From Gammaproteobacteria bacterium (GTDB taxonomy: Bacteria > Pseudomonadota > Gammaproteobacteria > SURF-13): a stretch of DNA of 64,000 nucleotides. Of the stretch, positions 1 through 64,000 are shown piece after piece. Position 1 is the stretch's first letter; the number at the start of each line of letters is the position of its first letter. The translations under genes and the position numbers were made by a program. A model generated the notes under the pieces. The model saw only the letters and a program-made list of their open reading frames with translations. It was not told the origin of the DNA and did no database searches. Where the stretch lies: NCBI GenBank assembly GCA_003599485.1, contig QZKM01000019.1, positions 9,806 to 73,805 on the forward strand, read 5' to 3'.

Positions 1-371
1 AGATACACCAGCGCAGGTGTGGCGGAATATGGCCGCAGAATCCATGTTAGAAGAATCGCACCCAACAGCAATTCGGCTGCATTGAAAACGAAATACCCAA
101 GGGGGGAACTCGTGAAGATAGCGACAAGGTTGTACTCCTGTCCGCCCAGTGGGCCGAACCGGCCAAGCTCGACGGAATTGTAATAGGGGAAGTCTTGCCC
201 ATACATAGGGAAATACTTCCCACTTTGCAGCGTCGGCAGAAAATGGTACTCATCGCTTGGGCCCAGTTCTGGATTGACGAGCAGGAGCGCAGCATACAGC
301 AGTGTAAGGGTAATGAAAACGCGCCTCAGGATTCCTTTTTTCGCTACCAATCCCGTAATATTCACCAGCAT
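1..371 (-). CDS. Partial (3' end beyond window) integral membrane protein, possibly a GT-C-type glycosyltransferase
   Basis: Not in ORF track. Manual translation from ATG at 371 gives MLVNITGLVAKKGILRRVFITLTLLYAALLLVNPELGPSDEYHFLPTL...GRFGPLGGQEYNLVAIFTSSPLGYFVFNAAELLLGAILLTWILRPYSATPALVY, open to the window edge. It has an N-terminal TM helix followed by an acidic SDE loop, as in GT-C enzymes. Confidence 0.7.
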   Translation of the reverse strand, partial: MLVNITGLVAKKGILRRVFITLTLLYAALLLVNPELGPSDEYHFLPTLQSGKYFPMYGQDFPYYNSVELGRFGPLGGQEYNLVAIFTSSPLGYFVFNAAELLLGAILLTWILRPYSATPALVY

Positions 372-437
372 GGCATACTCATACGAATTGAGCGTAAAAG
401 GAACGGCGAAATGGGAGGATTTGCGCAGCCAAGTCGC

Positions 438-1436
438 CTAACTAAGCCCATTAGGGTGGTATAGGACGATGCGACTGCCGGTGTTTTCAAAATGAAATGG
501 CACGTGGACTAAATGGGTTAACTGACTTTTGACTTGCTGCTGGTTCTCCAGCGGAACATAAAGCAGTAGAAATCCACCGCCGCCTGCACCCAGTATTTTA
601 CCGCCCAAGGCGCCGCTCTTTAGTGCTTTCTCATAAATCTGATCAATGGTTAAGTTCGAAATCTTGTCGGAGAGGGATTTTTTATATCGCCAAGCCTCGT
701 CAAGAAGCCGTCCGAAATCATCCAGGCTATTCTCACCCCCATTGAGGATGGAGAGCGCCTCGCCAACCATTTCTTCCATGCGCCGCAATTCCGGCTCGCG
801 CTTTTTGAGATTTTCGATCTGAGTTTTGGCGACCTCGGAGGAAAAACGCGATATGCCGGTGAAGAACAGCATTAGGCTACCCTCCAGCATCTCCAGTTTG
901 GATTTCGGAAGAACCACCGGCACGACATCATAAGTGTTATCCCGTTTGAACTCGATACGATTGAATCCGCCGTGTGCCACGGATATCTGATCCTGCGATC
1001 CTACATTTTCTTTCAACACATCCTGCTCGATGTGGATGGCGTTATTAGCAAGCTCCTCCTTCGAGATATACCGGCCATTCAGAGCCATAATGGCGTTGAT
1101 GAGACCCACCGTAAACGATGAGCTGGAGCCCAGACCAGAGCGCGCCGGTAGGTCGCCATCGTGATGGATTTCGAGCCCCCTGTTGCACTTGAGCCATTCG
1201 AGCACTGCCTTGGCGGCGGGATGTTCGATCTGGGATATTTCCAGTGCATTCTCAATCTTGGAATAAACCACCCGGTATTTATGCTCGAAAAAAGGTGGCA
1301 GATACCGGCAACTGATATAGCAGTATTTATCGATGGTGGTAGCCAGCACCACGCCGCCGTTCTCACGGAACCATGCCGGATAATCCGTCCCGCCCCCGAA
1401 GAACGAAATACGAAATGGCGTCCTGCTGATGATCAT
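438..1436 (-). CDS. hddA: GHMP-family sugar kinase, HddA-like (D-glycero-alpha-D-manno-heptose-7-phosphate kinase family)
   Basis: PFRISFFGGGTD N-terminal motif, PARSGLGSSS ATP-binding motif, GGKILGAGGGG motif. Confidence 0.85.
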   Translation of the reverse strand: MIISRTPFRISFFGGGTDYPAWFRENGGVVLATTIDKYCYISCRYLPPFFEHKYRVVYSKIENALEISQIEHPAAKAVLEWLKCNRGLEIHHDGDLPARSGLGSSSSFTVGLINAIMALNGRYISKEELANNAIHIEQDVLKENVGSQDQISVAHGGFNRIEFKRDNTYDVVPVVLPKSKLEMLEGSLMLFFTGISRFSSEVAKTQIENLKKREPELRRMEEMVGEALSILNGGENSLDDFGRLLDEAWRYKKSLSDKISNLTIDQIYEKALKSGALGGKILGAGGGGFLLLYVPLENQQQVKSQLTHLVHVPFHFENTGSRIVLYHPNGLS

Positions 1437-1458
1437 GACATGCCGGCCTCCTGCTTCG

Positions 1459-2952
1459 TCATGAGTAGAGTTTTCGCTTTAGCTTGATGCGGGTCATTTC
1501 CTGTATATGCCTGACGACATCCTCTCCGAACTTCAGTCTGACCATATCAAGATAGCGGGGGTTGTTGAAGTATTTCATAAACGCCTCGTCCCGGAACTTC
1601 AACACCTCCGCCGGCCTCAGGACTTCCGTCGGCAGCGGCGTGGTTTCATAACTGTGCTGCGAGTAGCCTATCCATGAATCAGGCAGTTCCCAGCCTTTTT
1701 CCACCGCCATGCGGTAGAGCGGGGAGCCGGGATAGGCCATGGTGGAGTAAAAATTGGCAAACTCGCAGTTAGCCTCTATGGCCAGGTCCAGCGTCTCCTG
1801 CATGGACTCGTACGTATCGTCCGGCAAACCGAAAATATAGTTCCCGATTACGTAAATTCCCGCACTCTGAATTTTTCTCACGACTTCGAGAATCTGCGGC
1901 GTACCGAAGCGCCCCTTCTCTACTCCATCGCGCACGTGCTTACTGCCCGATTCGATGCCCAGCGCCAGCCAACGGAACCCGGCGCGCCGCAGCTTGTCCA
2001 GAAACTCGTCCTTGACCGTATCCACGCGCGCATACGCCCAGATATTCAGGTCATAGCCCCGTTCGATGATCCGGTCACAGATACCGAGGACATGGTTCCG
2101 GTTCAGCACAAACATCTCGTCCACAAACTTGATATTGCGCACGCCATACTTGTTTACCAGCACATCAATCTCCCTGATGACCGTGTCGGGCGACCACATA
2201 CGGTACGAGGGCTTCCCGAAGGGAGCATTGATGCAGCAAAACGAGCACTTATACGGGCAACCAAGGCTCGTATGCAGGGAGACATAAGGCGAACGCTCGT
2301 GGATGCGCTCGAAGCAATGCCAGTTGTGCGCCCGGTATTTATCCATCGGCAGCAGGTCCCAGGCCACCCCCGGCATTTCATTATCCAGGTCATCCATCAA
2401 CTCGCCCGGAGGATTGGCAACGATTCGCTCACCATCGCGATACCAGAGGCTCGGTATACCGCTGAATCTCGGTCTCGATGATTTCAGCGCGAGCGTGGCT
2501 TGCAGAATGGTCTGCGGTCCTTCCCGGTCGCACACATAGTCAATGTTTTCCTCGCGCATGGTTCTCTCTGGTAGAGCTGCGGGATGGGTACCGGTCATCA
2601 TGATCTTGTAGTTTCTATCCAATTCCTTGAGCGCGGCACAGGTTTCACCTGCGGCCGGCATGTTTTGCGTGGAAGCGGACGGCTGAAACCCATAGACCAC
2701 CATCACAATAAGCACGGGGTTGTAATTCTCCGCGACAAGCCGGGCAACACCCTGCGGACCCAGGTTGTGCGCCGGAGCGTCAATAATGGCGACAGACAGC
2801 CCCTTATTCCTTGTATAACCCGCAAACAGGCCGGCTAATGAAGGGGGCTCGATAGCCGAAAAGCTGTCGCCCAGTTCTTGATAAACGGCCGACCGGCTCC
2901 CGGGATTGATGAATAACACATCAACATCTTTTTTCACTACCATAGATTCCAC
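1459..2952 (-). CDS. Cobalamin-binding radical SAM protein (class B methyltransferase-like)
   Basis: N-terminal B12-binding-type region (PPSLAGL...GTHPAALP), CPYKCSFC cluster motif, FVDEMF, GIESGS, NYIFGLP. Confidence 0.9.
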   Translation of the reverse strand: MESMVVKKDVDVLFINPGSRSAVYQELGDSFSAIEPPSLAGLFAGYTRNKGLSVAIIDAPAHNLGPQGVARLVAENYNPVLIVMVVYGFQPSASTQNMPAAGETCAALKELDRNYKIMMTGTHPAALPERTMREENIDYVCDREGPQTILQATLALKSSRPRFSGIPSLWYRDGERIVANPPGELMDDLDNEMPGVAWDLLPMDKYRAHNWHCFERIHERSPYVSLHTSLGCPYKCSFCCINAPFGKPSYRMWSPDTVIREIDVLVNKYGVRNIKFVDEMFVLNRNHVLGICDRIIERGYDLNIWAYARVDTVKDEFLDKLRRAGFRWLALGIESGSKHVRDGVEKGRFGTPQILEVVRKIQSAGIYVIGNYIFGLPDDTYESMQETLDLAIEANCEFANFYSTMAYPGSPLYRMAVEKGWELPDSWIGYSQHSYETTPLPTEVLRPAEVLKFRDEAFMKYFNNPRYLDMVRLKFGEDVVRHIQEMTRIKLKRKLYS

Positions 2953-3008
2953 CCGATCCTCCCTCCCTTTGTCCTGATCCTCGCGTACTCGCTATTCTAA
3001 AGACATGG

Positions 3009-3713
3009 CTAGCGCCAACAGAACACTTCCCTTAAAAACTGGAAATAATACGCCGCGCCCCATTTTAGTACTTTCAGTTTTCTCTCTCCACCGATCCGTG
3101 GCGGCTCGTCACCGGGTATTTCGGTGATTTTGAGCTTTCGTTTTGCGGCACGCACGGACAGGAGCGGCTCCCAACTGATCCGGGTGCGGAATAACCTCTC
3201 TGCGGCCGCATAACCTTCGTCCTTCTCCAGCTCGAGGTCATAAACGACTTGCTTCTTGTACGCGCGGAAGATCACCATCGCATCAGTGTAATAACCGCCG
3301 TGCAACAGATTCACGGTGCGCGTAAAAAGCCAGTTCCCGAAGCCGGTAACAATGTCATCATCCTCGCTTTTCGCATCACCCAGATATCTGGAGGCAATCA
3401 CCATGTCATACCCTTCCCGCATCTTGTCAATTAGGGGAGGAATCAGTTCCGGAATGGAGTTACCGTCGGGACTGAAGGTGATGATAACGTCGCCTTCCAC
3501 ATAAGGAAGCACCTCGTTATAGGCATGCCGGAAGCCGGGGCGTTTCTGCACATATACCTCGTATCCCTGTTCCCTCGCCCATTCGATGGTGCCGTCGGTG
3601 GAACCGCCGTCGAGGACGATGATCTGGTCGCACCAGTCGCGCCTGACCCGTGGCATAATTGCCTGCATGCCGCGCAATTCATTTAGAGTTAGAACCAGTA
3701 GTGTTGTTTTCAT
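3009..3713 (-). CDS. GT2 glycosyltransferase, short DPM1/polyprenyl-phosphate glycosyltransferase-like
   Basis: TLNE, VLDGGSTDGT, FSPDGNS, MVIASRY, EPPRIGGERKL motifs; 234 aa. Confidence 0.85.
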   Translation of the reverse strand: MKTTLLVLTLNELRGMQAIMPRVRRDWCDQIIVLDGGSTDGTIEWAREQGYEVYVQKRPGFRHAYNEVLPYVEGDVIITFSPDGNSIPELIPPLIDKMREGYDMVIASRYLGDAKSEDDDIVTGFGNWLFTRTVNLLHGGYYTDAMVIFRAYKKQVVYDLELEKDEGYAAAERLFRTRISWEPLLSVRAAKRKLKITEIPGDEPPRIGGERKLKVLKWGAAYYFQFLREVFCWR

Positions 3714-3751
3714 TGGTTGATTGACTCAATGCAGGGTAGACGTCATCCCGT

Positions 3752-4546
3752 CTATTTTGAGAGCCTCCTGATCACCATCTTCAGCGCCACGAGCAGAACC
3801 ACAGCCAGCGATATGGCCAGCATGTTCTTTACCAGTGGGTAGGCGTTTCCGTCGAGAGCGATCCCTCTGAGGGAGGAACCTATGGCTGCGAACAATATGC
3901 TTAGCGGCAAAATGGAGAGCATGGTAGTGACGATATAACGGCTGAACCTGATCCTCGTCAACCCAAAGAAATAGCTGGAAGGCCCGAACGGGAAAATCGG
4001 GTTGAGACGGGCAAACGCCACCGCTTTCCACTCTTTGCGCTGTATCTCTTCCTTGAGCCAGGTCCAGGCGGAATGGCTGAACTTCCTGTTGAGGTAATCC
4101 GAGCCCAGATGCCGTGCGGCCAGAAAAGCGCATGCCGAACCCGCGCCGGCGCCGATTACCGTCAGAGCACCGCCCCAATAAGCGCCCCATATCAGCCCGG
4201 CGCCCAAATTCAACGGCAAGGTCGGAACCAGGCACACCACCATAATGGCATAAACGACGATAAAACCGGCAGGGGCGATAACAGGATGGGATTTAAGGAA
4301 GAAAACAATACTATCTGGCGCAAAATAGCCCTGCTGCCGCAGGATAAACAGCAGGATCGCCAGCCCGAAGAGAGCAGCCGCCAGCATAAAGCGCTTGCGC
4401 CGGATAACCTTCCGGACAACGTCCAGAAACGAGAAGATACCTCTTTTCCCGTTACGCTGTGATTCAAATACCGATGCGTCTTGCACATCTGCGGGATCAA
4501 ACAGGACGTCGCCGCTGTCTTTGTTTTCTTGGGGTTCGAGCTTCAT
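3752..4546 (-). CDS. DedA/TVP38/TMEM64 (VTT domain) membrane protein
   Basis: LPLNLGAGLIWGAYWGG, FLAARHLG, ARLNPIFPF, YFFGLTRIRF motifs. Start placed at 4546, where ATGA overlaps the NUDIX stop. Confidence 0.85.
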   Translation of the reverse strand: MKLEPQENKDSGDVLFDPADVQDASVFESQRNGKRGIFSFLDVVRKVIRRKRFMLAAALFGLAILLFILRQQGYFAPDSIVFFLKSHPVIAPAGFIVVYAIMVVCLVPTLPLNLGAGLIWGAYWGGALTVIGAGAGSACAFLAARHLGSDYLNRKFSHSAWTWLKEEIQRKEWKAVAFARLNPIFPFGPSSYFFGLTRIRFSRYIVTTMLSILPLSILFAAIGSSLRGIALDGNAYPLVKNMLAISLAVVLLVALKMVIRRLSK

Positions 4547-5121
4547 CTCAGCATGTTTTGATATTGAAAATACGCAATGAGCGTGCATGGGTCCTGGATT
4601 TCACCAGTATCATGCAGGGCAGCGACTTGCGCCGGTTCAAACCAACGGAATTCCTTGTGGCCGAATTCATCGCCGCTGAAGGGCCTGATTGCCTGGCAGC
4701 GCCGCGCTGCAAACAGATGCACGCGCGCCGCGAGAATTCCTGGTTCCGGTGCAATGACCCCCAGTGACTCGATGTCGGCATCCGTACACGACAAGCCGGT
4801 TTCCTCCTCCAGTTCACGGATCGCGGAACTACGATCCGGCTCACCGGGATCAACAAAACCTCTTGGAACTTCCCACAGATGGCGCTGAATGGCGTGCCGG
4901 TAGATGTGCAGCAGCCCTAATTTTCCATCAACGATGGGCAGCACGGCTATCCCGGTGATGAGATCGCCTATTTTGATCTTCGGTGCAACGACCAGATAGT
5001 CATGGATGCTTTCACCGTTCGCGCCCTCCACGTCATCCAGAAATACCTCGAAGCGGCTGTTTTCACAGGCCAGTCTCCGTTGGCGCAGTGCGTGAAAATC
5101 TTTTTCGTTGCCATGAGCCAT
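4543..5121 (-). CDS. NUDIX hydrolase (NDP-sugar/ADP-ribose pyrophosphatase-like)
   Basis: Nudix box GFVDPGEPDRSSAIRELEEETG. Start placed at ATG 5121 (MAHGNEK), just after the upstream stop at 5129. Confidence 0.88.
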   Translation of the reverse strand: MAHGNEKDFHALRQRRLACENSRFEVFLDDVEGANGESIHDYLVVAPKIKIGDLITGIAVLPIVDGKLGLLHIYRHAIQRHLWEVPRGFVDPGEPDRSSAIRELEEETGLSCTDADIESLGVIAPEPGILAARVHLFAARRCQAIRPFSGDEFGHKEFRWFEPAQVAALHDTGEIQDPCTLIAYFQYQNMLR

Positions 5122-5128
5122 ATGTACT

Positions 5129-6337
5129 CTAGTCGTGTGCTGTCCTATATCGTTCAACAAGCAATTCGGAGAAAGCAAAGGCGCTGGTAAACGCTGGAGA
5201 AATAGCGTTGAGCACATGCAGCGACGAAGGCGTGCTCTCAACGACAAAATCCATTTCGAGCTTTTGCGTGCGCAGATTGACCAACTGTGGCCGGATACCC
5301 ACCTTCCCGGAAGGGAGGAAATCATCCGCCATGATATCAGGAACAAGCCGGCGCGTGGCTTCAATGAAATGCGTTTTGCTGTATTTTCCGATTTCGCTGT
5401 GCACCATGCGCCGGAAACTCCTCTGATTGCGCAGATAAAGGCGGGCGAGATGCCAGCCGACCCTCATTCCCTCTCCAAGCCGGATGCCTTGGAGCACGCC
5501 GTAATTTTCCCGCCCGAAGGCCGGTATGGCCGTGGGTCCGGCATAGACATCACCGTTGATGACGCGCGTCAGATGCACACCCAGAAAAGGCAGCGATATA
5601 TCCGGCACCGGATAGATATTGCTTCGGACAAGATTCACTCTTTCCTTGCGTAACTTGTAATAAAGGCCCTTGAACGGCAGCAACGTATAATCGCGGCATA
5701 ATCCGAATTTCCTCGCGATCAGATCCGCGCTGGCCCCGGCGCAATTGAACACATATCCATAGGAATACTTGCCGGAGGAGGTAAAAAGGCATTTGTCTTT
5801 TTCAGCGACATCCGTCACTGTCCGGTTCAGGGCGAAGTGAACACCGGATTGCGTCAGGAGTTCGCGCAGCTTTTCAAGAACCGACCAGCTGTCGATAACC
5901 GCAGTATCCGGGCTGTATATGCCAACACGGTAAGGATTGGCATAAGGCTCGATCTCCTTGACCCCCTTTTCGTCCAGTTTTTCGGCGCGAATGCCGCTGT
6001 CCCGCGCATTCTGAAGCAGGCGTTCGACGGTGGGAATATCCTGCTCGCGCGTGGCGATAATTACTTTGCCGGAACGCCGGTACGGAATGCCGTGCTCATC
6101 AGCGAACTCCATCATCCGGAAAGCGCCTTTGGAACAGACTTTGGCCTTGAGCGTGTCCGCACCATAGTATATGCCGGAATGGAGCACGCCACTGTTGCGT
6201 CCGCTCGCGTGCCTGCCGAGCGCCGGCTCCTTTTCCAGCACTGCAACGCTGGCTTTCGGAAAGTGTTTCTTCAGTTCAAAAGCAGTGGTCAGACCGATAA
6301 TGCCCGCACCAATGATGACAAAATCAGAAGAGGACAC
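5129..6337 (-). CDS. lhgO: FAD-dependent oxidoreductase, L-2-hydroxyglutarate oxidase (LhgO) family
   Basis: IIGAGIIG, ASGRNSGVLHSGIYY, IYPVPD..PFLGVH, GIRPQ, LNAISPAFTS. Confidence 0.8.
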   Translation of the reverse strand: MSSSDFVIIGAGIIGLTTAFELKKHFPKASVAVLEKEPALGRHASGRNSGVLHSGIYYGADTLKAKVCSKGAFRMMEFADEHGIPYRRSGKVIIATREQDIPTVERLLQNARDSGIRAEKLDEKGVKEIEPYANPYRVGIYSPDTAVIDSWSVLEKLRELLTQSGVHFALNRTVTDVAEKDKCLFTSSGKYSYGYVFNCAGASADLIARKFGLCRDYTLLPFKGLYYKLRKERVNLVRSNIYPVPDISLPFLGVHLTRVINGDVYAGPTAIPAFGRENYGVLQGIRLGEGMRVGWHLARLYLRNQRSFRRMVHSEIGKYSKTHFIEATRRLVPDIMADDFLPSGKVGIRPQLVNLRTQKLEMDFVVESTPSSLHVLNAISPAFTSAFAFSELLVERYRTAHD

Positions 6338-6361
6338 AGGACAGATGCATCGTGGAGCGCG

Positions 6362-7315
6362 TTAAATGTTGCCGTATCTGGTGTTGCAGATCATGGTATA
6401 ACCCTTGATCAGCTCCTGAATGCCGAAATCGAGCGAGCACACCGGCTTGAACCCTGTGCCCTCGATCTTGGCGTTGGAGACAATGTAGTTGCGTTGATCC
6501 GGGTCCTTGCCAACGGGTGCATCGAGAAAAACAAATTCCGGCAGATGCTTTTGGATCGCCTGGCACAGTTCTTTTTTGGATACGTTGGCATCCGAGAGTC
6601 CGACATTGTAAATCTGGCCTTTCATCCTGCCGTAATTATTGATGGCGTGCAGAAACACGCGCGCCACGTCCCGAACGTGGATATAGTTGCGCTTGAACTG
6701 GCTCTCAAACAGCACCACGAAGCGGTCGTAGACCGCGCGATAAGTGAAATCATTAACCAGCAGGTCAATGCGCATGCGCGGCGACATCCCGAACACCGTC
6801 GCCAGCCGGAAACTGATGGCGTTCGGGTGCTGCATGAGCGCCTTTTCGATTTCAACCTTTTCTATCGCATACTGGGAAATGGGCCGCAGCGGGGATTCCT
6901 CAGTGCAGAAATTGTTCTTATCGCCCGTTCCATACGCGCTGTTTGTCGTGGGCATGAGCACAATCTGATCCTTGCTCAGCAACTTCAACATCATCGTGAT
7001 GGCGTCATGATTGGTCGTGGTAGCGCCGACGGGGTCCTTGCTGCACAGCGGCGCGCCCACGAGTGCCGCAAGCGGAATAATAATATCGGCGTTTTTTATC
7101 AGCGGCCGCATGGTGCTCTCCACGCGGATGTCTCCGCAGACCACACTGAAATTGGGATGGTGGCAGACATGTGCCAGACTGTTCTGGCCAAACATAAAGT
7201 TGTCCAGTACAGTGACTTTGTGTCCCGCGTCCAGCAGTTCCGGAACCATGGTCGAACCCAGATAGCCCGCCCCGCCTGTAACCAGAATATTGTGCCTCAT
7301 ATCTTTTCCTTTCAA
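6362..7315 (-). CDS. NAD-dependent epimerase/dehydratase (extended SDR)
   Basis: TGGAGYLG, YAIEK (YxxxK), RLATVFGMSPRMRIDLLVNDF. Confidence 0.9.
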   Translation of the reverse strand: MKGKDMRHNILVTGGAGYLGSTMVPELLDAGHKVTVLDNFMFGQNSLAHVCHHPNFSVVCGDIRVESTMRPLIKNADIIIPLAALVGAPLCSKDPVGATTTNHDAITMMLKLLSKDQIVLMPTTNSAYGTGDKNNFCTEESPLRPISQYAIEKVEIEKALMQHPNAISFRLATVFGMSPRMRIDLLVNDFTYRAVYDRFVVLFESQFKRNYIHVRDVARVFLHAINNYGRMKGQIYNVGLSDANVSKKELCQAIQKHLPEFVFLDAPVGKDPDQRNYIVSNAKIEGTGFKPVCSLDFGIQELIKGYTMICNTRYGNI

Positions 7316-7345
7316 GTTCTAAGCTGTGATGACTGCATGAAATCC

Positions 7346-8053
7346 CTACGCGCGCGGCAATAGAGCGGCGGCGCGCCGGTAATCCTCCGGTATACCGATA
7401 TCAATGAACCGGCCAAAAGACGGGAAACCATACATACGTTTGCCAGCCACCAGCATGCGCGGATACAGTTGGTCCTCGATCGAAACCGGCTCATTAGATT
7501 CCGGAACCATGCCGGCAAAGGCGTACCTCTCCGCCAGGTAGACCCCCCCGTTGATCAACGCCCGGCCTGAAGTTCGCGCGCGATTATCAAAAGCCGTTAT
7601 CTTTCCATCCTTATCAATCTCTACGCTGGCATAACGGCTGTTGGCCTCCACTTCGCGCAAGGCGATGGTCACCTCTGCGCGCCTGTCCTGGTGATAACGG
7701 CGCATCAGCGCCAGATCAACTTCAAAAAAGGTATCGCCGTTCATAACTAAAAACGAATCTGACCCACGCAAGCCCTCCAGTGCCAGCAGCAATCCGCCAC
7801 CTGTCCCGCGCGGCTGCTCTTCCACGGCATACACCACTTCGGCCTCCTTGTGCCGCGCGCTAAAATATTCCTCGATGATTTGGCACTTGTAACCGACCGA
7901 CAGTACAAAACGGCTGACACCCTGGCCGGCCCAGTAGTTGAGCAGATATTCCAAGAAAGGACGGCCGTTGATGGGCGCCATCGGTTTGGGCACATCCGGC
8001 ACTACCGCCTTGAGTCGGCTGCCCACCCCACCGGCGAGAATAATGGCCTCCAT
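7346..8053 (-). CDS. hddC: Sugar-1-phosphate nucleotidyltransferase, HddC-like guanylyltransferase
   Basis: ILAGGVGSRL, PKPMAPINGRPFL, GTGG, VMNGDT, INGGVY, FIDIGIPEDY. Confidence 0.8.
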   Translation of the reverse strand: MEAIILAGGVGSRLKAVVPDVPKPMAPINGRPFLEYLLNYWAGQGVSRFVLSVGYKCQIIEEYFSARHKEAEVVYAVEEQPRGTGGGLLLALEGLRGSDSFLVMNGDTFFEVDLALMRRYHQDRRAEVTIALREVEANSRYASVEIDKDGKITAFDNRARTSGRALINGGVYLAERYAFAGMVPESNEPVSIEDQLYPRMLVAGKRMYGFPSFGRFIDIGIPEDYRRAAALLPRA

Positions 8054-8064
8054 CGGGAGTGGAT

Positions 8065-9234
8065 TTAATCCACCGCTTTTGTCAGCACTTCATGAAAACG
8101 CATGATCTGCGGCGTGATATCGTGCGGATGGTTGCCGACAAAAAATCCGCGGTCATGGGCGGTATTGGCGTTCGTGATATGCCCCACGCATTCATAGTCA
8201 AAATATTTGATAACGTCATGGCGCAGGAAATTCCCACCCGTGATGATGCGATAACCGATATCCGCCTGTTTCATGGCATTCATGACCTTCTTACGGTCAA
8301 TGTTAAATTCGGGGTTGAGAACCACCGTAAAGGCGAACCAGGAGCTCTTGCCGTTCTCGCGCTGAATGATAAAGCGCTCGTCGCTCTTGAACAAATCTAC
8401 AAATACACTGGCATTGCGCCGCCGCGTCTCCACCATCACATCCAGTTTCTTCAACTGCTCCACGCCGATCGCGCCACTCAGCTCAAGTGGTCTGGCATTG
8501 TAGCCCGGCAGAATGAAGCGGTATGCCTCGAAAAAATCGTCGTCACGCTTCTCGTAAATCGGGCTGTCCGCCGGGACATCGCGCGTCCAGCCGTGCGCGC
8601 GGATAGATCGCGCAAGGTGATACAGCCCCGTATCGTTCGTCACTAGCACACCTCCTTCCATGGTCGAGATGTGATGGGAGAAAAACGTGCTGAAAGTACC
8701 GATGTCGCCGAACGTTCCACATGGTTTTCCACCGAGCTCCGCGCCCATAGACTCGCAGTTGTCCTCGAACAGATAAAGGCCGTGCTTGTCGCAAAACTTG
8801 CGCAGGACATCGAGCGCACAGGGATTGCCCAGAATGCTGACCGCGACAACCATTCGTGTACTGGATGTCAGCGCCTTTTCAAGCTGCGATACGTCCATGT
8901 TCAGCGTATCAAGCTCCACATCCAGGAACTTGAGCTTCAGACCATACTGCTGAAGCGGATAATAGGTCGTGGCCCAAGAGATCGAAGGGACAATCACCTC
9001 GTCGCCCCGTTTAAGCGGGCGCTCCTTCTTGTAAAAGAGCGCAGCGATGCCGACCAGATTCGCGGTGGAACCGGAGCTGACCATGAGCGCATGCTTTACG
9101 CCGAATTTCTGGGCAAAGGCCTCTTCGAAACGCTGAACGTTCTCCCCCATGGTGAAGCGGCCGCCAGCGATGACGCGCTGGATGGCCTGAATTTCCTCAT
9201 TGCCCCAGGAACTGCTGGCTAGTTCGTAGTACAT
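8065..9234 (-). CDS. colD: PLP-dependent GDP-4-keto-6-deoxy-D-mannose 3-dehydratase (ColD type)
   Basis: DegT-family fold with His at the usual Schiff-base Lys position (TFFSHHISTMEGG). ColD-like N-terminus (YELASSSWG), EDNCESMGA, RAHGWTR, PGYNARPLE. Lacks the Cys-rich Fe-S motif of DdhC/E1. Start placed at 9234. Confidence 0.85.
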   Translation of the reverse strand: MYYELASSSWGNEEIQAIQRVIAGGRFTMGENVQRFEEAFAQKFGVKHALMVSSGSTANLVGIAALFYKKERPLKRGDEVIVPSISWATTYYPLQQYGLKLKFLDVELDTLNMDVSQLEKALTSSTRMVVAVSILGNPCALDVLRKFCDKHGLYLFEDNCESMGAELGGKPCGTFGDIGTFSTFFSHHISTMEGGVLVTNDTGLYHLARSIRAHGWTRDVPADSPIYEKRDDDFFEAYRFILPGYNARPLELSGAIGVEQLKKLDVMVETRRRNASVFVDLFKSDERFIIQRENGKSSWFAFTVVLNPEFNIDRKKVMNAMKQADIGYRIITGGNFLRHDVIKYFDYECVGHITNANTAHDRGFFVGNHPHDITPQIMRFHEVLTKAVD

Positions 9235-9253
9235 GCTTCCCCTTTGCAAAAAA

Positions 9254-10291
9254 TTATTTTTTAACCATCTCCCTGATGACGCCAGCGACCTTCTCTGCAT
9301 CAGGATAGTAAAATTGCTCCAGCGTATAGCCTGCCGGCGTTGGAATGTCTGGAAGACCTACGCGGCGCACCGGCGATTTAAGGTAATCGAACCACTTTTC
9401 CGCGGCGAGACATCCGATCTCGGCACACACGCCTCCCATTGCCCAGCCGGTGTCCACCACCAATATCTTTCCGGTTTTCTTCAGGGATTCAGCGATGATC
9501 TGCTCGTCAAGCGGCTTGAGCGTCCGCAGATCAATGATCTCGCTCTCAATGCCATCGGCGGCGAGTTTGTTGGCCGCCTGCAAGGCGACTTCCAGCGCAT
9601 GCGAAGCGCCGACGATTGTGATATCGCTGCCGCGGCGGCGATAAATTCCTTTTCCCAGCGGCACGGTATAAAAACCTTCGGGTACCGTCCCGTCTTTTTT
9701 CATCAGCCAGCGATGCTCGAAGATCAGCACCGGGTTGTTGTCGGCGATCGCTGCCAGCATAAGTCCTTTGGCGTCGTATGGCGTGCTCGGCATCACGATT
9801 TTCAGGCCCGGCACCCCGAGCAGAAGTCCCTGAATGGACTGGGAATGCTGCGCGCCGGAACCCCATCCACGACCGATAGCAGCCCACACCACCATCGGCA
9901 CCGTGGTCTGGCCGTTGTCCATATAGTGGTACTTGGACGCGTGCGTCACCAGCTGATTGAAGGCGAGCAGAATGAAGTCAGGGCGGTTATGCATATACAC
10001 CGGCCGCATGCCGTTCATGGCCGCGCCAGTACAGACGCCCATCATTCCTTCTTCGGAGAGGGGGGTGTCGAACACGCGTGCGGCGCCGTATTTTTCCTGC
10101 AACCCCCTGGTGGTTCCAAACATGGCGCCGGGGTCATCCACGCCCTGCCCCAGAACGAACACGCCGGGGTCATGTGCCAGCGCGATGTCGAGCGCCTCAT
10201 TGATTGCTTTGGCGTAACCGAGAGATCTACCCGTGCCCGGGTCGGGCGCCTCATACACGAGCGAATTGACTAGACCTTCATCCCACGGCAT
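9254..10291 (-). CDS. ThDP-dependent 2-oxoacid dehydrogenase E1 beta subunit-like / transketolase C-terminal protein
   Basis: VFDTPLSEEG, GSGAQHSQ, PSTPYDAKGL, IFEHRWL, IDLRTLKPLD. Confidence 0.9.
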   Translation of the reverse strand: MPWDEGLVNSLVYEAPDPGTGRSLGYAKAINEALDIALAHDPGVFVLGQGVDDPGAMFGTTRGLQEKYGAARVFDTPLSEEGMMGVCTGAAMNGMRPVYMHNRPDFILLAFNQLVTHASKYHYMDNGQTTVPMVVWAAIGRGWGSGAQHSQSIQGLLLGVPGLKIVMPSTPYDAKGLMLAAIADNNPVLIFEHRWLMKKDGTVPEGFYTVPLGKGIYRRRGSDITIVGASHALEVALQAANKLAADGIESEIIDLRTLKPLDEQIIAESLKKTGKILVVDTGWAMGGVCAEIGCLAAEKWFDYLKSPVRRVGLPDIPTPAGYTLEQFYYPDAEKVAGVIREMVKK

Positions 10292-10312
10292 GACGTTTGT
10301 TCTCAGGGGTTA

Positions 10313-11338
10313 TCAATCGCTGTAAATATGGGCATACAAATCCTTTTCTTCCGGATTCGGGCTCGCCAGGGCGTAATCAAACGCCTCAATCACTTCCAGC
10401 ATGATTTCCGCATGCATGTGTTCGCGCTGTGCGATTGTGATTAAACCCGCATCCGCCAGAAACCGGAAATAGGTCTCGATGGGGCACACTTCCTCCCAAG
10501 CCTTCAATTCCGCAGTATCTCGATAGCCCGTGTGGCTGTCATCGCCCGCGCCACCGTGCGCCCTGAAACGGTACACTGGGGCCTCGATAAACGTAGCCCC
10601 ACCGCCTTCACGTGCGCGTTTGACTGCTTCACGAACGGCTTCATAGACAGCTAGTACGTTGGCGCCATCCACCCGCACACTGGCTATCCCATAACCCGCG
10701 GCCCATTTATATATCTCACGCGGTGGCTGCCGGGTTGCCAACGGCGACTGAACCGAATAGAAATTGTTCTCACAGAAGAAAATCACTGGAAGCTTTTTAA
10801 GAGCCGCGAAATTGAGGCTTTCGGAAGTAACACCCTCTTCCGTCCCCGCATCGCCGAAAAACACGACCGATACCCGGTCAAGCCCCTGGAGCTGCGCGGT
10901 AAGCGCGGAACCGGCAGCGATCGGAATGGCGCCGGCGACGATAGCGGAGGTTCCCGCCATGCCGACGCTCTTATCAATCAGATGCATGGAACCGCCGCGC
11001 GAGCCAACGCAACCGTTGATGCGGCAGTGCATCTCGCACAGCATCGCCTTGAGATCACCGCTCTTGGCGAGATAATTGCCGTGCGTGCGGTGGCTGCTGT
11101 ACAGCAGGTCAGTCTTGCGCAACGCCGCGCAACAGCCCACCGAGGTCGCCTCCTGCCCGATAACCAGATGGATCGGTGTTTTCATCTGGTCTTGGTGGTA
11201 GCGCCGCTCGATCTCCTCTTCGATCAAGCGTATGCGCAACATATCTCGAAACAGGCGTACCAGAAATTCATCCTGGAACCGGCCCCGGGCAGCACCCCAT
11301 CCCTGATAACCGTTCTCGGAATATTCGTACCTGATCAT
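10313..11338 (-). CDS. ThDP-dependent E1 alpha subunit-like protein
   Basis: HLVIGQEA, HRTHG, RGGSMH, ThDP-binding GDAGTEEG...ENNFYSV. Confidence 0.9.
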   Translation of the reverse strand: MIRYEYSENGYQGWGAARGRFQDEFLVRLFRDMLRIRLIEEEIERRYHQDQMKTPIHLVIGQEATSVGCCAALRKTDLLYSSHRTHGNYLAKSGDLKAMLCEMHCRINGCVGSRGGSMHLIDKSVGMAGTSAIVAGAIPIAAGSALTAQLQGLDRVSVVFFGDAGTEEGVTSESLNFAALKKLPVIFFCENNFYSVQSPLATRQPPREIYKWAAGYGIASVRVDGANVLAVYEAVREAVKRAREGGGATFIEAPVYRFRAHGGAGDDSHTGYRDTAELKAWEEVCPIETYFRFLADAGLITIAQREHMHAEIMLEVIEAFDYALASPNPEEKDLYAHIYSD

Positions 11339-11447
11339 GCTGTTACAACCGGAAAAAAGCCATTACTCTAACTGGAGAATGCTTTAAAAACGGAAATATC
11401 ACACGATCGGGATACTGGCCGCGGACCGCTCCGGCCGCCAAGCCGGG

Positions 11448-12473
11448 TTAGTACTTGTACTCAATCCCCACCCGGTTGCAGCCCGAGCAGATAGGTATGG
11501 TCTTTCTTCCATGTTCTCTATGAGTCTTCCTCATCCCCACCACCTCAGGCCCATTCCATACCTTTAATATGTCGGTTTCCGCCGGCTTGAACGTCCCATA
11601 GCCCTTGACGTTGCTCCATGTCACGTAATCACAGCAGGGCAACATGTCGCCGTTCCAGTTGACGGTGAGCACCTTCCACAACCAGTCGCAAGGTATGTGC
11701 GCCGCAGAGCGGACAACAGGCTGAATGTCCTCTTTGTCTTCCATGCCGCGGGGGTTGCCAGGACGGATAGTGAACAGAAACCCGTGTTGACGGGCAAAAT
11801 CCCTGAACTGCTCAATCTCATGGGTATTGTGTTTGTAGCGGATGTAATCAATCAGCACGATCATCCGGGCCTTTCTCTCTTTGATCCTCCGGGCCAACAT
11901 GCTCAGATTGCTCTTGATTACCTCCACATTGCCGAGACGATGTTGCACTTGGTGGACCTCGTTTGTAAAACCGGAGACGTGCACCTTGATCTGGTCAAGA
12001 TCGTTACTCAATATTTTCTCTATATTGGCCTCGTTCAACAAAATACCATTCGATGAAAGAATCGTCGCGACGTTACATTCCTTGGCAACTCTCAGAACAT
12101 CGTCCAAGTACTGATAAATAAATGGCTCGCCGTTTACATAAGGTACGGCCATCAGCAGTGTGTCCTTGGTCTGCCGGATAATATTCTCGTATATCGGAAG
12201 TTTCATGACTCCTTTTGGAATGAAACCGTCCGATTTACCGGGATTCAGATCATAGATCTTCCCGTTCTTGTCGCGGCAGAAAACGCAGCTTTCATTGCAG
12301 TTATTGGACAGCTCAAAGTTGATGAGAAACGGCGTCCGCCCGGATCGGTTGAGCTTGAGCCAGTAGGCCACGTAGCAATAAGCGGTATTGGCGATCTTGC
12401 GCAGAGACAGCTTTCCCTTGCGCAATAGCAGAAAAATTAAACTGATTTTCAGGAAAGAGTATTTTGTTAGCAT
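11448..12473 (-). CDS. Radical SAM protein with C-terminal twitch/SPASM domain
   Basis: CNESCVFC motif, NGEPF; C-terminal CDWLW...GDMLPCCD...CSGC. Confidence 0.88.
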   Translation of the reverse strand: MLTKYSFLKISLIFLLLRKGKLSLRKIANTAYCYVAYWLKLNRSGRTPFLINFELSNNCNESCVFCRDKNGKIYDLNPGKSDGFIPKGVMKLPIYENIIRQTKDTLLMAVPYVNGEPFIYQYLDDVLRVAKECNVATILSSNGILLNEANIEKILSNDLDQIKVHVSGFTNEVHQVQHRLGNVEVIKSNLSMLARRIKERKARMIVLIDYIRYKHNTHEIEQFRDFARQHGFLFTIRPGNPRGMEDKEDIQPVVRSAAHIPCDWLWKVLTVNWNGDMLPCCDYVTWSNVKGYGTFKPAETDILKVWNGPEVVGMRKTHREHGRKTIPICSGCNRVGIEYKY

Positions 12474-12494
12474 GCGGCACCCCTGTTCATTTCG

Positions 12495-13424
12495 TCAATC
12501 AAACCCTATTTTCCGGTCGATAATGTAGCTGGGGCGTCCCTTAACCTGTTCGTAAATCCTCCCCAAGTATACACCAAGGATCCCGATGGTAAACAAGATC
12601 ACTCCGCTCAGAAACAGGATGGTCGCCATAATGGCCGTCCAACCCGGCAGATTGATTCCCATAAGCTTGGTCAGGATAACATAGGCAAGCGCCAGGAATG
12701 AAATGAGCGCGACAACCAATCCAAGTATGAGTGCGAAATAAAGCGGCGCGGCGGAGAACGAAGTAATGCCGCGATTGAATTCCTTATAGGGGTTAGTGCT
12801 CTTGAATAATCCAAACTTGGATTCACCAGCCGCCCTCGCATCACGTTCATAATGCACCATGGCCTGCCTGAAGCCGATCCATCTGGACAAACCCCGCAGA
12901 TAAGGGTCGTGTTCATTCAGCTTCAGTATTTCCGTTACAGCCCTTCTCGACAAGAGTTTGAAGTCCCCGGCGTTTTCGTAGAAATCAATGTCCGAAAAGG
13001 CATTGATCATTTTATACGCAAGCATGGTCAGCCACATTTTCATCAAGCTTTCCCCATACCGCTTGGTGCGGACGGTATGAACAACCTCCACACCCTCATG
13101 CCATTTCCGCACCAGATCAGGGATCAGTTCGGGCGGATCCTGCAGGTCGGCGTCCATATACACAACGGCGTCCCCTCTTGCCTCAGCCAACCCGGCAATC
13201 ACACAGGGTGTTACTCCGAAACGGCGTGACATGCTGATGATTTTAATGTTGTTGTTCGCCGCGCGCAGCGACTGCAATATCTCCAATGATCCGTCCGTTG
13301 AGGCATCATTCACAAATATGAGTTCGTGCTCGCCAAGGTCCTCTAGAACAGCCGAGGCGCGACGGACGAGTTCGGGAATGACCTTTTCCTCATTTCTGAA
13401 GGAAAATACGACGGAGATAAGCAT
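12495..13424 (-). CDS. GT2 undecaprenyl-phosphate glycosyltransferase, GtrB/ArnC-like
   Basis: FRNEE, VNDASTDGS, MDADLQDPPE, GDFKLLSR, two C-terminal TM helices, YLGRIYEQVKGRPSYII. Confidence 0.9.
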   Translation of the reverse strand: MLISVVFSFRNEEKVIPELVRRASAVLEDLGEHELIFVNDASTDGSLEILQSLRAANNNIKIISMSRRFGVTPCVIAGLAEARGDAVVYMDADLQDPPELIPDLVRKWHEGVEVVHTVRTKRYGESLMKMWLTMLAYKMINAFSDIDFYENAGDFKLLSRRAVTEILKLNEHDPYLRGLSRWIGFRQAMVHYERDARAAGESKFGLFKSTNPYKEFNRGITSFSAAPLYFALILGLVVALISFLALAYVILTKLMGINLPGWTAIMATILFLSGVILFTIGILGVYLGRIYEQVKGRPSYIIDRKIGFD

Positions 13425-13627
13425 GTTCCTTGCTCCTCAGATCGGAAGTAGCGGGTTGATCGCCCGACTCCCGGTCACAAATCCAGGATAGGCACTGATT
13501 TTCGAAGCTGTCAAGGTAACACCGGTTTCAATGAGCAAACCCGGCGCACGGCGTACCGGGCGTTCTGGCAGTATGAAAAATCGGACCAAAGTTAACCGGT
13601 CAACAGGACTTCTGAGTGAATAAAAAC

Positions 13628-15424
13628 TCATCCCGTAGCCCTCCCGGGCCCGCCGTGCAAAGGACCTCCCGTATGGCTCACGGTGTCCTCGGCCGGGGGA
13701 ACATACACGGCAAACTCACCGTTGCTCCACACCCGCCGGTACGCATTCGAGGCAAGAAATTCCTCCAAAATATCATCATAACCAGTATTGCCATATTTTA
13801 CGGTTACTGGAAGTGGACGCCTGTCACCCCTCTCCAAGAGCATCCTTTCTATTTCATCGCGCGTATAGATCTCCGACCATGGGTGTGGGAAATACGGCTT
13901 GGTTTCAGTCAGGTAATTAAGCAGCGGCGCGGTCCACGCAACAAACAGCGTATCACCCTTGCGCACATATTTGCCCAGTTCTGCAATCACCGCGTTGAGC
14001 GACTCGGCTTTTTCATGGGTGGTATACACATGATTCAGGTACTGGTTATCAACAGCATAACGGAGCCCCGGGCGATTGTATGAGTCAGAGTACGAAAAAC
14101 AGAATCCGTTCACCGCTGAAAATAACAACAGCAGCGCCAGGGCGCGCTTCCGGTAAGCATGAAGCGTCTCTGAACCGGCCACGACTGACCCGCCCGCATC
14201 CTGTCCGCCAGCCAGGGCGAACCGCGTCTCACCCATGATACCCTTGACGTTACGCATGAACTCAACTACCAGCGGGAGAGCAGCCGGGAGCAGGTAGAGT
14301 TGATTGACGAAACCGGCCCCTGATCCCAGCGGCCAGATGACTAACTGAATCAACAGCAACAGGCCAATTACGCCCAGCGGTCCCGACCGCCACCGCGCCA
14401 TGAACGCATACAGCGCCGAAACCACCATGCACAACGCCACTAGCATCGACCCTAACCGCCCGGACAGGGGAATGCCGATCACGTCGTAAAAGTACCAGAA
14501 GAACAGAAGCGCCCCCGCGGCCGGCAGCAACCATACACGGGGGCGATATTTGTCCATCCTCAGGGTCCAGTGCACGGCCAGGAGCAACAGGGCCAGCATC
14601 ACCAGACCATCGAATAACAGATGGTAATAGCCATTGAGGACGGGCTTGATTAGATTGCCATAGGGACCATGATCGGCGTTGCCGGTGGAGGCGAACAGAT
14701 ATTCGAGCGAACGCAGATAATAGTAATCATGGCCCAGAGCCCGCATCATGACCAGTGACATGGCCACGGCCACAACCACACCGATGGTGAAAATCATCAA
14801 CTGCTTCCACTGGATGCGGGCCGGCGTTCCCTGCATCCAGCCGTGCCAAGCAATGGCCAGTGCCATAAACAGGCCCAGCAGATTAGGCAGCCTGACGAAG
14901 ATGTTGAAACCAATCAGTGCGGCAGCGGCGAAGATAAACCCCTGGCGATTCGCATTGAGACCGCGCACCAGCAGCAATATGGATGCAAGATGGAAAAACA
15001 GGGAGAGATTATTGTAGCCAAGCAGGGTTGTCGTCATAAAATGGTGGTAATACATCACGCCCACCAGCACGCCCAGCCCGATTGTCATCCTGTCCAGATG
15101 AGGTCGGCACAAAAGATAAACCAGACCGAACGTGGCGATGCTGACAACAGCCCCGCCGACCCGGAAACCGGCCAGACCAAACTCACCGAACAACAGATTC
15201 CAGGCGCCACCGATAATGCTCGTCCCCCAAACCCCGTAAGTGTCGGCAATCGCAGCCGGATCGCTGAAGATTAGCTGATAAATGACCAGGGCATTGCCTT
15301 CGTCGCTGTAACTGATGCCCTGCCACAAATACAGAAACGGATAGATGATAATCAACAGCCACACTGTGCGGGTTACATCCCGCCACATCCCGATTGATCC
15401 GGTAGATTCCACGTGTCCATTCAT
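13628..15424 (-). CDS. Large polytopic membrane protein, probable GT-C (GtrC/PMT-like) glycosyltransferase
   Basis: N-terminal TM followed by YSDEG loop, many TM segments, soluble C-terminal domain; directly upstream of the GtrB-like gene. Confidence 0.6.
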   Translation of the reverse strand: MNGHVESTGSIGMWRDVTRTVWLLIIIYPFLYLWQGISYSDEGNALVIYQLIFSDPAAIADTYGVWGTSIIGGAWNLLFGEFGLAGFRVGGAVVSIATFGLVYLLCRPHLDRMTIGLGVLVGVMYYHHFMTTTLLGYNNLSLFFHLASILLLVRGLNANRQGFIFAAAALIGFNIFVRLPNLLGLFMALAIAWHGWMQGTPARIQWKQLMIFTIGVVVAVAMSLVMMRALGHDYYYLRSLEYLFASTGNADHGPYGNLIKPVLNGYYHLLFDGLVMLALLLLAVHWTLRMDKYRPRVWLLPAAGALLFFWYFYDVIGIPLSGRLGSMLVALCMVVSALYAFMARWRSGPLGVIGLLLLIQLVIWPLGSGAGFVNQLYLLPAALPLVVEFMRNVKGIMGETRFALAGGQDAGGSVVAGSETLHAYRKRALALLLLFSAVNGFCFSYSDSYNRPGLRYAVDNQYLNHVYTTHEKAESLNAVIAELGKYVRKGDTLFVAWTAPLLNYLTETKPYFPHPWSEIYTRDEIERMLLERGDRRPLPVTVKYGNTGYDDILEEFLASNAYRRVWSNGEFAVYVPPAEDTVSHTGGPLHGGPGRATG

Positions 15425-15680
15425 CAGACCTGCCCCACATTTTTTATTAAATCATGCTGATGAGTTAATGGGGTAGGATTGCCCGGGCTGGTTGTCAGGA
15501 ACCGCGCTCGATGATCCTCACGACATTCTCCGTCCGGCACTGCTGCGATTTTTGACATTCTACGGACGCAATATTCCCGCAGGACTCGCTGACCCTGTGT
15601 CCGTGCCACTAGGCGTGTATGTGTAACCCATGGTGATGCATTTGTGACAATTTAAATATTTTAGACACCCCTCCTCAATA

Positions 15681-16667
15681 TCATTCTCGTTCATGGATTG
15701 AGAAATGTGGTTTCCGGTAGATGATGGTCATACCTGTCACGATAAGATCGAATTTATCATGCTTACCCAACAACATAGAAGCGAGGACTGGATTTTCCAA
15801 CAAACACTTGATAGCCCGAGGTTCAATTATCAGAGCTACATATTCACGGTGGAATCCTGCCTTCTCCAGTGCCTCCAAATATTGAGTTGGGCGCAAATAG
15901 CTGAAAAGCCCATTTTCAATCCATGTTCGACCATCGTGCTCCGAATGGCTAAACGTTCCCAATGTATCTATGTACCTTGTATACGCTGAACGATCGAGCA
16001 CTAGATGATTATATCCAGCGGCAATGGCGTCGTACCCTGAAATATGGTCACCACCCCAACAATACCAGAGTGGTCCAAAGGTCGCATAGACAATGCCCCC
16101 TGGCCTGAGCAAGCGATGAAATTCAAGTAAAACATCTGACAAATTTCGTACGTGCTCAAACACAGCATCGGAGCCGACAACATCAAGCGATGAATCCGAA
16201 AAATGTTCTATGTGTGACAGATCCGACTGCGTAAATTCCAGCATTACATGAGGGTATTTTTGGGCGACCTGATGGTGCAATAGAGACCATGCACGGTCAT
16301 ACCTGAAGTAGTCGGTTCCTATTACCAATTCTGGGCTGTACGGTAACCAAGATATGATATCGCGACCCGTCCCACAGCCAGCAATCAAAAGACGTTGCCC
16401 TCGAAGTGGAAATATCTTGTTAACGCGACGTCTGTGGACCTCAAAATCGTTTCCTCGCTGCCCCCACAACCATTGATCAACAGGAAAACGGCACATGGTC
16501 TGGTATCGCCGACCCATCCATTCATTAATAAGGAATTTGTAGATAGGATATACAAACCGCCGTATGGGCCGCTTGACAAGGATCTCCAGTTGGTCGGGCA
16601 ATGGCAGGACGTATTGCGCGGGCGTACGGTCATCGGCCGGAAGAATATTACGAGGCACTACTGGCAC
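15681..16667 (-). CDS. Class I SAM-dependent methyltransferase
   Basis: LIAGCGTGRD, SDAVFEHV, LLRPGG. Start placed at GTG 16667, preceded by GGAGG. Visibly AT-richer than neighbours. Confidence 0.85.
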   Translation of the reverse strand: MPVVPRNILPADDRTPAQYVLPLPDQLEILVKRPIRRFVYPIYKFLINEWMGRRYQTMCRFPVDQWLWGQRGNDFEVHRRRVNKIFPLRGQRLLIAGCGTGRDIISWLPYSPELVIGTDYFRYDRAWSLLHHQVAQKYPHVMLEFTQSDLSHIEHFSDSSLDVVGSDAVFEHVRNLSDVLLEFHRLLRPGGIVYATFGPLWYCWGGDHISGYDAIAAGYNHLVLDRSAYTRYIDTLGTFSHSEHDGRTWIENGLFSYLRPTQYLEALEKAGFHREYVALIIEPRAIKCLLENPVLASMLLGKHDKFDLIVTGMTIIYRKPHFSIHERE

Positions 16668-16979
16668 GATTGCCGTCCTCCAGTCAGTTCCTGGAACTGT
16701 AATACCAACATTACGAACAATCCACACCAGTACAGGACCAGCCATTGACCTACAACTGAACGAGCTGAATGCCACCGCATCCGGATTCCAGCACTCGCAC
16801 AGGATCGGAGCGTCCGAAGCGGGTATGTTGCAAGATGAGTCGTCATATCCGGTTCAGCAGGGCGGAACTTCAGGCAGGGATGCATCGTTACATCGGCCGG
16901 CTCATGGCCCTGAACTTTGATCTCTTGTTTCCAGGCCTCGGTGACCAAGGCCGCTTTCATCCGCTGCCGCTCCCTCTGG

Positions 16980-18059
16980 TTATTTTTCATATTGCCGAGC
17001 AAATGCAACAAGATGGCCATATTTTTCGTTCAACGACCTACGGCGGTAACCGTGGATACGACGACGGACAGCTCGGATGGCCGCCGCCACCTTCCGCAAG
17101 CGCAGCTTTTCGAACACCAAGGTGAACAGGCCCAGCAATGTCCCCGCCACTGGATAACCGCAATCCTTCACGCCCCGCGCTGCCGCGAGCGCATAGGCGT
17201 AATCGCCGCGTGCCAGGGACTTGACCGCCTGCACAAAACCAATTCTGCGATAATCCTGATGGAGGCGCTGATTCAAGCAGGTGTGAACAAAATCGGGAAC
17301 CGCCTTGTCCTCGGCAATACGCTTCATCATTGCATCCCACCAAGCAATGTAATTCTTGCCGATCGGGGGTACGGTCCCGCTGGTGGAAGCATCGTGAGCC
17401 ATCAGTACACCGCCTACACCGGGAGCCACCACAACGGGAAATCTGGCCGCCGCATGATAGACGAAACCACCATCTGCCTGTGGCCCAACGTTCGTATCGA
17501 TCAGTCCAATTCGATCCCGCACTTCCGTGCGAAAGACAATCCCCGTCCACGTGCGGGGAATTGTTGCCTCGATCATGCCTTTGAAGGCCCCCCCGGCGGC
17601 GTAATATCTCATCTCGGAAACACCGACCGGGCGTGTGAGAACATTCAATTTAGTGTCAACCACCATGGTGGCCAAGCACGCCATCATGGCATCCGGATAG
17701 GCAATGAATGCTTCCATCGCTCTCTCATAGAACCAAGGTGTAAGGAAATCATCATCGGAAAGAAGCGAGAAGAATGGGGTTTTCACCTGTTGCAGGCCAT
17801 AATTGAAATTGGGGTAGGAGCCAATATTCACGGGATGGCGATGATAGCGCACCCGCGCTCCCTCCCCGGCCAGCGTCATAACAACTTGCTCGGTCTCGTC
17901 CCAAGATGCGTTGTCGTACACGCACACGCGCACACAAGGATAAGACTGGTTCAGCGCGCTCAAAATAGCTCGCCGGAGCAACTGGGGGCGGCGATAGGTC
18001 GGAATAACTGTCGTGACCATTTCCGGAACCGAATTCACAGACGGGCGCGAATCAGGCAT
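16980..18059 (-). CDS. GT2 glycosyltransferase
   Basis: VIPTYRRP, VYDNASWDET, LSDDDFL. Start placed at 18059, overlapping the wzx stop. Confidence 0.88.
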   Translation of the reverse strand: MPDSRPSVNSVPEMVTTVIPTYRRPQLLRRAILSALNQSYPCVRVCVYDNASWDETEQVVMTLAGEGARVRYHRHPVNIGSYPNFNYGLQQVKTPFFSLLSDDDFLTPWFYERAMEAFIAYPDAMMACLATMVVDTKLNVLTRPVGVSEMRYYAAGGAFKGMIEATIPRTWTGIVFRTEVRDRIGLIDTNVGPQADGGFVYHAAARFPVVVAPGVGGVLMAHDASTSGTVPPIGKNYIAWWDAMMKRIAEDKAVPDFVHTCLNQRLHQDYRRIGFVQAVKSLARGDYAYALAAARGVKDCGYPVAGTLLGLFTLVFEKLRLRKVAAAIRAVRRRIHGYRRRSLNEKYGHLVAFARQYEK

Positions 18060-19581
18060 AACGAAAACGCAATGAATGCAGATGATGGACGATAGCACTC
18101 TTCAGTTCGCGCCCTGAAATAAGCCATCCCAAGTACATATATATCAATGTTCCCGCTATATAGGAGGCGACCAATCCATATAGATCCAATCCAGTTCCGA
18201 AGAAGCCGAGCAGAAGCCAAGGAAGGCCGTAGACAAACAGTCCGACACCAACATAGGCTCCCGATTTCCGGTACCACTGCCACGCCCCGGTCGCCAGGCA
18301 CTCCGAACTGAACCTAGGCAGGAAGAACATCATTTGCACGAAGCTCGCGAGCACCGGTGTGAGCGCGGCCCCGGCCAGCCCGAAATACAGGGTCAGCAAA
18401 ACGGCAGCGGGAATCACGACGGCGAGCGCGAGAAGACTGGGATAGAGCGATATTTCCGGGCGTTTCATGGCGAGCGACAACATGTACGGCACGTACTGAA
18501 GCCCCAGGAGCAGCTGGCCAACCGAGAGAAATATCAGCGGCAACCAGGCCGCCTCCATCACCTGCCGGCTGAAAACGACTTCCATGATGACGATTCCCAG
18601 CATGGCCACTGCCGCGCACAGTGGCACGAGCACATAGGCGGTCAGATCCTGTAGTTTGTGATACTGACTGGTCCAGCGGGAACGTTCCTGGTTGGTGACG
18701 CCGTGAGACAAAGCCGGAAATGCGGCAGTTGCGATGGCGCCGGACACCATGCTTGCTTTCGAGGCGAATCCCTGGGCCACGCCGTAGTAGCCGAGCAGAC
18801 TCACCGGTAGCAAGCGGCTGATGACCCAACGGTCGATCTGGTATAGTAGATAACCCACCATGGAATTGATGAACAACAGAGACCCGAAGCGCACATTGTC
18901 GCGGATGACCGCAGCGCGGAACTTCAGACGTAAGGCATGGAACCCGGCAAGCCTCCCGGCCAAGAATATAAAAATGGCGATTCCAATCAGGGCCGATAAC
19001 GCGTACCAGACGGCGATGGCATACAGATTGCCGCCGACAGCGAGAATCAGTATCAAACCAAGCTGCGTGACTCCTGCGCTGCCAACATTGGCCAGATTGT
19101 AAAGATCTATCCTCTCGTAACCCGCCAAGGTGGCGCCATAAATCGCCCGCGGGACCGACAAGAGCAGCGCGGCCGAGATGATCTGGAAGGCAAGAGTGGC
19201 ATCGGCCGACTCGATTTCGTCGATTTTCAGCCAGTGATTGACGAGATACGGGGACAGCATCACGACGATCAGGCAGGAGACGCCACAAGCGACCCACGCG
19301 AGCACCGAAGTCGAGCCGATCAGGTCTTTTACGTAGTCTCCACGCGATTCCCGATAGGCGGCAATTTCGCGTGTGACCGTATGCGACAGTCCTACGTCAG
19401 ACAGAATGTTAAACACAAAGGTGACTGTTGTCGCGAAATAGATCACGCCGAGTATCTCAAGGCCTAGTTTCTCGAACACAAAGTGAGCGGACACGAGAGC
19501 CAACACCATGAGAAATATCTGTCCCAAGAAATTGGATAAAATGTTTGATCGGAGGCTCGCGGCAGACCCGTATCTACTCAT
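18052..19581 (-). CDS. wzx: Wzx-type O-unit flippase (MOP superfamily)
   Basis: About 12-14 hydrophobic segments, LGLEILG, DVGLSHTVTREIA, YQIDRWVIS, LGYYGVA. Start 19581 gives an ATGA overlap with the wzy stop. Confidence 0.85.
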   Translation of the reverse strand: MSRYGSAASLRSNILSNFLGQIFLMVLALVSAHFVFEKLGLEILGVIYFATTVTFVFNILSDVGLSHTVTREIAAYRESRGDYVKDLIGSTSVLAWVACGVSCLIVVMLSPYLVNHWLKIDEIESADATLAFQIISAALLLSVPRAIYGATLAGYERIDLYNLANVGSAGVTQLGLILILAVGGNLYAIAVWYALSALIGIAIFIFLAGRLAGFHALRLKFRAAVIRDNVRFGSLLFINSMVGYLLYQIDRWVISRLLPVSLLGYYGVAQGFASKASMVSGAIATAAFPALSHGVTNQERSRWTSQYHKLQDLTAYVLVPLCAAVAMLGIVIMEVVFSRQVMEAAWLPLIFLSVGQLLLGLQYVPYMLSLAMKRPEISLYPSLLALAVVIPAAVLLTLYFGLAGAALTPVLASFVQMMFFLPRFSSECLATGAWQWYRKSGAYVGVGLFVYGLPWLLLGFFGTGLDLYGLVASYIAGTLIYMYLGWLISGRELKSAIVHHLHSLRFRYA

Positions 19582-21203
19582 CGGTTGCACCGGATGAATG
19601 CGCACGCAGCGCTGATCAACAAACCAATCATTAAGGCAACGACATCCTCCGTATTCGTTTCTGCTGCAATATTTTCTCTCACCAGCAGCACCAGCAGCAT
19701 TGAAGACATGCCAAGGAGCAGCAAATGACCTTTGTCTGGTGTCATGCTGGCCACCGTAGTCCGGAAGTTGAACCACAACACTGCTATTGAAAAAACAAAA
19801 AGCGACAACCCAATAAAACCTGTTTCAATAAACAGATCAACAAACAGATTCAGGCTGCCAGCGTGCGTATAAACCCGCCCGCTCTCATAATCAATGCTGC
19901 GGGTAACCCCACCAAAACCTTTTCCAACAAGCCAGTCATGCAAGCCCCCCGTCTCCCCGCCCTTGGCACGCATGTACTCACTCGGTGACCGAGGGAGTGT
20001 TTCGCCCGCCTGATAACGCACGATGTCCTCGGCTCTTGTCGAACGGTGAGTTTCTCCAGTACGCAGGCGAACCTCTTCGCTGATCCGTAAACCCAAATAG
20101 GGGGCCAGCAAATCCTGGACGGAGGCGATACGTGTCGCGATGCTGTTTCGCTGCTCCACAACCTTCTTGACTGTTCCGCATGGCACAACGGAATAACCAG
20201 AAATGGTGGATAAGGCGCCCACCATCACAGCCAAACAGGCCAGTGTCATATAGGGCAGTTTCTCAATCCGCCTCCCCCTCCAAAACACAAAGGCAGTCGC
20301 AAGAATCCATGCAAAAAACGGCCCCTTTGTAGCACTCAGAAACACAACCACCGATAACACCATCCACCAAGCCAGAAAGAGCACGCGCAGAAGTTTTTTT
20401 CGCTCGTGGGCCATCGTCAGGGACAAGCCACTTGCTAGCGCGGCCATATAACCGAGATAACCGCGGTTCACTTGGAAGTGCCCAAGCCCCATCGCCTGGC
20501 ATTCTACATAAATGGCCCTGAAGAACTCCGGATAGTATGAGAAAGGGATGGACAGCAACTGCACCACGAATAAAACCGAGAATGAAGCAAAAAATATTTT
20601 AAGCTCACCACGGGCTAAACAGGCCAACGCGCCGATTGCAATAAAGCTGAGCCAATGACCGATAAACATGTAATGACCCTGTTCATTGTTGCCTCTCAAA
20701 CTCGTCTGAAACAGAGAAAAGACAGACCGGGAATGCTCCGGATCAATCTCGAGCATCTGCACTTGCCAGAGGGCGCGGAGGTAGCCAATCAGGAAGAACA
20801 GAGCCAGAGCAGCAATAGCCAGCCAGACTCGCCTGGGCAGGTTCAGGAAACAAGCTAACTCGCCGCGTTTCCACCGGACAAAAAGCAGCGCACAGACCAG
20901 AACGGCGGTAATCACTGTCAAGAATGAAATGTTCGGGTAGAAGGCCATGGAGAGATTGCCAAAAAAATAGTTGCCCAGGAAAAACAGCGCGGCGGCGATC
21001 GGCGGAGCAAGGTAAACGAGGATCACGAACCCTGCGCACAGGGGAAGCAGCGCCATCATGGGCCCGATGGCGAACCAAGACACAAGTTTGGTCCAGCCTA
21101 TTATTAACAGGACCAGTGCATACGCCGCCAAAAGACGGCGGCGATCGGCTTCCGCCTGTGGTTCATGCACGCCGATACTTTCGTGCAAAACTACCATTGA
21201 CAA
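19578..21203 (-). CDS. wzy: O-antigen polymerase/ligase family (Wzy_C-like) membrane protein
   Basis: Multiple TMs, LSATKG motif, large periplasmic loop ending HAGSLNLFVDLFIETGFIGL; adjacent to wzx. Confidence 0.7.
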   Translation of the reverse strand: MSMVVLHESIGVHEPQAEADRRRLLAAYALVLLIIGWTKLVSWFAIGPMMALLPLCAGFVILVYLAPPIAAALFFLGNYFFGNLSMAFYPNISFLTVITAVLVCALLFVRWKRGELACFLNLPRRVWLAIAALALFFLIGYLRALWQVQMLEIDPEHSRSVFSLFQTSLRGNNEQGHYMFIGHWLSFIAIGALACLARGELKIFFASFSVLFVVQLLSIPFSYYPEFFRAIYVECQAMGLGHFQVNRGYLGYMAALASGLSLTMAHERKKLLRVLFLAWWMVLSVVVFLSATKGPFFAWILATAFVFWRGRRIEKLPYMTLACLAVMVGALSTISGYSVVPCGTVKKVVEQRNSIATRIASVQDLLAPYLGLRISEEVRLRTGETHRSTRAEDIVRYQAGETLPRSPSEYMRAKGGETGGLHDWLVGKGFGGVTRSIDYESGRVYTHAGSLNLFVDLFIETGFIGLSLFVFSIAVLWFNFRTTVASMTPDKGHLLLLGMSSMLLVLLVRENIAAETNTEDVVALMIGLLISAACAFIRCNR

Positions 21204-21227
21204 TGCTGTTCATTTCAAAAGGCCGTG

Positions 21228-21995
21228 TCAGCTGGTTCGGCACAGCCAGGCGCCGGGCCAGTGGGTAACATTTTCACGCAATTCGCTCTCATTGAATGGC
21301 CAGGGCGGCTGTTCGATCACAAACTCCGGGTGACTCTGGGAAAACTCAAGCGCGGCGGCGGAGGGGTGATCCCATGTCCAGTCGCGTTTGCCCCGCGGAA
21401 CATCATGCAGAAACTGCATGCTCCCATCCGTCGCCACGATGTAGGAACCCGGCGATACCAGGTCATGGTACGCATTCAGTTCCTCAAGAACATGTTGCTT
21501 CGTGTGGCAGGAATCCAGAATAACGAGCACCCGTTCACCAGGCCGGATCAGCGCTTTCACCTGAGCGACGGTATTCTTATCAATAGAGCTGCCTTCTATC
21601 AAGGCAATAAAGGGGGTAAGCTCATGCTCTTCGATCGCGCGCCGGTTGTGCTTGCGAATTTCGATATCCACGCCAATGACGCGACCTTTGCCCATAGCCT
21701 TGCACAGGCTGGCGTAGAAAATCAGTGATCCACCATGAGCGACTCCAGTTTCCAGGATGACATCGGGCTTGATGCGGTAAACCACCTCCTGGATACGGAT
21801 CAAGTCCTCAGGAAGCTGGATCACGGGCCTTCCCATCCAACTGAACGTGTAGGGATACTTCTGGTCCCATCCGACCTTCAGCCATAGGTGCGAGATCAGT
21901 TTGAAAGCCTCCGGGGAATAGAGCGCATATTCATGGGAACCTTGATTGTCTTCGTTGACAAGAGTCTTGTGATCCGTATCGATAAGTAATTTCAT
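21228..21995 (-). CDS. CmcI (cephalosporin hydroxylase / rhamnosyl O-methyltransferase) family protein
   Basis: WMGRPVIQLPED, KPDVILETGVAHGGS, ILDSCH, YIVATD. Start 21995 gives an ATGA overlap. Confidence 0.88.
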   Translation of the reverse strand: MKLLIDTDHKTLVNEDNQGSHEYALYSPEAFKLISHLWLKVGWDQKYPYTFSWMGRPVIQLPEDLIRIQEVVYRIKPDVILETGVAHGGSLIFYASLCKAMGKGRVIGVDIEIRKHNRRAIEEHELTPFIALIEGSSIDKNTVAQVKALIRPGERVLVILDSCHTKQHVLEELNAYHDLVSPGSYIVATDGSMQFLHDVPRGKRDWTWDHPSAAALEFSQSHPEFVIEQPPWPFNESELRENVTHWPGAWLCRTS

Positions 21996-22924
21996 AGCGC
22001 TTCTTCTGTTTTTATTCCATCTTCCCGTTTCAGGGAATTCTTCCACCATTCGACCGTATGCCGCAGGCCGAAGTCCAGGGTGTAGACGGGATTCCAGCCG
22101 ACCTCCCGGGCCAGACGCGCGGTATCCGCATACATGACCAGCGGCTCGTTGGAGGGGGCGGGCAGCGCGCCGAAATCAACCCTGTCACGACACCCCAAAA
22201 TGTCACCAATCTTTGCTGCAATTTCCCGGATCGCCACCGGTTGCCCAGAGGCAATATTGACCGGACCGATCACTTCACTTTTCAGCAACGCGACAAGCGC
22301 GCGTGCCGCATCTTCAACATGCAGAAAATCCCGCGAGTGAAGCCCGGGGCTGCATTGTGCATGCTCCCCCACCAGCAATGAGCGGGTCGCGGCCGCCACC
22401 AGCCGCGCCGGATGTTCGTGCGGACCGTAGAGAAAGAAAATCCTCGCCCATGCATGACTGAGGCCGGCTTCAGTTGCAAACCGGTCCACCAAGGTATGCA
22501 GGCCGTGCTTGCATAGGCCAAAAAACGAGGTCGGCCGACACGGTGTGACATATTCCGAATATCGTCCCTCGACCCACTCATATTCAGCGCAGGTGCCGGC
22601 AAAGATTGCCCGCTTTCCACCGTGCCGAGCAAATTCGCGCGCCAACAGCAACGAGGCTGCTACCCACTCCAGGTTCTCCGGGGCGCTCCAGTACTTTTTC
22701 GGAACGGTGTACCACGCGAGATGCAGGAGATGAGTCGGCTTGACTTCCTCCACCAGCCGGGAGACGGCACCGGGCGCAACCAAATCGACGGCATGCCAGA
22801 TAACGTTGGTAGAGTTTTGCGGTGGCTGACGCCCGACCGCATGCACATCGCTCCCCCTGCCAGAGAGAAGCGCAATGCAATACTGTCCAATAAATCCAGA
22901 TGCGCCAGTAACTAATACACGCAT
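21992..22924 (-). CDS. NAD-dependent epimerase/dehydratase, probable NDP-4-keto-sugar reductase
   Basis: TGASGFIG, HLAW, GTCAEY, atypical FGLCK at YxxxK, RIFFLYGP, RDFLHVED. Confidence 0.85.
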   Translation of the reverse strand: MRVLVTGASGFIGQYCIALLSGRGSDVHAVGRQPPQNSTNVIWHAVDLVAPGAVSRLVEEVKPTHLLHLAWYTVPKKYWSAPENLEWVAASLLLAREFARHGGKRAIFAGTCAEYEWVEGRYSEYVTPCRPTSFFGLCKHGLHTLVDRFATEAGLSHAWARIFFLYGPHEHPARLVAAATRSLLVGEHAQCSPGLHSRDFLHVEDAARALVALLKSEVIGPVNIASGQPVAIREIAAKIGDILGCRDRVDFGALPAPSNEPLVMYADTARLAREVGWNPVYTLDFGLRHTVEWWKNSLKREDGIKTEEAL

Positions 22925-22952
22925 TATGGCTGGCTCCAGCGCTTAGGGGAAG

Positions 22953-24227
22953 TTAACGTATCCTGTATAATGTCTCAAAGAACTTTTTCTGCACTATTGT
23001 GTTGCGGCTATAGACGATTTCCCACCCCGGCGGTACCGGATACTCTTCCTTGCGAATGACCATGTTATCGCCCGTATTCACCGAGGTTACCCATTGTTTG
23101 CTATAGAAATACCCGTGCGTCATTCGACTGATCTGGAACAAATAATTCCTGATTTGCTCTAACCGCATCTCACCCAGCGAGCTGATATTAAGGAATAAAT
23201 TGAAGTGTTTGTCAGGAAACAGCTCAATCTGCTCTGGAAGGAAGAATGCAATATCTGACTGTTCATAGCCCTTCCGGATATCCTCGAAATTCCGGAATGA
23301 TTGCACTTTAAATATTTTTTTATCTGGAAAAACGTGGCTCAGATACCATTGGGAGACGTAAATTGCTGGCGGAATGTCGAAGACTACGTATTTCATGCCC
23401 GGACTTGCCTTCAGAAACATGTAGGCTGACCTTCCATAGCCGGCGCCCAGTTCCCCGATAATTGCTCGCTCCGGCAAATCAGATATACTGGAGATGCTGT
23501 AATATTCGATCAGGGAATTGCAGACATCCTGCGATGTGCGCATGTTTTTGTAATATACTGGCCAAGGATTACCCAGCGAGGGCTCTTCGATCCGGTCAAA
23601 TAGCTGCTGCCGGTCGACCGATCTCGCCGCCTCGATCAGTCCTGCCATAAAGAGGCGGTAAATAAACCGATTTTGCGGGGCGGACCCCACGTCGTCCGTG
23701 AGCGGGGCCGGTATGCGAATTTTCATGAAATGGTTCAAGACTGCAAGAGGGCTGGCGTGGCGCAGCACCGAGATAAGCTGATCGTCGCGCAGTCCGATCT
23801 TCCACTGAAAATACCCCAAGTTGACCGAGCGCTTGAAATTGGAAACGCCGTTTTCCTTGATCCATCGCAGGTGCAGCAAAAAAAGGTTTTCCCACAGTTT
23901 GGAGGCGCGGTACAAAGATGGGGAATTGGAATAAAGCTTGACGATTCCATGCAGTTCGGAATATTCGTCACGCGCAGATTCTTTCTGGATCTCAGCCGAC
24001 TCATATAGCAGATCGATCTTCTCAACGGCTCTCGCCAGCCTGCGTGAGACTCTGTTCCAGTAGCACTTGGCCTTGTTTGCGACGACTATCAATCCCACGC
24101 CAGCCGCCATCAAGAGATACGGCCCGACACTCGTCCACGCTATCTCAGGAAAATGGACAATCTCCAAGTCCGCCATCAGGAGCCCAATCCCTCCAAGAAT
24201 AATCAACAAGCCGACAATATAAGCCAT
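22953..24227 (-). CDS. Putative sugar O-methyltransferase (TIGR04371-like) with N-terminal TM segments
   Basis: ELGAGYGR, FDIPPA..SQWYL, FLNISSLGEM..EQI..Y. Confidence 0.75.
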   Translation of the reverse strand: MAYIVGLLIILGGIGLLMADLEIVHFPEIAWTSVGPYLLMAAGVGLIVVANKAKCYWNRVSRRLARAVEKIDLLYESAEIQKESARDEYSELHGIVKLYSNSPSLYRASKLWENLFLLHLRWIKENGVSNFKRSVNLGYFQWKIGLRDDQLISVLRHASPLAVLNHFMKIRIPAPLTDDVGSAPQNRFIYRLFMAGLIEAARSVDRQQLFDRIEEPSLGNPWPVYYKNMRTSQDVCNSLIEYYSISSISDLPERAIIGELGAGYGRSAYMFLKASPGMKYVVFDIPPAIYVSQWYLSHVFPDKKIFKVQSFRNFEDIRKGYEQSDIAFFLPEQIELFPDKHFNLFLNISSLGEMRLEQIRNYLFQISRMTHGYFYSKQWVTSVNTGDNMVIRKEEYPVPPGWEIVYSRNTIVQKKFFETLYRIR

Positions 24228-24260
24228 ATCTTTTAATAATAACGGTTCAGATTCGGGATA

Positions 24261-24989
24261 TTAATTCACCGACCGATGAACTTGGCGGAGTATCCGTCCG
24301 GTAGCCTCCACCATTTCCAGCGTCGTGATCGTGTAATAGGGTTCGTTTGTGCGGAACGCTACCAGTTGCCGCCGCGTGATCAAGCGGGGGAGAAACTCCT
24401 TTTCAAACGAGAAATTATGCGCGGGCATCCCTGGCACCATTCCCTTATCCAACAGGAAAAAACCAATATCCACACCCTGGTGTTCCGCGCCCGCCGGAAT
24501 GGCGCCGTAGGACAGCACGTATCCGTCTTTTGACATGTGGATATTGTTCCGAAAACCGTATTCTCCCCTGCCATCCCTATTGTTATACACGGTCACCATC
24601 ACTGGCGCGGCCATTTTTTCATAGGTGCACGTCATCTCATCCAGCGGAAGCGGCCAGTAATTATCACCGTACATTAGCAGGAATCTGTCGGCCAATAACG
24701 CCTTGGCGTTCCGCACACGGGTTCCGGTTTCGTCGTCCACCGTGCCGATGGAATACCGGATGCGCAGGCCGAATCGGCCTCCGTCGCCAAAGTATTCGGT
24801 AATTTTCTCGGGGAGATAGCCCAGCAGCATCACGATCTCGGTGATGCCGCTGACGCGCAACCGCTCAACCAGGTATTCCAGAAACGGGCGCTCATTCACA
24901 GGCACCATGGGTTTCGGAAGATTGTTGGTGAGCGGTCGCAGGCGCTCGCCCCTGCCGCCGGCCAGAATGACCGCCTGGTTGATTTGCAT
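24261..24989 (-). CDS. Second sugar-phosphate nucleotidyltransferase
   Basis: VILAGGRGERL, PKPMVPVNERPFL, ETGTR, LMYGDNY. Start placed at 24989 (TGATG overlap). Confidence 0.88.
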   Translation of the reverse strand: MQINQAVILAGGRGERLRPLTNNLPKPMVPVNERPFLEYLVERLRVSGITEIVMLLGYLPEKITEYFGDGGRFGLRIRYSIGTVDDETGTRVRNAKALLADRFLLMYGDNYWPLPLDEMTCTYEKMAAPVMVTVYNNRDGRGEYGFRNNIHMSKDGYVLSYGAIPAGAEHQGVDIGFFLLDKGMVPGMPAHNFSFEKEFLPRLITRRQLVAFRTNEPYYTITTLEMVEATGRILRQVHRSVN

Positions 24990-26023
24990 CAACCCGTCCA
25001 TCTCAAGTCGGGATTTACCTTGTGCTCATCGAGCAGATACCGAATCTGTTTCAGACGGATGCAGTCTCTACCGCGAAACTGCTCTTCGGTAAAGTTGATA
25101 CGGCGGAATAAACCCACCAATTCCTTTCCTCCTCGGTCGAGATCCCATTGCGGCTTGTAGTAATCCTTCAGCCGCGTGAGTATCTTGCGGAAGCTCACCC
25201 GGTAGGTGCGTGAGTCGGCGCCATGCTCGCCGGTGAAGATCAGAGTACTTCCCGGTACGGACCGCTGGGCCGCCTCGGCCAAGTCACGCACGGTGTAATT
25301 ACCGTTCATGATGCCAATGTTGAACGATTCGCCAGCCACGAGCTCCCGTGGCGCTTCAAGACAGGCGATGAATGCATTTGAGACATCGCGGACGTGGACC
25401 ACCGGACGCCAAGGCGTGCCGTCGCTCTTGATTTCTATCTTTCCAGTCGTGTAGGCGCAGGCCACCAGATTGTTAAACACGATGTCGCAGCGCAGGTTCG
25501 GGCTTGCGCCGAATACAGTGGATGGTCGCAAGGCGGTAATGGTGAAGCCGTCGCCGCTCATACGCATCAGTTCGATCTCGGCGTCCCATTTGGTCCGGGC
25601 GTAGGCCGTAACGGGGATTTTCTGGCTACTGTCTTCTTCCACTTCCTGACTTACATCGGCAATGCCATACATGCTCTGGGAGGAAGCATAGATGAATCGT
25701 TTTACTCCCGCTTCCCTGGCGCACAGGGCGAATAACAAGGTCCCGCGGAAATTGATATCTTCTGTAAGACCGGGGGCCAGTTCTCCAAGCGGATCGTTTG
25801 AAAGGCCAGCCAGATGCATCACAGCGTCAACGCCGCGCAGATCGTCACGGGTGACATCACGGACATCCTTGCATATCTGACCGTGTATCTTTGGATAGGC
25901 ATAAAGCTCACCACCGGCATAATAGCCGGTGTCGTAGCCAATGACGGTATGGCCATTCTGCATCAGCATCTCACACAGAACCGGTCCGATATAACCTTTG
26001 TTTCCTGTTACCAGAACGTTCAT
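24989..26023 (-). CDS. NAD-dependent epimerase/dehydratase (extended SDR)
   Basis: TGNKGYIG, HLAGLSND, YARTK, RPSTVFGASPNLRCDIVFNNL. Confidence 0.9.
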   Translation of the reverse strand: MNVLVTGNKGYIGPVLCEMLMQNGHTVIGYDTGYYAGGELYAYPKIHGQICKDVRDVTRDDLRGVDAVMHLAGLSNDPLGELAPGLTEDINFRGTLLFALCAREAGVKRFIYASSQSMYGIADVSQEVEEDSSQKIPVTAYARTKWDAEIELMRMSGDGFTITALRPSTVFGASPNLRCDIVFNNLVACAYTTGKIEIKSDGTPWRPVVHVRDVSNAFIACLEAPRELVAGESFNIGIMNGNYTVRDLAEAAQRSVPGSTLIFTGEHGADSRTYRVSFRKILTRLKDYYKPQWDLDRGGKELVGLFRRINFTEEQFRGRDCIRLKQIRYLLDEHKVNPDLRWTG

Positions 26024-26616
26024 GCTTGCTCGGCCAGATAGTCGAAATAGTCTTTGAAGTACTTGGTCATAAGATGAAGGATCACGCCGTGCACGCTTTC
26101 GACCAGTTCATACTGACCTTTTTCACTGGGAATCCGGATCTTAGCATCGGCCAGTGGGTCGAGGCCGCCGCCGTCGAAGCCCGACAGCCCGATGACTGGA
26201 ATCTTGTAGCGCCTGGCCAACTCCACCGCCTTGATCACGTTGGGCGAATTTCCCGAGCTTGAGATCGCGATCACCGTGTCCGAATCCTGTATGTAATTGT
26301 GCAGTGGCCCGGCGAAAACCATATCAAATCCGACATCGTTGGCCCACGCCGTAAGCTCTTCCTCCGTCGTCGGCAGGCGTATCGCCTGGAAGCGGCGGCT
26401 GTGCTTGTCGAGGTGGTGGCTAAAAACCGTTTTGTTAAAATCGCTGACCCAGTGTGTGGCGAGAGCCAGAGAGCCGCCGTTGCCGAACACGTAGATGCGG
26501 CCGTCACGTTCGTACGTTGCCTGCAGGATATCCAGCGCCTTGGCGATTTCTTCCTTGGGCAGGTCGCTCAGAGCAGCGATGACGTGCTGCGAGAAGTTTT
26601 GTATGTACTCTTCCAT
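26020..26616 (-). CDS. gmhA: SIS-domain sugar-phosphate isomerase, GmhA-like (divergent active-site residues)
   Basis: GNGGS, AWANDVGF, AISSSGNSPNV, SGFDGG. Confidence 0.7.
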   Translation of the reverse strand: MEEYIQNFSQHVIAALSDLPKEEIAKALDILQATYERDGRIYVFGNGGSLALATHWVSDFNKTVFSHHLDKHSRRFQAIRLPTTEEELTAWANDVGFDMVFAGPLHNYIQDSDTVIAISSSGNSPNVIKAVELARRYKIPVIGLSGFDGGGLDPLADAKIRIPSEKGQYELVESVHGVILHLMTKYFKDYFDYLAEQA

Positions 26617-26622
26617 TGCCGT

Positions 26623-27648
26623 TTAACTGGGGATCACGCGGTGGGTGGAGTCACCGTTCACCAGCACTTCCACACCGGACTGCACAAAACGCACGGGAAC
26701 CTCGTTGAACCGGCCGAGCCCATGCGCATGGGCCACACCGCGCAAAGCCTCCCGGATGGCGGCATGTTGTTCCAGCGGCGCGATGAACAGGATGCAGCCG
26801 CCGCCTCCCGCTCCCAGTACCTTGCCCCCCCATGCCCCGTGCTCCATGCCCGCATTATACATGGCGTCGAGCGCCGTATTGGACACGTTCGATGCCAGTG
26901 TCCTCTTCTTCATCCACGTGGCGTGCAGCATCCGGCCGAGTTGCTCAAACTCCCCGCGCAACAGGCAGTCACGGAATTCCAGAACGGAATCGGCCATCTC
27001 CCGCAGAGTGGCGAAATTTTTTGCCGTGCCCGCCTTCTGCTCCGCCAGCACGCTCGATGCAAGACGCGTGATGCCGGTGAAGAAAACCAGGATGTGCCGC
27101 TCAAAATGCAGACGTCTCTTGTAATCCAAACGCAGTGGGATGACATCTACAGACTCGTCCGGATTGAACCGGTAAATATTGAATCCGCCGAATGCTGACG
27201 CATACTGATCCTGTTTTCCGATCGGTTCCCTCACGAGATCAATCTCCAGCCGGCAGGCTGCCTCGGCTGCCTCCCGCTTGTCCATGCGCCGACCCTGGGA
27301 CATATACAGACCCTTCATGAGCGCAACCGAGAAACTCGATGACGAGCCTAACCCGGCATTGACGAATACGTCGGTGAACGTCGCCACCTCGATGTTGCTA
27401 TGGATGCCGAGATCGAGCAGCGCTTCGCGGATGCGGTCATTCTTGAGCATCGAGGGATGATCTACCATCTCGCCGATGGAATACCGGGCCGATACCTCGC
27501 GCACCAGTGGCGGGCGGTTGATCGCGACATACACATATTTGTCAATCGCGGTCGAGAGCACGAGGCCAGGCGAACGCCGGTAAAAATCAGGGAGATCAGT
27601 CCCCCCTCCGACGAAACTGATGCGCATCGGTGCGCGGACAATCAGCAT
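26623..27648 (-). CDS. Second HddA-like GHMP sugar kinase
   Basis: PMRISFVGGGTD, AGLGSSSS, GKQDQY, GGKVLGAGGGG. Confidence 0.88.
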   Translation of the reverse strand: MLIVRAPMRISFVGGGTDLPDFYRRSPGLVLSTAIDKYVYVAINRPPLVREVSARYSIGEMVDHPSMLKNDRIREALLDLGIHSNIEVATFTDVFVNAGLGSSSSFSVALMKGLYMSQGRRMDKREAAEAACRLEIDLVREPIGKQDQYASAFGGFNIYRFNPDESVDVIPLRLDYKRRLHFERHILVFFTGITRLASSVLAEQKAGTAKNFATLREMADSVLEFRDCLLRGEFEQLGRMLHATWMKKRTLASNVSNTALDAMYNAGMEHGAWGGKVLGAGGGGCILFIAPLEQHAAIREALRGVAHAHGLGRFNEVPVRFVQSGVEVLVNGDSTHRVIPS

Positions 27649-27663
27649 GAGTATTCCTTGGGG

Positions 27664-28131
27664 CTAGTAGTCACGGCGTGTCCAGTTATAGGGAATCTCG
27701 CCGGAATGAGGGTCAATCCGGAGATATTTGAGGCTCGGGTCGTGCGGTTCCGAGGCAACGTTGCACATGATGGAAAACGGCGCCGCCATGCCCTTCGATC
27801 CGTTCGCGACCCCCGGTGGAATATGCACCAGGCAGTAGTTGTCATCCCCGATAAAAAATTCCTGAAGCTGTCTATACGTCGGGGATTTCTCGCGCATGTC
27901 GTAGAGCACGAGTTTAATCATACCGTGCACGCAGATGTAGTTGAGCACCAGCTTTTCATGCATATGCCATCCGTTGATGACGCCCTGATACAGCTTCTTG
28001 AAATAAACTTCGCCGAACTTGCTAAGCATGTTGTCGGCCCGTACCCCATGCAGAATGGTTCCCCGCTCATCCGGAATCCTCCCTAGGGGTGCAATTTTTA
28101 CTCCCTCAATGTTTGTCGTGATGATATCCAT
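27664..28131 (-). CDS. RmlC-like cupin NDP-sugar 3(,5)-epimerase
   Basis: IPDERG, FGEVY, INGWHMH, VLYDMREKSPTY, HIPPGVANG. Confidence 0.85.
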   Translation of the reverse strand: MDIITTNIEGVKIAPLGRIPDERGTILHGVRADNMLSKFGEVYFKKLYQGVINGWHMHEKLVLNYICVHGMIKLVLYDMREKSPTYRQLQEFFIGDDNYCLVHIPPGVANGSKGMAAPFSIMCNVASEPHDPSLKYLRIDPHSGEIPYNWTRRDY

Positions 28132-28135
28132 GGCA

Positions 28136-29386
28136 TCAGGCTCGCAGTGACAAGAAAGGCTGACCGCTGTTTCGCAGGAGCGGCTGGTTTGGAAAGGGAA
28201 TGATGTAGTGCCCGTTATAGCCGTATTGCTTCTCTAAAAAATCCATGATTTCCGAAGCAAAGTTCCAGGCAAGGATCAATACATAATGCGGGTTCAGCTT
28301 CATAGCCACGTCAGGATTTTCGATTAGAATATGAGTACCGGCGGTGTATTTTTTGTACTTGAGCGGGTTGCGGTCCGCGATCATGGGCAGCATGGTATGG
28401 TCAATACCGCAGAAATTGAGCAGCGTGGAACTGCGGGCGGACGCCCCGTATCCGATCACCGTCCCGTGTTGCCGGCAATCACGGAGCATTTCGAGCAACT
28501 CCTCGCGATGCCGGAAGGACTGTTCCGCAAACGTCTCCCAGGATTTACGCTCGTTCGTGCCTGAGCGGTTCTCGCGGTCCCGGTACTCCTGCACAACCGG
28601 TTCCTCGCTACGCTCGCCCTTCGAGGCATAGACAACAATCGAACCGCCGCTGATGGGGCTGGTGGTAATGTCGAACACCAAGAAACCGTAGCCGTTGAGC
28701 AGCCGCTCCAGACTGCGCAGCGTAAAGTAGCACAGATGCTCGTGGTATATCGAGTCATAGTGCAATTCCTCAAGAATGATTTTGGAATAGTGTACTTCGA
28801 TCGCGAGTATCCCATCGTCCCGCAGACAGGTCTTCAGTCCGTTGACGAACTCATGGGTATTGGCTACGTGCGGCAGGACGTTGCGCGCAAAGATGATGTG
28901 CGCTGGTCCGTGATCTTTGCGGATGGATTCCGCGGTTTCGTTGCCCCAAAAGGCGCACACACTGGGGATACCGTTGCTAACAGCCATCCGGACGATATTC
29001 TGCGCCGGGTCAACACCCAGCACACGGTAACCCGCGTCCCGGAACGGAGCGAGGAACGTGCCATCGTTACTTGCGATCTCCAGAACATAACCGTCGCGCT
29101 CTGGACACCGTCGCGCCAGTTCGGCCTGGAAACGTCTGGCATACTCCTGGGCAGTGTTTGAAGTGCCAGTCACCCATACGTAACTCGAAAACAGTTCTTT
29201 CGGGTCGGCCGTATGATCAAGCTGCACCAACCTGCAGGACGAGCACCATCTCAAGGAGAGTGGATAAAACACTTCGGGCTCATCCGGCCTCGGCAACAGG
29301 GAATTCGCGAGGGGCTGCCGCCCCAGATCAAAGAACGAGACAATATCCGGGCTGCGGCATACTCGACAAGCAGTAATCTGTTCCAT
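28136..29386 (-). CDS. NDP-hexose C-methyltransferase family (Zn-binding N-terminus, C-methyltransferase C-terminal domain)
   Basis: CRVC...CSSC, LEIASNDGTFL, ARNVLPHV, YDSIYHEHLCYF, GYGASARSSTLLN, ILAWNF. Confidence 0.88.
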   Translation of the reverse strand: MEQITACRVCRSPDIVSFFDLGRQPLANSLLPRPDEPEVFYPLSLRWCSSCRLVQLDHTADPKELFSSYVWVTGTSNTAQEYARRFQAELARRCPERDGYVLEIASNDGTFLAPFRDAGYRVLGVDPAQNIVRMAVSNGIPSVCAFWGNETAESIRKDHGPAHIIFARNVLPHVANTHEFVNGLKTCLRDDGILAIEVHYSKIILEELHYDSIYHEHLCYFTLRSLERLLNGYGFLVFDITTSPISGGSIVVYASKGERSEEPVVQEYRDRENRSGTNERKSWETFAEQSFRHREELLEMLRDCRQHGTVIGYGASARSSTLLNFCGIDHTMLPMIADRNPLKYKKYTAGTHILIENPDVAMKLNPHYVLILAWNFASEIMDFLEKQYGYNGHYIIPFPNQPLLRNSGQPFLSLRA

Positions 29387-29476
29387 AAACGACTTGTTAC
29401 CTTTTTGCTCTATTTAAAAACCGGTTCAGGCAATCCCTGACACTGCAGGGCGTGGGACATGCGCCAAGGCCGCCAA

Positions 29477-30646
29477 TCACTCCGGACGCAGCGTGCGGAG
29501 AAAATGTACCAGGCAGTCACCGTACTGGTCCCAACCAAGCGCCTTCTGCGCCTTGGCGCACGCAGCATCAGCCATTGCCATACGTTGCGTGGAATTTGTG
29601 TAGAGGAAAAACAGGCGATTCTTCAACGCTTCAACATTCCGGATGGGGACGACATATCCATCAACACCCTCCGTGACGATATCGGCAGCGCCAACATTGC
29701 GTGACACGATCACCGGCAACCCGCAGGCCATGGCCTGCGGGACTACCAGACCAAAGCCATCGGCAAGCGATGGCAGCACAAGGACCGATCCCCGGGTGTA
29801 GATTTGGCGCAACTCGCCTTGCTGAAACGTGCCCAGAAATCGCACTTTTTCTGATTTGTATTTTTCGATCAGCCGCCCGAACGATGGGCTGGGCATGGAG
29901 CCGATCAGCCACAACTCGGCATTATCCAGCTTCAGTTCGCTAAATGCCTGAAGCAGATAATGTATGCCTTTCCGCAGACTGATATTGCCGCAGTAAATAA
30001 TACGGAAGCAGCCGTTTTGCTCGCTGTTTAGCGGAGAAAATTGCGACAGGTCCACACCGCAAGGATTGACGAAGATCTTTGCGCCATCAATGCCTTCCTC
30101 GATGAAGCTGCGCCTGGCGGCCTCACTCAACACCATCACCCGGTCCGCTGCGCTGAACTCCTCATCTTCCTTATCAATAAGCCATTGCGGCGCTGATTCC
30201 ACTTCCAAGGGCAGGCCATGTAACTGGCATTCCTCTTCCAGCAGCCGGCGCTCGGTGCGTTGATGCAGGCTGCCGTGGTCCACAATGGTGATCTGGCCAA
30301 GCTCCTTGGCACGCTCGATGGCTTGCAGACAAAACGAAGAAAGGCCGATGAAAACATCCGAATCCGGCGGCACGTATCCGGCAAGCCTGCGCGAAAACAA
30401 ATCATGCACTCTTTCCACCACGCGGCTTTTGAAAATCGGGCTCCAGGAATCAGGTATCCATCGCGTCATCCTGCCCAACACGCCATTGGCCACGAGCGAT
30501 TCCACTTTTTCGTCAGGAACCCCCCAGCGTCGTGTCATCCATTTTGGGTAATCATTGATAAACCGGTGCAACACCCCGTGGCAGTGCAACTGGCGGGCCT
30601 GGTCGAAGATGTGGAACCGCCCGCTGCACGACGTAGTAACTTTCAT
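29477..30646 (-). CDS. GT4 glycosyltransferase
   Basis: GNISLRKG, PSLADGFGLVVPQAMACGLPVI. Confidence 0.9.
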   Translation of the reverse strand: MKVTTSCSGRFHIFDQARQLHCHGVLHRFINDYPKWMTRRWGVPDEKVESLVANGVLGRMTRWIPDSWSPIFKSRVVERVHDLFSRRLAGYVPPDSDVFIGLSSFCLQAIERAKELGQITIVDHGSLHQRTERRLLEEECQLHGLPLEVESAPQWLIDKEDEEFSAADRVMVLSEAARRSFIEEGIDGAKIFVNPCGVDLSQFSPLNSEQNGCFRIIYCGNISLRKGIHYLLQAFSELKLDNAELWLIGSMPSPSFGRLIEKYKSEKVRFLGTFQQGELRQIYTRGSVLVLPSLADGFGLVVPQAMACGLPVIVSRNVGAADIVTEGVDGYVVPIRNVEALKNRLFFLYTNSTQRMAMADAACAKAQKALGWDQYGDCLVHFLRTLRPE

Positions 30647-31572
30647 GCGCTACAGACCTGTAAGCGCTTTTCCGCCCGCCTGATCTCGAAGATGGACTCC
30701 CATTCGCCTGCGTGAAAGGCGATCTGCTCGATCAGCCACGCCCAGAGAAATGGCACGAGATCGCGGACACCCTTTTCTGAGTGTTGGGTCGCTCTCCAGG
30801 AAACATAAATCGCAGGCGCCGCCAGGCCAACATAAGCCAGCGTCTTGGCGACGCGCAGCAGGGCCCAGGCGACGATCATCCCTATCGGCCATTTCTGCAG
30901 GAAACGCCGTATCTGCGGGCTACCCTGCCCGCGTCCCTTGCGAATCTGCCAGTACTCGGAGAAGGACGCTGGCGCGATATGATCTACGGTGATAGTGAAA
31001 TCAATCTTCTTTTTCGCGCCTAGATTTTTCAGATTGGCGCCGAAGAAACCATCCTCGCCGGCGCAGATCGGAACTGCGAAGCCGGTGGGAAACAAGCCGG
31101 CGCGGATGGCAAGCTCGCGGCGACAGGAAAATCCCTCGGTCCACTCCATCCATGATGGATCGCCGCTCTGGACCGCCGCCGACATGGCATTAACATAGCG
31201 GGCGTACAGGTCTTCGGTGTTGGCGATCTTCGAGTTGACCAGCACGTAGTCGTAGCCCTGCTCGTAGTGTGGCGCCAAGCGGCGCAAAAAATCCACGCGC
31301 GGGCGAACATCGGCATTAAGGATCACCATCACCTCTCCTTGCGCCTCGATCACGCCGATGTTGCGCGCACCACAGCGCCCTTCGCGCCGGGCCGGCCGCA
31401 CCAGCCGCACATCCTTGTTGACGTAACGCCGGACAATTTCAGGTGTCGCATCCGTCGAGTCGTCCACTACGATGATTTCCCTGTCAGGGTAATCCAGCGC
31501 CACCAAGGCATCCAGCGTACCGGCGATGTCGTTTTCCTCGTTGTAGGTTGGAACGACAATGCTGAACTTCAT
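30643..31572 (-). CDS. GT2 glycosyltransferase
   Basis: VVPTYNEE, VVDDSTD, ARNIG, LNAD, GEDG. Confidence 0.9.
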   Translation of the reverse strand: MKFSIVVPTYNEENDIAGTLDALVALDYPDREIIVVDDSTDATPEIVRRYVNKDVRLVRPARREGRCGARNIGVIEAQGEVMVILNADVRPRVDFLRRLAPHYEQGYDYVLVNSKIANTEDLYARYVNAMSAAVQSGDPSWMEWTEGFSCRRELAIRAGLFPTGFAVPICAGEDGFFGANLKNLGAKKKIDFTITVDHIAPASFSEYWQIRKGRGQGSPQIRRFLQKWPIGMIVAWALLRVAKTLAYVGLAAPAIYVSWRATQHSEKGVRDLVPFLWAWLIEQIAFHAGEWESIFEIRRAEKRLQVCSA

Positions 31573-32768
31573 ACGGCCTCAACAACGGAGGCAAGGGCCT
31601 GACGAAGTCCAGCGATGTCTTCGCGAAATCCCCAGCGGCCGATAATTTCAAGACTCCTCTGTCCCATGGCGCTGGTTCTTTCAGAATTTTCCAGCGCCGC
31701 CGCGAGGGCATTGCGCAGATCATCAATATCCCCCGCCTTGAAGACATAACCGTTTTCACCTGGCCTGACGAGGTCCGGCCAGCAGCCCACTTCGTCGCTG
31801 ACGATCACGGCGCGCGCGGCGTTCATCACCTCATTGATGACAAGCCCCCAAGGTTCTTGCAGCGACGGTAGGACGAAAACATCACAGAGATCATAATATC
31901 GCGGCAATTCCGTCTGGTTCTTGAAGCCGAGGAACCGTATCGAACCCCATCCGGTCTGGGCAGCGCGTGCCTCGAGTTGAGGCCGCAACTCGCCATCGCC
32001 GATGAAGAGCAGATAAGGATGCGGTTCCCGCTGACCATCAGGGGACAACCTCAGGTAGGCCTCAAGAAGGTCGCCGGGGCATTTCCGATCTGTCATCTTG
32101 CTGGCGTACAGAATCACCGGGCGCCCGGGCTCGATACCGAGCGATGTCCGCAGCGCCCCCTGGCTCGCGCCCGCGTCAGCGGCTCGCTCGCGAAAAAAGG
32201 TGTCGTCCACGGCATAAGGCACAGGGAACAGTCTCTGCGGTGGGACACCATAATGCCGGTAATATTCCCGGTTGCGGGTACCGATTGTCAAAAACCCGTC
32301 CACGTTCGCCGCAAGATAACGCATCATGCCCCGTCGAATCATCTGTTTCACGCCCTGCGCCTTGAGATGTAACCCCGACTCGCCGCGCATCAGCACCTTG
32401 ATGCCGCTCTTTTTGGCGCTGGCAACGGCCTGAAGATGGCTCCAGTGGGCCCACCCATGTATCCACAGCGCACCAAACCGGCCCTCTACCAAGCGCAGCG
32501 CCAAACCGTAGTTGAGCGGCCGCCAGAATGAGAGTTGGTCCGTTCCGCCCACTGCCGGCAGGAATTCGTGGCGGTAGCCATCGAGCAGCGGCACATCCCA
32601 TCGCACCGGCGCACCAAAACCCTTGTCATGATATTCCCGCGCTGACAGGTCGCTGCAGAAGAAAACGGTGAGATCAATGTCCGGTTCGGCGCTGATCAGG
32701 CGCAATAACGGCGCCTGATACTGAATCGGATGACTCACCAGATAAGCGAGCCGCCATTTTTTCCTCAT
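31569..32768 (-). CDS. GT4 glycosyltransferase
   Basis: HPIQYQAP, PSLQEPWGLVINEVM. Confidence 0.9.
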   Translation of the reverse strand: MRKKWRLAYLVSHPIQYQAPLLRLISAEPDIDLTVFFCSDLSAREYHDKGFGAPVRWDVPLLDGYRHEFLPAVGGTDQLSFWRPLNYGLALRLVEGRFGALWIHGWAHWSHLQAVASAKKSGIKVLMRGESGLHLKAQGVKQMIRRGMMRYLAANVDGFLTIGTRNREYYRHYGVPPQRLFPVPYAVDDTFFRERAADAGASQGALRTSLGIEPGRPVILYASKMTDRKCPGDLLEAYLRLSPDGQREPHPYLLFIGDGELRPQLEARAAQTGWGSIRFLGFKNQTELPRYYDLCDVFVLPSLQEPWGLVINEVMNAARAVIVSDEVGCWPDLVRPGENGYVFKAGDIDDLRNALAAALENSERTSAMGQRSLEIIGRWGFREDIAGLRQALASVVEAV

Positions 32769-33733
32769 AATGGCGCGGCGAGATTACGCTCTGCCTCCGC
32801 CATCAAGCGCACCACGTCGTGCATCCTGTGGCGCGCCTGCCAACCCATTCTGGTGCGCGCCTTGGCGGGATTCCCGCGTCCCGTGGCCAGGTCCGCAGGA
32901 CGTAGAAGTTCGGAGTCGAGAACTACATGATCGCGCCAGTTGAGATGGACGGCAGAGAACGCCGATTCGACAAATTCCTCGAGGCTGTGGCTTTCGCCGG
33001 TAGCGATGACGTAGTCCTCCGGCTTGTCCTGCTGCAACATGAGCCACATAGCCTCGACATACTCCGGCGCCCAGCCCCAGTCGCGCCGGATAGACATGTT
33101 GCCGAGATGCAGTTTTTCCTTGCTGCCTCCGGCGATCCGACAGGCGGCGGCAACGATCTTTTTAGTAACGAAGCGCTCCGGCCGCAGCGGTGATTCGTGA
33201 TTGAACAGAATGCCGGAGCAGGCGTAGAGGCCATAGGCTTCGCGATAATTCGCCACTTCCCAGAAGGCTGCTGATTTAGCCACGGCATACGGACTACGGG
33301 GCCGAAATGGCATGCTCTCGTCGGCTGCCCGGCCTTCCGTGTCACCGAAACATTCGCTCGATCCGGCGTTGTAGAAACGGATGGGGCGGCTGGCGAAACG
33401 AATGGCCTCCAGGAAATTCAGCGTGCCGATGCTGATACTCTCCAGGGTCTCTACCGGCTGCTGGAAGGATAGTCCCACGGAGCTCTGTCCGGCCAGGTTG
33501 TAAATCTCATCCGGCTGAATCCTCATCAGCACTTGCAACACGCTGCGAAAGTCACTGATGGCGACCGACTCGAGGTTTATCCGGTCGCGTATGCCCAGAC
33601 GCACCAAATTATTAAACGACGACATCTGCGCATCGCGGGATGATCCATAAACAGCGTAGCCCTTGTCGAGCAGCAGGCGCGCGAGATACGCGCCGTCCTG
33701 TCCGGATACGCCACAGATCAACGCCCGTTTCAT
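32765..33733 (-). CDS. Second Gmd-like GDP-sugar 4,6-dehydratase
   Basis: [44 protein letters not shown]. Confidence 0.85.
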   Translation of the reverse strand: MKRALICGVSGQDGAYLARLLLDKGYAVYGSSRDAQMSSFNNLVRLGIRDRINLESVAISDFRSVLQVLMRIQPDEIYNLAGQSSVGLSFQQPVETLESISIGTLNFLEAIRFASRPIRFYNAGSSECFGDTEGRAADESMPFRPRSPYAVAKSAAFWEVANYREAYGLYACSGILFNHESPLRPERFVTKKIVAAACRIAGGSKEKLHLGNMSIRRDWGWAPEYVEAMWLMLQQDKPEDYVIATGESHSLEEFVESAFSAVHLNWRDHVVLDSELLRPADLATGRGNPAKARTRMGWQARHRMHDVVRLMAEAERNLAAPL

Positions 33734-33766
33734 GCGTTTCCTGTATCCAACATCTGATTCATCCGG

Positions 33767-34867
33767 TCAAGCCCGCGCTACGGACCATGTACCCTGTGAC
33801 GTCACGACATCTCGTACCGCGTGGATGGCTTCATCCACCGAAATAAGATCGAGGCATTTGTTGTCATAGGGACAGACGGTTTGCAGGCACCCCGCGCATT
33901 CAGTTTCATGGCGCAGGATCACATGACCCTCGCCATACGGCTCCCATTGCCCCGGGTAATCACGCGCGCTGAACAGCGCCACACAGGGGATGCCCACCAT
34001 GCCGGCCAGATGCATGGCGCCGGTATCGTTACCGATATAGGCCAGGCATCGTTGCAGTACCGCCGCCGAGCCATAAACGGAAAGCCGGCCTGCCAGATTG
34101 CAGGATCGTCGCCCCCATGCAACGCATAACTCATCCCCCAGCGTAACATCCTCCTTTCCACCCATCACCAAGAGATGGGTGTCCGGATATATTTCGAGCA
34201 GACGACGTCCCATCTCACGAAACCTATCCCGCGCCCAAACCTTTGCCGGCATCTTGGAGCCAGGCCCCACGGCCAATAGCTGATCGCCATCGTCCAGCGC
34301 TTTTTCACGGATCAGTTGTTGGGCGCGGAGCCGTTCCTTTTCCGGAATCGGCAGCCGGAAATTCGCCAGCTCCGCATCCATCCCGATAACGTGCAGAAGG
34401 CGCCTCCATTCCGGATCGAACCGTGGCAAAACGCCGTTCATGTTCTTTGAAGACTTGATCAGCAGGCCTCCGCCGCGGTATTCCTTTGCTCCGGCAACCC
34501 ATTTGAAGAAAAACCGGTCGCGGCGGCTCTGGCGCAAAGTCCTTTCCGGCGCCAGATTATAGATAAAATCGGGCCGGAGGGCGCGAATCCTTTTTGCGAG
34601 AGAAAACATGGTTGACAGTTTTCCCTGAAGGGTTGGCGCCGATGTGTAGAACATCACTTCATCGAACCAGCCGGTCGGCTCCAGCACATCCCATGATGAC
34701 ACATAACCCGATCCGGGCGGCTGGCGCTCGGTCAACAACACCATGCGGTGACTTGGATGGCGCTGCCGGATGGCGCGAATCGCCGGAAGCGACAGCAACG
34801 TGTCTCCGAGTTGTCCGATCCGGAAAATGAGAATAGTTCGAACCTGTCTGCTGTCTTCATTTCCCAT
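33767..34867 (-). CDS. GT9 (heptosyltransferase-family) glycosyltransferase
   Basis: IGQLGDTLL, PGSKMPAKVW, YIGNDTGAMHLA. Confidence 0.88.
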   Translation of the reverse strand: MGNEDSRQVRTILIFRIGQLGDTLLSLPAIRAIRQRHPSHRMVLLTERQPPGSGYVSSWDVLEPTGWFDEVMFYTSAPTLQGKLSTMFSLAKRIRALRPDFIYNLAPERTLRQSRRDRFFFKWVAGAKEYRGGGLLIKSSKNMNGVLPRFDPEWRRLLHVIGMDAELANFRLPIPEKERLRAQQLIREKALDDGDQLLAVGPGSKMPAKVWARDRFREMGRRLLEIYPDTHLLVMGGKEDVTLGDELCVAWGRRSCNLAGRLSVYGSAAVLQRCLAYIGNDTGAMHLAGMVGIPCVALFSARDYPGQWEPYGEGHVILRHETECAGCLQTVCPYDNKCLDLISVDEAIHAVRDVVTSQGTWSVARA

Positions 34868-34873
34868 GTTCGG

Positions 34874-36658
34874 CTACATTTCCATGACCTGTTTGGCCCA
34901 ACCGCGCAATCCTCGCTCGCCGCACTGACGACCGTTCCCCTGCGTAAGCCATTCCCGCACGGGGACAGCAAAGCCGGTCTTGCGCCGGTTCAGGATTTCC
35001 CAAGGCAGCGGCCGGCGCGGCGTGCGCGCCATATCCCGCTTACCGGGAAACGTCTCCGTCAGAAGCGGCGCGATGCGGCGGATAAGCTCGACATCCACGA
35101 AAGGCACACGGATTTCCAGAGAATGCGCCATACCGGCCCAGTCGGCGTCGCGCAGAAGCTGATTGCGCATGTACCAGTTCATTTCGAGCGCGGATACTTT
35201 CACTCGCTCGCTCATGACGCCATGCGTTGTCTGCTCGAGCTTCATCAGCGGCTTCAACTCATCCCAGCCCTCGCGCGTGATCTTGTCTCCAAGGATTTCC
35301 GGCAACTCCCACGGCATGAAAAAACCGCGCCGCAGAAGATAGGCGCCGCCGTACGTGCCACCGTATTCGAGAAGGCCGGCGTACTTGGGAGAGGTCAAGC
35401 GCTTCAGCACCGGCGCCGACACCCGCCGAAACAGCCGGCCCAGGCCCGGGGCAATATTGAACGGTGATAGCAGCTTTACCATGCGGGGAATATCCTGGAA
35501 TGAAGGATAACCGCCGAAAAGTTCATCACCCCCGATACCGGAAATGGCAACTTTCAATCCGGATTCCGCGGCGGCCTTGCTGACAAAATAGGTGTTCACG
35601 CCGTCAATCGTCGGCTGATCCATGGCCTTAAGCAGGCGCTCGCGCTCGTTCAGAAAATCTTCCCGCGACACCCAGCGCGTGTGATGCGTCGTGTGATACT
35701 GATCGGCCACCTTCACCGCGAGAATCGTTTCGTCATTTTCCGTGCTGCGGTATCCATTAAAACCCAGGGTCGCAGTATGCAACGCCATGGAACTGGATTC
35801 CGCAGCGAGTGCCGTGAGCGTCGTCGAATCAAGTCCGGCGGACAAAAACACTCCGACCGGCACATCCGCCACAAGATGATGCTGCACACTGTCGAGCAGC
35901 GCCGCACGCAGATATTCGAATCCTTCTTCACGACTGGCCGGGCACGCCGCGCGCCCAGCCGATAATGTCCTGGCGATGTTGAAGAACGGCGCCGGCTGGC
36001 GGCTGCCGACCTCACTTACCCATAGCGTAGAACCTGCCGGCAGGGCATGGATTCCCTTGTAGAGGGTGTAGGGATCGGGAACACTGCCCCACAGAAAAAA
36101 ACCCACCTGACCGGCGGGATTCGGCTGGGTATCTATCTTTTGGCTGCGAAGCAGTGCCTTGACCTGGGAGGCAAAGCGGAAGCTATTGCCATTATCAGCA
36201 TAATAGAGTGGCTTTATACCGAATGGATCGCGCGCCAATAACAGGCCCTTTTTGTTTTCATCCCAGATGGCGAAGGCATACATGCCACGCAGGGCATGTA
36301 CAAGATCGGGGCCACGGTCCGCATAAAGATTCAGCAGAACCTCGGTGTCACTTTGCGAATGGAAGCAGTAACCTTTCCTCTCCAATTCGGCACGCAGGGT
36401 TTTGTAATTATAAATCTCTCCATTAAATACTATGCGCAGTTTTCCGTCTTCCCCGGACATGGGCTGGAGCCCGGCTTCACTGAGGTCAATGATGGAGAGT
36501 CTGCGGTGCGTCATGCCCACACGCTGATTGCCGGATATCCATAAGCCTGCAGCATCGGGGCCGCGGGTAATCATTGCCTCACGGATGCGCAAGAGTTCAT
36601 CCCTGTCCAGCGGGGGAGCATCCACGTGGTATGCAAATATGCCTGCAATACCGCACAT
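34874..36658 (-). CDS. asnB: Asparagine synthase-like glutamine amidotransferase (glycan amidation, WbpS-like by context)
   Basis: MCGIAG N-terminus, RGPD, HRRLSIIDL, FNGEIYN, LSAGLDS, SGIGGDELFGGY, EIRVPF. Confidence 0.9.
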   Translation of the reverse strand: MCGIAGIFAYHVDAPPLDRDELLRIREAMITRGPDAAGLWISGNQRVGMTHRRLSIIDLSEAGLQPMSGEDGKLRIVFNGEIYNYKTLRAELERKGYCFHSQSDTEVLLNLYADRGPDLVHALRGMYAFAIWDENKKGLLLARDPFGIKPLYYADNGNSFRFASQVKALLRSQKIDTQPNPAGQVGFFLWGSVPDPYTLYKGIHALPAGSTLWVSEVGSRQPAPFFNIARTLSAGRAACPASREEGFEYLRAALLDSVQHHLVADVPVGVFLSAGLDSTTLTALAAESSSMALHTATLGFNGYRSTENDETILAVKVADQYHTTHHTRWVSREDFLNERERLLKAMDQPTIDGVNTYFVSKAAAESGLKVAISGIGGDELFGGYPSFQDIPRMVKLLSPFNIAPGLGRLFRRVSAPVLKRLTSPKYAGLLEYGGTYGGAYLLRRGFFMPWELPEILGDKITREGWDELKPLMKLEQTTHGVMSERVKVSALEMNWYMRNQLLRDADWAGMAHSLEIRVPFVDVELIRRIAPLLTETFPGKRDMARTPRRPLPWEILNRRKTGFAVPVREWLTQGNGRQCGERGLRGWAKQVMEM

Positions 36659-36706
36659 GATTTCAGTAGTCAGCTGACAATGGCAAATCCGGATAATTTA
36701 CTGCCA

Positions 36707-37232
36707 TCAAAAATTAAAGATGCCGGCCGCGACGAGTCCATCGAGCGAAACCACGGGAATCTTATAGGGGCTAACGTCGTGGATATGACCCGTGCAATCA
36801 CTGTCCCCAACCTGAAAACCGGTCATACCGTCGCGGTCGCCGACGGCAGCCTGGATCACGCTGGCGTTGCGCAACCGGTTGTGGCGGATATGTGTGAGCA
36901 GATAGGCCACATTCCCGGCAAACGGCTCCAACGCCCAAACATGGCCGGTCTCACTCACCAAGTGGGAGAATGCCAGCGTGTAAAAACCAGCGTTCGCGCC
37001 GATATCGAGCACCTTCATTCCCGGCCTGACAAAGCGCGCCAGGCTGTCTTACTTCGCGGACTCGTAAGTACCGAGCCAGCAGCCATGTGTGCCCGCACCG
37101 ACGATCCAACGCATGCCCCGGTTCAAGCCCGAACGCACGCGGACGACTCGCCCTTTCGGAATCAGCCGGAGGAGTGACCGCAGCCCCCCCGAGCAGCGTA
37201 TTCGAGGGCAGGTTTGACCAGTTGAAGGACAT
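36707..37232 (-). pseudogene. Disrupted FkbM-family methyltransferase
   Basis: ATG 37232 gives MSFNWSNLPSNTLL, then a G7 tract (37184-37190) shifts the frame relative to LRSLLRLIPKG...WIVGAGTHGCWLGTYESAK. An in-frame TAA follows at 37049-37051, then DSLARFVRPGMKVLDIGANAGFYT...; it stops at 36707 without the KIDVEG motif. Confidence 0.85.
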
Positions 37233-37236
37233 ACGG

Positions 37237-38187
37237 TCAGATAGCTGCCGCCCGGAAATACTGGATCGTCCTTGCCAGCCCCTCCTCCAGGGCAACCTTC
37301 GGCGACCAATCGAGCTTTTCCTTCGCCAGCCCTATGTCAGGGCAGCGTTGCATGGGGTCATCGCCGGGAAGCGGTTTGAAAATAATCCTCGATTTGGAGT
37401 TGGTCATCATGACCACCTTCTCCGCCAATTCGAGAATGCTGAATTCGCCTGGATTACCGAGATTAATCGGCCCGGTGAAATCGTCCGCAGTGCCCATTAA
37501 CCTTACAAACGCCTCGATCAGATCATCCACATAGCAAAACGAGCGGGTTTGCTTACCGTCACCATAAACCGTTATCGGTTCGCCCTTGAGCGCCTGGACG
37601 ATGAAGTTCGACACCACACGGCCGTCATTCGGGTGCATGCGGGGGCCGTAGGTGTTGAAGATCCTCGCTACCTTGATGCGCAGATTGTGCTGGCGGCGAT
37701 AATCGAAAAAGAGCGTCTCGGCACAACGCTTGCCTTCATCGTAGCAACTGCGCATCCCAATGGGGTTCACGTGCCCCCAGTAATCCTCGCGCTGCAGATG
37801 CACTTGAGGGTCGCCATAGACTTCGCTGGTCGAAGCTTGGAAAATCTTGGCCTTGACACGTTTCGCAAGCCCCAACATGTTGATCGCCCCGTGCACGCTG
37901 GTCTTGGTTGTCTGCACGGGGTCAAATTGGTAGTGGATGGGCGATGCCGGGCATGCGAGGTTGTATATTTCATCTACTTCCACATAAAGCGGAAAAGTCA
38001 CGTCATGCCGCAGTACCTCGAAATGAGGCTGGCCCATCAAATGGGCAATATTGTCTTTGCTCCCTGTAAAGAAATTATCCACACAAAGCACATCGTGACC
38101 ATCGGTCAAGAGGCGCTCACACAAGTGTGAGCCAAGAAATCCCGCCCCGCCGGTAACTAATACGCGTTTTCTGATCGCATTTCTCAT
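37237..38187 (-). CDS. UDP-glucuronate decarboxylase (UDP-xylose synthase family)
   Basis: [46 protein letters not shown]. Start 38187 gives an ATGA overlap. Confidence 0.92.
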
Positions 38188-39128
38188 TGTGTTTGTCTGG
38201 TGGATAGATAGTCCTGGTAAGCTCTTGACAGTCCATCCCTCAAGCCGGTTTTTGCATGCCATCCAAGAGCGGTCAATCGTGACACATCCATAAGCTTCAA
38301 TGGCATGCCATCCGGCTTGGAAGTGTCGAACACAAGGTGTCCCGCAAACTGCACAACCTCGGCAACAAGCTGGGCGATTTCCCGTATGGTCGCATCTTGA
38401 CCAATACCGACATTTATGAACTCGCCGATATCACTGGCATTACATCTTTCCATCAGAAATACGCATGCGTCTGCGGCATCATCGCTGTATAGAAACTCGC
38501 GGCGTGGTGTCCCGGTGCCCCAGACTATCATTTCCTTGTCTCCACGTTGCTTGGCCTCGTGCATTTTGCGTATGAGCGCGGGCAGGACATGGGAATTCTG
38601 CAGATCGTAGTTGTCGCCTGGGCCGTAGAGATTGGTTGGCATGACGCTGAGAAAATTCGTCCCATATTGGCGGTTATAGGCCGCGCACATCTTGATGCCG
38701 GCAATCTTGGAAATGGCATAAGGCTCGTTGGTGGGCTCGAGTTTGCCAGTCAAAAGATGCTCTTCCTTCATGGGCTGCGGCGCGTGCTTGGGATAAATGC
38801 AACTGGATCCTAAAAACATGAGCTTTTTTACCTGGTGCTCGTATGCGGCCTGAATGACGTTGGACTCGATCATCAAGTTTTGATAAATAAACTCCGCAGG
38901 GTAGGTATTGTTGGCGTAAATTCCCCCTACTCTTGCCGCCGCCAAAAAGATGTACTCCGGTTTCTCGGATCCGAAGAAGCTATTAACCGCCTGTTGATTG
39001 ATAAGATCGAGTTCGGCGTGAGTACGGATAACAATATTGCGGTAGCCGCCCGCCTCCAGGCGGCGCAGTATGGCGGAGCCGGCCAGCCCTTTATGTCCTG
39101 CGATGTATATCTTGCTGTCTGGAGTCAC
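38184..39128 (-). CDS. fcl: GDP-L-fucose synthase / GDP-4-keto-6-deoxy-sugar epimerase-reductase (could act as ColC)
   Basis: [43 protein letters not shown]; GTG start. Confidence 0.92.
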
Positions 39129-39131
39129 GTG

Positions 39132-40271
39132 CTACTCGTGGTAATCGTATGCTGAATACCCGTGTCGTTTGACCAGATCATCACGTTCCGCGGAACTGAG
39201 ATCTTCCCGCACCATTTCGGCAACGAGTTCATTAAAGCTCACCTTTGGAGTCCATTTGAGTTTTTCTCTTGCCCTGGTTGGATCGCCTAAAAGGGCTTCT
39301 ACCTCAGTGGGCCGGAAATAGCGCGGGTCAACACGGACGATAGGTTTAGCCCTCTCTCCCCGAAGGGGAGAGGGGGTTTCGTTGGATCCCCTCCCACAAG
39401 GGGAGGGAGCAAGGTAACCGATCTCCTCCACGCCAGAGCCTTCCCATCGGATGCGCATACCAAGCTCTCCGGCAGCGGCGTTGACAAAGTCACGCACACT
39501 GTGTTGCTGGCCTGTGGCAATCACGAAATCTTCGGGCTCTTGCTGTTGAAGCATGAGCCATTGCGCCTCGACATAATCACGCGCATGGCCCCAGTCGCGT
39601 TTGGCGTCGAGATTACCAAGATAGAGGCAATCTTGCAGGCCAAGTTTGATGCGCGCCAAGGCGCGGGTGATCTTGCGCGTGACGAATGTTTCGCCGCGGG
39701 TCGGTGATTCGTGGTTAAACAAGATGCCGTTGCAGGCATACATGCCATAAGCTTCGCGGTAGTTGACTGTGATCCAGTAGGCATAGAGTTTGGCCACGGC
39801 ATACGGCGAGCGTGGATAGAATGGCGTCGTCTCACTCTGCGGGATCTCTTGTACCTTGCCATAGAGTTCCGAGGTCGAGGCTTGGTAATAACGGATCTTT
39901 TGTTCGAGACCCAGGATACGTATTGCCTCAAGCAGGCGCAGGGCGCCGAGCGCGTCAGAGTCAGCGGTGTATTCCGGCTCTTCGAATGAAACCGCTACAT
40001 GACTTTGTGCGGCGAGATTATAAATTTCGTCCGGCTGAACTTGCTGCACGATGCGAATCAAGCTGCTGGAGTCTGTCATGTCGCCATAGTGCAGGATAAG
40101 GCGGCGTTCCTTGACGTGCGGGTCTTGATAGAGATGGTCTATGCGGTCGGTGTTGAACAGCGATGTGCGCCGCTTGATACCGTGCACCTCATAACCTTTA
40201 TTGAGTAAAAATTCAGCGAGGTAGGCGCCGTCCTGCCCAGTAATCCCCGTAATCAACGCTTTCTTGGTCAT
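39132..40271 (-). CDS. gmd: GDP-mannose 4,6-dehydratase
   Basis: [50 protein letters not shown]. Confidence 0.95.
39349..39410. repeat. Two tandem palindromic REP-like units embedded in-frame in gmd
   Basis: Minus strand reads CCCTCCCCTTGTGGGAGGGG...CCCTCTCCCCTTCGGGGAGAGAGGG, translated as [22 protein letters not shown] near-identical unit lies at 43250-43273. Confidence 0.75.
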
Positions 40272-41671
40272 GACTGATTATGCCGGTTATAGTTATCTTC
40301 AAGGCGCATAATGTCGTCCTCGCCCAGATAGCCTCCGGATTGAACCTCGATAATCTCAAGTGGAACAGGGCCTGGATTTTCAAGCCGGTGTCGCTCGCCG
40401 ATGGGGATATAGGTGGACTGATTTTCGCTCAAGGTATACTCTTCGTCGCCGCGGGTAACCTTTGCGGTGCCTTTCACCACCACCCAGTGCTCGGCGCGGC
40501 GGCGGTGCATTTGCAGTGAGATTGCCGCGCCGGGATTGATGGTAAGCCGTTTGACTTGAAACCGCTCTCCGCGGTCAACACCCTCGAAACACCCCCACGG
40601 GCGGTGCACGCGCCGATGCTGCTGATATTCGCTTCGTTCTTCTGCCTTCAGCCGGTTGACGATTTCACGCACGTTCTGGGCATGGTCCTTATGCGCCACC
40701 AGCACGGCGTCGGGTGTTTCGATAACGATGATATCTTCCAGTCCCACGGCGGCTAAAAACCGGTGCTGTGCGATAAGCAGCGTGTTCTGGGTGGCGTGCA
40801 TATACACATCGCCTTGCGTGACATTTCCTTCCTCATCCTGTTCGGACACATCCCATAACGCCGGCCACGCGCCAATGTCCGACCAGCCCGCGTCCAGTGG
40901 CACAACGGCGGCGCGATGGGTTTTTTCCATCACGACGTAATCAATGGAGTCACTGGGGCAGGCGGAAAAGGTCTGTTTGTTGATTCGATAGAATGCTCCG
41001 TCCCTCATTCCCTGTTCGAACGCGCTCCGGCATGCGTCCAGAATATCGGGCCGGTAGCGTGCCAACTCCTCCAGCCACAGTGAGGCGCGCATCAGGAACA
41101 TACCGCTATTCCACAGATAATCGCCCGATGCCAAATAGGCTTGTGCGGTTTCCGCATCCGGCTTCTCAACAAACGCCGCGACGTCATTACCTTTCCCCTT
41201 TTTAATATAGCCATAGCCGGTTTCCGGGGTGGCCGGAGCAATGCCAAATGTCACCAGGCGCTCGTCTTGCGCCAGCATCACAGCTTCACTCACGGCATGG
41301 TGAAATGCCTCAGGGCTTTGGATGACGTGATCCGCAGGCATCACCAGCATCAAGGCGTTCTCCTCCTGCTTGAGCAACGAAAGCGCCGCCAAGGTCAGTG
41401 CCGGAGCGGTGTTGCGCCCCACCGGCTCAAGAATGATATCCAAGGGGTCTTTGCCCAGTTGCCGCACTTGTTCCGCCACAAGGAAGCGATGCTCTTCGTT
41501 GCATACGAGCATGGGTGGACTGACACCGGACAAACCATCGAGCCGCGTGATGGTTTGCTGTAGCAACGTGCCCTCCCCTGCCAAGCATAGCAGTTGTTTG
41601 GGGTAATGTTCGCGCGACAACGGCCACAACCGGCTGCCTGCTCCGCCCGACAAAATGACGGGGTATATCAT
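40268..41671 (-). CDS. manC: Mannose-1-phosphate guanylyltransferase / mannose-6-phosphate isomerase
   Basis: [56 protein letters not shown]. Confidence 0.95.
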
Positions 41672-41731
41672 TCTTCGTTATGAGGAATAGATGTGCATGG
41701 CTGGTATGAGACGGTTTTGATCGGCTTCGGG

Positions 41732-41743
41732 CACGCTACCGCC
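41732..41743 (-). promoter_or_regulatory. ops element (RfaH loading site), preceded by a JUMPStart-like stem-loop
   Basis: Minus strand GGCGGTAGCGTG is an exact ops consensus, 60 nt upstream of the manC ATG. The stem TGCGG-GGCATGTGTGCA-CCGCA lies immediately 5' of it. Confidence 0.9.
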
Positions 41744-41798
41744 ATGCGGTGCACACATGCCCCGCACAGCGTAAATTATTATTCTCAGCTCCTGCCGC

Positions 41799-41827
41799 CT
41801 GCTTGCGCGCAACGCGCAGGCAAGCAG
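41799..41827. repeat. Intergenic inverted repeat
   Basis: CTGCTTGC (41799-41806) pairs with GCAAGCAG (41820-41827), with an inner GCGC-AAC-GCGC; no U-tract. Confidence 0.5.
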
Positions 41828-41838
41828 CAGGGGGTACG

Positions 41839-42459
41839 TCAACTGCCGTTCGTATTCGGCGCCAGGCGCAGTACGCCGGGAATAAGAATGCGTTGAGCGC
41901 TGGTGTGTCTCAGCAAATCCTTGTAAGTCATCTCCGGCGCGTGAATGTCGGTAATCACGCAGGCGTGATGTTCCCCGCATTTATCCAGGCCATGCCATAC
42001 CGGTTTGTTTATAAAACGGTTGCGCTCGGTGTGGGGATCGTAGAGCCCGACGATTTCAATTTGACATTCCGATGCGCGCAGCAAAGCGATCTCTGCCAGA
42101 TCGGACATGCCGCACAATAAAATCTTGTTCCAGCCTTGCTGACGGGCCTGTTCGAACACGCGTTCGCAGGCATCGCTCGCCTCGCGGTAAAAGGAAAATG
42201 AGCGCTTGAGATACTGCGCGGTGAGGCTGGTTTTTTCGGAGAACCCTTTCGGGGTGAGGTAGTAGAGGTAGCGGTTAGCGGGAGCTTCGATGATTTTGAT
42301 GAGGCCTTTACGTACGCAGCGCTTTAAATAGGAGTTGGCCAGACCCAGCGCGACCCCCAGATGGCTCGCCAGATGACGCTGGCTGACCTCGCTGTTTTTG
42401 TCAATGACATCAAGGAGTTCCAGCATCAACTCGCCGTCTTCCCGATCCTTGCCGTTCAT
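41839..42459 (-). CDS. EPS-associated MarR/winged-helix transcriptional regulator with C-terminal Rossmann-like domain
   Basis: SQRHLASHLGVALGLANSYLKRCVRKG, YLYYLTPKGFSEK; located at the head of the glycan locus. Confidence 0.85.
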   Translation of the reverse strand: MNGKDREDGELMLELLDVIDKNSEVSQRHLASHLGVALGLANSYLKRCVRKGLIKIIEAPANRYLYYLTPKGFSEKTSLTAQYLKRSFSFYREASDACERVFEQARQQGWNKILLCGMSDLAEIALLRASECQIEIVGLYDPHTERNRFINKPVWHGLDKCGEHHACVITDIHAPEMTYKDLLRHTSAQRILIPGVLRLAPNTNGS

Positions 42460-42468
42460 CCCGTGAAC

Positions 42469-42496
42469 ACTATAGGGAAAATCCTCCGGGTGTCAA
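42469..42496 (-). promoter_or_regulatory. Sigma70-type promoter upstream of the MarR-type gene
   Basis: TTGACA-N16-TATAGT on the minus strand. Confidence 0.7.
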
Positions 42497-42579
42497 GGGG
42501 TCTGGCGAAGTTCATGCCCCAAGGGGTATTTCCCGGCGCTGGCCGCTCAACTCATCAATCAAAACCGCCGGAAGCTCCG

Positions 42580-43104
42580 TCAGCGCGCCTCGATGTGCGC
42601 CGCCTCGACTTCGATGCGGACTTGCTTGCCGATGATGTCGAGCAGCAGGATGACGCGGTCGTGTGCGGATCTGGCGAGGAAAATGGCATCGTAGTCGTGC
42701 ATTACCCCTTCCATGATTCTCACCGGCGCGCCGGGCTTGAACTCCTTGCCGGGCAAGACGTGAACGCCCGCCGGATCGGCGCGCGCCATGAGCGTTTCGA
42801 TAAGCGTGCGCGGCACGCGCGCCGGCTCCATGCCGAAACGCACCAGGGTGGCGACGCCCTTGGTGGAGCGGATCGGGCGCCAGTCGTCTATCCCGCTCTC
42901 AAGCCGGATGAATAGATAGCGCGGAAACAGCGGCCCGACGGCGTGAATACGCCGGCCCAGGCGGCGGCGCAGCAATTTACACAGCGGCAGATACACGGTG
43001 TAGCCCTGCCGCTCCAGATTGGTTCTGGCCACCTCTTCCTCACGCGGCTTGGAGTGGATCAGGTACCAGTGCTTGTATGATGACGTGTCGGGCGGCGTTT
43101 GCAT
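42580..43104 (-). CDS. rfaH: Transcription/translation elongation factor RfaH (NusG paralog)
   Basis: WYLIHSKPREE, NLERQGY, PLFPRYLFI, IRSTKGV..LVRFG, KOW-like C-terminus; cognate ops site downstream. Confidence 0.9.
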   Translation of the reverse strand: MQTPPDTSSYKHWYLIHSKPREEEVARTNLERQGYTVYLPLCKLLRRRLGRRIHAVGPLFPRYLFIRLESGIDDWRPIRSTKGVATLVRFGMEPARVPRTLIETLMARADPAGVHVLPGKEFKPGAPVRIMEGVMHDYDAIFLARSAHDRVILLLDIIGKQVRIEVEAAHIEAR

Positions 43105-43111
43105 CTAAAGT

Positions 43112-43120
43112 ATTTTAGCA
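43112..43120 (-). promoter_or_regulatory. Extended -10 promoter for rfaH (probably leaderless)
   Basis: TGCTAAAAT lies 7 nt upstream of the rfaH ATG, with no Shine-Dalgarno in between. Confidence 0.5.
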
Positions 43121-43161
43121 GTCCGGACTGCATGCAGCCTAACATATCACAGGCCGTGGTT

Positions 43162-43170
43162 TGTTATACT
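43162..43170 (+). promoter_or_regulatory. Extended -10 promoter for the divergent ChaN gene
   Basis: TGTTATACT about 20 nt upstream of ATG 43190. Confidence 0.45.
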
Positions 43171-43189
43171 TGAATCAAATGGACTCTTA

Positions 43190-44530
43190 ATGAGGTTTAC
43201 CCGATTGCGTAACATCCGCCCCCCTCTCCCTTCTCCCCTCTCCCTCATTCCCTCTCCCCTTCGGGGGGGAGGGAAGAGCGTAGCGAAAGGCGCCGAGCCG
43301 AGGTGCGCTACGCGCCCGCCCCTTCACTCCGGGGAGAGGGGGCGGTTTTTTTCAGTTTGTTTCATCATCGCAGGCATAGCCTGGCTATGGATGAAGCCGC
43401 TTGCAGCCGCAGAGCTGTGTGTCCCGGCGGGAAAATGGGTCTCGCCGCAGCGCGAGCCCGGCCCCATCCTGGTCACCCCGAACTTTGACGCGCTGGCGTC
43501 ACGCCAGGCGGTGCTGCTGGGGGAATCGCACGACAGCTTCGAGCACCATCGCTGGCAGTTGCACACCCTCGCCGCGCTGTATGCGCGGCGGCCCGATATG
43601 ATCATCGGCTTCGAAATGTTTCCGCGCCGCGTGCAACCGGTGCTGGATCGCTGGGTGCGCGGCGAATTGAATGAACAGGATTTCCTGGAGCAAAGCGAGT
43701 GGCGCAAGGTATGGAATTACGATCCGGCGCTGTATCTGCCTTTATTCCATTTCGCGCGCATGAACCGCATTCCCATGCTGGCGCTCAACGTGGATCGCAA
43801 GCTTACCTCGCTGGTGAGTGAACGCGGCTGGGACGCCGTTCCCGTGGAACTGCGCGAGGGCGTAACCAAGCCCGCGCCGGCGAGCCGGGATTATTTAAAA
43901 TTCCTGGCGCGGGTGTACCAGGCGCACGGCGCATCGAGGCCCGCGCACGATGATAAGCGTGAGCAGGATTTTGATTTCAACGATACCGGCTTTCGCTATT
44001 TCACCGAGGGCCAGTTGACCTGGGACCGCGCCATGGCCGAAGCCATCGCCGCCTCCGCGCGCAAACCCGATGCGCCGCTGGTGGTGGGCATCATGGGCAG
44101 CGGGCACGTCATGCACCGCTATGGCGTGCCGCATCAACTGGATGATCTCGGCATCCGCGCCAGCGCGGTGCTGCTGGCGTGGGACGCGCAACGCGACTGC
44201 ACGGAGCTCGCGCCAGCCATCGCCGATGCCGTGTTCGGCGTGGCCGCGTTGAACGAACCTGAAAAACCGAGGCCGCCGCGCCTGGGAGTGGCGCTCGACG
44301 ACGTCGCGGGCAAGGTGCGCATCAAGGAAGTGGCCAAGGGCAGCATCGCCGAACAAACCGGCATCCAGCAGGAGGATGTGCTGCTGGAGCTGGCCGGACA
44401 GCGCGTCGCGCAATCGGCCGAGGTGAGCCAAATCGTGCAGCGCCAGGCGCCAGGCACCTGGCTGCCCATCAAGCTCAAGCGCGGCGATGAACAGATCGAG
44501 GTGGTCGCCAAATTCCCGCCCGCGCAATGA
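43190..44530 (+). CDS. ChaN-family (haem/iron-uptake, Tiki-like) exported protein with C-terminal PDZ domain
   Basis: VLLGESHD...HRWQL, GFEMF, WNYDPALYLPLF, WDRAMA, GIMGSGHV; PDZ region LGVAL...GSIAEQTGIQQEDVL. Start uncertain because of an embedded repeat. Confidence 0.8.
   Translation: MRFTRLRNIRPPLPSPLSLIPSPLRGGGKSVAKGAEPRCATRPPLHSGERGRFFSVCFIIAGIAWLWMKPLAAAELCVPAGKWVSPQREPGPILVTPNFDALASRQAVLLGESHDSFEHHRWQLHTLAALYARRPDMIIGFEMFPRRVQPVLDRWVRGELNEQDFLEQSEWRKVWNYDPALYLPLFHFARMNRIPMLALNVDRKLTSLVSERGWDAVPVELREGVTKPAPASRDYLKFLARVYQAHGASRPAHDDKREQDFDFNDTGFRYFTEGQLTWDRAMAEAIAASARKPDAPLVVGIMGSGHVMHRYGVPHQLDDLGIRASAVLLAWDAQRDCTELAPAIADAVFGVAALNEPEKPRPPRLGVALDDVAGKVRIKEVAKGSIAEQTGIQQEDVLLELAGQRVAQSAEVSQIVQRQAPGTWLPIKLKRGDEQIEVVAKFPPAQ
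43216..43352. repeat. Composite palindromic REP-like element within the 5' end of the ChaN ORF
   Basis: CCCTCTCCCCTTCGGGGGGGAGGG (43250-43273), a GCGTAGCG/CGCTACGC inverted pair, and CCGCCCC...GGGGCGG followed by a T-run. Confidence 0.7.
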
Positions 44531-46524
44531 GGCTCCTTTACTGCCTGCTGGGCTGCCTGGCGTTCGCCTCCGCACAGGCGCAGGTAAGCGCGGTGCATCA
44601 CGATTTGTCCGTGACGCTGGAACCCGGCAGCCGGGAGCTCAGTGTCAGCGGCAAGGTGCGCTTCACCGGCAGCGGCATGGCCGAGCTGCGTCTGGCGCCG
44701 GAGTTTACCCTGCAACGCCTGACCTTGGACGGCAAGCCGCTGAGCGAAACAAAAATGCGCGGCGCATTGATAGGCGGGCTGCGCGTCCGGACGCTGGCGC
44801 TGGGGAATAAACCCGCCGCGCACATGCTTGAATTACAGTATCGCGGCACGCTGGCGCCGCTTGCCCAAGCCGACCGGCGCGAGGCGCTGGGAAACTTGCC
44901 CGCCATGGCGGATGAACGTGGCAGCTATCTTCCCGCCTCTTACGCCTGGTACCCTGACCTGGGGACCGAGACGCTTACCTACACGCTGGCGCTGGACGTG
45001 CCCGCAACGCAGCGCGCCATCGCGCCGGGGCGGCTTGTGAAGGAAACCACGCGCGGCAACCGCTATCGCGCGCGGTTTGAATTTTCCCGCCCCGCGGAAG
45101 GCGTCACGCTCATGGCCGGTCCTTATCGGACGAAGGAGATCAAATACAAGAACCTGCGCCTGCGCACCTACTTCCATCCCGAGATCGCGGAACTGGCGGA
45201 CGAGTATCTCAACTCCATCAGCGGCTATATCGAACTCTACAACGGCTGGATCGGCGCCTATCCCTACACCGCGTTCAGCATCGTCTCCAGCCCGCTGCCC
45301 ACCGGTTACGGCATGCCCACGCTGACCTATTTGGGTATAGAGGTACTGCGCCTGCCGTTCATACGCCACAGATCGCTCGGCCATGAAATCCTGCACAACT
45401 GGTGGGGCAACGGCGTGTACGCCGACTGGCGGTGCGGCAACTGGTCGGAAGGTCTCACCACCTTCATGGCCGATTACACTTACAAGGAACGGCAGAGCGC
45501 CGGCGCCGCGCGCGCGCAACGCCTGTCCTGGCTGCGCGATTTCGCGGCCATTCCTGAAGGACAGGACATTCCCTTGCGTGATTTCACCTCACGCCATCAC
45601 AGCGCCTCACAAACCATCGGCTATCACAAGGCGGCGTTTCTGTTTTTCATGCTGCGCGACCAGCTTGGGGCAGATGCCTTCAATCGTGGACTGAGGCGAT
45701 TCTGGAAGGAACAGCAATTCCGGGTGGCGGGCTGGGCGGACTTGCAGCGCGCCTTTGAGCCGGCCTCCGGTAAAAAGCTGGATATATTTTTCGCGCAGTG
45801 GCTCACGCGGCGCGGCGCGCCCCAGCCCGTCATCCATGACGCGCAGATCACGCAACAAAACGGCAGGCACCGGATTGCGGTCACCCTCGCGCAGCCTGCT
45901 CCTGCGTATGCATTGCGCGTGCCGCTGGTCGTCACCACCGCCGGAGGCAAACAGGAACACATCGTCGAGCTGAACCGGGAACGGCAACACTACACGCTGG
46001 AATCCGCGTCGCGCCCGCTCTCCCTCGCGCTCGACCCTGACCTCAGGCTGTTCCGCCGCCTCGACGCCGCGGAGCTGCCTCCGATTCTGCGCCAAGTGAT
46101 TAATGACCCTGCCACGCTCACCGTCATTACGGAGCAGGATAGCGCGTTCCAGGAGGCCGCACGGCGGCTGGCGGAAAGACTGCTCGATCATGCGCCGCGT
46201 TACATCGTCCAATACGACCGCGCGCAAACGCTGCTGCTCATAGGCACACATCAAGCGGCGCAGGAGTTCCTGCTCAAACATAAACTGCCCGCCCAGCCCG
46301 CCACGCTGCGCGGCAAAGGCAGCGCTCAAGTGTGGGCCGCGCGCCAGGACGGCGGCAAAACCCTGTTGGTGGTATCCGCGGATGACAGCGCCGCGCTGGA
46401 GGCCCTGCTCAGGCCCCTGCCCCATTACGGCAGCGAGAGTTATCTGGCGTTTGACGGCGGCAAGGTCATCGAACGCGGGGTGTGGCCCGCGCCATCCAGG
46501 GAATGGTTGTTTCCCGCGCATTGA
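44527..46524 (+). CDS. Exported M1-family zinc aminopeptidase-like protein
   Basis: Signal peptide, GYGMP, HEILH...NWSEG (HEXXH-X18-E), YHKAAFLF. Confidence 0.85.
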
Positions 46525-46548
46525 TCCGGCTGGCTGCGGTTATACAAT
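46521..46548 (+). promoter_or_regulatory. Possible sigma70 promoter for aat-bpt
   Basis: TTGATC-N16-TACAAT. Confidence 0.4.
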
Positions 46549-46570
46549 GACCTCATGCAGGATACACAAC

Positions 46571-47260
46571 ATGCGCCATAAGGCCTCCCGGCCCCGGCTG
46601 CTGGACCCGCGCGATCTCGCCTTTCCCGACGCGGAGCTGGCCTTGCGCGAGCCGGACGGCCTGCTCGCGGTGGGCGGCGATCTCAGCCCGGCGCGGCTGA
46701 TGGAGGCCTACCGCAACGGCATCTTTCCCTGGTATAGCGAGGGCGAGCCCATCCTGTGGTGGTCGCCGGGCCCGCGCATGGTGCTGTTTCCGGAGCGGCT
46801 GCACGTCTCGCGCAGTCTGCGCAAATTACTCAAGCAAGGCCGATATAACGTCACCTTCGATCAGGATTTCGCATCGGTCATCAAGCAATGCGCCGTGTTG
46901 CGCGAAGGAGGCACCTGGATCACCCAGGAGATGCAACACGCCTATTGCAGGCTGCATGAACTGGGATACGCGCACTCGGTGGAGTGCTGGCGCGACGATA
47001 AACTCGCGGGCGGCCTCTACGGCGTGGCGCTGGGCCGGGTGTTTTTCGGCGAATCCATGTTCAGCCTGGAGCCGAACGCCTCGAAGGTGGCCTTGGTCAG
47101 CCTGGTGGAGCGGCTGCAACAATGGAGTTATCGCATGATAGATTGCCAGGTGCATTCCACCCACCTGCAACGCCTGGGCGCGGAAGACATCCCGCGCGTT
47201 GAATTTCTGCGCCTGTTGAAACAATGGCGCGGCGAGCCCGCGCTTGCGTGGTGGGGATAA
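46571..47260 (+). CDS. aat: Leucyl/phenylalanyl-tRNA--protein transferase
   Basis: [53 protein letters not shown]; start placed at 46571. Confidence 0.93.
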
Positions 47261-47263
47261 GCG

Positions 47264-48004
47264 ATGACATTCCTGAATATCGAACCCAACGACGCGCTCA
47301 AATTTTATCTCACCCGCCCCCACCCGTGCAGCTACCTGCCGGGACGCGAGGCGAGCACGCTGTTCGCCGATCCGGAAGCCCTCGTCAGCGGCCGGGATTA
47401 CGGCGCGCTCCTCGCGCGCGGATTCCGCCGCAGCGGCAAGCTGTTTTACCGCCCGCACTGCGCCCTGTGCGACGCCTGCATCCCGCTGCGCGTGCCGGTG
47501 GCGGAGTTCAAACCACGCCGCAGTCAGCGCCGCGTGCTGCGCCTGAATCGTGACGTGGCGGTACAGCGCAGCGGCGCGGTGTTCAACGACGAGCACTTCC
47601 GGCTTTATAAACGCTACATGACGGCGCGTCATTGCGCCGCCGGGGACGCCATCGGGTCACAAGACTACCAGGATTTCCTGCTGCACCCGCCGGAAATAGA
47701 CTGCGCGCTGTATGAAATGCGCGTGGAGCGGCGATTACTCGCCGTGGCGCTGGTGGATCGTGTGCCGCAGGGCCTGTCCGCGGTATATACGTTTTATGAT
47801 CCCGCGGAAACGCACCGCAGTCTCGGCGTATACGCGGTGCTGTGGCAAATCCGGGAGGCGCAACGCCTGGGCCTGCCGTGGGTGTACCTCGGCTACTGGA
47901 TCAAACAGTGCGCCAGGATGAGTTACAAGGATCAGTACCGGCCTTGCGAGATTTACCGCCAAGGCCGGTGGAGACGGCTGGAGCCGGGAACGGATGTGCT
48001 ATAA
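47264..48004 (+). CDS. bpt: Arginyl-tRNA-protein transferase family / Bpt aspartate-glutamate leucyltransferase
   Basis: HPCSYLP, GFRRSG, YRPHCALCDACIPLR, LSAVYTFYDP, SLGVY, YLGYWI, YKDQYRP. Confidence 0.9.
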   Translation: MTFLNIEPNDALKFYLTRPHPCSYLPGREASTLFADPEALVSGRDYGALLARGFRRSGKLFYRPHCALCDACIPLRVPVAEFKPRRSQRRVLRLNRDVAVQRSGAVFNDEHFRLYKRYMTARHCAAGDAIGSQDYQDFLLHPPEIDCALYEMRVERRLLAVALVDRVPQGLSAVYTFYDPAETHRSLGVYAVLWQIREAQRLGLPWVYLGYWIKQCARMSYKDQYRPCEIYRQGRWRRLEPGTDVL

Positions 48005-48009
48005 TTTAA

Positions 48010-48143
48010 AAAATATCTGAAACAAGTCACTCCCGCCCCCGATCAGGTCGAGGGCGGGCTCCAGCGGGAGTCCGGCAACACTTTTAAAATCATGGATTCC
48101 CGCTTTCGCGGGAATGACGATTCCTAACTTAATCAGAGTTTCT
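48010..48143. mobile_element. Degenerate MITE-like element carrying an inverted REP (dRS3-like) pair
   Basis: GTCACTCCCGC...GCGGGAGTCC (48026-48073) and GGATTCCCGCTTTCGCGGGAATGAC (48094-48118). Right end ACTTAATCAGAGTTTCT followed by TTAG; degenerate left end preceded by TTAA. Confidence 0.6.
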
Positions 48144-48170
48144 TTAGGGGTTACGAGTTATAAGCAAGAT

Positions 48171-48389
48171 ATGGCAAAAGAAGAACCGATAGAAATGGAA
48201 GGCACGGTGATAGAAACCCTGCCCAACACCATGTTCCGCGTGAAGCTGGACAACGGCCACGTGGTCACCGCGCACATCTCCGGCAAGATGCGCAAGCACT
48301 ACATCCGCATTCTCACCGGCGACAAGGTGACGGTGCAGCTTACGCCTTATGACCTCACGAAGGGGCGCATTTCCTTCCGCGCGCGTTAA
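48171..48389 (+). CDS. infA: Translation initiation factor IF-1
   Basis: [11 protein letters not shown]...LPNTMFRV...[16 protein letters not shown]...YDLTKGRI. Confidence 0.97.
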
Positions 48390-48397
48390 GAGTTCTC

Positions 48398-48425
48398 AAA
48401 AAAGCGGCAGTTATTCCACCGCCGC
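48398..48425 (-). terminator. Intrinsic terminator of clpS-clpA, overlapping the clpA stop
   Basis: GCGGCGGT-GGAATA-ACTGCCGC followed by T6 on the minus strand. Confidence 0.7.
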
Positions 48426-50687
48426 GTGATCGCTTTTTTCCTTTTCCTCGATCACAAAACTCAGCTTGCCGCCCCGTTCGCTCACCTTGACCTGACCGCC
48501 TGAGGCGAGCTTGCCGAACAGCAGTTCTTCGGCGAGCGGGCGCTTGATGTGCTCCTGGATCAATCGCGCCATGGGGCGCGCGCCCATCACCGGATCAAAG
48601 CCATGTTTGGCCAGCCAGGCGCGCGCAGCAAAGTCCACGTCGAGCGCGACGTGTTTCTCGTCCAGCTGCTCTTCCAGCTCGATGAGGAATTTATCCACCA
48701 CATGGGTGATGGTGGCGGCATCCAGCGCCTTGAACTGGATGATGGCGTCGAGCCGGTTGCGGAACTCCGGCGTGAAGGCGCGCTTGATGACCTCCAGGCT
48801 GTCGCCGCTGTGATCCTGCGTGGTAAAACCTATCGAGGCGCGGCTCATCTGTTCGGCGCCGGCGTTGGTGGTCATCACGATGACCACGTTGCGGAAGTCC
48901 GCCTTGCGCCCGTTGTTGTCGGTCAGCGTGCCGTGATCCATCACTTGCAGCAATAGGTTGAACACGTCCGGATGCGCCTTCTCGATTTCATCCAGCAGCA
49001 GCACGGCGTGCGGATGCTTGGTGACCGCCTCGGTGAGCAGGCCGCCCTGATCGAATCCCACGTAACCGGGCGGCGCGCCGATCAGGCGCGACACGGTGTG
49101 GCGCTCCATGTATTCCGACATGTCGAAGCGGATCAACTCCACGCCCATGATCTTGGCAAGCTGGCGCGTGACCTCGGTCTTGCCGACGCCAGTGGGACCG
49201 GCGAACAGGAATGAGCCGATGGGCTTGTGCGTCTGCGCCAGACCGGAACGCGCCATCTTGATCGCGGCGGCGAGCGACTCGATCGCCTGATCCTGTCCGA
49301 ACACCACCAGTTTCAGGTCGCGCTCCAGGGTGCGCAGCATTTCCTTGTCGGACACGCTCACGTTCCTGGGCGGGATGCGCGCCATCTTGGCGACGATGTT
49401 TTCAATCTCGGTCACGCCCACCGTGCGCTTGCGCCTGGAAGCGGGCAGGATGGCCTGGTTCGCGCCCGCCTCGTCTATCACGTCTATCGCCTTGTCGGGC
49501 AGGAAGCGGTCGTTGATGTAACGGCTGGCAAGCTCGGCGGCGGCGCGCAGCGCCTTGTGCGAATATTTCACCTTGTGGTGCGACTCGAAGCGCGACTTCA
49601 GGCCTTCCAGGATGGACACGGTTTCCTCCACCGAGGGTTCGCCCACCTCGATCTTCTGGAAGCGGCGCGACAGCGCGCGGTCTTTCTCGAAGATACCGCG
49701 GTACTCCTGATAGGTGGTGGAGCCGATGCAGCGCAACTCGCCGCCGGTGAGCGCCGGCTTGATGAGATTGGAGGCGTCCATCACCCCGCCGGAGGCCGCG
49801 CCCGCGCCGATGATGGTGTGGATTTCGTCTATGAACAGGATCGCGCCCGGTTCCTTGTGCAACTGATTGAGCACGCCCTTCAGGCGCTTTTCGAAATCGC
49901 CGCGGTACTTGGTGCCCGCGAGCAACGCGCCCATGTCCAGCGCATAGATGGTGGAATGCGTCAGCACCTGCGGCACGTCGCCCTCCACGATCATCTTGGC
50001 TAGGCCTTCGGCGATGGCGGTCTTGCCTACGCCCGCCTCGCCCACGTACAGGGGATTGTTCTTGCGCCGGCGGCACAGTATCTGGATGGTGCGCTCGATC
50101 TCGTTCTTGCGCCCGATGAGCGGGTCTATCTTGCCCTGGCGCGCGAACTGGTTGAGGTTGCTGGCGTACATCTCCAGCGGGCTGCGGCTGACCTGCTCGC
50201 CTGCGGCCTCTTCCTCGCCGGAGGAAGCGCCCGTCTGGCCCTCTTCTTCGCCCGGCACCTTGGAGATGCCGTGCGAGATGTAATTCACCACGTCCAGGCG
50301 GGTGATGCTGTGCTTCTTTAGTATGTACACCGCCTGGGAGTCCTGCTCGCCGAACACGGCGACCAGCACGTTGGCGCCGGTGACCTCCTTTTTCCCGGAG
50401 GCGTTGACGTGCAGCACCGCGCGCTGCAGCACGCGCTGAAAGCCGAGCGTGGGCTGGGTGTCGCGCGCGTCGTCCAGCGACAGGCGCGGGGTATGCTCGT
50501 TGATATACGCGCCCAGTTCATTACGCAACTGCTCGATGTCCGCCCCGCAGGCGCGCAGCACGGCCGCCGCCGCCGCGTTGTCCAACAGCGCCAGCACCAG
50601 ATGCTCCACGGTCATGAACTCGTGCATCTTGGCGCGCGCCTCGCGGAACGCGGTGTTGAGGGTAAATTCGAGCTCTTTGCTTAGCAT
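48411..50687 (-). CDS. clpA: ATP-dependent Clp protease ATP-binding subunit ClpA
   Basis: MLSKELE start, two Walker A motifs ([16 protein letters not shown]), [23 protein letters not shown]. Confidence 0.96.
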
Positions 50688-50738
50688 GATCGTTCCGGGG
50701 CTTATTCCTAAGACCACTCACCTCACTACAAGTTTAGT

Positions 50739-51065
50739 TTATGCCTTTTCCATGGTACATAACAACGGGTGCTGATGGTGGCGTGAGAAGTCGTTCACCT
50801 GCTCCACCTTGGTCTCGGCCACCTCGCGCGCGAACACCCCGCACACGCCGCTGCCCTGGGTGTGCACCTGCAACATCACCTGCACCGCCTTTTCCCGCGC
50901 CATGCCGAAGAAGGTCTGCAATACTTGTACCACAAACTCCATCGGCGTGTAATCGTCGTTCATCAACATGACCTTATACAGCGGCGGCTGCGCCAGCCTG
51001 GGCTTGGCCTCTTGCAGCGCCACCCCGCCGCCGTCATGCTGGTTTTCTCGCTTGCGTGTCGCCAT
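50739..51065 (-). CDS. clpS: ClpS N-degron adaptor
   Basis: [38 protein letters not shown]. Confidence 0.96.
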
Positions 51066-51329
51066 GACAAATGATTGTAACCGAAACCAGGGTGCTTACC
51101 AGTCTGTTAAGCAGACAGGGATGCCGGGGAAACAGCATCATCGCCCCGCTGAAATTAAGGTAATCCCGGCGGACGGGATTTTCAAGCAGACGCGCCTGAT
51201 ATATTTTATAATTAATATCTTATCTGACAGTCTTATGCTCCGTGACGGATGTTCCCATCGGCTGCGGAGTTTTGGGTTAAAATCCAGACCCGCTTCCTTG
51301 CAAGCACTCACCATCACAGGCCTTCACCC

Positions 51330-52184
51330 ATGCGGGCACCGGAAATTTTGCAGAGGCTCCATCAGTTCCGGCGCTTCGCGCGGCTGGTGAAGCAGCGCCT
51401 TGCGCAGGATCGCTGCAACAGCGTGGCGCAGAGTCTGGCCTTTATCACGCTGCTCTCCGTCGTTCCGCTTACCATCGTGGTGTTTGCGCTGTTCTCCGTG
51501 TTCCCCGTTTTCGAAAAATGGATGGCGGTGGCGCAGGACTTCATTTACAGCCAATTCGTACCCGCATCGGGCGAGGCGGTGCAAAACTATCTGCACCAAT
51601 TCGCAAAAAAATCCGCGCAGCTCACGGCGGCGGGCCTGGTATTTCTGCTCATCACGGCATTGCTGCTGCTCGCCACGATCGAGCAAGCCTTCAACAATAT
51701 CTGGCGCGTGACCAGGGGGCGCAAGGTGTTGCAGCGCTTTCTGACGTATTGGGCCATACTCACCCTGGGGCCGATCCTCATCGGCATCAGCCTGTCGCTC
51801 AGTTCCTATGTATTCTCGCTGCCGCTTTTTGCCGGCAGTGAAATCCTGCACGGCTTCCGCGCCTTCGCGTTTAAAAGCCTGCCGTTTTTGTTTGAGACCC
51901 TGGCCTTCATGCTGCTTTACACCGTGGTGCCGAATACCCCGGTGAAATGGCGTCATGCCCTGATCGGCAGTCTGTTCGCCGCGGTGTTGTTTGAAATCGC
52001 CAAGCGCGCATTTGCCGTGTTTGTGCTGCACTACTCCTCTTACGAACTGATTTATGGCGCCGTCGCCACTTTGCCGGTGTTCATGATCTGGATTTATTTG
52101 TCCTGGTTCATTACCCTGCTCGGCGCGGTGCTGGTCGCGTCCCTGCCGGAATGGAATACAGCCGAGCCGAAGGAAACGTCTTGA
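51330..52184 (+). CDS. YihY/virulence factor BrkB family membrane protein
   Basis: LAFITLLSVVP, IEQAFNNIW, YWAILTLGP, YGAVATLPVFMIWIYLSW; start placed at 51330. Confidence 0.9.
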   Translation: MRAPEILQRLHQFRRFARLVKQRLAQDRCNSVAQSLAFITLLSVVPLTIVVFALFSVFPVFEKWMAVAQDFIYSQFVPASGEAVQNYLHQFAKKSAQLTAAGLVFLLITALLLLATIEQAFNNIWRVTRGRKVLQRFLTYWAILTLGPILIGISLSLSSYVFSLPLFAGSEILHGFRAFAFKSLPFLFETLAFMLLYTVVPNTPVKWRHALIGSLFAAVLFEIAKRAFAVFVLHYSSYELIYGAVATLPVFMIWIYLSWFITLLGAVLVASLPEWNTAEPKETS

Positions 52185-52199
52185 CGCCTGTCCGCAGCA

Positions 52200-55100
52200 G
52201 TGATGCCGCAAATTAATCCGGCCGGGAAACCCGGCCCACTGCACCCCGCCCTGCCCGGCGCCACCGCGCAATGGGTGCGTTGGGAAAGCTTGCACGGCAG
52301 CGCGCGCGGCCTCGTCATCAGCCGGGCGGCGCAGGCGCACGCGGGGCTGCTGCTGGTGATCGCCGAAGACACGCCATCGGCCCAGCGCCTGGAAGAGGAA
52401 CTGCGCTTTTACCTGGGGCGGGACGACACACCGCCGTTACTGCACTTCCCGGACTGGGAAACCCTGCCTTACGACAGCTTCTCACCGCACAGCGACATCA
52501 TTTCCGGGCGGCTGGCCGCGCTCCATCGTCTGCCCGCGCTCACGCGCGGCATCCTCATTGCGCCGGTGCAAACCCTGATGCACCGGCTCGCGCCGCGCGA
52601 ATACCTGGAAGCGCGCAGCCTGGTGCTCGACACCGGGCAAACGCTCGATTCAGCCGCCATGCGCCGGCGTCTTGAGACGAACGGCTACCGCTGCGTCTCG
52701 CAAGTCATGGAGCACGGCGAGTTCGCGATACGCGGCAGCCTGATTGACTTATTCCCCATGGGCAGCGCCGCGCCGTACCGCATAGACCTGTTTGACGACC
52801 GGATCGAAAGCCTGCGCCGCTTCGATCCGGAGACCCAGCGCACCCTGGACAAAGTGCCGCAGGTGCGGCTCCTGCCCGCGCATGAGTTTCCGCTCGACGA
52901 ACAGGGCATCACACGCTTCCGCCACAACTTCCGCGAACACTTTGAAGGCGATCCGCAAAAAAGCCCGCTCTACCGCGACGTGAGCCAGGGGCTTGCGCCG
53001 TCCGGCATCGAATATTACCTGCCGCTGTTTTTCGAGCGTACCCACACCCTGTTCGATTACCTGCCGGACGCCTGCCTGGTGCTTTACAGCGAGGACGTCG
53101 AGCGGGCGGCGGATAAATTCTGGCGCGAGGCGAACGAACGTTACGAACAGGTACGCTACGACCGCGAGCGTCCCCTGCTCGCCCCCGGCCAATTATTTCT
53201 GCAAACCCGCGAGGTATTTGGCGCCACCGGCGCCCGTCCGCACATCGTCTGGAGCGAGCAGGAAACCGGTGCAAAGGCCGCCGTCCGCTACGCCACGCAA
53301 CCGCCTCCCGCGCTTGCCCTGGAAGCGCGCAGCGCGCATCCGCTGAACCGTTTGCGGCAGTTTCTGGAAAGCTTCAGCGGACGCGTGTTGTTCGCCGCTG
53401 AAAGCACGGGGCGGCGCGAGGCGCTGCTGGAATTGCTTGCGGCGGAAAATCTCCATCCGGCGGCATTTCCCGGCTGGCCGGAATTTTTAAACAGCGAGGC
53501 GCGCCTGGGCGTCACGGTCGCGCCGCTGGAACAGGGCCTGCTGCTCGACGACCCCTCCATTGCGGTGATCGCCGAGCCGCAGTTGTTCGGCGAACAGGCC
53601 GTGCAACGGCGGCGGCGCGCAACGGCGCGCCGCGATGTGGAGGGCGTGGTAAAGAGCCTGGCCGAACTGCGCATCGGCAATCCCGTGGTGCACGAACAGC
53701 ACGGCGTGGGCCGTTATCTCGGCCTGCAAACGCTCACCGCCGGCGGCGTCGAGGCGGAGTTTCTCGCCCTGGAATACGCGGGCGGCGACAAGCTCTACGT
53801 GCCCATTTCATCATTGTATCTCATCAGCCGCTACACTGGCGTGAATCCGGAACATGCGCCGCTGCACAAGCTCGGCGGCGAACAGTGGGAGCGCGCCAAA
53901 CGCAAGGCGCTGGAGCGCGCGCGCGACGTGGCGGCGGAGCTGCTGGAGAGTCACGCGCGGCGCGCGGCGCGCCAGGGCCACGCCTTTGCCGCCCCGGATG
54001 CGCACTACGCCGCCTTCGCGGCGGCCTTTCCGTTTGAAGAAACGCCTGACCAGTTGCAGGCCATTCACGACGTGCTGGCCGACATGCAATCCGGCAAGCC
54101 CATGGACCGGCTGGTGTGCGGCGACGTGGGTTTCGGCAAAACCGAAGTCGCGCTGCGCGCGGCGTTTATCGCCACGCAGGGCGGCAGGCAGGTGGTGCTG
54201 CTCGCGCCGACCACCCTGCTCGCGCAACAACACCATCAAACTTTTCTGGACCGTTTCGCGGATTGGCCGGTGCGTATCGAGGTGCTGTCGCGCCTGCGCA
54301 CGCCTAAACAGCAGCAGCAAACCTTGCAGGGACTCGCCGTGGGCACGGTGGATATCGTGATCGGCACGCACAAGCTGCTCAGCCCCGATGTGCAGTTCAA
54401 GCGTCTCGGCCTGGTGATTATTGACGAGGAACACCGTTTCGGCGTGCGCCATAAAGAGCGCCTCAAGCAACTGCGCTCGGAGGTGGACATCCTCACCCTC
54501 ACCGCCACCCCGATCCCGCGCACGCTGGGCATGGCGTTCGCCAACCTGCGCGAGCTGTCCATCATCGCCACCCCGCCCGCGCGCCGGCTGGTGGTCAAGA
54601 CCTTTGTGCGCGAATGGGACAAGACCTGGCTGCGCGAGGCGCTGCTGCGCGAAATCCTGCGCGGCGGCCAGGTGTATTTCCTGCACAACGATGTCGCCAC
54701 CATGCCCGCCATGCTGCGCGAGATCGAGACGCTGGCGCCGGAGGCGAACGCGCGCATCGCGCACGGCCAGATGCGCGAGCGCGAACTGGAGCAGGTGATG
54801 CTCGATTTCTATCACCAGCGCTTCAACGTGCTGCTGTGCAGCACCATCATCGAGAGCGGCATAGACGTGCCGAGCGCCAACACCATCATCATCAACCGCG
54901 CCGACAAATTCGGCCTGGCGCAGCTTTATCAACTGCGCGGGCGCGTGGGCCGTTCGCATCACAGCGCCTACGCCTATCTCATCATCCCCGAACGGCACGC
55001 GCTTGGCGCCGATGCGATCAAGCGCCTGGAGGCCATCGAAGCGATACAGGAGCTCGGCGCAGGCTTCACCCTCGCCGCGCACGATCTGGAAATCCGCGGC

Positions 55101-55709
55101 GCCGGTGAAATACTCGGCGAAGAACAGAGCGGCCAGATACAGGAAGTCGGCTACACGCTCTACACCGATTTACTGGAACGCGCCGTGCGCGCGCTCAAGG
55201 AGGGGCGCGAACCTGACCTGGAACGTCCGCCGGATCAGGGCGTGGAGATAGACGTCCGCGCGCCCGCGCTGATTCCGGCAGACTATCTGCCCGACGTGCA
55301 CGCGCGGCTGGTGTTGTACAAGCGCATCGCCAGCGCGGAAAACGAAACCGGACTGCGCGAGTTACAGGTGGAAATGATAGACCGCTTCGGCCTGCTGCCG
55401 GAGGCCGCCAAAACCCTGTTCAATATCGCCGGACTCAAGCTCAAGGCCAGGCCGCTCGGCATCCGCAAGATCGAAGCCGGCGAAACCGGCGCCCGCATCA
55501 GCTTCAGCCCCCACCCCGCAGTTGATCCGATGAGGATTATCGAACTGATCCAGAAACAACCCAAGGTGTACAAACTAGATGGGCGGGATAAATTGCGTAT
55601 CATTAAGCCTCTACCGGATACCACTGCACGCATTCACATCATCGAACAGTTGTTGCAGACATTGGCGCCACACACACTAGGAAATGAGGCTGCAAGTACA
55701 TGCAAATAA
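52200..55709 (+). CDS. mfd: Transcription-repair coupling factor
   Basis: FPDWETLPYD, RGSLIDLF, CGDVGFGKTEVA, DEEHRFGV, TATPIPRTL, QLRGRVGRS, TRCF C-terminal domain. Confidence 0.97.
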   Translation: MMPQINPAGKPGPLHPALPGATAQWVRWESLHGSARGLVISRAAQAHAGLLLVIAEDTPSAQRLEEELRFYLGRDDTPPLLHFPDWETLPYDSFSPHSDIISGRLAALHRLPALTRGILIAPVQTLMHRLAPREYLEARSLVLDTGQTLDSAAMRRRLETNGYRCVSQVMEHGEFAIRGSLIDLFPMGSAAPYRIDLFDDRIESLRRFDPETQRTLDKVPQVRLLPAHEFPLDEQGITRFRHNFREHFEGDPQKSPLYRDVSQGLAPSGIEYYLPLFFERTHTLFDYLPDACLVLYSEDVERAADKFWREANERYEQVRYDRERPLLAPGQLFLQTREVFGATGARPHIVWSEQETGAKAAVRYATQPPPALALEARSAHPLNRLRQFLESFSGRVLFAAESTGRREALLELLAAENLHPAAFPGWPEFLNSEARLGVTVAPLEQGLLLDDPSIAVIAEPQLFGEQAVQRRRRATARRDVEGVVKSLAELRIGNPVVHEQHGVGRYLGLQTLTAGGVEAEFLALEYAGGDKLYVPISSLYLISRYTGVNPEHAPLHKLGGEQWERAKRKALERARDVAAELLESHARRAARQGHAFAAPDAHYAAFAAAFPFEETPDQLQAIHDVLADMQSGKPMDRLVCGDVGFGKTEVALRAAFIATQGGRQVVLLAPTTLLAQQHHQTFLDRFADWPVRIEVLSRLRTPKQQQQTLQGLAVGTVDIVIGTHKLLSPDVQFKRLGLVIIDEEHRFGVRHKERLKQLRSEVDILTLTATPIPRTLGMAFANLRELSIIATPPARRLVVKTFVREWDKTWLREALLREILRGGQVYFLHNDVATMPAMLREIETLAPEANARIAHGQMRERELEQVMLDFYHQRFNVLLCSTIIESGIDVPSANTIIINRADKFGLAQLYQLRGRVGRSHHSAYAYLIIPERHALGADAIKRLEAIEAIQELGAGFTLAAHDLEIRGAGEILGEEQSGQIQEVGYTLYTDLLERAVRALKEGREPDLERPPDQGVEIDVRAPALIPADYLPDVHARLVLYKRIASAENETGLRELQVEMIDRFGLLPEAAKTLFNIAGLKLKARPLGIRKIEAGETGARISFSPHPAVDPMRIIELIQKQPKVYKLDGRDKLRIIKPLPDTTARIHIIEQLLQTLAPHTLGNEAASTCK

Positions 55710-56392
55710 TAACGAATATCCATCACAACATTCTTACATTTCACCAGCAGCTTGAAAGGGACAAGAACCACCGTTATTTATCATGGGAACATTGCTTCCT
55801 GCACTTCAGGAACCATGCTGCTTTCAGCACAGAGAAGGATGTTGATACGGCTTCTCTGCATCTTGCGTTTTATCTCGCAAGTTGGGGAATGTATAGAGGA
55901 TCGTCCTTCCTGCTGTGGAAGGATTACAGAATCCACATTCCTGTAGTACAGGAACTCTTGAGCAAAAAATATTCCCCGTTATGGCGGCTAAGTTTTAATT
56001 CGCTTCATAACGATAGCCCAGAAATAACCCTGCTTTTCGATCTAGCAAACTATTTGAAGGATATATACAAGAGATCGGCAGGCAAGATTAATGGCGGGCC
56101 TAAGGAGGCAAGCCCTACGGATACGCTAATAACCAAGATTCTTCTTGGCACTATGGGCTGCACTCCGGCTTATGATCGCTACTTCATTGATGGGGTTCGT
56201 TACCTGAAAAAGCCATTTACATCATTCAGTAAGCATAGCTACGGTATGTTGCTCGATTTTTATCGACAAAACTCCAAAGAAATACTAGATGCTCAACGTG
56301 TCATTGCCAAAACCGGAATTACATACCCCATCATGAAACTCGTAGACATGTATTTCTGGAATATCGGCTCTCAGCTTGGCGCAAGAAAGTAA
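55700..56392 (+). CDS. Conserved-looking hypothetical protein, AT-rich (possible HhH-glycosylase-like fold)
   Basis: 230-aa ORF overlapping the mfd stop by 10 nt; motifs HRYLSWEHC, FYLASWGMYRGSS, TKILLGTMGCTPAYDRYF, KLVDMYFW. Confidence 0.75.
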   Translation: MQIITNIHHNILTFHQQLERDKNHRYLSWEHCFLHFRNHAAFSTEKDVDTASLHLAFYLASWGMYRGSSFLLWKDYRIHIPVVQELLSKKYSPLWRLSFNSLHNDSPEITLLFDLANYLKDIYKRSAGKINGGPKEASPTDTLITKILLGTMGCTPAYDRYFIDGVRYLKKPFTSFSKHSYGMLLDFYRQNSKEILDAQRVIAKTGITYPIMKLVDMYFWNIGSQLGARK

Positions 56393-56411
56393 TTCAGTTA
56401 CGAGCAAGGCG

Positions 56412-56960
56412 TTAGCTTGGGTCTACGGCGGCTGACTCTATCGCCGCGTCCCTGAACAGCTCTTCGGTAAACCCGAACAGGCGAAAATCCCTGATCCGGC
56501 GCGGGTAGAGTATGCCGTCCAGGTGGTCGCACTCGTGTTGCACCACGCGCGCGTGGAAGCCGTGGGCTACCCGTTCGAAGCGCGCGCCTTGCGCGTCATA
56601 ACCCGTGTAACGCAGATGAGTGTGACGCTCGACCAGGCCGCGCATGCCGGGTACGCTCAAACAGCCTTCCCACATCTCGTCCTGTTCGTCGCCCAGAATT
56701 TCAATTTCTGGGTTGATGAGCACGGTGGCAGGCACGGGTTCGGCATCGGGATAGCGCGGATTCCTGTCCACGCCGAAGATCACCACCCGCAGGCTGACGC
56801 CGATTTGCGGCGCGGCGAGGCCCGCGCCGCTTTGCGCCGCCATGGTGTCGAACATGTCGGCGATCAAGGCGTCGATCTGCGGAGTATTGAATCCGGTGAC
56901 CGGCGCCGCCTTCTGCAACAGCAGCGGGTGACCCATGCGCAGTACGCTTTTTACAGTCAT
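56412..56960 (-). CDS. def: Peptide deformylase
   Basis: [24 protein letters not shown]. Confidence 0.95.
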
Positions 56961-56967
56961 AATTTAG

Positions 56968-57118
56968 AGAGTCTCTGATTAAGTCAGAGGTTTCTGCGGT
57001 ACAGGGAGGTACCGCCATTTTACAATCACGCATGTGATTGTAAAATGAAGAAAAGCAAAAACCACGTTTTTGCTTTTCGTGCTCTGAGAAGTCCAGGATG
57101 GACTTATTCAGAGCTTCC
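56968..57118. mobile_element. 151-bp MITE-like element with IS5-like terminal inverted repeats and three perfect internal hairpins
   Basis: Left end AGAGTCTCTGATTAAGTC preceded by TTAG; right end reverse-complements to GGAAGCTCTGAATAAGTCC, flanked by TTAA. Internal stems are 7 bp (56996-57015), 14 bp (57016-57047) and 13 bp (57050-57078). Confidence 0.7.
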
Positions 57119-57859
57119 TTAAATAAGCGGGATGGTGTGCTCCAGCAGCAGGCGCACCTTGTTCATGCCGGCCTTGATGTGACGCTCGATGTCCTGCATG
57201 GTGATATCGCCGGGACCGCGGCCCGCCGCCATGTTCGCCACCAGCGCGCAGGCGGCGTAATCCAGATCGAGTTCGCGCGCGAGCGCGGTTTCGGGCATGC
57301 CGGTCATGCCCACGATGTCGCAACCGTCGCGTTCCATGCGGTCTATCTCGGCGGCGGTCTCCAGACGCGGGCCGGGCGTCGCGCCGTACACCGCGTGCTC
57401 GCTGCGGGAAAGCCCTGCCTTGTTGCAACCCTCGATGAGCGCCTTGCGCACGCTTTCACTATAGGGATGGGTGAAGTCAATGTGCTTGACGCCGCTGTCC
57501 TTGCCTTCAAAAAAGCTGTGGCAGCGGCCCCAGGTGTAATCCACGATTTGATGCGGGATGACCAGACTCTCCGGCACGAGATCGGCGCGTATGCCGCCCA
57601 CCGCCGCCACCGCGATGACCTTTTGCACGCCGATCTGTTTCAGCACCCACAGGTTGGCGCGGTAGTTGATCATGTGCGGCGGGATGGTGTGCCCCGGCCC
57701 ATGACGCGGCAAAAACACCACCTTTTTCCCGGACAGCAAACCGTGGGTAAGCGGCGCGGACGGCTCACCGTAGGGGGTATGCATCACCTCACGGTGCGTG
57801 ATCGTGAGATTCTTGAGCGAGGTGAGGCCGGTACCGCCGATGATTGCGAGTTGCGCCAT
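57119..57859 (-). CDS. mtnP: S-methyl-5'-thioadenosine/thioinosine phosphorylase (PNP/MTAP family)
   Basis: IIGGTG, TPYGEPS, PRHG..H, INYRAN, GPRLETAAE, VGMTGMPE. Confidence 0.9.
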   Translation of the reverse strand: MAQLAIIGGTGLTSLKNLTITHREVMHTPYGEPSAPLTHGLLSGKKVVFLPRHGPGHTIPPHMINYRANLWVLKQIGVQKVIAVAAVGGIRADLVPESLVIPHQIVDYTWGRCHSFFEGKDSGVKHIDFTHPYSESVRKALIEGCNKAGLSRSEHAVYGATPGPRLETAAEIDRMERDGCDIVGMTGMPETALARELDLDYAACALVANMAAGRGPGDITMQDIERHIKAGMNKVRLLLEHTIPLI

Positions 57860-58414
57860 TTAGCTCTGCTCCTTGACGGCGTAGATGCCGGGAAGATTAC
57901 GCCAATACTCCTTGTAATCCATGCCGTAACCGAACACGTAGCGATCCGGCACACTCAATCCCACAAAGTCGGCGCGCAGTTCATGCTTGCGCTCGCGCTG
58001 CTTTTCTATCAGCACCGCGCTGTACACGGCGCGCGCGCCGGCGTTTTTGCAGTGCCTGATGAGCGCTGCCAGCGTCACGCCCTCGTCCAGGATGTCATCT
58101 ATTAATAGTATCTCGCGGTTGGCCAGCGCATGGGTGGTCTTGACCACCCACTTCAATCGTCCGCCCTGCGTGTCGCCCGCGTAGCGCGTGGCGTGCAAAT
58201 AATCTATTTGCAGCGGGAAATCGAGGCGGGTAACCAGGCGCGCGGCGGCGATCAGGCCGCCGGTCATCACGCACAATATCAAGGGATCACGCCCCTTGAG
58301 CTTGAGGCTGATTTCAGCCGCCATGCGCGCGAGCGCCTGTTCCACTTGCTCTTCTGAATAAAGCAGATCGGCCTGATCGTAGACCTGCTGGGCTTCCTGG
58401 GCGGTGACGGGCAT
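57860..58414 (-). CDS. hpt: Hypoxanthine-guanine phosphoribosyltransferase
   Basis: CVMTGG, YLHATRY, LLIDDILDEGVT, VFGYGMDY; start placed at 58414. Confidence 0.9.
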   Translation of the reverse strand: MPVTAQEAQQVYDQADLLYSEEQVEQALARMAAEISLKLKGRDPLILCVMTGGLIAAARLVTRLDFPLQIDYLHATRYAGDTQGGRLKWVVKTTHALANREILLIDDILDEGVTLAALIRHCKNAGARAVYSAVLIEKQRERKHELRADFVGLSVPDRYVFGYGMDYKEYWRNLPGIYAVKEQS

Positions 58415-58433
58415 GGAATGTTTTATTTTAACA

Positions 58434-59483
58434 TTATAAAAGGGGCAGCGTGCCTGCACCAGCGCCGGCAAGGGCATGAAGTTCTTTCACCGCCTGCCGC
58501 CAGACCGTGCTCTGGCGCAGCGCGTCGCTGCTCCAGACCCCGCGCCCGTGCATGCGCGCCAGGCGCAGGTGCGCGACGGGATCGCTGTACCCCTCCAGGC
58601 TTTCAATGACCTCAATCGCCGCGTTGCGCCGGTTGCATACCAGCACCATGTCGCAGCCTGCATCCAGCGCCGCGCGTGCGCGTTCGGTGTAACCGCCCGC
58701 CGTGGCCGCGCCTTCCATGCTGAGATCGTCGCTGAAGATCACGCCCTGGAAATTGAGCCGTGAACGCAGCACGTCTTTCAGCCAGAACGCGGAAAAACCC
58801 GCGGGCGCCTCATCCACGGCGGAATAAATCACATGTGCCGGCATGATGGCGGCAAGCCCATAGTGAATCATGCGCTCGAACGGCACGATGTCTTCGGAGT
58901 AAATATCCTCGTAACGGCGCTCATCCACCGGCACGGCGAGATGGGAATCGGCCGCCACCGCGCCATGTCCGGGAAAGTGTTTGCCGGTCGCCGCCATCCC
59001 GGCCTGTTGCATACCGCTCATATAAGAGTGCGCGAGGTCCGCGACGATTTCCGGGTCGCTGTGAAAGGCGCGATCCCCGATCACCGCGCTCACGCCGCGA
59101 TCGAGATCAAGCACCGGCGCGAAACTGAAATCCACGCCCGCCGTGCGCAGTTCGCTCGCCATGACAAAGCCGCATTGCTCTGCGAGCTGTTTGGCGCGCC
59201 TGCGCCTGGCGTCATACATCTCGCCCAGCCGCCGCGCCGCGGGCAATGCGGTGTAGCCCGCGCGGAAACGTTGTATGCGCCCGCCCTCGTGATCCACCGC
59301 CACCAGCAAGCGCGGCTCGCGCAGGGCGTGAATCGCGCTGACGAGCGCTGTAACCTGCTCCGGCGAGTGATAGTTGCGCGTGAACAGAATGACGCCGCCC
59401 ACCGCGGGGTGGCGCAGCAGCTCGCGTTCCTCCGGGCTTAATTCCAGACCGGCCAGATCGAGCATCACGGGGCCGAGCGGCAT
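58434..59483 (-). CDS. nagZ: Beta-N-acetylhexosaminidase NagZ (GH3)
   Basis: GGVILF, VDHEGGRIQR, KHFPGHG, DSH, SDDLSMEGA. Confidence 0.95.
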   Translation of the reverse strand: MPLGPVMLDLAGLELSPEERELLRHPAVGGVILFTRNYHSPEQVTALVSAIHALREPRLLVAVDHEGGRIQRFRAGYTALPAARRLGEMYDARRRRAKQLAEQCGFVMASELRTAGVDFSFAPVLDLDRGVSAVIGDRAFHSDPEIVADLAHSYMSGMQQAGMAATGKHFPGHGAVAADSHLAVPVDERRYEDIYSEDIVPFERMIHYGLAAIMPAHVIYSAVDEAPAGFSAFWLKDVLRSRLNFQGVIFSDDLSMEGAATAGGYTERARAALDAGCDMVLVCNRRNAAIEVIESLEGYSDPVAHLRLARMHGRGVWSSDALRQSTVWRQAVKELHALAGAGAGTLPLL

Positions 59484-59486
59484 AAC

Positions 59487-59969
59487 TTACTCCTTAATCA
59501 ACACGCGCGTGCCAACGGCGGCGCGGTCGAATAACTCTATCACTTCGCTGTTGCGCATCTTTACGCAGCCATGCGAGCCGGGCACGCCCATCACGTCTTC
59601 ATCGGGACAGCCGTGGATGTAAATATAGCGCCGCATGGTGTCCACCCGGCCGAGGCGGTTCTTGCCCGGCTCACCGCCGCTCAACCACAAAATGCGCGTG
59701 AGTATCCAGTCGCGTTGCGGAAATTTTTTACGCAACTCCGGCGTATACATCTCGCCCGTGGGCCGGCGTTCGACAAATACCGTATTTGCCGGGCAGCCCG
59801 CGCCCACCCTGGCGCGGATCACATGCCAGCCGCGCGGGGTACATTCACTGCCGTTGATCTCGCCCACGCCTTTTTTCGCCGTGCTCACCGCGACATCCAT
59901 GAGCGCCCTGCCGTTCTCATAAAGACGCAGGCGCTGCTCTCTCACGCTGATTTCAATATGCGGCGTCAT
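59487..59969 (-). CDS. L,D-transpeptidase (YkuD family)
   Basis: VSTAKKG, TPRG, YIYIHG...GSHGCVKM; start 59969 gives an ATGA overlap with the cysG stop. Confidence 0.9.
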
Positions 59970-61351
59970 TGCGGCGCAAACCAGGCGAGCTTCCGGTGCA
60001 GGCGCACCACCTCGCCGATGATAATCAACGTCGGCGCATGTACTTCCGTCTGTTGCACGATGTCCGGCAGGGTGCCGAGCGTGCCGATCAGCACGCGCTG
60101 GGCGCGCGTGGCGCCCTGCTGTATCAGCGCAGCGGGCATCGCGGCGGACATGCCGTGCGCGATGAGTTCGCGGCACAACACATCCATGCCGAGCAGGCCC
60201 ATGTACACGACGACGGTCTGCTGCGGCTGCACCAGCGCGTTCCAGTTCAAATCCATGCCGCCATCTTTGAGATGGCCGGTGACGAACACGCATGACTGCG
60301 CGTAATCGCGGTGCGTGAGCGGAATACCGGCGTAGGCCGCGCAGCCGGAGGCGGCGGTAATGCCCGGCGCCACTTGAAACGGAATGCCGTGCTCGGCCAG
60401 CGTATCTATCTCCTCGCCGCCGCGCCCGAAGATGAACGGATCGCCGCCCTTCAGCCGCAGCACGCGCTTGCCCTGCCGGGCGTACTGCACCAGCAGTTCA
60501 TTGATTTTTTCCTGGCGCACCGTGTGCTGCATGGCCTTTTTGCCGACGTAAATCCGCTCGGCCTCGGCGCGCACCAGATTCAATATCTGTTCCGGAATCA
60601 GGCGGTCATAGAGCACCACGTCCGCCTGCTGCATCAGGCGCAGCGCGCGGAAGGTAAGCAGGTCGGGATCGCCCGGCCCCGCGCCGACCAGATAGACTTC
60701 ACCGCCAACGTCCGCGTCCGCGCCGCTATCCAGCGCGGTCTGCAACGCGCTGCGCGCGGCCTGATCCTGGCCGCTCAACACGCGTTCCGCGACAAGGCCT
60801 TGCAACACGCTTTCCCAGAAGCGGCGGCGCTGCTCCGGTTTTTCAAAACGCTGTTTGACCTTGCCGCGGAACTCCGCCGCGAGCGCAGCCAGCCGCCCGT
60901 ATGCCGCCGGGATCAGGGTCTCCAGCCGCGCGCGCAACAGGCGCGTGAGCGCCGGCGCTGCTCCGCCGGAAGACACTGCAATCAGCACCGGCGAGCGATC
61001 CACGATGGAGGGCATGATAAAGCTGCACAATGCGGGGTTATCCACCACGTTGACCGGGATGTTTTTTTGCGCAGCCAGCTCGGATACGCGCTGATTGACC
61101 GCGTGATCGTCCGTTGCCGCGATGACCAGCGCACATTCGTTCAGATCATGCGCGCTGACTTCCCGCGCGTGGTGGGTAATTTTTCCCTGCGCTGCCAACT
61201 CTTGCAGGGAAGAGCCCAGCGCGGGCGCCGCCACGCTGACGCGCGCACCGGCGCGGAGCAGCAGCCGCGCCTTGCGCACCGCGACCTCGCCGCCGCCCGC
61301 AATCAGGCACGGCTTACCCCTGATGTTCAGAAAAACCGGCAGGAAGTCCAT
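59966..61351 (-). CDS. cysG: Siroheme synthase (multifunctional)
   Basis: [53 protein letters not shown]. Confidence 0.95.
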
Positions 61352-61365
61352 GGGGAAAGAGAATC

Positions 61366-61635
61366 TTAACGGGTTTCAAATCCGCTGATATCGAGCCACT
61401 CCATCGGCTCGGCGCGCACCTCTGTCACGAGCGCGCGCGGCGGCCCGGCCCGCAGCCAGCCGTGCAACGCCTTCAGTCCGGTTTCCTCGCCGCACGCCAC
61501 CACCTCCACGCTTCCGTCCGGCAAATTGCGCGCCCAGCCGGTCAGCCCGCGCGCCAGCGCCTGTTCGCGCGCCGAGGCGCGGAAAAACACGCCCTGCACC
61601 CGCCCCGACACCCGATAACGCGTGCATCGCTTCAC
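61366..61635 (-). CDS. acyP: Acylphosphatase
   Basis: [23 protein letters not shown]; GTG start. Confidence 0.92.
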
Positions 61636-61654
61636 GGCGGCGGAGAAAAATCGT

Positions 61655-62146
61655 TCAGCGTTTTACGGATACCACGGAACGCGGCCCCTGCTTCCGGATA
61701 AACTGCTCGATCATTTCGCTCGAAAGGCCGCCGAGATGCGAGGCCGCGATGTCTCCCGCGGGTGAAATCAGGTAAGTGGTGGGGAAGCCCGGTATGGGGC
61801 CCAGCGGCGACTGGTAATTCACGCTCGCGCGCAGCACCGGATAGCTCAGGAAATGATCTTCGGCGAACTCGCGCAGCACCGGAGCATCCATGCCGTCCAT
61901 GTTGACGCCGAGCACCACGGCGTCTTTATCCTTGTGCCGGTCGTGAAACGCGGAAAGCTCAGGCATCTCGTCCAGGCACGGCTGGCAGTCGCTCGCCCAA
62001 TAGTTCACCACCACCCACTTGCCGCGGTAATCCGACAGCCGGTGATTAACGCCCTGGGCGTCAGGTAGGGTAAAATCCTGAGCCAGGGCAACGCCACCGG
62101 CCGCCACGAATAACCACAACCCTATTATGCTTATGTATCTGCGCAT
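61655..62146 (-). CDS. TlpA-family thiol-disulfide oxidoreductase
   Basis: Signal peptide, LSDYRGKWVVVNYWASDCQPC, GFPTTYLI. Confidence 0.9.
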   Translation of the reverse strand: MRRYISIIGLWLFVAAGGVALAQDFTLPDAQGVNHRLSDYRGKWVVVNYWASDCQPCLDEMPELSAFHDRHKDKDAVVLGVNMDGMDAPVLREFAEDHFLSYPVLRASVNYQSPLGPIPGFPTTYLISPAGDIAASHLGGLSSEMIEQFIRKQGPRSVVSVKR

Positions 62147-62182
62147 GATAAAACCTTGCTTCCCGAGTCACTACAAATAACA

Positions 62183-63580
62183 ATGAATGATAACAGTTTT
62201 CGCATAGAGAGAGACAGCCTGGGCGAGTACAAGGTTCCGCGCGAGGCGTGGTACGGCATCCAGACCGCGCGCGCGCTGGCCAATTTTTCCATCAGCGGGC
62301 GCGGCCCCGACCGCGATTTCACCCTGGCCCAGGTGCGCATCAAGCGCGCTGCGGCCGCAGCCAATCAACAGTGCGGCGTGCTGGAGGGGCGTCTGGCGCA
62401 GGCCATCATCGCCGCCTGCGATGAGATACTCGCGGGCGCGCATCTCGATCAGTTCGTGGTGGATCGTTTCCAGGCAGGCGCCGGCACCAGCCACAACATG
62501 AACGTAAACGAGGTGATCGCCAACCTCGCCAACGTGGCGCTGGGCGGCGAACGCGGCGCGTACCAGCCCATCCACCCCAACGACCACGTCAACCTGGGGC
62601 AGAGCACCAACGACACCATCCCCACCGCGCTGCGCCTCGCCGCGCTCGCCAAGCTGCCGCGCCTCATCGCCGCCGTGCGCGCCATGGCCGGGGAATTTTC
62701 CCGCCTGGGCGCGCAGGAAAAAGACACGGTGAAAAGCGCGCGCACCCACCTGCAGGACGCCGTGCCCACCACCCTGGGGCGCGAATTCAACGCCTATGCC
62801 TGGACCTTGCAGCGCTGCATCCAGCGCCTGGATGATACGCGCGCGCCGTTGTGCGAAATCGGCCTCGGCGGCACCGCCGCCGGCACCGGCCTCAACGCCG
62901 CGCCCGGTTACACGGAAAAAGCGGCAATCGAACTTGCGCGCCTGACCGGCGAGCCGCTGCACCCGGCGAGCGACCTCGCCGCGCAGATGCAATCCATGCT
63001 TGACCTGCAAAATGTGAGCAACGCCGTGCGCGCCCTCGCCCTGGAGCTCACGCGCATCAGCAACGATCTGCGCCTGCTCGCCTCCGGCCCGCGCACCGGA
63101 ATCGGCGAGATCATCCCGCCCGCCGTGCAGCCCGGCTCCAGCATCATGCCGGGCAAGGTGAATCCGGTCATGTTCGAGATGCTGAACCAGGTGTGTTATC
63201 AGGCGCAGGGACAGGATCACGCCATCGCGCTCATGACCCAGGCCGGGCAACTGGAACTGAACGTGATGATGCCCGCGCTCGGCTCGGCGCTGTTCGACGC
63301 CATGGAATGGCTCACCCGCGCCATCCACGCGGCTACGGAATACGGACTCAAGGGCTTGACCGTTGACCGGGAACGCTGCAAGGAATTCCTGCACAACAGC
63401 GTAGGCCTCGCCACCCTGCTCAACCCGCAGATCGGCTACGCCCAGGCGGCCAAACTCGCGCAAGAGTCGGAAAAAACCGGCAAACCGGTACGCGACATCG
63501 TCGCCGCGCACGGCCTGATGAGCGCGGAAGAATTCGACGCCCTGGTTTTGAAAGCCGCACGCGACGGACAAAGCGCATGA
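62183..63580 (+). CDS. aspA: Aspartate ammonia-lyase / class II fumarase family
   Basis: RIERDSLGE, QAGAGTSHNMNVNEV, HPNDHVNLGQSTND, GSSIMPGKVNPV; aspartase versus fumarase not resolved. Confidence 0.8.
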   Translation: MNDNSFRIERDSLGEYKVPREAWYGIQTARALANFSISGRGPDRDFTLAQVRIKRAAAAANQQCGVLEGRLAQAIIAACDEILAGAHLDQFVVDRFQAGAGTSHNMNVNEVIANLANVALGGERGAYQPIHPNDHVNLGQSTNDTIPTALRLAALAKLPRLIAAVRAMAGEFSRLGAQEKDTVKSARTHLQDAVPTTLGREFNAYAWTLQRCIQRLDDTRAPLCEIGLGGTAAGTGLNAAPGYTEKAAIELARLTGEPLHPASDLAAQMQSMLDLQNVSNAVRALALELTRISNDLRLLASGPRTGIGEIIPPAVQPGSSIMPGKVNPVMFEMLNQVCYQAQGQDHAIALMTQAGQLELNVMMPALGSALFDAMEWLTRAIHAATEYGLKGLTVDRERCKEFLHNSVGLATLLNPQIGYAQAAKLAQESEKTGKPVRDIVAAHGLMSAEEFDALVLKAARDGQSA

Positions 63581-63635
63581 AGAATTGTTGACAGGGAGGA
63601 CAGTATCTACCGGGCTCGGATGATACTTCCCTTAG

Positions 63636-64000
63636 TCATGTAGCCGTCAGAGGCAATGAGCTTTTTACTGCAAATCCCTCTGACACAAAAAATTTCAAAA
63701 TACGATTCGGGCTATCAGATATAAATCTCATTAACCTCATCACAAAAACAAAAGATGCTAAAAGAATAATAGATACTCCCACAAGTATAAGGCTATAAGT
63801 TCCACTCCAGTTTTCTAAGTACCCAAATGAGTATCCAAATATAATTCGCCCCCAAGTAATCAGGCCATGCACAAGGAAAAAGATGGCGCCAATTAGCCAC
63901 ACTCCAAGCCATGCTAATGCAAAAAACCTAAAGCCGGGTAAGAGAGAAAATTTTCCACTAATACGGGTCGAGCCATCAACAGGCTCCATGCGTCCCCTGT
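63636..64000 (-). CDS. AT-rich hypothetical membrane protein, probably 5'-partial (frame open to the window edge)
   Basis: Two hydrophobic segments; no in-frame stop between ATG 63989 and position 64000. Confidence 0.55.
   Translation of the reverse strand, partial: RGRMEPVDGSTRISGKFSLLPGFRFFALAWLGVWLIGAIFFLVHGLITWGRIIFGYSFGYLENWSGTYSLILVGVSIILLASFVFVMRLMRFISDSPNRILKFFVSEGFAVKSSLPLTAT

Follow-up and report, generated by a model that had tools for sequence, protein, structure and literature searches.

Two predicted heptose-tailoring cassettes joined in one gammaproteobacterial polysaccharide locus, and the likely source of their missing phosphatase

The locus described here contains two complete sets of a GHMP kinase, a nucleotidyltransferase (NTase) and an SDR, without a GmhB-type phosphatase beside them, which raises the questions of where the phosphatase is and whether the two sets make the same product. 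The window, i.e., the whole stretch of 64,000 nucleotides that was analysed, holds most of a surface-polysaccharide locus of about 52 kb, the genes of which all lie on the same strand (the minus strand for all features given below) and have a G+C content of 54.9% vs 61.5% for the genome. The locus is headed by an RfaH gene (42580-43104; TIGR01955, 152 bits, above the cut-off) followed by manC, gmd and fcl, and its left flank, the 9.8 kb to the left of the window, encodes glycosyltransferases, a carbamoyltransferase and SDRs. Two large proteins, one of 541 aa (19578-21203) and one of 569 aa (from 371, running off the left window edge), were without match in family scans; the former adjoins a flippase gene and could be guessed, from its position only, to be a polymerase or to have another membrane role. 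The locus spans two cassettes, A (438-12473) and B (21228-29386), with G+C contents of 54.2% and 54.7%, respectively. We consider it probable that these are two independent, widely distributed heptose-tailoring cassettes joined within one polysaccharide locus and giving two modified NDP-heptoses, with the housekeeping GmhB acting in trans as the 7-phosphatase. The six coordinates proposed in an earlier note on this DNA for the kinases, NTases and SDRs corresponded exactly to minus-strand ORFs.

Both kinases, at 438-1436 (kinase 1) and 26623-27648 (kinase 2), combine the Pfam domains GHMP_kinases_N and GHMP_kinases_C and are putative heptokinases of the HddA/WcbL family, kinase 2 belonging to a second clade; the identity between them is 36%. 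Their top NCBIfam match was HddA (NF049969; 138.5 and 141 bits, well short of the cut-off of 600), with the fucokinase and galactokinase families as weaker matches, and their top solved relatives were WcbL (4USM/4USK), 3K85 and 4N3O (E = 2e-37 for kinase 1 against 4USM). The two proteins align to 4USM over their full length and keep the R, the D of GGGTD, GLGSSSS and QDQ, with equivalents of WcbL R13, D22, S118-S120, Q162 and D163 present in both. Mutation of these residues abolishes the heptose-7-P kinase activity of WcbL (PMC4691232). In the kinase tree, a check that the earlier note had proposed, kinases 1 and 2 fell into two separate clades (support of 100 and 95, respectively), both apart from the classic NT-GmhB-kinase-SIS clade, and the stem of the kinase-1 clade was long (0.62). 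The kinase-1 clade is highly conserved, the relatives of kinase 1 (53-69% identity) being spread over many phyla; the orthologues of kinase 2 are 57-70% identical.

The two NTases share 29% identity. NTase 1 (7346-8053), a candidate HddC-like heptose-1-phosphate nucleotidyltransferase, had HddC as its best match (NF049965, 190.7 bits, below the cut-off of 300), whereas NTase 2 (24261-25001; Pfam NTP_transferase), a sugar-1-phosphate nucleotidyltransferase, obtained only 85.8 bits with the same model, which was not its best match, and 108.7 bits with man-1-P guanylyltransferase. From this low identity and lower HddC score, we infer that NTase 2 might use a different nucleotide or sugar-1-phosphate. 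The two SDRs, placed in one subfamily in the earlier note, both with an R-x-D-x-x-x-N motif following ATVFG/STVFG, share 27% identity; the stretch TVFG.SP..R.D...N was present in both, and 6VO6, which we take to be the structure of Cj1427, was the top solved match of both. SDR1 (6362-7315) matched 6VO6/6VO8 over its full length (residues 8-316, E = 1.7e-112) and would be, by this close homology, an NDP-heptose C4-dehydrogenase of the Cj1427 type; SDR2 (24989-26023) matched 6VO6 with an E-value of only 1.3e-26, so that we claim membership of this type for SDR1 alone and consider SDR2 as a distant relative. The single SIS protein seen previously, a GmhA-like isomerase, is encoded at 26020-26616 by the sole SIS gene on the whole contig. 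It obtained 92 bits with gmhA (TIGR00441, below the 209.45 cut-off), its best solved match was the C. jejuni phosphoheptose isomerase 1TK9, and the GNGGS, ND and SSSGNS motifs were kept, the acidic residue after GNGGS..H being D and not E. The identity of the kinases and NTases to characterised proteins is around 30%, and both kinases, both NTases and the locus SIS are far below the NCBIfam equivalog cut-offs, which counts against the assigned roles.

Judged by gene order and homology, both sets are reduced versions of widespread cassettes. Cassette A encodes, next to kinase 1, a B12-binding radical SAM enzyme that is a probable C-methyltransferase (1459-2952; Pfam B12-binding and Radical_SAM), a NUDIX hydrolase (4543-5364; Pfam NUDIX, residues 139-252), whose ORF overlaps the next gene, so that its true start is probably further downstream, and, directly downstream of SDR1, an L-2-hydroxyglutarate oxidase-type flavoprotein (5129-6337; NF008726, 343.7 bits, above the 299-bit cut-off). 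Beyond NTase 1 are a DegT-family PLP enzyme, candidate for an RfbH/ColD-like 3-dehydrase (8065-9300; Pfam DegT_DnrJ_EryC1; RfbH NF011936, 266 bits, below the 423-bit cut-off), and stand-alone thiamine-diphosphate E1 beta (9254-10291; Pfam Transket_pyr/Transketolase_C) and E1 alpha (10313-11338; Pfam E1_dh) proteins. The flavoprotein gene also comes next after SDR1 in L030-L032, L036, L041 and L076. Cj1427 oxidises GDP-heptose in an alpha-ketoglutarate-dependent fashion (PMC10680097), and the position of this oxidase after SDR1 would fit an oxidation of that type. Among the 31 full kinase-1 loci, an NTase 1 homologue was present in 28, an SDR1 homologue co-located with that of the kinase in 26, the B12 radical SAM gene beside it in 17 and the NUDIX gene in 9. 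Orthologues of DegT (68-79% identical) were recovered in L021, L030-L032, L048, L056 and L095, and those of E1 alpha/beta (52-82%) beside kinase-1 homologues. The closest syntenic relatives of set 1, L030-L032, have the arrangement B12rSAM-kin-E1a-E1b-DegT-NT-SIS-SDR-FAD-NUDIX-GmhB, their GmhB reaching 195 bits with NF006506 (above the 178-bit cut-off).

Cassette B is headed by a TylC3-type sugar C-methyltransferase (28136-29386; Pfam) and an RmlC-like cupin (27664-28131; Pfam) with a weak likeness to GDP-4-keto-heptose 3- and 3,5-epimerases (E around 3e-7). According to family scans, its tail comprises a NanM-type sugar O-methyltransferase (22953-24227; TIGR04371, 113 bits, above the 44-bit cut-off), SDR3 (21992-22924) and a CmcI-type O-methyltransferase (21228-22049). 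In its relatives L100 and L101, the gene order is CMT-kin-SIS-GmhB-SDR-NT-SDR...CmcI. The C-methyltransferase is found upstream of kinase 2 in L100, L101, L103, L104 and L115 (55-58% identity), the SIS gene (70-81%) is the neighbour of the kinase in all kinase-2 loci of 7 kb or more, and SDR2 orthologues are present in L100, L101 and L103 (65-69%). Full-length orthologues of NTase 2 (49-52%) occur in L100, L101 and L104, where homologues of SDR3 and CmcI come after them, and L103 ends with a fragment of NTase 2 (74% identity, 42% of the query covered). GmhB was located near the kinase in 8 of the 21 kinase-2-clade loci, many of which are short; among loci of 12 kb or more, the proportion was 5 of 9 in this clade and 21 of 22 in the classic clade.

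Relative to their syntenic relatives, both cassettes would thus have lost GmhB, and cassette A also its SIS gene. That the two sets appear as trimmed copies of distinct widespread cassettes supports the production in parallel of two differently tailored NDP-heptoses. The earlier note had offered two interpretations, of which the first, the parallel synthesis of two different higher-carbon NDP-sugars, agrees with the separate kinase clades and with the fact that each set is accompanied in other loci by tailoring genes of its own. The second, a direct sugar-1-kinase dispensing with the phosphatase, is disfavoured by the WcbL essential residues kept in both kinases and by the GmhB carried in orthologous cassettes (L030-L032 for set 1; L100, L101 and L104-L106 for set 2).

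No GmhB-type HAD was detected in the window, over the 9.8 kb to its left or in the rest of the 75-kb contig C3, either when the genes called in the locus were scanned against Pfam and NCBIfam or by searches of the whole genome with TIGR00213, TIGR01656 and an iterated GmhB profile run over all six-frame ORFs. The lack of this phosphatase, previously noticed for the part in view, therefore extends to the whole contig, and the absence of any HAD in the left flank speaks against a gmhB just past the left edge, with ordinary GDP-heptose as the product of both sets. The genome search recovered gmhB on another contig (C9:17697-18236, minus strand; 245.3 bits with NF006506, above the cut-off of 178, i.e., at equivalog level), in the housekeeping arrangement glyQ-glyS-gmhB-plsC, flanked by glyS and an acyltransferase gene. 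With a housekeeping gmhA on C1 (TIGR00441, 204 bits) and hldE (413 bits) and hldD (434.6 bits) on C27, the genome encodes the full ADP-heptose LPS-core pathway. The "missing" phosphatase of both cassettes is thus most likely the LPS-core GmhB of the cell. Similarly, all five proteobacterial genomes tested that have a cassette without local gmhB have the gene elsewhere.

In the scheme that we infer for the substrates and for the sharing of GmhB, the isomerisation of sedoheptulose-7-P would fall to the SIS protein of the locus, to the housekeeping GmhA or to both, each kinase would produce a heptose-1,7-bisphosphate, the GmhB of the LPS-core pathway would remove the 7-phosphate in trans, and each NTase would feed its own tailoring branch, leading to two different modified NDP-heptoses. 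GmhA and GmhB have been described as common to the ADP and GDP routes (PMC4691232). LPS-type GmhB enzymes also hydrolyse the alpha anomer but favour the beta anomer (PMC8204981), a preference that is a point against our reading, as is the retention of two kinases and two NTases where one heptose-1-phosphate pool might do. The two sets could alternatively be redundant in function, as remnants of two cassettes gained by horizontal transfer, which we regard as unlikely. Their G+C contents are similarly low, the same catalytic residues are kept by both kinases, and the pruning of SIS and GmhB from the locus indicates that redundancy is being removed; however, the four kinase and NTase genes are all intact, NTase 2 diverges from NTase 1 in identity and HddC score, the kinase-2/SIS pair recurs with a kinase-1 gene in an unrelated metagenome locus (L115), and L102, L114 and L117 likewise have two kinases around a single SIS.

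It is also rather improbable that kinase 1, alone or with the rest of its clade, phosphorylates the anomeric position of a sugar without 7-phosphate, the sugar-1-phosphate then going directly to NTase 1 and cassette A having no need of GmhA and GmhB. This clade is well separated on its long stem, GmhB was nearby in just 7 and SIS in 13 of its 31 full loci, and the GHMP relatives fucokinase and galactokinase are direct sugar 1-kinases. In addition, GmhB was not found at E 1e-8 in two genomes with kinase-1 homologues, a Levybacteria MAG and a Chloroflexi MAG, both of which may be incomplete and are probably without LPS heptose. Yet the closest syntenic cassettes (L030-L032, L036, L041 and L071) have both SIS and GmhB, kinase 1 is accompanied by an HddC-like NTase and by an SDR nearly orthologous to Cj1427, an enzyme with GDP-heptose as its substrate, every proteobacterial host tested has gmhB elsewhere, and the sole Chloroflexi locus without GmhB includes an inositol-monophosphatase (IMPase)-family gene inside the cassette, suggesting that a phosphatase is still required. 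We give equally little credence to a kinase-1 clade independent of GmhB-type phosphatases, either acting on such a sugar or using unrelated phosphatases (e.g., the IMPase-family gene of L070); if true, cassette A would be a shortened, undescribed activation route to a branched, radical-SAM-modified higher sugar. The replacement of GmhB by a non-homologous phosphatase of the locus, the 541-aa protein, the 569-aa protein or the NUDIX enzyme, seems very improbable: the two large proteins have no family match and L070 has its IMPase-family gene, but neither an IMPase-family gene nor any phosphatase family was detected in the family scans of the locus genes, NUDIX co-occurs with GmhB in L030-L032 and would thus be no substitute for it, and a bona fide gmhB is present in the genome.

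Two cassettes served in trans by the housekeeping GmhB can be compared with several known systems. The lincomycin GDP-octose pathway (LmbR, LmbN, LmbP, LmbK, LmbO), evoked in the earlier note, follows the same logic, with isomerase, GHMP kinase, HAD phosphatase and guanylyltransferase. An octose pathway of this type found no support: no transaldolase family (LmbR-type, making octulose-8-phosphate) was present among the locus genes scanned, the SIS is closest to phosphoheptose isomerases, and SDR1, being Cj1427-like, would be heptose-specific by homology. Both our kinases find their best solved match in WcbL, from the Burkholderia pseudomallei capsule cluster gmhA-wcbL-wcbN-wcbM, and keep its essential residues (PMC4691232); unlike our locus, the GDP-heptose operons of B. 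pseudomallei (WcbN), Aneurinibacillus thermoaerophilus and Yersinia pseudotuberculosis have their own GmhB. The C. jejuni capsule GDP-heptose pathway has no gmhB at the capsule locus and uses Cj1152, the GmhB of the LPS cluster (PMC10680097). As in C. jejuni (PMC10680097), our locus groups GHMP heptokinase, small NTase and GmhA-like isomerase with gmhB outside, and its SDR1 is nearly orthologous to the enzyme of structure 6VO6. In contrast, C. jejuni has one kinase/NTase/SDR set instead of two, and the E1 alpha/beta, B12 radical SAM, TylC3-type C-methyltransferase and L-2-hydroxyglutarate oxidase genes have no known counterpart there. The activation logic is already known, and only the tailoring chemistry, which would lead to branched and C-methylated heptoses, is undescribed.

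At all the coordinates named in the earlier note we recovered genuine minus-strand open reading frames, corresponding to kinase 1 (438-1436), SDR1 (6362-7315) and NTase 1 (7346-8053) in the first set (cassette A) and to kinase 2 (26623-27648), SDR2 (24989-26023) and NTase 2 (24261-25001) in the second (cassette B), which also holds the SIS gene (26020-26616). Both GHMP domains were present in the two kinases, the motif said to be common to the two SDRs was seen in their pairwise alignment, and the SIS gene was indeed the only one on the contig. The two sets shared 36% identity for the kinases, 29% for the nucleotidyltransferases and 27% for the SDRs. The top NCBIfam model of both kinases was the heptose-7-phosphate kinase HddA (138.5 and 141 bits versus a cut-off of 600), and their top solved relatives were the Burkholderia pseudomallei heptokinase WcbL (4USM/4USK), Bacteroides thetaiotaomicron 3K85 and Campylobacter jejuni 4N3O. 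For NTase 2, the HddC score was lower than those of the MurU and mannose-1-P guanylyltransferase models.

The absence of a GmhB-type HAD gene, previously observed in the window, extended to the 9.8-kb left flank and to the remainder of contig C3; as the flank was examined up to the contig start and contained no HAD/GmhB gene, the suggestion that gmhB could lie immediately past the left edge was abandoned. A gmhB that is hidden or decayed within the window was ruled out on two grounds. An iterated GmhB profile retrieved nothing from the full set of six-frame ORFs of 60 aa or more, and the tight gene spacing, with a 4-base overlap between SIS and SDR2 and a gap of 30 bases between NTase 1 and SDR1, leaves no space for a gmhB remnant. 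No IMPase-family substitute was detected in the locus with an iterated IMPase profile. The genome (1.69 Mb in 50 contigs, estimated 96% complete) was then found, in the search that the earlier note had proposed, to encode GmhB on another contig (C9:17697-18236, minus strand; 245 bits on the equivalog NF006506 versus a cut-off of 178). This gene is located between glyQ-glyS and an acyltransferase gene, with tsaD, dnaG and rpoD adjacent, and the glyQ-glyS-gmhB-acyltransferase succession is a housekeeping arrangement typical of proteobacteria. The rest of an ADP-heptose LPS-core pathway is encoded in the genome as well, by gmhA (contig C1, 204 bits) and, on contig C27, by the bifunctional hldE (413 bits) beside hldD (434.6 bits) with GT9 genes nearby.

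We compared the locus with 80 genomic loci carrying kinase-1 relatives and 80 metagenomic loci carrying kinase-2 relatives, mapping the locus proteins by tblastn and using iterated profiles for GmhB, SIS, NUDIX and IMPase. In the kinase phylogeny suggested by the earlier note (FastTree, 165 rows, characterised HddA sequences left out), kinase 1 branched in a clade of 81 rows with a support of 100 and a stem of 0.62, and kinase 2 in a separate clade of 21 rows (support 95), besides a classic clade of 53 rows. The sampled members of the classic clade exhibited the order SDR, NTase, GmhB, kinase, SIS. In 3/3 classic loci examined (L123:8106-9317, L139:8682-9890 and L151:8679-9926), the segments matching NTase and GmhB, about 55-75 bases apart and in the same frame, belonged to a single open frame immediately preceding the kinase gene, which looks like a fused NTase-GmhB gene.

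The kinase-1 relatives (53-69% identical) were found in Legionella, methanotrophs, Nitrosospira, Nitrospinae, Verrucomicrobia, a CPR bacterium and a Methanoperedens MAG. In the 31 loci with full flanks, their neighbours included an NTase (28/31), a Cj1427-like SDR (26/31), a DegT enzyme (21/31), a B12 radical SAM protein (17/31) and an E1 pair (9-10/31); the tie with SIS (13/31) and GmhB (7/31) was weaker than in the other clades. The best synteny was obtained with loci L030-L032, which encode B12 radical SAM, kinase, E1a, E1b, DegT, NTase, SIS, SDR, FAD protein, NUDIX, GmhB and aldolase-SDR; cassette A has the same gene set except that it lacks the SIS gene between NTase 1 and SDR1 and the GmhB gene after NUDIX. 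SDR1 matched PDB 6VO6/6VO8 (E 1.7e-112), the former of which we take to be Cj1427, the GDP-heptose C4-dehydrogenase. Directly downstream of SDR1, the flavoprotein encoded at 5129-6337 (minus strand) is an L-2-hydroxyglutarate oxidase equivalog (NF008726, 343.7 bits, above 299), and L-2-hydroxyglutarate is the by-product of Cj1427. This oxidase probably regenerates alpha-ketoglutarate for a ping-pong oxidation by SDR1, which fits the alpha-ketoglutarate-driven turnover described for Cj1427 (PMC10680097). The SDR-FAD adjacency was also observed in L030-L032, L036, L041 and L076. The longest NUDIX ORF (4543-5364, minus strand) shares 236 bases with the oxidase gene and has its NUDIX domain from residue 139 onwards, the true start being probably well downstream of 5364. 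The DegT enzyme is RfbH/ColD-like, and the predicted product of cassette A is a 3-deoxy, carbon-branched, B12-radical-SAM-modified heptose.

The kinase-2 orthologues (57-70% identical) were directly followed by a SIS gene (70-81% identical) in 11/11 loci of at least 7 kb, often with the same C-methyltransferase upstream. Loci L100 and L101 encode C-methyltransferase, kinase, SIS, GmhB, SDR2, NTase 2, SDR3 and, further on, CmcI; cassette B has the same order, except that L100 and L101 have an added GmhB between SIS and SDR2. Cassette B encodes one C-methyltransferase and two O-methyltransferases, one of CmcI type (21228-22049) and one of 424 aa (22953-24227, minus strand) without Pfam match, the latter belonging to the putative sugar O-methyltransferases of NanM type (TIGR04371, 113 bits). 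The predicted product of cassette B is a C-methylated and O-methylated heptose.

GmhB was present near the kinase in 8/21 loci of the kinase-2 clade, many of which are short, and in 5/9 of those of at least 12 kb; the cassette GmhB genes scored 158-206 bits on NF006506. The presence of GmhB in related cassettes of both sets indicates that sets 1 and 2 are trimmed versions. The earlier note had left the choice between two different higher sugars made in parallel and a 1-kinase that needs no phosphatase. The former is supported by our comparisons; the latter is not, given the GmhB genes in the cassettes of relatives and the conservation in both kinases of the equivalents of WcbL R13, D22, S118-S120, Q162 and D163, whose mutation destroyed activity (PMC4691232). 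Furthermore, gmhB was encoded elsewhere in 5/5 proteobacterial genomes whose cassette is without a local copy. No GmhB was detected at E 1e-8 in two MAGs that carry kinase-1 relatives and are probably devoid of heptose LPS, both of which may be incomplete. One of them, a Chloroflexi MAG, carries an inositol-monophosphatase-family gene inside its kinase-1 cassette (L070:5621-6412, plus strand), beside PdxA-like and NUDIX genes, which hints at a non-orthologous replacement of GmhB rather than a phosphatase-free route.

The simplest reading is that the housekeeping GmhB would serve both sets, each with its own tailoring branch. The SIS enzyme of the locus and the housekeeping GmhA would supply heptose-7-phosphate, each kinase would form the 1,7-bisphosphate, the housekeeping GmhB would remove the 7-phosphate, and each nucleotidyltransferase would feed a separate branch. 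A direct precedent is the capsule GDP-heptose pathway of C. jejuni, which draws on the GmhB (Cj1152) of the LPS cluster (PMC10680097). LPS-type GmhB prefers the beta anomer but still turns over the alpha anomer (kcat/Km of 10.4 versus 3.6 mM-1 s-1 for the Helicobacter pylori enzyme; PMC8204981). A kinase 2/SIS pair with a second kinase was also observed elsewhere. In the independent metagenomic locus L115 (8727-19916, contig Ga0182030_10000694), C-methyltransferase, kinase 2 and SIS occur together with DegT, Cj1427-like SDR, B12 radical SAM and kinase 1, with a single SIS and no GmhB in view. In L102, L114 and L117, a second kinase paralogue (about 35% identical) is located downstream of kinase 2/SIS, directly after SIS in L102 and L117. 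This recurrence suggests that the doubling is probably functional, both kinase/NTase pairs being kept perhaps because they use different nucleotides.

The window corresponds to C3:9806-73805. The locus runs on a single strand from an RfaH gene (42580-43104), beyond the left window edge, to about C3:761. The genes following RfaH include a MarR-EPS regulator, manC, gmd and fcl, and the locus further encodes several glycosyltransferases, a GT9 heptosyltransferase-like protein, a Wzx flippase, a GT-C enzyme and both sugar-activation sets; the left flank encodes a 569-aa protein, GT4, Alg14/Alg13-like proteins, a carbamoyltransferase, GT2, an SDR and an aldolase-SDR fusion. The G+C content of the locus (window 1-43104 and C3:761-9805) is 54.9-55.2%, compared to 61.5% genome-wide and 61.7% in the remaining window, which is consistent with horizontal acquisition and typical of horizontally exchanged surface-polysaccharide loci. 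Matches to the kinases were found in just 3/40 close relatives, at 32-40% identity, making vertical comparison uninformative. The 569-aa protein (C3:8467-10176, extending from window position 371 past the left edge) and one of 541 aa (19578-21203, minus strand) had no Pfam or NCBIfam match and may be polymerase or other membrane proteins. At 3009-4588 and 13628-15424 (minus strand), we observed a DedA/VTT membrane protein, a PMT_2-like GT-C of 598 aa and a short AglJ-like GT2 similar to dolichyl/polyprenyl-phosphate hexose transferases. This combination suggests the transfer of one modified sugar onto a lipid carrier followed by periplasmic-side addition. Besides the canonical Gmd (39132-40271, minus strand; 598 bits), a short-form Gmd (32765-33733, minus strand; 347 bits, under the cut-off) adjoins the GT9 heptosyltransferase-like gene (33767-34867). 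Its assignment as a DmhA-type heptose 4,6-dehydratase was unsupported, the best solved matches being ordinary short GDP-mannose dehydratases, those of Aquifex and Pseudomonas aeruginosa.

A missing cluster gmhB in polysaccharide loci of Gram-negative bacteria is thus no indication of novel activation chemistry, the LPS-core enzyme being the default supplier. The interest lies downstream, in two widespread tailoring cassettes of uncharacterised chemistry set side by side, each with a private kinase and nucleotidyltransferase. The locus is a compact template for rebuilding both pathways and permits asking whether separate activation pairs hold two heptose pools apart. Neither the activation logic nor the off-cluster GmhB is new; particular to this window is the presence in one RfaH-headed locus of both cassettes, each of which has lost GmhB and one of which has lost SIS as well.

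Follow-up and report, generated by a model that had tools for sequence, protein, structure and literature searches.

A probable GDP-heptose cassette with a core and an accessory radical SAM enzyme in a bacterial cell-surface glycan locus

What chemistry brings two radical SAM enzymes of different classes into the same set of sugar genes? The question is raised by a stretch of 64,000 nucleotides from a gammaproteobacterial contig (QZKM01000019.1; hereafter the window), in which a sequence-only reading had noticed a B12-binding radical SAM enzyme with the motif CPYKCSFC and a second radical SAM enzyme with the motif CNESCVFC, the two bracketing one sugar module in a co-directional block. Both genes are real and supported by Pfam, and both lie with the sugar enzymes in one tightly spaced minus-strand block, inside a glycan locus of more than 50 kb. 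From 438 to 19776 every gene is read from the minus strand, and the intergenic gaps across 438 to 11338 are of at most 56 nt. The locus also encodes Wzx, several glycosyltransferases, GT-C-like proteins and a Wzy-like protein, which bears out the cell-surface glycan setting suggested for both enzymes. Sugar enzymes do fill the interval between the two radical SAM genes; the picture of a symmetric bracket nevertheless fails in one respect, in that the B12-domain enzyme is part of the cassette core whereas the other is an add-on absent from 50 of 50 cassette genomes. As a whole, the earlier interpretation is partly supported. We found neither radical SAM family described in the literature. From homology and synteny, the best overall explanation, which we hold to be somewhat more probable than the contrary, is a heptose cassette with a radical step and an optional second route served by the twitch-type enzyme.

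A conserved cassette, probably for GDP-heptose tailoring

The conservation survey (80 genome loci, 515 confirmed matches) shows the genes from 438 to 11338 to be a conserved, horizontally spread cassette. Co-localisation was counted in 73 loci for the B12-domain enzyme, 57 for the GHMP kinase, 45 for the short-chain dehydrogenase (SDR) and 42 each for the DegT and NTPt genes. The cassette enzymes match GDP-heptose tailoring steps one by one, their putative substrates and step order being read from homology and synteny. The GHMP sugar kinase (438..1436; Pfam GHMP_kinases_N/C) is of the D-glycero-D-manno-heptose-7-phosphate 1-kinase type, with HddA as top NCBIfam match at 138.5 bits, under the cut-off of 600, and its ortholog directly adjoins the B12-domain gene in 57 of 73 loci. 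The sugar-1-phosphate nucleotidyltransferase (7346..8053), found in 42 loci, is HddC-like and thus of the GDP-heptose type (190.7 bits, cut-off 300). Scores under equivalog cut-offs apply to the HddA, HddC and E1 assignments alike. A GmhA-like gene is present elsewhere in the window (26020-26616); in other genomes, GmhA-like (15 loci) and GmhB-like (11 loci) genes lie inside the cassette.

The SDR (6362..7315) resembles a GDP-heptose C4-dehydrogenase, scoring 378.9 bits against PDB entries 6VO6/6VO8, which we take to be Cj1427; its orthologs, 62-91% identical, occur in 45 loci. Beside it lies an FAD oxidase of the L-2-hydroxyglutarate oxidase type (5129..6337; NCBIfam NF008726, 343.7 bits, cut-off 299), a gene adjoining the SDR in 14 loci. 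Cj1427 performs a ping-pong oxidation with alpha-ketoglutarate, giving L-2-hydroxyglutarate, and a C3-dehydratase acts on the GDP-4-keto-heptose made by Cj1427-type oxidation (PMC10680097). The ColD-type PLP/PMP-dependent GDP-4-keto-sugar 3-dehydratase of the window (8065..9300; 434.9 bits against ColD of E. coli O55, 2GMS) aligns its FSHHISTMEGG with YSHHIATMEGG of ColD and keeps the catalytic histidine where aminotransferases have lysine. There follow an orphan pyruvate-dehydrogenase-type E1 beta (9254..10291; Transket_pyr and Transketolase_C; 294.4 bits to PDH E1 beta, under the cut-off of 321) and an orphan ThDP-binding E1 alpha (10313..11338; E1_dh 222 bits; 274.5 bits to PDH E1 alpha, under 393.85), which occur in 31 and 30 loci, respectively. 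The annotated genes of the locus include no E2 or E3. The E1 pair is swapped for a split transketolase in 17-19 other loci, and some B12-domain orthologs (A. lipoferum plasmid, Legionellales L002) have no ThDP enzyme nearby. Branching by an E1 pair has been proposed for AviB1/AviB2 and Pau11/Pau12 (PMC4425429). The logic of yersiniose, avilamycin and paulomycin involves a 4-keto acceptor, as would arise from the Cj1427-like and ColD-like pair of the cassette (PMC10680097, PMC4425429); the window holds no ketoreductase for the cassette.

Three further genes lie in the cassette. A short soluble GT2 (3009..3713; Pfam GT2) is of the Dpm1/AglJ-like polyprenyl-phosphate hexose transferase type, its NCBIfam matches to AglJ and to dolichyl-phosphate hexose transferase both staying under cut-off; it has no transmembrane helix and immediately precedes the B12-domain gene in 11 loci. 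A DedA/VTT membrane protein with about six hydrophobic segments (3752..4546; Pfam VTT_dom 78.4 bits) is a candidate flippase for polyprenyl-phosphate or lipid-linked sugar, and it accompanies the GT2 in L001, L002, L007, L008 and L092. The Nudix hydrolase (4543..5130; Pfam NUDIX; longest reading frame to 5364, with a likely start near 5130) stands at the cassette end in 12 loci, where its products are about 190 amino acids long.

The proposed radical step of the B12-domain enzyme

The B12-domain enzyme (1459..2952; 497 amino acids, including SLGCPYKCSFCC) is recognised by two Pfam models, B12-binding at 44.6 bits (cut-off 32.1) and Radical_SAM at 69.2 bits. Homologs number more than 8000 and are 61-91% identical across phyla; orthologs with 61-89% identity lie within the cassette in about 70 loci of many phyla. 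The enzyme is a fixed, core member of the GDP-heptose cassette.

In the proposed pathway, the Cj1427-like SDR would oxidise C4, with alpha-ketoglutarate re-oxidising its bound NADH and the oxidase next door regenerating alpha-ketoglutarate. C3 would lose its hydroxyl through the ColD-type enzyme, and the E1 pair may then add a pyruvate-derived two-carbon (acetyl) branch onto the C4 ketone, in the manner of AviB1/AviB2 and Pau11/Pau12. The B12-domain enzyme would perform its radical step on the branched GDP-sugar. The likeliest single mechanism, suggested tentatively, is a non-methylating ring closure, with cobalamin possibly unneeded: the 5'-deoxyadenosyl radical would take hydrogen from C7, and the C7 radical would add to the branch carbonyl to give a cyclopentane-fused nine-carbon sugar of the caryose type (4,8-cyclo-3,9-dideoxy-nonose). 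The core set of this window, with C4 oxidation, C3 deoxygenation, a C2 branch, a radical enzyme and no ketoreductase, is equal to what caryose calls for, a sugar whose route of synthesis is reported to be unknown (PMC9092360).

The sequence-only reading had instead envisaged C-methylation by a cobalamin-dependent class B enzyme, in the manner of GenK, GenD1 or Fom3, at an unactivated carbon of an NDP-sugar that the twitch enzyme would oxidise or epimerise. The architecture is consistent with that proposal, since most characterised members combining B12-binding and Radical_SAM domains are methylases (PMC12931638); the Foldseek matches include TsrM, TokK, CysS and MgmA, and PhpK-type and other methylase models are among the weaker NCBIfam matches. 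However, none of the curated methylase models reaches its cut-off on the enzyme, and HpnJ (166.7 bits) and BchE (129.2 bits), of which the latter is thought to need B12, score higher. Moreover, the best solved relative by sequence, AprD4 (74.3 bits; also among the top fold matches, for a poor AlphaFold model of pLDDT 68), binds no cobalamin (PMC12931638).

Cobalamin metabolism in the carriers bears on the same point. CobS, BtuB, a cobalamin riboswitch and the MetH cap domain are missing from the window's genome (96% complete), in which the sole PF02310 domain is that of the B12-domain enzyme; no cobalamin synthesis, uptake, riboswitch or further B12 protein was found there. These markers are likewise missing from Simkania, a Coxiella-like endosymbiont, Legionella maceachernii and two Patescibacteria carriers, with the exception of extra PF02310 matches in the Coxiella-like endosymbiont (few, weak, below cut-off) and in one Patescibacteria genome. 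The lack of cobalamin metabolism in the window's genome weakens the C-methyltransferase proposal and favours non-methylating radical chemistry. Nonetheless, the enzyme could use cobalamin, as the riboswitch is present in 34 of 50 carriers (missing from 16), and small or host-associated genomes might scavenge the cofactor via unrecognised routes. Both as the mechanism of the enzyme and as an account of the locus, C-methylation seems rather unlikely to us.

Dehydration of the AprD4 kind, or another rearrangement, is a mechanism to which we give similarly limited credence. The full scheme, in which a radical 1,2-diol dehydratase or other rearranging enzyme would act on the exocyclic C6-C7 diol of the heptose and pass the deoxy-aldehyde or ketone to the ThDP enzyme, yielding a linear nonose with no C4 branch, appears doubtful. 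It draws on AprD4 as best PDB sequence match and top fold match, on a cobalamin independence that fits carriers without cobalamin metabolism and on the E1 pair or split transketolase accompanying the B12-domain enzyme in most loci, aldehydes being the usual acceptors of ThDP carboligases. Against it, the NCBIfam AprD4 model gives 85 bits at a cut-off of 500, below HpnJ, BchE, ApyD and PhpK; the Cj1427-like and ColD-like pair already supplies a 4-keto acceptor; and the window's cassette lacks a dedicated reductase like AprD3.

The twitch enzyme and a possible second lipid-linked route

The second radical SAM enzyme (11448..12473; 341 amino acids) matches Radical_SAM at 35.9 bits and SPASM at 38.4 bits (cut-off 21.5). 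Among 45 homologs, C59/C63/C66 together with C262, C280, C281, C329 and C332 are invariant. The five C-terminal cysteines (C-x17-CC-x47-C-x2-C), as opposed to a seven-cysteine motif, indicate a twitch-type enzyme with one auxiliary cluster, as in BtrN, and not a full SPASM protein. Its closest folds are SuiB, BlsE, DesII and BtrN. The fold class is all that the enzyme has in common with BtrN, BlsE and DesII; it is an ortholog of neither BtrN nor NeoN, to which an analogy had been drawn earlier. Carbinol hydrogen abstraction in BtrN, DesII and NeoN serves as the model for its chemistry, and by this analogy the enzyme most likely abstracts a carbinol hydrogen of the cassette sugar, for dehydrogenation or epimerisation.

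The twitch gene, a rare accessory, is set off by 109 nt before it and only 21 nt from the next gene, a GtrB/ArnC/PgfS-like polyprenyl-phosphate glycosyltransferase (12495..13424; GT2 with two C-terminal transmembrane helices, 232-283; PgfS 252.6 and ArnC 149.5 bits, both under cut-off). Of 11 complete contexts, 10 have this GT2 beside the twitch gene; in L099 it is located within the adjacent cassette. Its identities (46-80%) rise and fall roughly with those of the twitch enzyme. Beyond it, a polytopic GT-C-like protein of 598 amino acids (13628..15424; weak PMT_2, 21.5 bits, cut-off 26.1) shows about ten transmembrane segments and a soluble C-terminal part; in L006 and L093, orthologs with 39-40% identity to it are neighbours of the twitch gene. 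It is with these far-side GT2 and GT-C genes that the twitch gene belongs, as an addition to the cassette.

That the radical SAM genes are accidental neighbours, with twitch enzyme, GT2 and GT-C protein forming an independent Gtr-type side-chain unit using a common UDP-hexose, we regard as quite improbable. It is the GT2, not the cassette, that is the constant partner of the twitch gene; the twitch enzyme is found in 0 of 50 other cassette genomes; and no cassette ortholog was seen within 8-10 kb in L004, L088, L093 and L097, nor is there a cassette at that distance in L006. Yet at least 6 of 12 contexts (window, L092, L095, L099 and two metagenome contexts) have the cassette right beside the twitch gene; they cover different lineages and both E1 and transketolase variants, and in L092 the twitch-GT2 pair is inserted at another position of the same cassette than in the window. 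The twitch family is found in 1/400 (a 30% identity match) and 0/400 sampled genomes of two phyla, and the B12-domain family in 12/400, a 3% background. All three twitch genomes open to a search nonetheless encode a genuine B12-domain ortholog (57-61% identity); the pairing is therefore beyond chance, and a functional link joins the two enzymes, since each twitch genome in which the cassette could be sought has it. None of the 50 cassette genomes needs the twitch enzyme, whereas the cassette is present in each of the three twitch genomes that could be searched; the enzyme is therefore an optional accessory dependent on the cassette, co-inherited with the GtrB-like GT2.

Most SPASM enzymes are peptide or protein maturases, usually with seven C-terminal cysteines in the peptide-modifying ones, and such a role, which SuiB, SkfB, PqqE and EpeE among the best sequence and fold matches and weak NCBIfam matches to cofactor or peptide maturases might suggest, is highly improbable here, given only five such cysteines, no conserved precursor-peptide, protease or RiPP-recognition gene among the called genes of 12 contexts, a glycan locus with co-varying GT2 in all 12, and equally high fold-search ranks for the sugar enzymes BlsE, DesII and BtrN.

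For the heptose cassette with its optional twitch route, we suggest that a GT2 would load the product onto polyprenyl phosphate, that DedA may flip it and that GT-C-like proteins would attach the flipped sugar to the Wzx/Wzy-made glycan in the periplasm. The twitch enzyme, the GtrB-like GT2 and the 598-residue GT-C protein would constitute a second lipid-linked route, with the twitch enzyme acting on the cassette sugar as GDP-sugar or after its transfer to the lipid carrier. Hardly any orthologs of either radical SAM enzyme lie outside glycan or nucleotide-sugar contexts, so the refuting test set by the sequence-only reading does not refute it, and the gene cluster points to sugar chemistry so far undescribed for cell-surface glycans.

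A probable heptose-tailoring cassette within a surface-glycan locus

The two radical SAM genes located by the sequence-only reading of the window are indeed present, both on the minus strand: P0001, a 497-aa enzyme with B12-binding and Radical_SAM domains and the motif CPYKCSFC, at 1459-2952, and P0002, a 341-aa twitch enzyme with Radical_SAM and SPASM domains and the motif CNESCVFC, at 11448-12473. The proposal that radical chemistry is applied here to a surface glycan holds as well. What has to be given up is the picture of one sugar module bracketed by two equal partners, for the twitch enzyme is missing from all 50 cassette-bearing whole genomes that we searched (no match at E ≤ 1e-30) and no real homolog of it occurs in any of 80 loci assembled around P0001 orthologs. 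Of the two, the B12-domain enzyme belongs to the core of a conserved cassette and the twitch enzyme is a rare accessory dependent on that cassette.

The window from 1 to 41.7 kb is a single long minus-strand glycan locus. The same locus runs on for 9.8 kb to the left of the window (contig C3:761-10176, loci L091/L096), with genes for a 569-aa polytopic membrane protein, a GT4, an Alg14/Alg13-like pair, a carbamoyltransferase, a GT2, an SDR and an aldolase-SDR fusion. The 569-aa protein has no Pfam match; its orthologs lie downstream of the GHMP kinase in two compared loci, L092 (74% identity) and L007, and another is found in L093 (52%). Spacing from the gene at 438 to the GT2 beyond the twitch gene is operon-like, with intergenic gaps of at most 56 nt across 438-11338, 109 nt before the twitch gene and 21 nt from there to the GT2. 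Taken at their longest, the E1 beta and ColD ORFs share 47 nt (9254-9300) and the Nudix ORF (4543-5364) runs 235 nt into the oxidase gene; because homologous Nudix products are ~190 aa long, the true starts probably lie further downstream. A 203-nt gap 5' of the GT2 and twitch genes holds a 10/12 sigma-70-like site (13514-13485) and a terminator-like hairpin (13601-13584), the latter right after the GT-C gene. The two may mark a transcription unit boundary, to which we attach little weight, the number of sites in the promoter/terminator scan not exceeding chance as judged from shuffled sequence. A second heptose-type block lies at 24261-29386, comprising an HddA-like GHMP kinase (26623-27648), a GmhA-like isomerase (26020-26616), an SDR, a nucleotidyltransferase, an RmlC-like cupin (27664-28131) and an NDP-sugar C-methyltransferase (28136-29386), with O-methyltransferases adjoining. 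Two distinct modified heptoses are probably produced from this locus.

The first half of the pathway encoded by the cassette (438-11338, minus strand throughout) would work like heptose tailoring for the Campylobacter jejuni capsule, in which kinase, guanylyltransferase, SDR and ColD-type 3-dehydratase follow in the same logical order. The HddA-like GHMP kinase (438-1436; Pfam and NCBIfam) scores 138.5 bits against a cut-off of 600 and the HddC-like nucleotidyltransferase (7346-8053; NCBIfam) 190.7 against 300, so that, unlike in C. jejuni, both stand below the equivalog cut-offs. The SDR (6362-7315) aligns over its full length, at 378.9 bits, with PDB 6VO6/6VO8, which we take to be Cj1427. 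The DegT-family protein (8065-9300) aligns at 434.9 bits with ColD of E. coli O55, its FSHHISTMEGG standing opposite YSHHIATMEGG of ColD, and it keeps His where aminotransferases have the Schiff-base Lys; given this match and the His in place of Lys, assignment as aminotransferase or RfbH-type enzyme is rejected in favor of the ColD type. Cj1427 is a ping-pong enzyme with tightly held NADH that oxidizes C4 of GDP-heptose while reducing α-ketoglutarate to L-2-hydroxyglutarate, and the C3-dehydratase of serotype HS:5 turns its product into GDP-D-glycero-4-keto-3-deoxy-heptose (PMC10680097). That study names L-2-hydroxyglutarate just once, as the reduction product. A further departure from C. jejuni is a dedicated FAD oxidase beside the SDR (5129-6337), which passes the curated NCBIfam cut-off for L-2-hydroxyglutarate oxidase (343.7 versus 299 bits) and fits the role of returning L-2-hydroxyglutarate to α-ketoglutarate. 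The pairing of SDR and oxidase (5129-7315) suggests a built-in α-ketoglutarate/L-2-hydroxyglutarate recycling loop for the ping-pong C4-dehydrogenase. The same pair recurs in 14 loci.

Whereas the C. jejuni pathway ends with cupin epimerases and C4-reductases, the 4-keto-3-deoxy intermediate would here pass to a pyruvate-dehydrogenase-type E1 pair (alpha, 10313-11338; beta, 9254-10291; both by Pfam and NCBIfam) and to the radical SAM enzyme. No E2 or E3 occurs among the annotated genes, which cover the window to 30.6 kb together with the 9.8 kb to its left. Likened by gene context, the branching step would work like that of AviB1/AviB2 in avilamycin and Pau11/Pau12 in paulomycin biosynthesis, where an orphan E1 alpha/beta pair likewise stands without E2/E3 in a deoxysugar pathway that makes a 4-keto sugar. 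In those systems the C2 unit of pyruvate is transferred to C4 of a 4-keto sugar, and paulomycin production is lost in the pau11 knockout (PMC4425429). The analogy crosses from actinomycete antibiotic pathways, acting on hexoses or pentoses and possibly after glycosyl transfer, to a Gram-negative surface glycan built with GDP-heptose; it also differs in that a split transketolase can stand in for the E1 pair.

That cassette was defined twice over the best 80 loci, by tblastn with the window proteins and by independent de novo clustering of all ORFs, and the two procedures agree. The B12-domain radical SAM enzyme is found in 73 loci and the GHMP kinase, nearly always the next gene, in 57, followed by the Cj1427-like SDR (45), DegT protein and nucleotidyltransferase (42 each), E1 beta (31), E1 alpha (30), the L-2-hydroxyglutarate-oxidase-like protein (14) and the Nudix hydrolase (12; 4543-5130 in the window, by Pfam). 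Recurrent elsewhere and missing from the window's cassette are a GmhA-like isomerase (15 loci), a GmhB-like phosphatase (11) and an Fcl-like epimerase/reductase (17), labels that derive from reading the cluster representative sequences, not from HMMs. In 17-19 loci the E1 pair gives way to a split transketolase, so that a C2-moving ThDP enzyme is nearly always present; the DegT protein of the transketolase loci is ~31% identical and therefore an ordinary aminotransferase, not ColD. A variant in marine Rhodospirillaceae (L070-L083) adds, around the B12-domain enzyme and the split transketolase, an IlvD/Edd-type dehydratase, a 3-hydroxyisobutyrate-dehydrogenase-like protein, a D-2-hydroxyacid dehydrogenase and an extra SDR, again assigned by reading cluster sequences rather than by HMM; these enzymes may provide the ThDP step with another keto-acid or ketose as donor. 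In the literature searched, we found no paper that describes the cassette or the sugar made by P0001.

Reaction of the B12-domain radical SAM enzyme

P0001 has more than 8000 database homologs, with 76-91% identity for the best 120. When one genome per species was scanned, 515 relatives were confirmed, and the best 80 of these (61-89% identity) were taken as loci; they come from Sulfuricaulis (closest), many Betaproteobacteria, Legionella maceachernii and other Legionellales, a Coxiella-like endosymbiont, Simkania, Omnitrophota, Bdellovibrionales, Patescibacteria and Rhodospirillaceae. With identity of at least 60% kept from Patescibacteria and Chlamydiae to Beta-, Gamma- and Alphaproteobacteria, P0001 is, by sequence comparison, one of the best-conserved proteins in a kind of locus that otherwise evolves fast. 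The family is found in 12 of 400 sampled genomes (3%) of the window's phylum, Pseudomonadota. Carriers include Legionella, Coxiella-like endosymbionts, Herbaspirillum and Azospirillum, and among them are the culturable Herbaspirillum lusitanum, Azospirillum lipoferum 4B (plasmid AZO_p6), A. ramasamyi, A. argentinense and Solidesulfovibrio magneticus RS-1.

Judged by sequence, neither radical SAM enzyme of the window belongs to a characterized family. For P0001, the three cysteines of CPYKCSFC, a CX3CX2C motif, are invariant in 32 homologs (C232, C236, C239), and the B12-binding domain PF02310 is matched at 44.6 bits against a cut-off of 32.1. The best curated models are HpnJ (TIGR03471, 166.7 versus 577.6 bits) and BchE (TIGR02026, 129.2 versus 481.35 bits), both ahead of the methylase families; their scores fall far below the cut-offs and P0001 is therefore placed in a separate family. 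HpnJ, which serves in formation of the hopanoid cyclitol ether, and BchE, the bacteriochlorophyll ring E cyclase, share the two-domain architecture with P0001 and are both tied to formation of a five-membered carbocycle (PMC9092360, PMC12931638), although their substrates, a hopanoid glycoside and a porphyrin, are unrelated to the setting of P0001. Together with OxsB and ThnL, they exemplify non-methylating chemistry in the wider family (PMC12931638). The best solved relative by sequence is AprD4 (74.3 bits, ~18% identity), the 1,2-diol dehydratase of apramycin biosynthesis, which acts on a sugar and has a B12-like Rossmann domain without binding cobalamin; AprD4 and ArsL homologs lie within the B12-radical-SAM similarity network and have no cobalamin bound (PMC12931638, a 2026 review). 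Foldseek with the AlphaFold model of P0001 returned TsrM, AprD4, TokK, OxsB, MgmA and CysS about equally, and with its pLDDT of 68 the model is too poor to discriminate between methylase and non-methylase relatives.

The proposed pathway begins with three steps supported by homology, in which GDP-D-glycero-D-manno-heptose would be formed, oxidized at C4 with the α-ketoglutarate/L-2-hydroxyglutarate cycle and deoxygenated at C3. The E1 pair would then put a pyruvate-derived acetyl group on the C4 ketone, giving a tertiary alcohol, and P0001 would work on the branched sugar so obtained. We tentatively favor ring closure as the reaction of P0001, in which a radical at C7 would attack the branch carbonyl to form a cyclopentane from C4, C5, C6, C7 and C8. 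The two nearest HMM families, HpnJ and BchE, both make five-membered carbocycles. The window's cassette holds exactly the activities that ring closure needs and no branch ketoreductase. The resulting skeleton, a 4,8-cyclo-3,9-dideoxy-nonose with tertiary hydroxyls at C4 and C8, would be that of caryose, the biosynthesis of which is described as 'currently unknown' (PMC9092360). In the final step, a GT2 (the cassette has a short soluble Dpm1/AglJ-like one at 3009-3713; Pfam and NCBIfam, with TM check) would load the product on polyprenyl phosphate and, after a flip for which the DedA/VTT protein (3752-4546; Pfam) is a candidate, the GT-C-like proteins of 569 and 598 aa would transfer the sugar to a Wzx/Wzy-made polymer.

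Methylation, the class B activity named in the sequence-only reading, is doubtful as the step catalyzed by P0001. The B12-binding domain is clearly recognized, and the closest carrier, Sulfuricaulis, shows all cobalamin markers searched except CobS (MetH cap domain and riboswitch above cut-off, BtuB below), a cobalamin riboswitch being present in 34 of 50 carriers and missing in 16. P0001 reaches the cut-off of no curated methylase family, be it PhpK (104.7 versus 600 bits), Sden_1168 (92.3 versus 575), HpnR (54.7 versus 650), KedN5 (46 versus 700) or the tryptophan 2-C-methyltransferase (48.9 versus 500). The window's own genome (1.69 Mb, 96% complete) lacks CobS, the MetH cap domain, the cobalamin riboswitch and BtuB in whole-genome searches, and its single PF02310 domain is that of P0001. 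For a free-living member of its phylum, this is a small genome. The same four markers are absent from Simkania, the Coxiella-like endosymbiont, L. maceachernii and two Patescibacteria carriers, and were detected by the same searches in named control genomes. Beside the P0001 ortholog, PF02310 matches nothing else in Simkania, in L. maceachernii or in one of the Patescibacteria genomes; a second match, above cut-off, turns up in the other Patescibacteria genome, and two additional weak ones, below cut-off, in the endosymbiont. A methylcobalamin-dependent methylase is hard to reconcile with such hosts, on evidence that is circumstantial in that metagenome-assembled genomes are incomplete and cobalamin may be scavenged.

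Dehydration after the manner of AprD4, or another rearrangement, would dispense with cobalamin and would agree with AprD4 as a sugar-acting nearest solved relative; P0001 scores 85 bits against a cut-off of 500 for the AprD4 model NF033070, and the window's cassette has no AprD3-like reductase partner. We hold this reaction about as likely as methylation, each somewhat less likely than ring closure. Caryophyllose is rejected as the product, its branch having been proposed to come not from E1 pairs but from YerE-like single-chain ThDP enzymes with longer keto-acid donors (PMC9306805).

The twitch enzyme and its lipid-carrier transferase

P0002 fits the twitch class and is not an ortholog of BtrN. 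Alignment of 45 homologs shows C59/C63/C66 of the radical SAM motif to be invariant, along with five C-terminal cysteines, C262, C280, C281, C329 and C332, spaced C-x17-CC-x47-C-x2-C. Pfam SPASM is matched at 38.4 bits, but the CX2CX5CX3C block is reduced to CX2C and the seven-cysteine SPASM motif (CX9-15GX4C...CX2CX5CX3C...C) is absent from P0002; the five-cysteine pattern thus fits one auxiliary cluster, as in the twitch enzyme BtrN, and not the SPASM signature. BtrN aligns over residues 257-338 with a phmmer E of 0.005 and 16% identity, and P0002 reaches no NCBIfam model. The structure model is confident (pLDDT 92), and the nearest solved folds, SuiB, BlsE, DesII, BtrN, SkfB, PqqE, EpeE and SpeY, mix sugar- and peptide-acting relatives. 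Like BtrN, DesII, BlsE and NeoN, P0002 combines a CX3CX2C core with a C-terminal cysteine pattern for one auxiliary cluster, and fold matches to BtrN, DesII and BlsE reach E values of 1e-11 to 1e-12, with a TM-score on target of 0.72-0.75 for BtrN. It differs from the BtrN type in sequence (12-17% identity), in an extra N-terminal two-helix segment and in its coupling to a membrane-bound polyprenyl-phosphate GT2, a pairing that we did not find described for characterized twitch enzymes. A sugar is favored as the substrate by the glycan context, by the five-cysteine tail and by the genes called in the P0002 contexts, which include no conserved precursor-peptide or RiPP gene.

The P0002 family is very rare. 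The 400 genomes sampled from the window's phylum yielded one distant match (30% identity), and 400 Patescibacteria yielded no match other than the known carrier; a metagenome scan with the single P0002 sequence as query gave only two loci. Twelve contexts with homologs of 41-76% identity were examined, 11 of them complete and one (L087) truncated. The GtrB-like GT2 adjoins the twitch gene in 10 of the 11 complete contexts and lies inside the neighboring cassette in the other (L099); its identities (46-80%) roughly follow those of the twitch enzyme. In L006 and L093 the twitch gene also has beside it an ortholog, at 39-40% identity, of the GT-C-like protein of 598 aa. The cassette stands directly beside the twitch gene in six contexts, namely the window, L092, L095, L099 and two metagenome contigs whose cassettes were judged by Pfam architecture. 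L092, with a B12-domain enzyme 89% identical to P0001, has the GT2-twitch pair between Nudix and DedA, hence at another insertion point of the same cassette; L095, from Rhodospirillales, has the transketolase variant; and in L099 the twitch gene is divergently adjacent to a 63% P0001 ortholog. All three twitch-bearing genomes that were open to whole-genome search (Patescibacteria, Omnitrophota, Rhodospirillales) contain a P0001 ortholog of 57-61% identity, on the same contig as the twitch gene in the first two, and against the 3% background this co-occurrence is not due to chance. The relationship is asymmetric: the twitch enzyme implies the cassette, and the cassette does not imply the twitch enzyme. 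A twitch-GT2 unit unrelated to the cassette is an explanation weakened by the whole-genome co-occurrence and by the repeated adjacency.

Two contexts differ in their surroundings, L094 (Omnitrophota) and L097 having the twitch-GT2 pair amid three to five more B12-domain radical SAM genes and other radical SAM genes. The additional B12-domain genes are paralogs, just ~25% identical to P0001, and these loci could represent heavily radical-tailored glycan or lipid pathways.

The GT2 next to P0002 (12495-13424, minus strand) is GtrB/ArnC/PgfS-like with two predicted C-terminal TM helices, scoring 252.6 bits with PgfS and 149.5 bits with ArnC, both below the NCBIfam cut-offs. Beside it lies the GT-C-like protein of 598 aa (13628-15424, minus strand), with ~10 TM segments and a weak PMT_2 match. 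A GT2 of the GtrB/ArnC kind, ending in two TM helices, beside a polytopic GT-C-like protein is the arrangement of the Gtr (GtrA/GtrB/GtrC) and Arn systems, and the export logic would work like theirs. Unlike in those systems, a DedA protein appears in place of GtrA (Pfam and NCBIfam scans of the main minus-strand ORFs in 1-20 kb, drawn from a list with an 80-aa minimum, gave none), the unit includes a radical SAM enzyme, and the sugar is probably neither glucose nor Ara4N. A radical SAM enzyme coupled to a GtrB-like transferase was not found described in the literature searched. P0002 would most likely make a variant of the cassette sugar by hydrogen abstraction from a carbinol, resulting in dehydrogenation or epimerization, and the variant would be installed through a second lipid-linked route with its own lipid-carrier GT2 and GT-C. 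Such a route would explain why the window and L092 have two polyprenyl-phosphate GT2s each; the window also has two GT-C-like proteins.

Implications for radical chemistry in envelope glycans

Taken jointly, the assignments compose a speculative reading in which the cassette is a carbocyclic route of the caryose type, P0001 a cobalamin-independent sugar carbocyclase and P0002 an enzyme of polyprenyl-phosphate sugar tailoring. It is a low but realistic chance that a new reaction type is involved. In particular, P0001 might conceivably link C7 of a GDP-3-deoxy-4-C-acetyl-heptose with the carbonyl of the branch, a step that would constitute a new radical SAM reaction class in glycan biosynthesis, and with similar reserve P0002 might be the first radical SAM enzyme given over to tailoring a sugar that is attached to a polyprenyl-phosphate carrier or bound for one. 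Published assays and substrates exist for the first three steps, making the pathway directly testable.

To our knowledge, sugar tailoring by radical SAM enzymes is encountered almost only in antibiotic pathways; here, two of them are built into a cell-envelope glycan pathway. Solving that pathway would define a new class of surface antigen and possibly explain the origin of carbocyclic lipopolysaccharide sugars, a question stated as open in the literature. The pathway bears on whether members of the 'B12-binding' radical SAM family can act without cobalamin, and it would reveal how a second radical enzyme comes in as an optional module along with a lipid-carrier transferase of its own.

Follow-up and report, generated by a model that had tools for sequence, protein, structure and literature searches.

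Five consecutive genes, encoding an E1 alpha/E1 beta pair, a ColD-type dehydratase, a nucleotidyltransferase and a short-chain dehydrogenase (SDR), on balance probably make up the core of a bigger, widespread and conserved cassette of about 10 genes that tailors GDP-heptose. The most likely product is a 3-deoxy sugar carrying a pyruvate-derived C2 unit, made from GDP-heptose rather than GDP-mannose, for a cell-surface glycan. Our literature search found no account of this cassette, which has apparently not been studied so far.

Gene layout and conservation

Pfam and NCBIfam assignments upheld the gene order described in the earlier note: E1 alpha, E1 beta, His-type ColD, nucleotidyltransferase and SDR lie back to back, all on the minus strand (Table 1). 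The gaps between them measure 11 to 30 nt, as would fit an operon. At about twice the size stated in that note, the module also takes in a kinase resembling HddA, a B12 radical SAM enzyme and a Nudix hydrolase, and its transferase resembles HddC. The manC, gmd and fcl genes do share the locus, at 38 to 41.7 kb of the window (the whole 64-kb stretch of DNA analyzed). The true start of ColD is the ATG at 9234, which follows a AAAGGGGAAG ribosome-binding site and gives a protein of 389 aa, the length of all its homologues. The Nudix gene has an in-frame ATG 7 nt past the flavoenzyme stop codon, and its own stop codon is in ATGA overlap with the DedA/VTT gene. The radical SAM/SPASM gene adjoins the E1 genes only in the nearest relatives (L015 and L091), and its membership in the cassette is uncertain.

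Table 1. Genes of the cassette, with manC, gmd and fcl, and their positions in the window
Feature	Position	Strand	Basis
GHMP kinase, HddA-like, predicted D-glycero-D-manno-heptose 7-phosphate 1-kinase	438..1436	-	Pfam GHMP N + C domains
Class B (B12-binding domain) radical SAM enzyme	1459..2952	-	Pfam B12-binding + Radical_SAM
Small GT2, polyprenyl-phosphate sugar synthase-like	3009..3713	-	Pfam GT2
DedA/VTT membrane protein	3752..4546 (start 4546 by ATGA overlap, or 4588)	-	Pfam VTT_dom
Nudix hydrolase, NDP-sugar/ADP-ribose pyrophosphatase type	4543..5121	-	Pfam NUDIX
FAD oxidoreductase, LhgO-scoring	5129..6337	-	NCBIfam NF008726
SDR, Cj1427-like	6362..7315	-	PDB 6vo6/6vo8
Sugar-1-phosphate nucleotidyltransferase, HddC-like, predicted heptose-1-phosphate guanylyltransferase	7346..8053	-	NCBIfam HddC best match
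ColD-type PMP-dependent GDP-4-keto-sugar 3-dehydratase (His for Lys)	8065..9234 (ORF 8065-9300)	-	ColD structures
ThDP enzyme E1 beta, alphaKADH2 type	9254..10291	-	Pfam Transket_pyr + Transketolase_C
ThDP enzyme E1 alpha, alphaKADH2 type	10313..11338	-	Pfam E1_dh
Radical SAM/SPASM protein, accessory	11448..12473	-	Pfam Radical_SAM + SPASM
fcl	38184-39128		Above NCBIfam equivalog cut-off
gmd	39132-40271		Above NCBIfam equivalog cut-off
manC	40268-41671		Above NCBIfam equivalog cut-off

The colD-E1 alpha-E1 beta neighbourhood proved to be conserved, and because this arrangement is found again in dozens of loci across many phyla, the adjacency of the five genes is far from chance. The cassette is spread over at least 10 phyla, mostly Gram-negative and candidate phyla, where it lies in surface-glycan loci. 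The co-occurrence count took in 53 related loci, each 15 kb or longer, 29 with a Cj1427-like SDR and 24 without. The SDR-bearing loci carried the kinase and the His-type dehydratase in 28 of 29 cases each and the B12 radical SAM enzyme in 25 of 29; each of the three appeared just once among the 24 others. The His-type dehydratase is kept even in remote cassette copies at about 30% identity. As a point against the cassette reading, the radical SAM, kinase and Nudix genes of Azospirillum lipoferum form a block of their own, 21 kb away from its E1-ColD genes. The Nudix gene recurs among cassettes, as do the GT2, VTT and GT-C genes: GT2 orthologues at 50 to 80% identity are found in cassettes of Nitrospinota, Bdellovibrionota, Omnitrophota, Elusimicrobia and S. 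magneticus, and a VTT gene adjoins the cassette also in L001 and on S. magneticus pDMC1.

Heptose supply and early steps

The SDR matches PDB 6vo6/6vo8 over its full length (E 1.7e-112, 379 bits; second-best match, 76 bits), and by this likeness we assign it as the orthologue of Campylobacter Cj1427, a GDP-heptose C4-dehydrogenase. Cj1427 oxidizes C4 of GDP-heptose with 2-oxoglutarate, yielding L-2-hydroxyglutarate, and in vitro, together with a ColD-like C3-dehydratase, it gives GDP-3-deoxy-4-keto-heptose (PMC10680097). The flavoenzyme encoded next to the SDR scores 343.7 bits against the L-2-hydroxyglutarate oxidase (LhgO) family NF008726, above its cut-off of 299, and its counterpart in the S. 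magneticus cassette is annotated lhgO; it is predicted to recycle the L-2-hydroxyglutarate released by the Cj1427-like dehydrogenase. For the kinase, the best NCBIfam match is HddA (138 bits, under the 600-bit cut-off), and JGI names its homologues heptose-7-phosphate kinase. The nucleotidyltransferase is best matched by HddC (190.7 bits, under the 300-bit cut-off). GmhA-like SIS and GmhB-like HAD genes lie within the cassette in L005 and L009, and GmhA and GmhB are also encoded elsewhere in the source genome.

The DegT-family protein is a genuine His-type ColD, as the earlier note held, with an E value of 2e-129 against ColD of E. coli O55 (structures 2gms/3gr9). Its catalytic His is kept (FFSHHISTMEGG) where the mutant structures 2r0t and 3b8x have K or N, and its SHH motif is conserved. 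Given the Cj1427-like SDR, the HddC-like transferase, the HddA-like kinase, the GmhA/GmhB-like genes of relatives and the many cassettes without gmd, the dehydratase product and E1 substrate is likely a 3-deoxy-4-keto-heptose that retains its 6-OH, not a 3,6-dideoxyhexose. The present ColD resembles the GDP-6-deoxymannose type, and with gmd in the locus its substrate in this particular genome may be a hexose.

A hexose route is what the earlier note had proposed: Gmd and ColD would make GDP-4-keto-3,6-dideoxymannose, the E1 pair would place a C2 unit at C4, and the SDR would reduce the resulting acetyl branch, giving a GDP-yersiniose-like 3,6-dideoxyhexose. The shared locus with manC, gmd and fcl fits this route, as does the match of ColD to the E. 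coli GDP-4-keto-6-deoxymannose 3-dehydratase (E 2e-129). Neither the proposed entry nor the role given to the SDR was supported, however: the SDR is a Cj1427 orthologue rather than a ketoreductase of any known type and is adjoined by the LhgO-type enzyme, the kinase resembles HddA and the transferase HddC, and the cassettes of L003, L005 and S. magneticus carry heptose genes with no gmd close by. We consider the hexose route quite improbable.

The ThDP pair and its acceptor

The E1 pair was claimed to be an E2-less ThDP enzyme adjoining a His-type ColD within a nucleotide-sugar pathway, and this description stood: no sizeable ORF of the 64-kb window contains a lipoyl E2/E3 domain, and no E2/E3 was found in the annotated cassettes of relatives. 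The best NCBIfam match of E1 alpha, which has more than 120 homologue clusters at 70 to 86% identity, is PDH E1 alpha (274 bits, under the 394-bit cut-off). E1 beta matches E1 beta chains in the PDB at about E 1e-66 and retains beta-His128. Both catalytic His residues of dehydrogenase-type E1 enzymes are present in the pair, and the top family matches are PDH E1 subunits, as expected of an ordinary oxidative decarboxylase with E2/E3 encoded elsewhere, serving, for example, acetyl-CoA supply or acetoin breakdown. Against such a role, the E1 scores fall below the PDH equivalog cut-offs, and pair and cassette are closely co-inherited over at least 10 phyla with no E2 nearby. The cassette E1 beta copies also form a clade apart from two E2-linked pairs, the canonical ones on S. 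meliloti and Aminobacter plasmids, which have E2, or E2-lpdA-lipA, directly downstream. An ordinary decarboxylase that is just a passenger in the locus is accordingly a highly improbable reading. Known E1 alpha/beta (alphaKADH2) pairs add pyruvate C2 units to C3 or C4 keto sugars, as KbDH does in vitro (PMC12247030), and by analogy the cassette pair probably attaches its C2 unit at sugar C4.

Two other acceptors have to be weighed. An Fcl-family epimerase/reductase occurs in many cassettes, often directly after E1 beta, and could reduce C4, forcing the E1 pair to act elsewhere. After 3-deoxygenation, an Fcl/ColC-like enzyme would reduce C4, the radical SAM enzyme would act as a C6-C7 diol dehydratase to make a new carbonyl, and the E1 pair would extend or branch the side chain at that point, to yield a nonose that is linear or branched at C6. 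ThDP enzymes take aldehydes more readily than ketones, and among solved structures the radical SAM enzyme is matched best by the diol dehydratase AprD4. That match is weak, however (85 bits to the AprD4 NCBIfam model, compared with 167 bits to HpnJ, whose cut-off is 578, and 129 bits to BchE), and is the best partly because HpnJ and BchE lack solved structures. Moreover, neither a C4 reductase nor an Fcl gene lies within 10 kb of the cassettes L003, L005 and L009 from Burkholderiales, whose 4-ketone needs another consumer, and all known sugar-pathway alphaKADH2 enzymes work on ring ketones (PMC12247030). Addition at the side chain is, in our judgment, unlikely.

The less likely alternative of chain extension before activation, already raised in the earlier note, has the E1 pair build a longer ketose phosphate that is then isomerized, phosphorylated and GDP-activated, as for the lincosamide octose. 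In most loci the kinase gene lies directly beside E1 alpha, and the GmhA/HddA/GmhB/HddC logic does accept an octose in lincomycin biosynthesis. A pyruvate unit, however, would yield a 1-deoxyketose, which a GmhA-type isomerase could not convert; the full-length likeness to Cj1427 indicates a heptose-like substrate; and E1 pairs found alongside HldE-type ADP-heptose genes suggest action on nucleotide-heptoses. We regard this extension as very doubtful.

Related systems and proposed pathway

The capsular GDP-heptose pathways of C. jejuni share the nucleotide-heptose entry (GmhA/HddA/GmhB/HddC), the Cj1427 orthologue and a ColD-type C3-dehydratase (that of HS:5) with the cassette, but end in epimerases and C4-reductases without the ThDP and radical SAM steps that the cassette has. 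In its natural C. jejuni pathway the 3-dehydratase acts after a 4,6-dehydratase; its cassette counterpart is paired with a C4-dehydrogenase, and the LhgO-type recycling enzyme of the cassette is not described there. From the colitose pathway (Gmd, ColD, ColC), the cassette shares ColD with its catalytic His, but this gene is set between E1 beta and the HddC-like gene with no adjoining ColC, and it is partnered by a Cj1427-like oxidoreductase in place of Gmd.

By description, the alphaKADH2 systems of aldgamycin, avilamycin (AviB1/B2), paulomycin and kibdelomycin (KbDH) also have a split E1 alpha/beta without E2 in an NDP-keto-sugar pathway, and the expected reaction is the same, with a pyruvate C2 unit added to a ring ketone to give a tertiary alcohol (PMC12247030). 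The substrates of those actinomycete enzymes are deoxyhexoses or pentoses linked to dTDP or UDP, and their setting is Gram-positive secondary metabolism, whereas the cassette appears to be GDP-heptose-based and, unlike them, is coupled to a B12 radical SAM enzyme (in 25 of the 29 SDR-bearing loci). Yersiniose, erwiniose and caryophyllose follow the same logic in an LPS context, a 3-deoxy-4-keto nucleotide sugar gaining a 2-oxo-acid acyl carbanion at C4 (PMC9306805). Yersiniose-type pathways combine CDP-4-keto-3,6-dideoxyglucose with a YerE-type ThDP enzyme and YerF, and deoxygenate C3 by E1/E3 (DdhC/D) rather than by a ColD-type enzyme. YerE is a single chain of the decarboxylase/acetolactate-synthase superfamily acting on a CDP-linked hexose, in contrast to the E1_dh/transketolase-type heteromer and putative GDP-linked heptose of the cassette.

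Returning to the GDP-heptose reading, homology to characterized enzymes indicates the early steps, C4 oxidation and 3-deoxygenation. The Cj1427-type SDR would oxidize C4 with 2-oxoglutarate and release L-2-hydroxyglutarate, which the LhgO-type flavoenzyme would re-oxidize. The ColD-type dehydratase would then take off the 3-OH, giving GDP-D-glycero-3-deoxy-4-keto-heptose; it would use up glutamate and release 2-oxoglutarate, which could supply the SDR. We infer the later steps of C2 addition, radical SAM tailoring and lipid-carrier export. The E1 pair would decarboxylate pyruvate to a hydroxyethyl-ThDP carbanion and add it to the sugar carbonyl, most likely at C4, forming a 4-C-acetyl tertiary alcohol. 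The B12-type radical SAM enzyme, which carries the cluster motif CPYKCSFC, may either C-methylate this branched product or close a C-C ring in it, and a caryose-type carbocyclic nonose is a serious candidate. The PDB matches of the Nudix protein are ADP-ribose and ADP-sugar pyrophosphatases. The small GT2, which resembles AglJ and dolichyl-phosphate hexose transferases in NCBIfam, likely loads the product onto a lipid carrier, and with the DedA protein and a GT-C enzyme it would move the sugar via polyprenyl phosphate to the cell surface. Most likely, then, the cassette makes a sugar that is reworked by a B12-type radical enzyme and destined for a surface glycan.

Gene layout of the cassette

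All sizeable genes between 438 and 15424 lie on the minus strand, and their domains were assigned with Pfam and NCBIfam (see the table of features). These searches confirmed the layout read in the earlier note, in which E1 alpha, E1 beta, a His-type ColD, a nucleotidyltransferase and an SDR are consecutive. Its placement of manC, gmd and fcl in the same locus was also correct; they lie at 38184-41671 and exceed their NCBIfam equivalog cut-offs. The reported absence of E2 and E3 was borne out by profile searches, which found no lipoyl, E2 catalytic or E3 domain in any sizeable ORF of the 64-kb window. Two starts deserve comment. The DegT ORF is overlong at its 5' end, and an ATG behind AAAGGGGAAG gives a protein of 389 aa, as in all homologues; the Nudix start lies 7 nt past the stop codon of the flavoenzyme. 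Transcript evidence was sought, and the runs containing the sequence were of metagenomic DNA only.

Features of the cassette in the window, in order of transcription
Feature	Coordinates	Strand	Basis
Radical SAM/SPASM protein	11448-12473	-	Pfam, NCBIfam
E1 alpha	10313-11338	-	Pfam, NCBIfam
E1 beta	9254-10291	-	Pfam, NCBIfam
DegT-family protein, ColD-type	ORF 8065-9300, corrected start 9234	-	Pfam DegT, 262 bits
Nucleotidyltransferase, HddC-like	7346-8053	-	Pfam, NCBIfam
SDR, Cj1427-like	6362-7315	-	Pfam, PDB match
FAD oxidoreductase, LhgO-scoring	5129-6337	-	NCBIfam
Nudix hydrolase	4543-5121	-	Pfam
DedA/VTT protein	3752-4546	-	Pfam
Small GT2	3009-3713	-	Pfam
B12-binding radical SAM enzyme	1459-2952	-	Pfam
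GHMP kinase, HddA-like	438-1436	-	Pfam, NCBIfam

Directly upstream of E1 alpha, 11448-15424 encodes the radical SAM/SPASM protein, a PgfS/ArnC-like polyprenyl-phosphate GT2 and a 598-aa PMT_2-like membrane protein; the SPASM-GT2 pair recurs solely in the two closest related loci (L015 and L091). The window also holds a second heptose-type module (24261-29386 and 32765-33733) with a nucleotidyltransferase, an SDR, a GmhA-like SIS gene, an HddA-like GHMP kinase, an RmlC-like cupin and an NDP-sugar C-methyltransferase, as well as a second Gmd-like gene that scores 346 bits against the gmd cut-off of 415. Two distinct modified heptoses are the probable products of the locus.

Conservation across genomes

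Searches with E1 alpha returned more than 120 clusters of homologues at 70-86% identity. Gene neighbourhoods in JGI contigs, in Burkholderiales MAGs and in one Sulfuricaulis MAG showed the order B12 radical SAM, GHMP kinase, E1 alpha, E1 beta, 389-aa DegT, nucleotidyltransferase, (SIS), SDR, DAO-type flavoenzyme, Nudix and (HAD). A scan of species-representative genomes then yielded 80 loci, onto which the window proteins were mapped by tblastn, and co-occurrence was counted in loci of at least 15 kb, with a Cj1427-like SDR defined by at least 50% identity. Among the 29 loci with such an SDR, 28 carry the kinase, 25 the B12 radical SAM gene and 28 a His-type DegT gene; each of the three occurs in 1 of the 24 loci that lack it. 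The neighbourhood of colD and the E1 genes is conserved; this check had been proposed in the earlier note.

The dehydratase stays His-type even at merely about 30% identity to ColD, in Nitrospina, Myxococcota, Elusimicrobia, Omnitrophota, Chloroflexota, Firestonebacteria, Planctomycetota and Solidesulfovibrio magneticus. Plasmid pDMC1 of S. magneticus RS-1 carries the full set, including lhgO, SIS, VTT, GT2 and a PMT-type GT-C, and on plasmid p6 of Azospirillum lipoferum 4B the cassette is split into two blocks 21 kb apart. Both strains are cultivable carriers that are open to genetics.

Several variations accompany the core. One Betaproteobacteria MAG locus (L035) has radical SAM, kinase, E1 alpha and E1 beta in a row and no further cassette gene in the next 10 kb. 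Several unrelated genomes, namely Burkholderiales/Hydrogenophilales MAGs (L003, L005, L009), A. lipoferum p6 (L089) and L081, have genes for MTA phosphorylase (MtnP) and an MtnA-like isomerase on the flanks of the cassette, and in the MAGs a 657-aa class II aldolase-SDR fusion likewise lies by it. These genes may salvage the 5'-deoxyadenosine that the radical SAM enzyme releases, or else supply acetaldehyde. In the window, mtnP-def lies at 56412-57859, 45 kb from the cassette, and MtnA and the aldolase fusion are absent.

A probable GDP-heptose route and its predicted cofactor cycle

The SDR points to the sugar on which the cassette is likely to act. It matches 6vo6 over residues 8-316 (E 1.7e-112, 379 bits), with the runner-up PDB match at 76 bits, so that Campylobacter jejuni Cj1427 (6vo6/6vo8) is its sole strong solved relative; judging from this alignment, it is a full-length Cj1427 orthologue. 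The earlier note had proposed a GDP-sugar C2-branching module built on a 3,6-dideoxy sugar. Its ThDP pair without E2 in a keto-sugar pathway stands, and because the SDR appears to be a Cj1427 orthologue, the pathway reading shifts toward GDP-heptose.

The dehydratase assignment of that note was upheld. The DegT protein aligns with the Escherichia coli O55 ColD structures over residues 24-406 to 5-389 (E 2.3e-129, 435 bits), and its SHH motif falls on the catalytic His188 of ColD (2gms), in place of the Schiff-base Lys; the same column is K and N in the H188K and H188N mutant structures (2r0t, 3b8x). By these criteria the protein is a true His-type 3-dehydratase. Its conserved neighbours are the Cj1427-like and HddC-like genes, and no ColC gene adjoins it; gmd and fcl belong to the same locus, at a distance of about 29 kb.

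ColD releases 2-oxoglutarate from glutamate. Cj1427 works by a ping-pong mechanism in which 2-oxoglutarate re-oxidises tightly bound NADH and yields L-2-hydroxyglutarate, and in vitro Cj1427 together with the ColD-like C3-dehydratase of serotype HS:5 produces GDP-D-glycero-3-deoxy-4-keto-D-threo-heptose (PMC10680097). In the window, this combination of Cj1427-type and ColD-type enzymes is predicted to be native, and since ColD yields 2-oxoglutarate, the two enzymes would be cofactor-coupled.

The flavoenzyme beside the SDR passes the L-2-hydroxyglutarate oxidase cut-off (343.7 bits vs 299; NCBIfam), and the cassette of S. magneticus likewise has a gene annotated as lhgO. The presence of this enzyme would be explained simply and specifically by recycling of the L-2-hydroxyglutarate that the SDR releases. 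Within 5129-9234, ColD would turn glutamate into 2-oxoglutarate, the SDR would reduce this to L-2-hydroxyglutarate, and the LhgO-like enzyme would restore 2-oxoglutarate. We also considered the flavoenzyme as a supplier of 2-oxoglutarate for the E1 pair and rejected this in favour of recycling, since Cj1427 chemistry directly accounts for the enzyme and alphaKADH2 enzymes appear restricted to C2 donors (PMC12247030). The gene pairing suggests that the Cj1427 cycle of 2-oxoglutarate and L-2-hydroxyglutarate, known in vitro, is physiological, and it lends genomic support to this odd cycle operating in vivo.

The kinase and the nucleotidyltransferase, the predicted enzymes of GDP-heptose supply, fall short of equivalog scores. 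HddA is the best NCBIfam match of the kinase (138 bits, below the cut-off of 600), a score that the second kinase of the window shares, and HddC is that of the nucleotidyltransferase (190.7 bits, below the cut-off of 300). The cassettes of L005 and L009 contain SIS, HAD/PNK3P, GHMP kinase and nucleotidyltransferase genes together, and in such relatives the SIS and HAD genes would complete a GmhA/HddA/GmhB/HddC set. A GmhA-like SIS gene lies in the window at 26020-26616.

Candidate branching chemistry and its place among known systems

Up to GDP-3-deoxy-4-keto-heptose, the predicted steps are backed by orthology with characterised enzymes, and the question becomes what consumes the 4-ketone. 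Within 10 kb of the Burkholderiales cassettes no C4 reductase was found, and there the ketone therefore needs another consumer. The E1 proteins are encoded by separate genes (E1_dh in alpha; Transket_pyr and Transketolase_C in beta; Pfam), and the N/M/C TPP_enzyme architecture of single-chain YerE-type enzymes is absent from these dehydrogenase/transketolase-type subunits. The Cj1427-like and ColD-type genes adjoin the pair and are co-inherited with it, which places it in an NDP-keto-sugar pathway. Pairs of the alphaKADH2 type transfer a C2 unit from pyruvate to nucleotide sugars that bear a ketone at C3 or C4, and KbDH performs C2 addition to ketones in vitro (PMC12247030). We infer that the E1 pair would add such a unit to the 4-keto group, because of this precedent, because the cassette should make such a ketone and because no E2 gene lies nearby.

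Two points have to be weighed against this. The pair could be an E2-dependent dehydrogenase-type enzyme; a loss of the lipoyl-directed catalytic His was sought, and the dehydrogenase-type histidines are retained, including beta-His128, with the invariant His in a YRFRAHGGAGDD loop one residue longer than the canonical one. Other evidence speaks against such a role: both subunits score below the PDH E1 cut-offs (alpha 274 bits vs 394, beta 294 vs 321; NCBIfam), and no E2 or E3 partner is found in the window or in annotated related cassettes, whereas E2 (with lpdA and lipA) follows immediately downstream of the canonical control pairs from S. meliloti and Aminobacter plasmids. In a tree of E1 beta, 42 of the 43 copies from cassettes group in one supported clade, which excludes both E2-linked controls and another glycan-associated group. 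As for the ketone, an Fcl-family enzyme could act as a reductase on C4 or on the branch, or as an epimerase on C5; such a gene is frequent in cassettes outside the Burkholderiales, often immediately after E1 beta. An E1 pair on a Streptomyces albogriseolus plasmid was tried as a stand-in for the antibiotic-type alphaKADH2 and set aside, its neighbours being a sigma factor, an ABC transporter, TrpA and an acyl-CoA dehydrogenase, with no sugar genes.

A second family of E2-less glycan E1 pairs comprises one from an Azospirillum oryzae plasmid (L095) and a 26-row tree clade (e.g. L043, L048, L053, L061, L080). It is accompanied by SIS and HAD genes and by two DegT aminotransferases of the Lys type; in A. 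oryzae, genes for a PfkB (HldE-like) kinase, a radical SAM protein and a Nudix protein join them. This family appears to be an equivalent of the cassette for ADP-heptose or amino sugars.

The enzyme at 1459-2952 is, by its domains, a class B (cobalamin) radical SAM enzyme, with an N-terminal B12-binding domain (44.6 bits), Radical_SAM (69 bits; Pfam) and CPYKCSFC matching CxxxCxxC. HpnJ and BchE, its top family matches, lie far under their cut-offs (HpnJ 166.7 bits vs 577.6; NCBIfam), and both are implicated in the formation of five-membered carbocycles. Solved structures were tried as a guide to the reaction, and their matches (AprD4, a diol dehydratase and the best, then TsrM and TokK) are too weak to separate methylase, cyclase and dehydratase; the enzyme may methylate, close a ring or dehydrate.

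Ring closure would lead toward caryose. GDP-heptose would provide C1-C7, ColD the 3-deoxy position, and pyruvate, through the E1 pair, C8-C9 on the C4 ketone, so that C4 becomes a tertiary alcohol. The radical SAM enzyme, which is HpnJ/BchE-like, would then take H from C7 and join C7-C8 onto the acetyl carbonyl; in the resulting cyclopentane ring, C8 would be the second tertiary alcohol and C9 a methyl group. So mapped, the skeleton, all oxygens and the deoxy positions would be accounted for without an extra enzyme. We take the ido prefix in the systematic name of caryose to imply a C5 inverted relative to D-manno, and an epimerase outside the cassette core, perhaps the Fcl-like enzyme, would therefore be needed. 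The product could be caryose itself or a stereoisomer, and we regard a route to caryose-type carbocyclic nonoses as a tentative and rather unlikely reading of the cassette. Trinickia caryophylli has two chromosomes and is plasmid-free (PMC11895463).

To our knowledge, ThDP-dependent C-branching in the cell envelope is known only for YerE-type enzymes on CDP-hexoses, and E1-type (alphaKADH2) branching only from actinomycete antibiotics. The early half of the cassette shares both homology and mode of action with the heptose pathways of C. jejuni. The proposed E1 step resembles those of the actinomycete alphaKADH2 enzymes and of YerE systems. The cassette differs from these in its nucleotide (GDP), its sugar (heptose) and its setting in surface glycans of many phyla, and from YerE systems in enzyme family as well. 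Compared with both, the cassette adds a radical SAM partner (25 of 29 SDR-bearing loci). No description of it was found in the literature on caryose, bradyrhizose, GDP-heptose/thiamine/radical SAM and Cj1427; the survey of ThDP-dependent branching by Krug et al. (2024), outside this coverage, might list members.

If the branching reading is true, the cassette would bring E1-type ligation, ColD dehydration and B12 radical SAM chemistry together on a GDP-heptose scaffold, in the surface-glycan loci of many phyla, most of them uncultured. It would then predict a class of nine-carbon sugars to which no genes have so far been assigned, and would offer a concrete route to caryose-like carbocyclic sugars.
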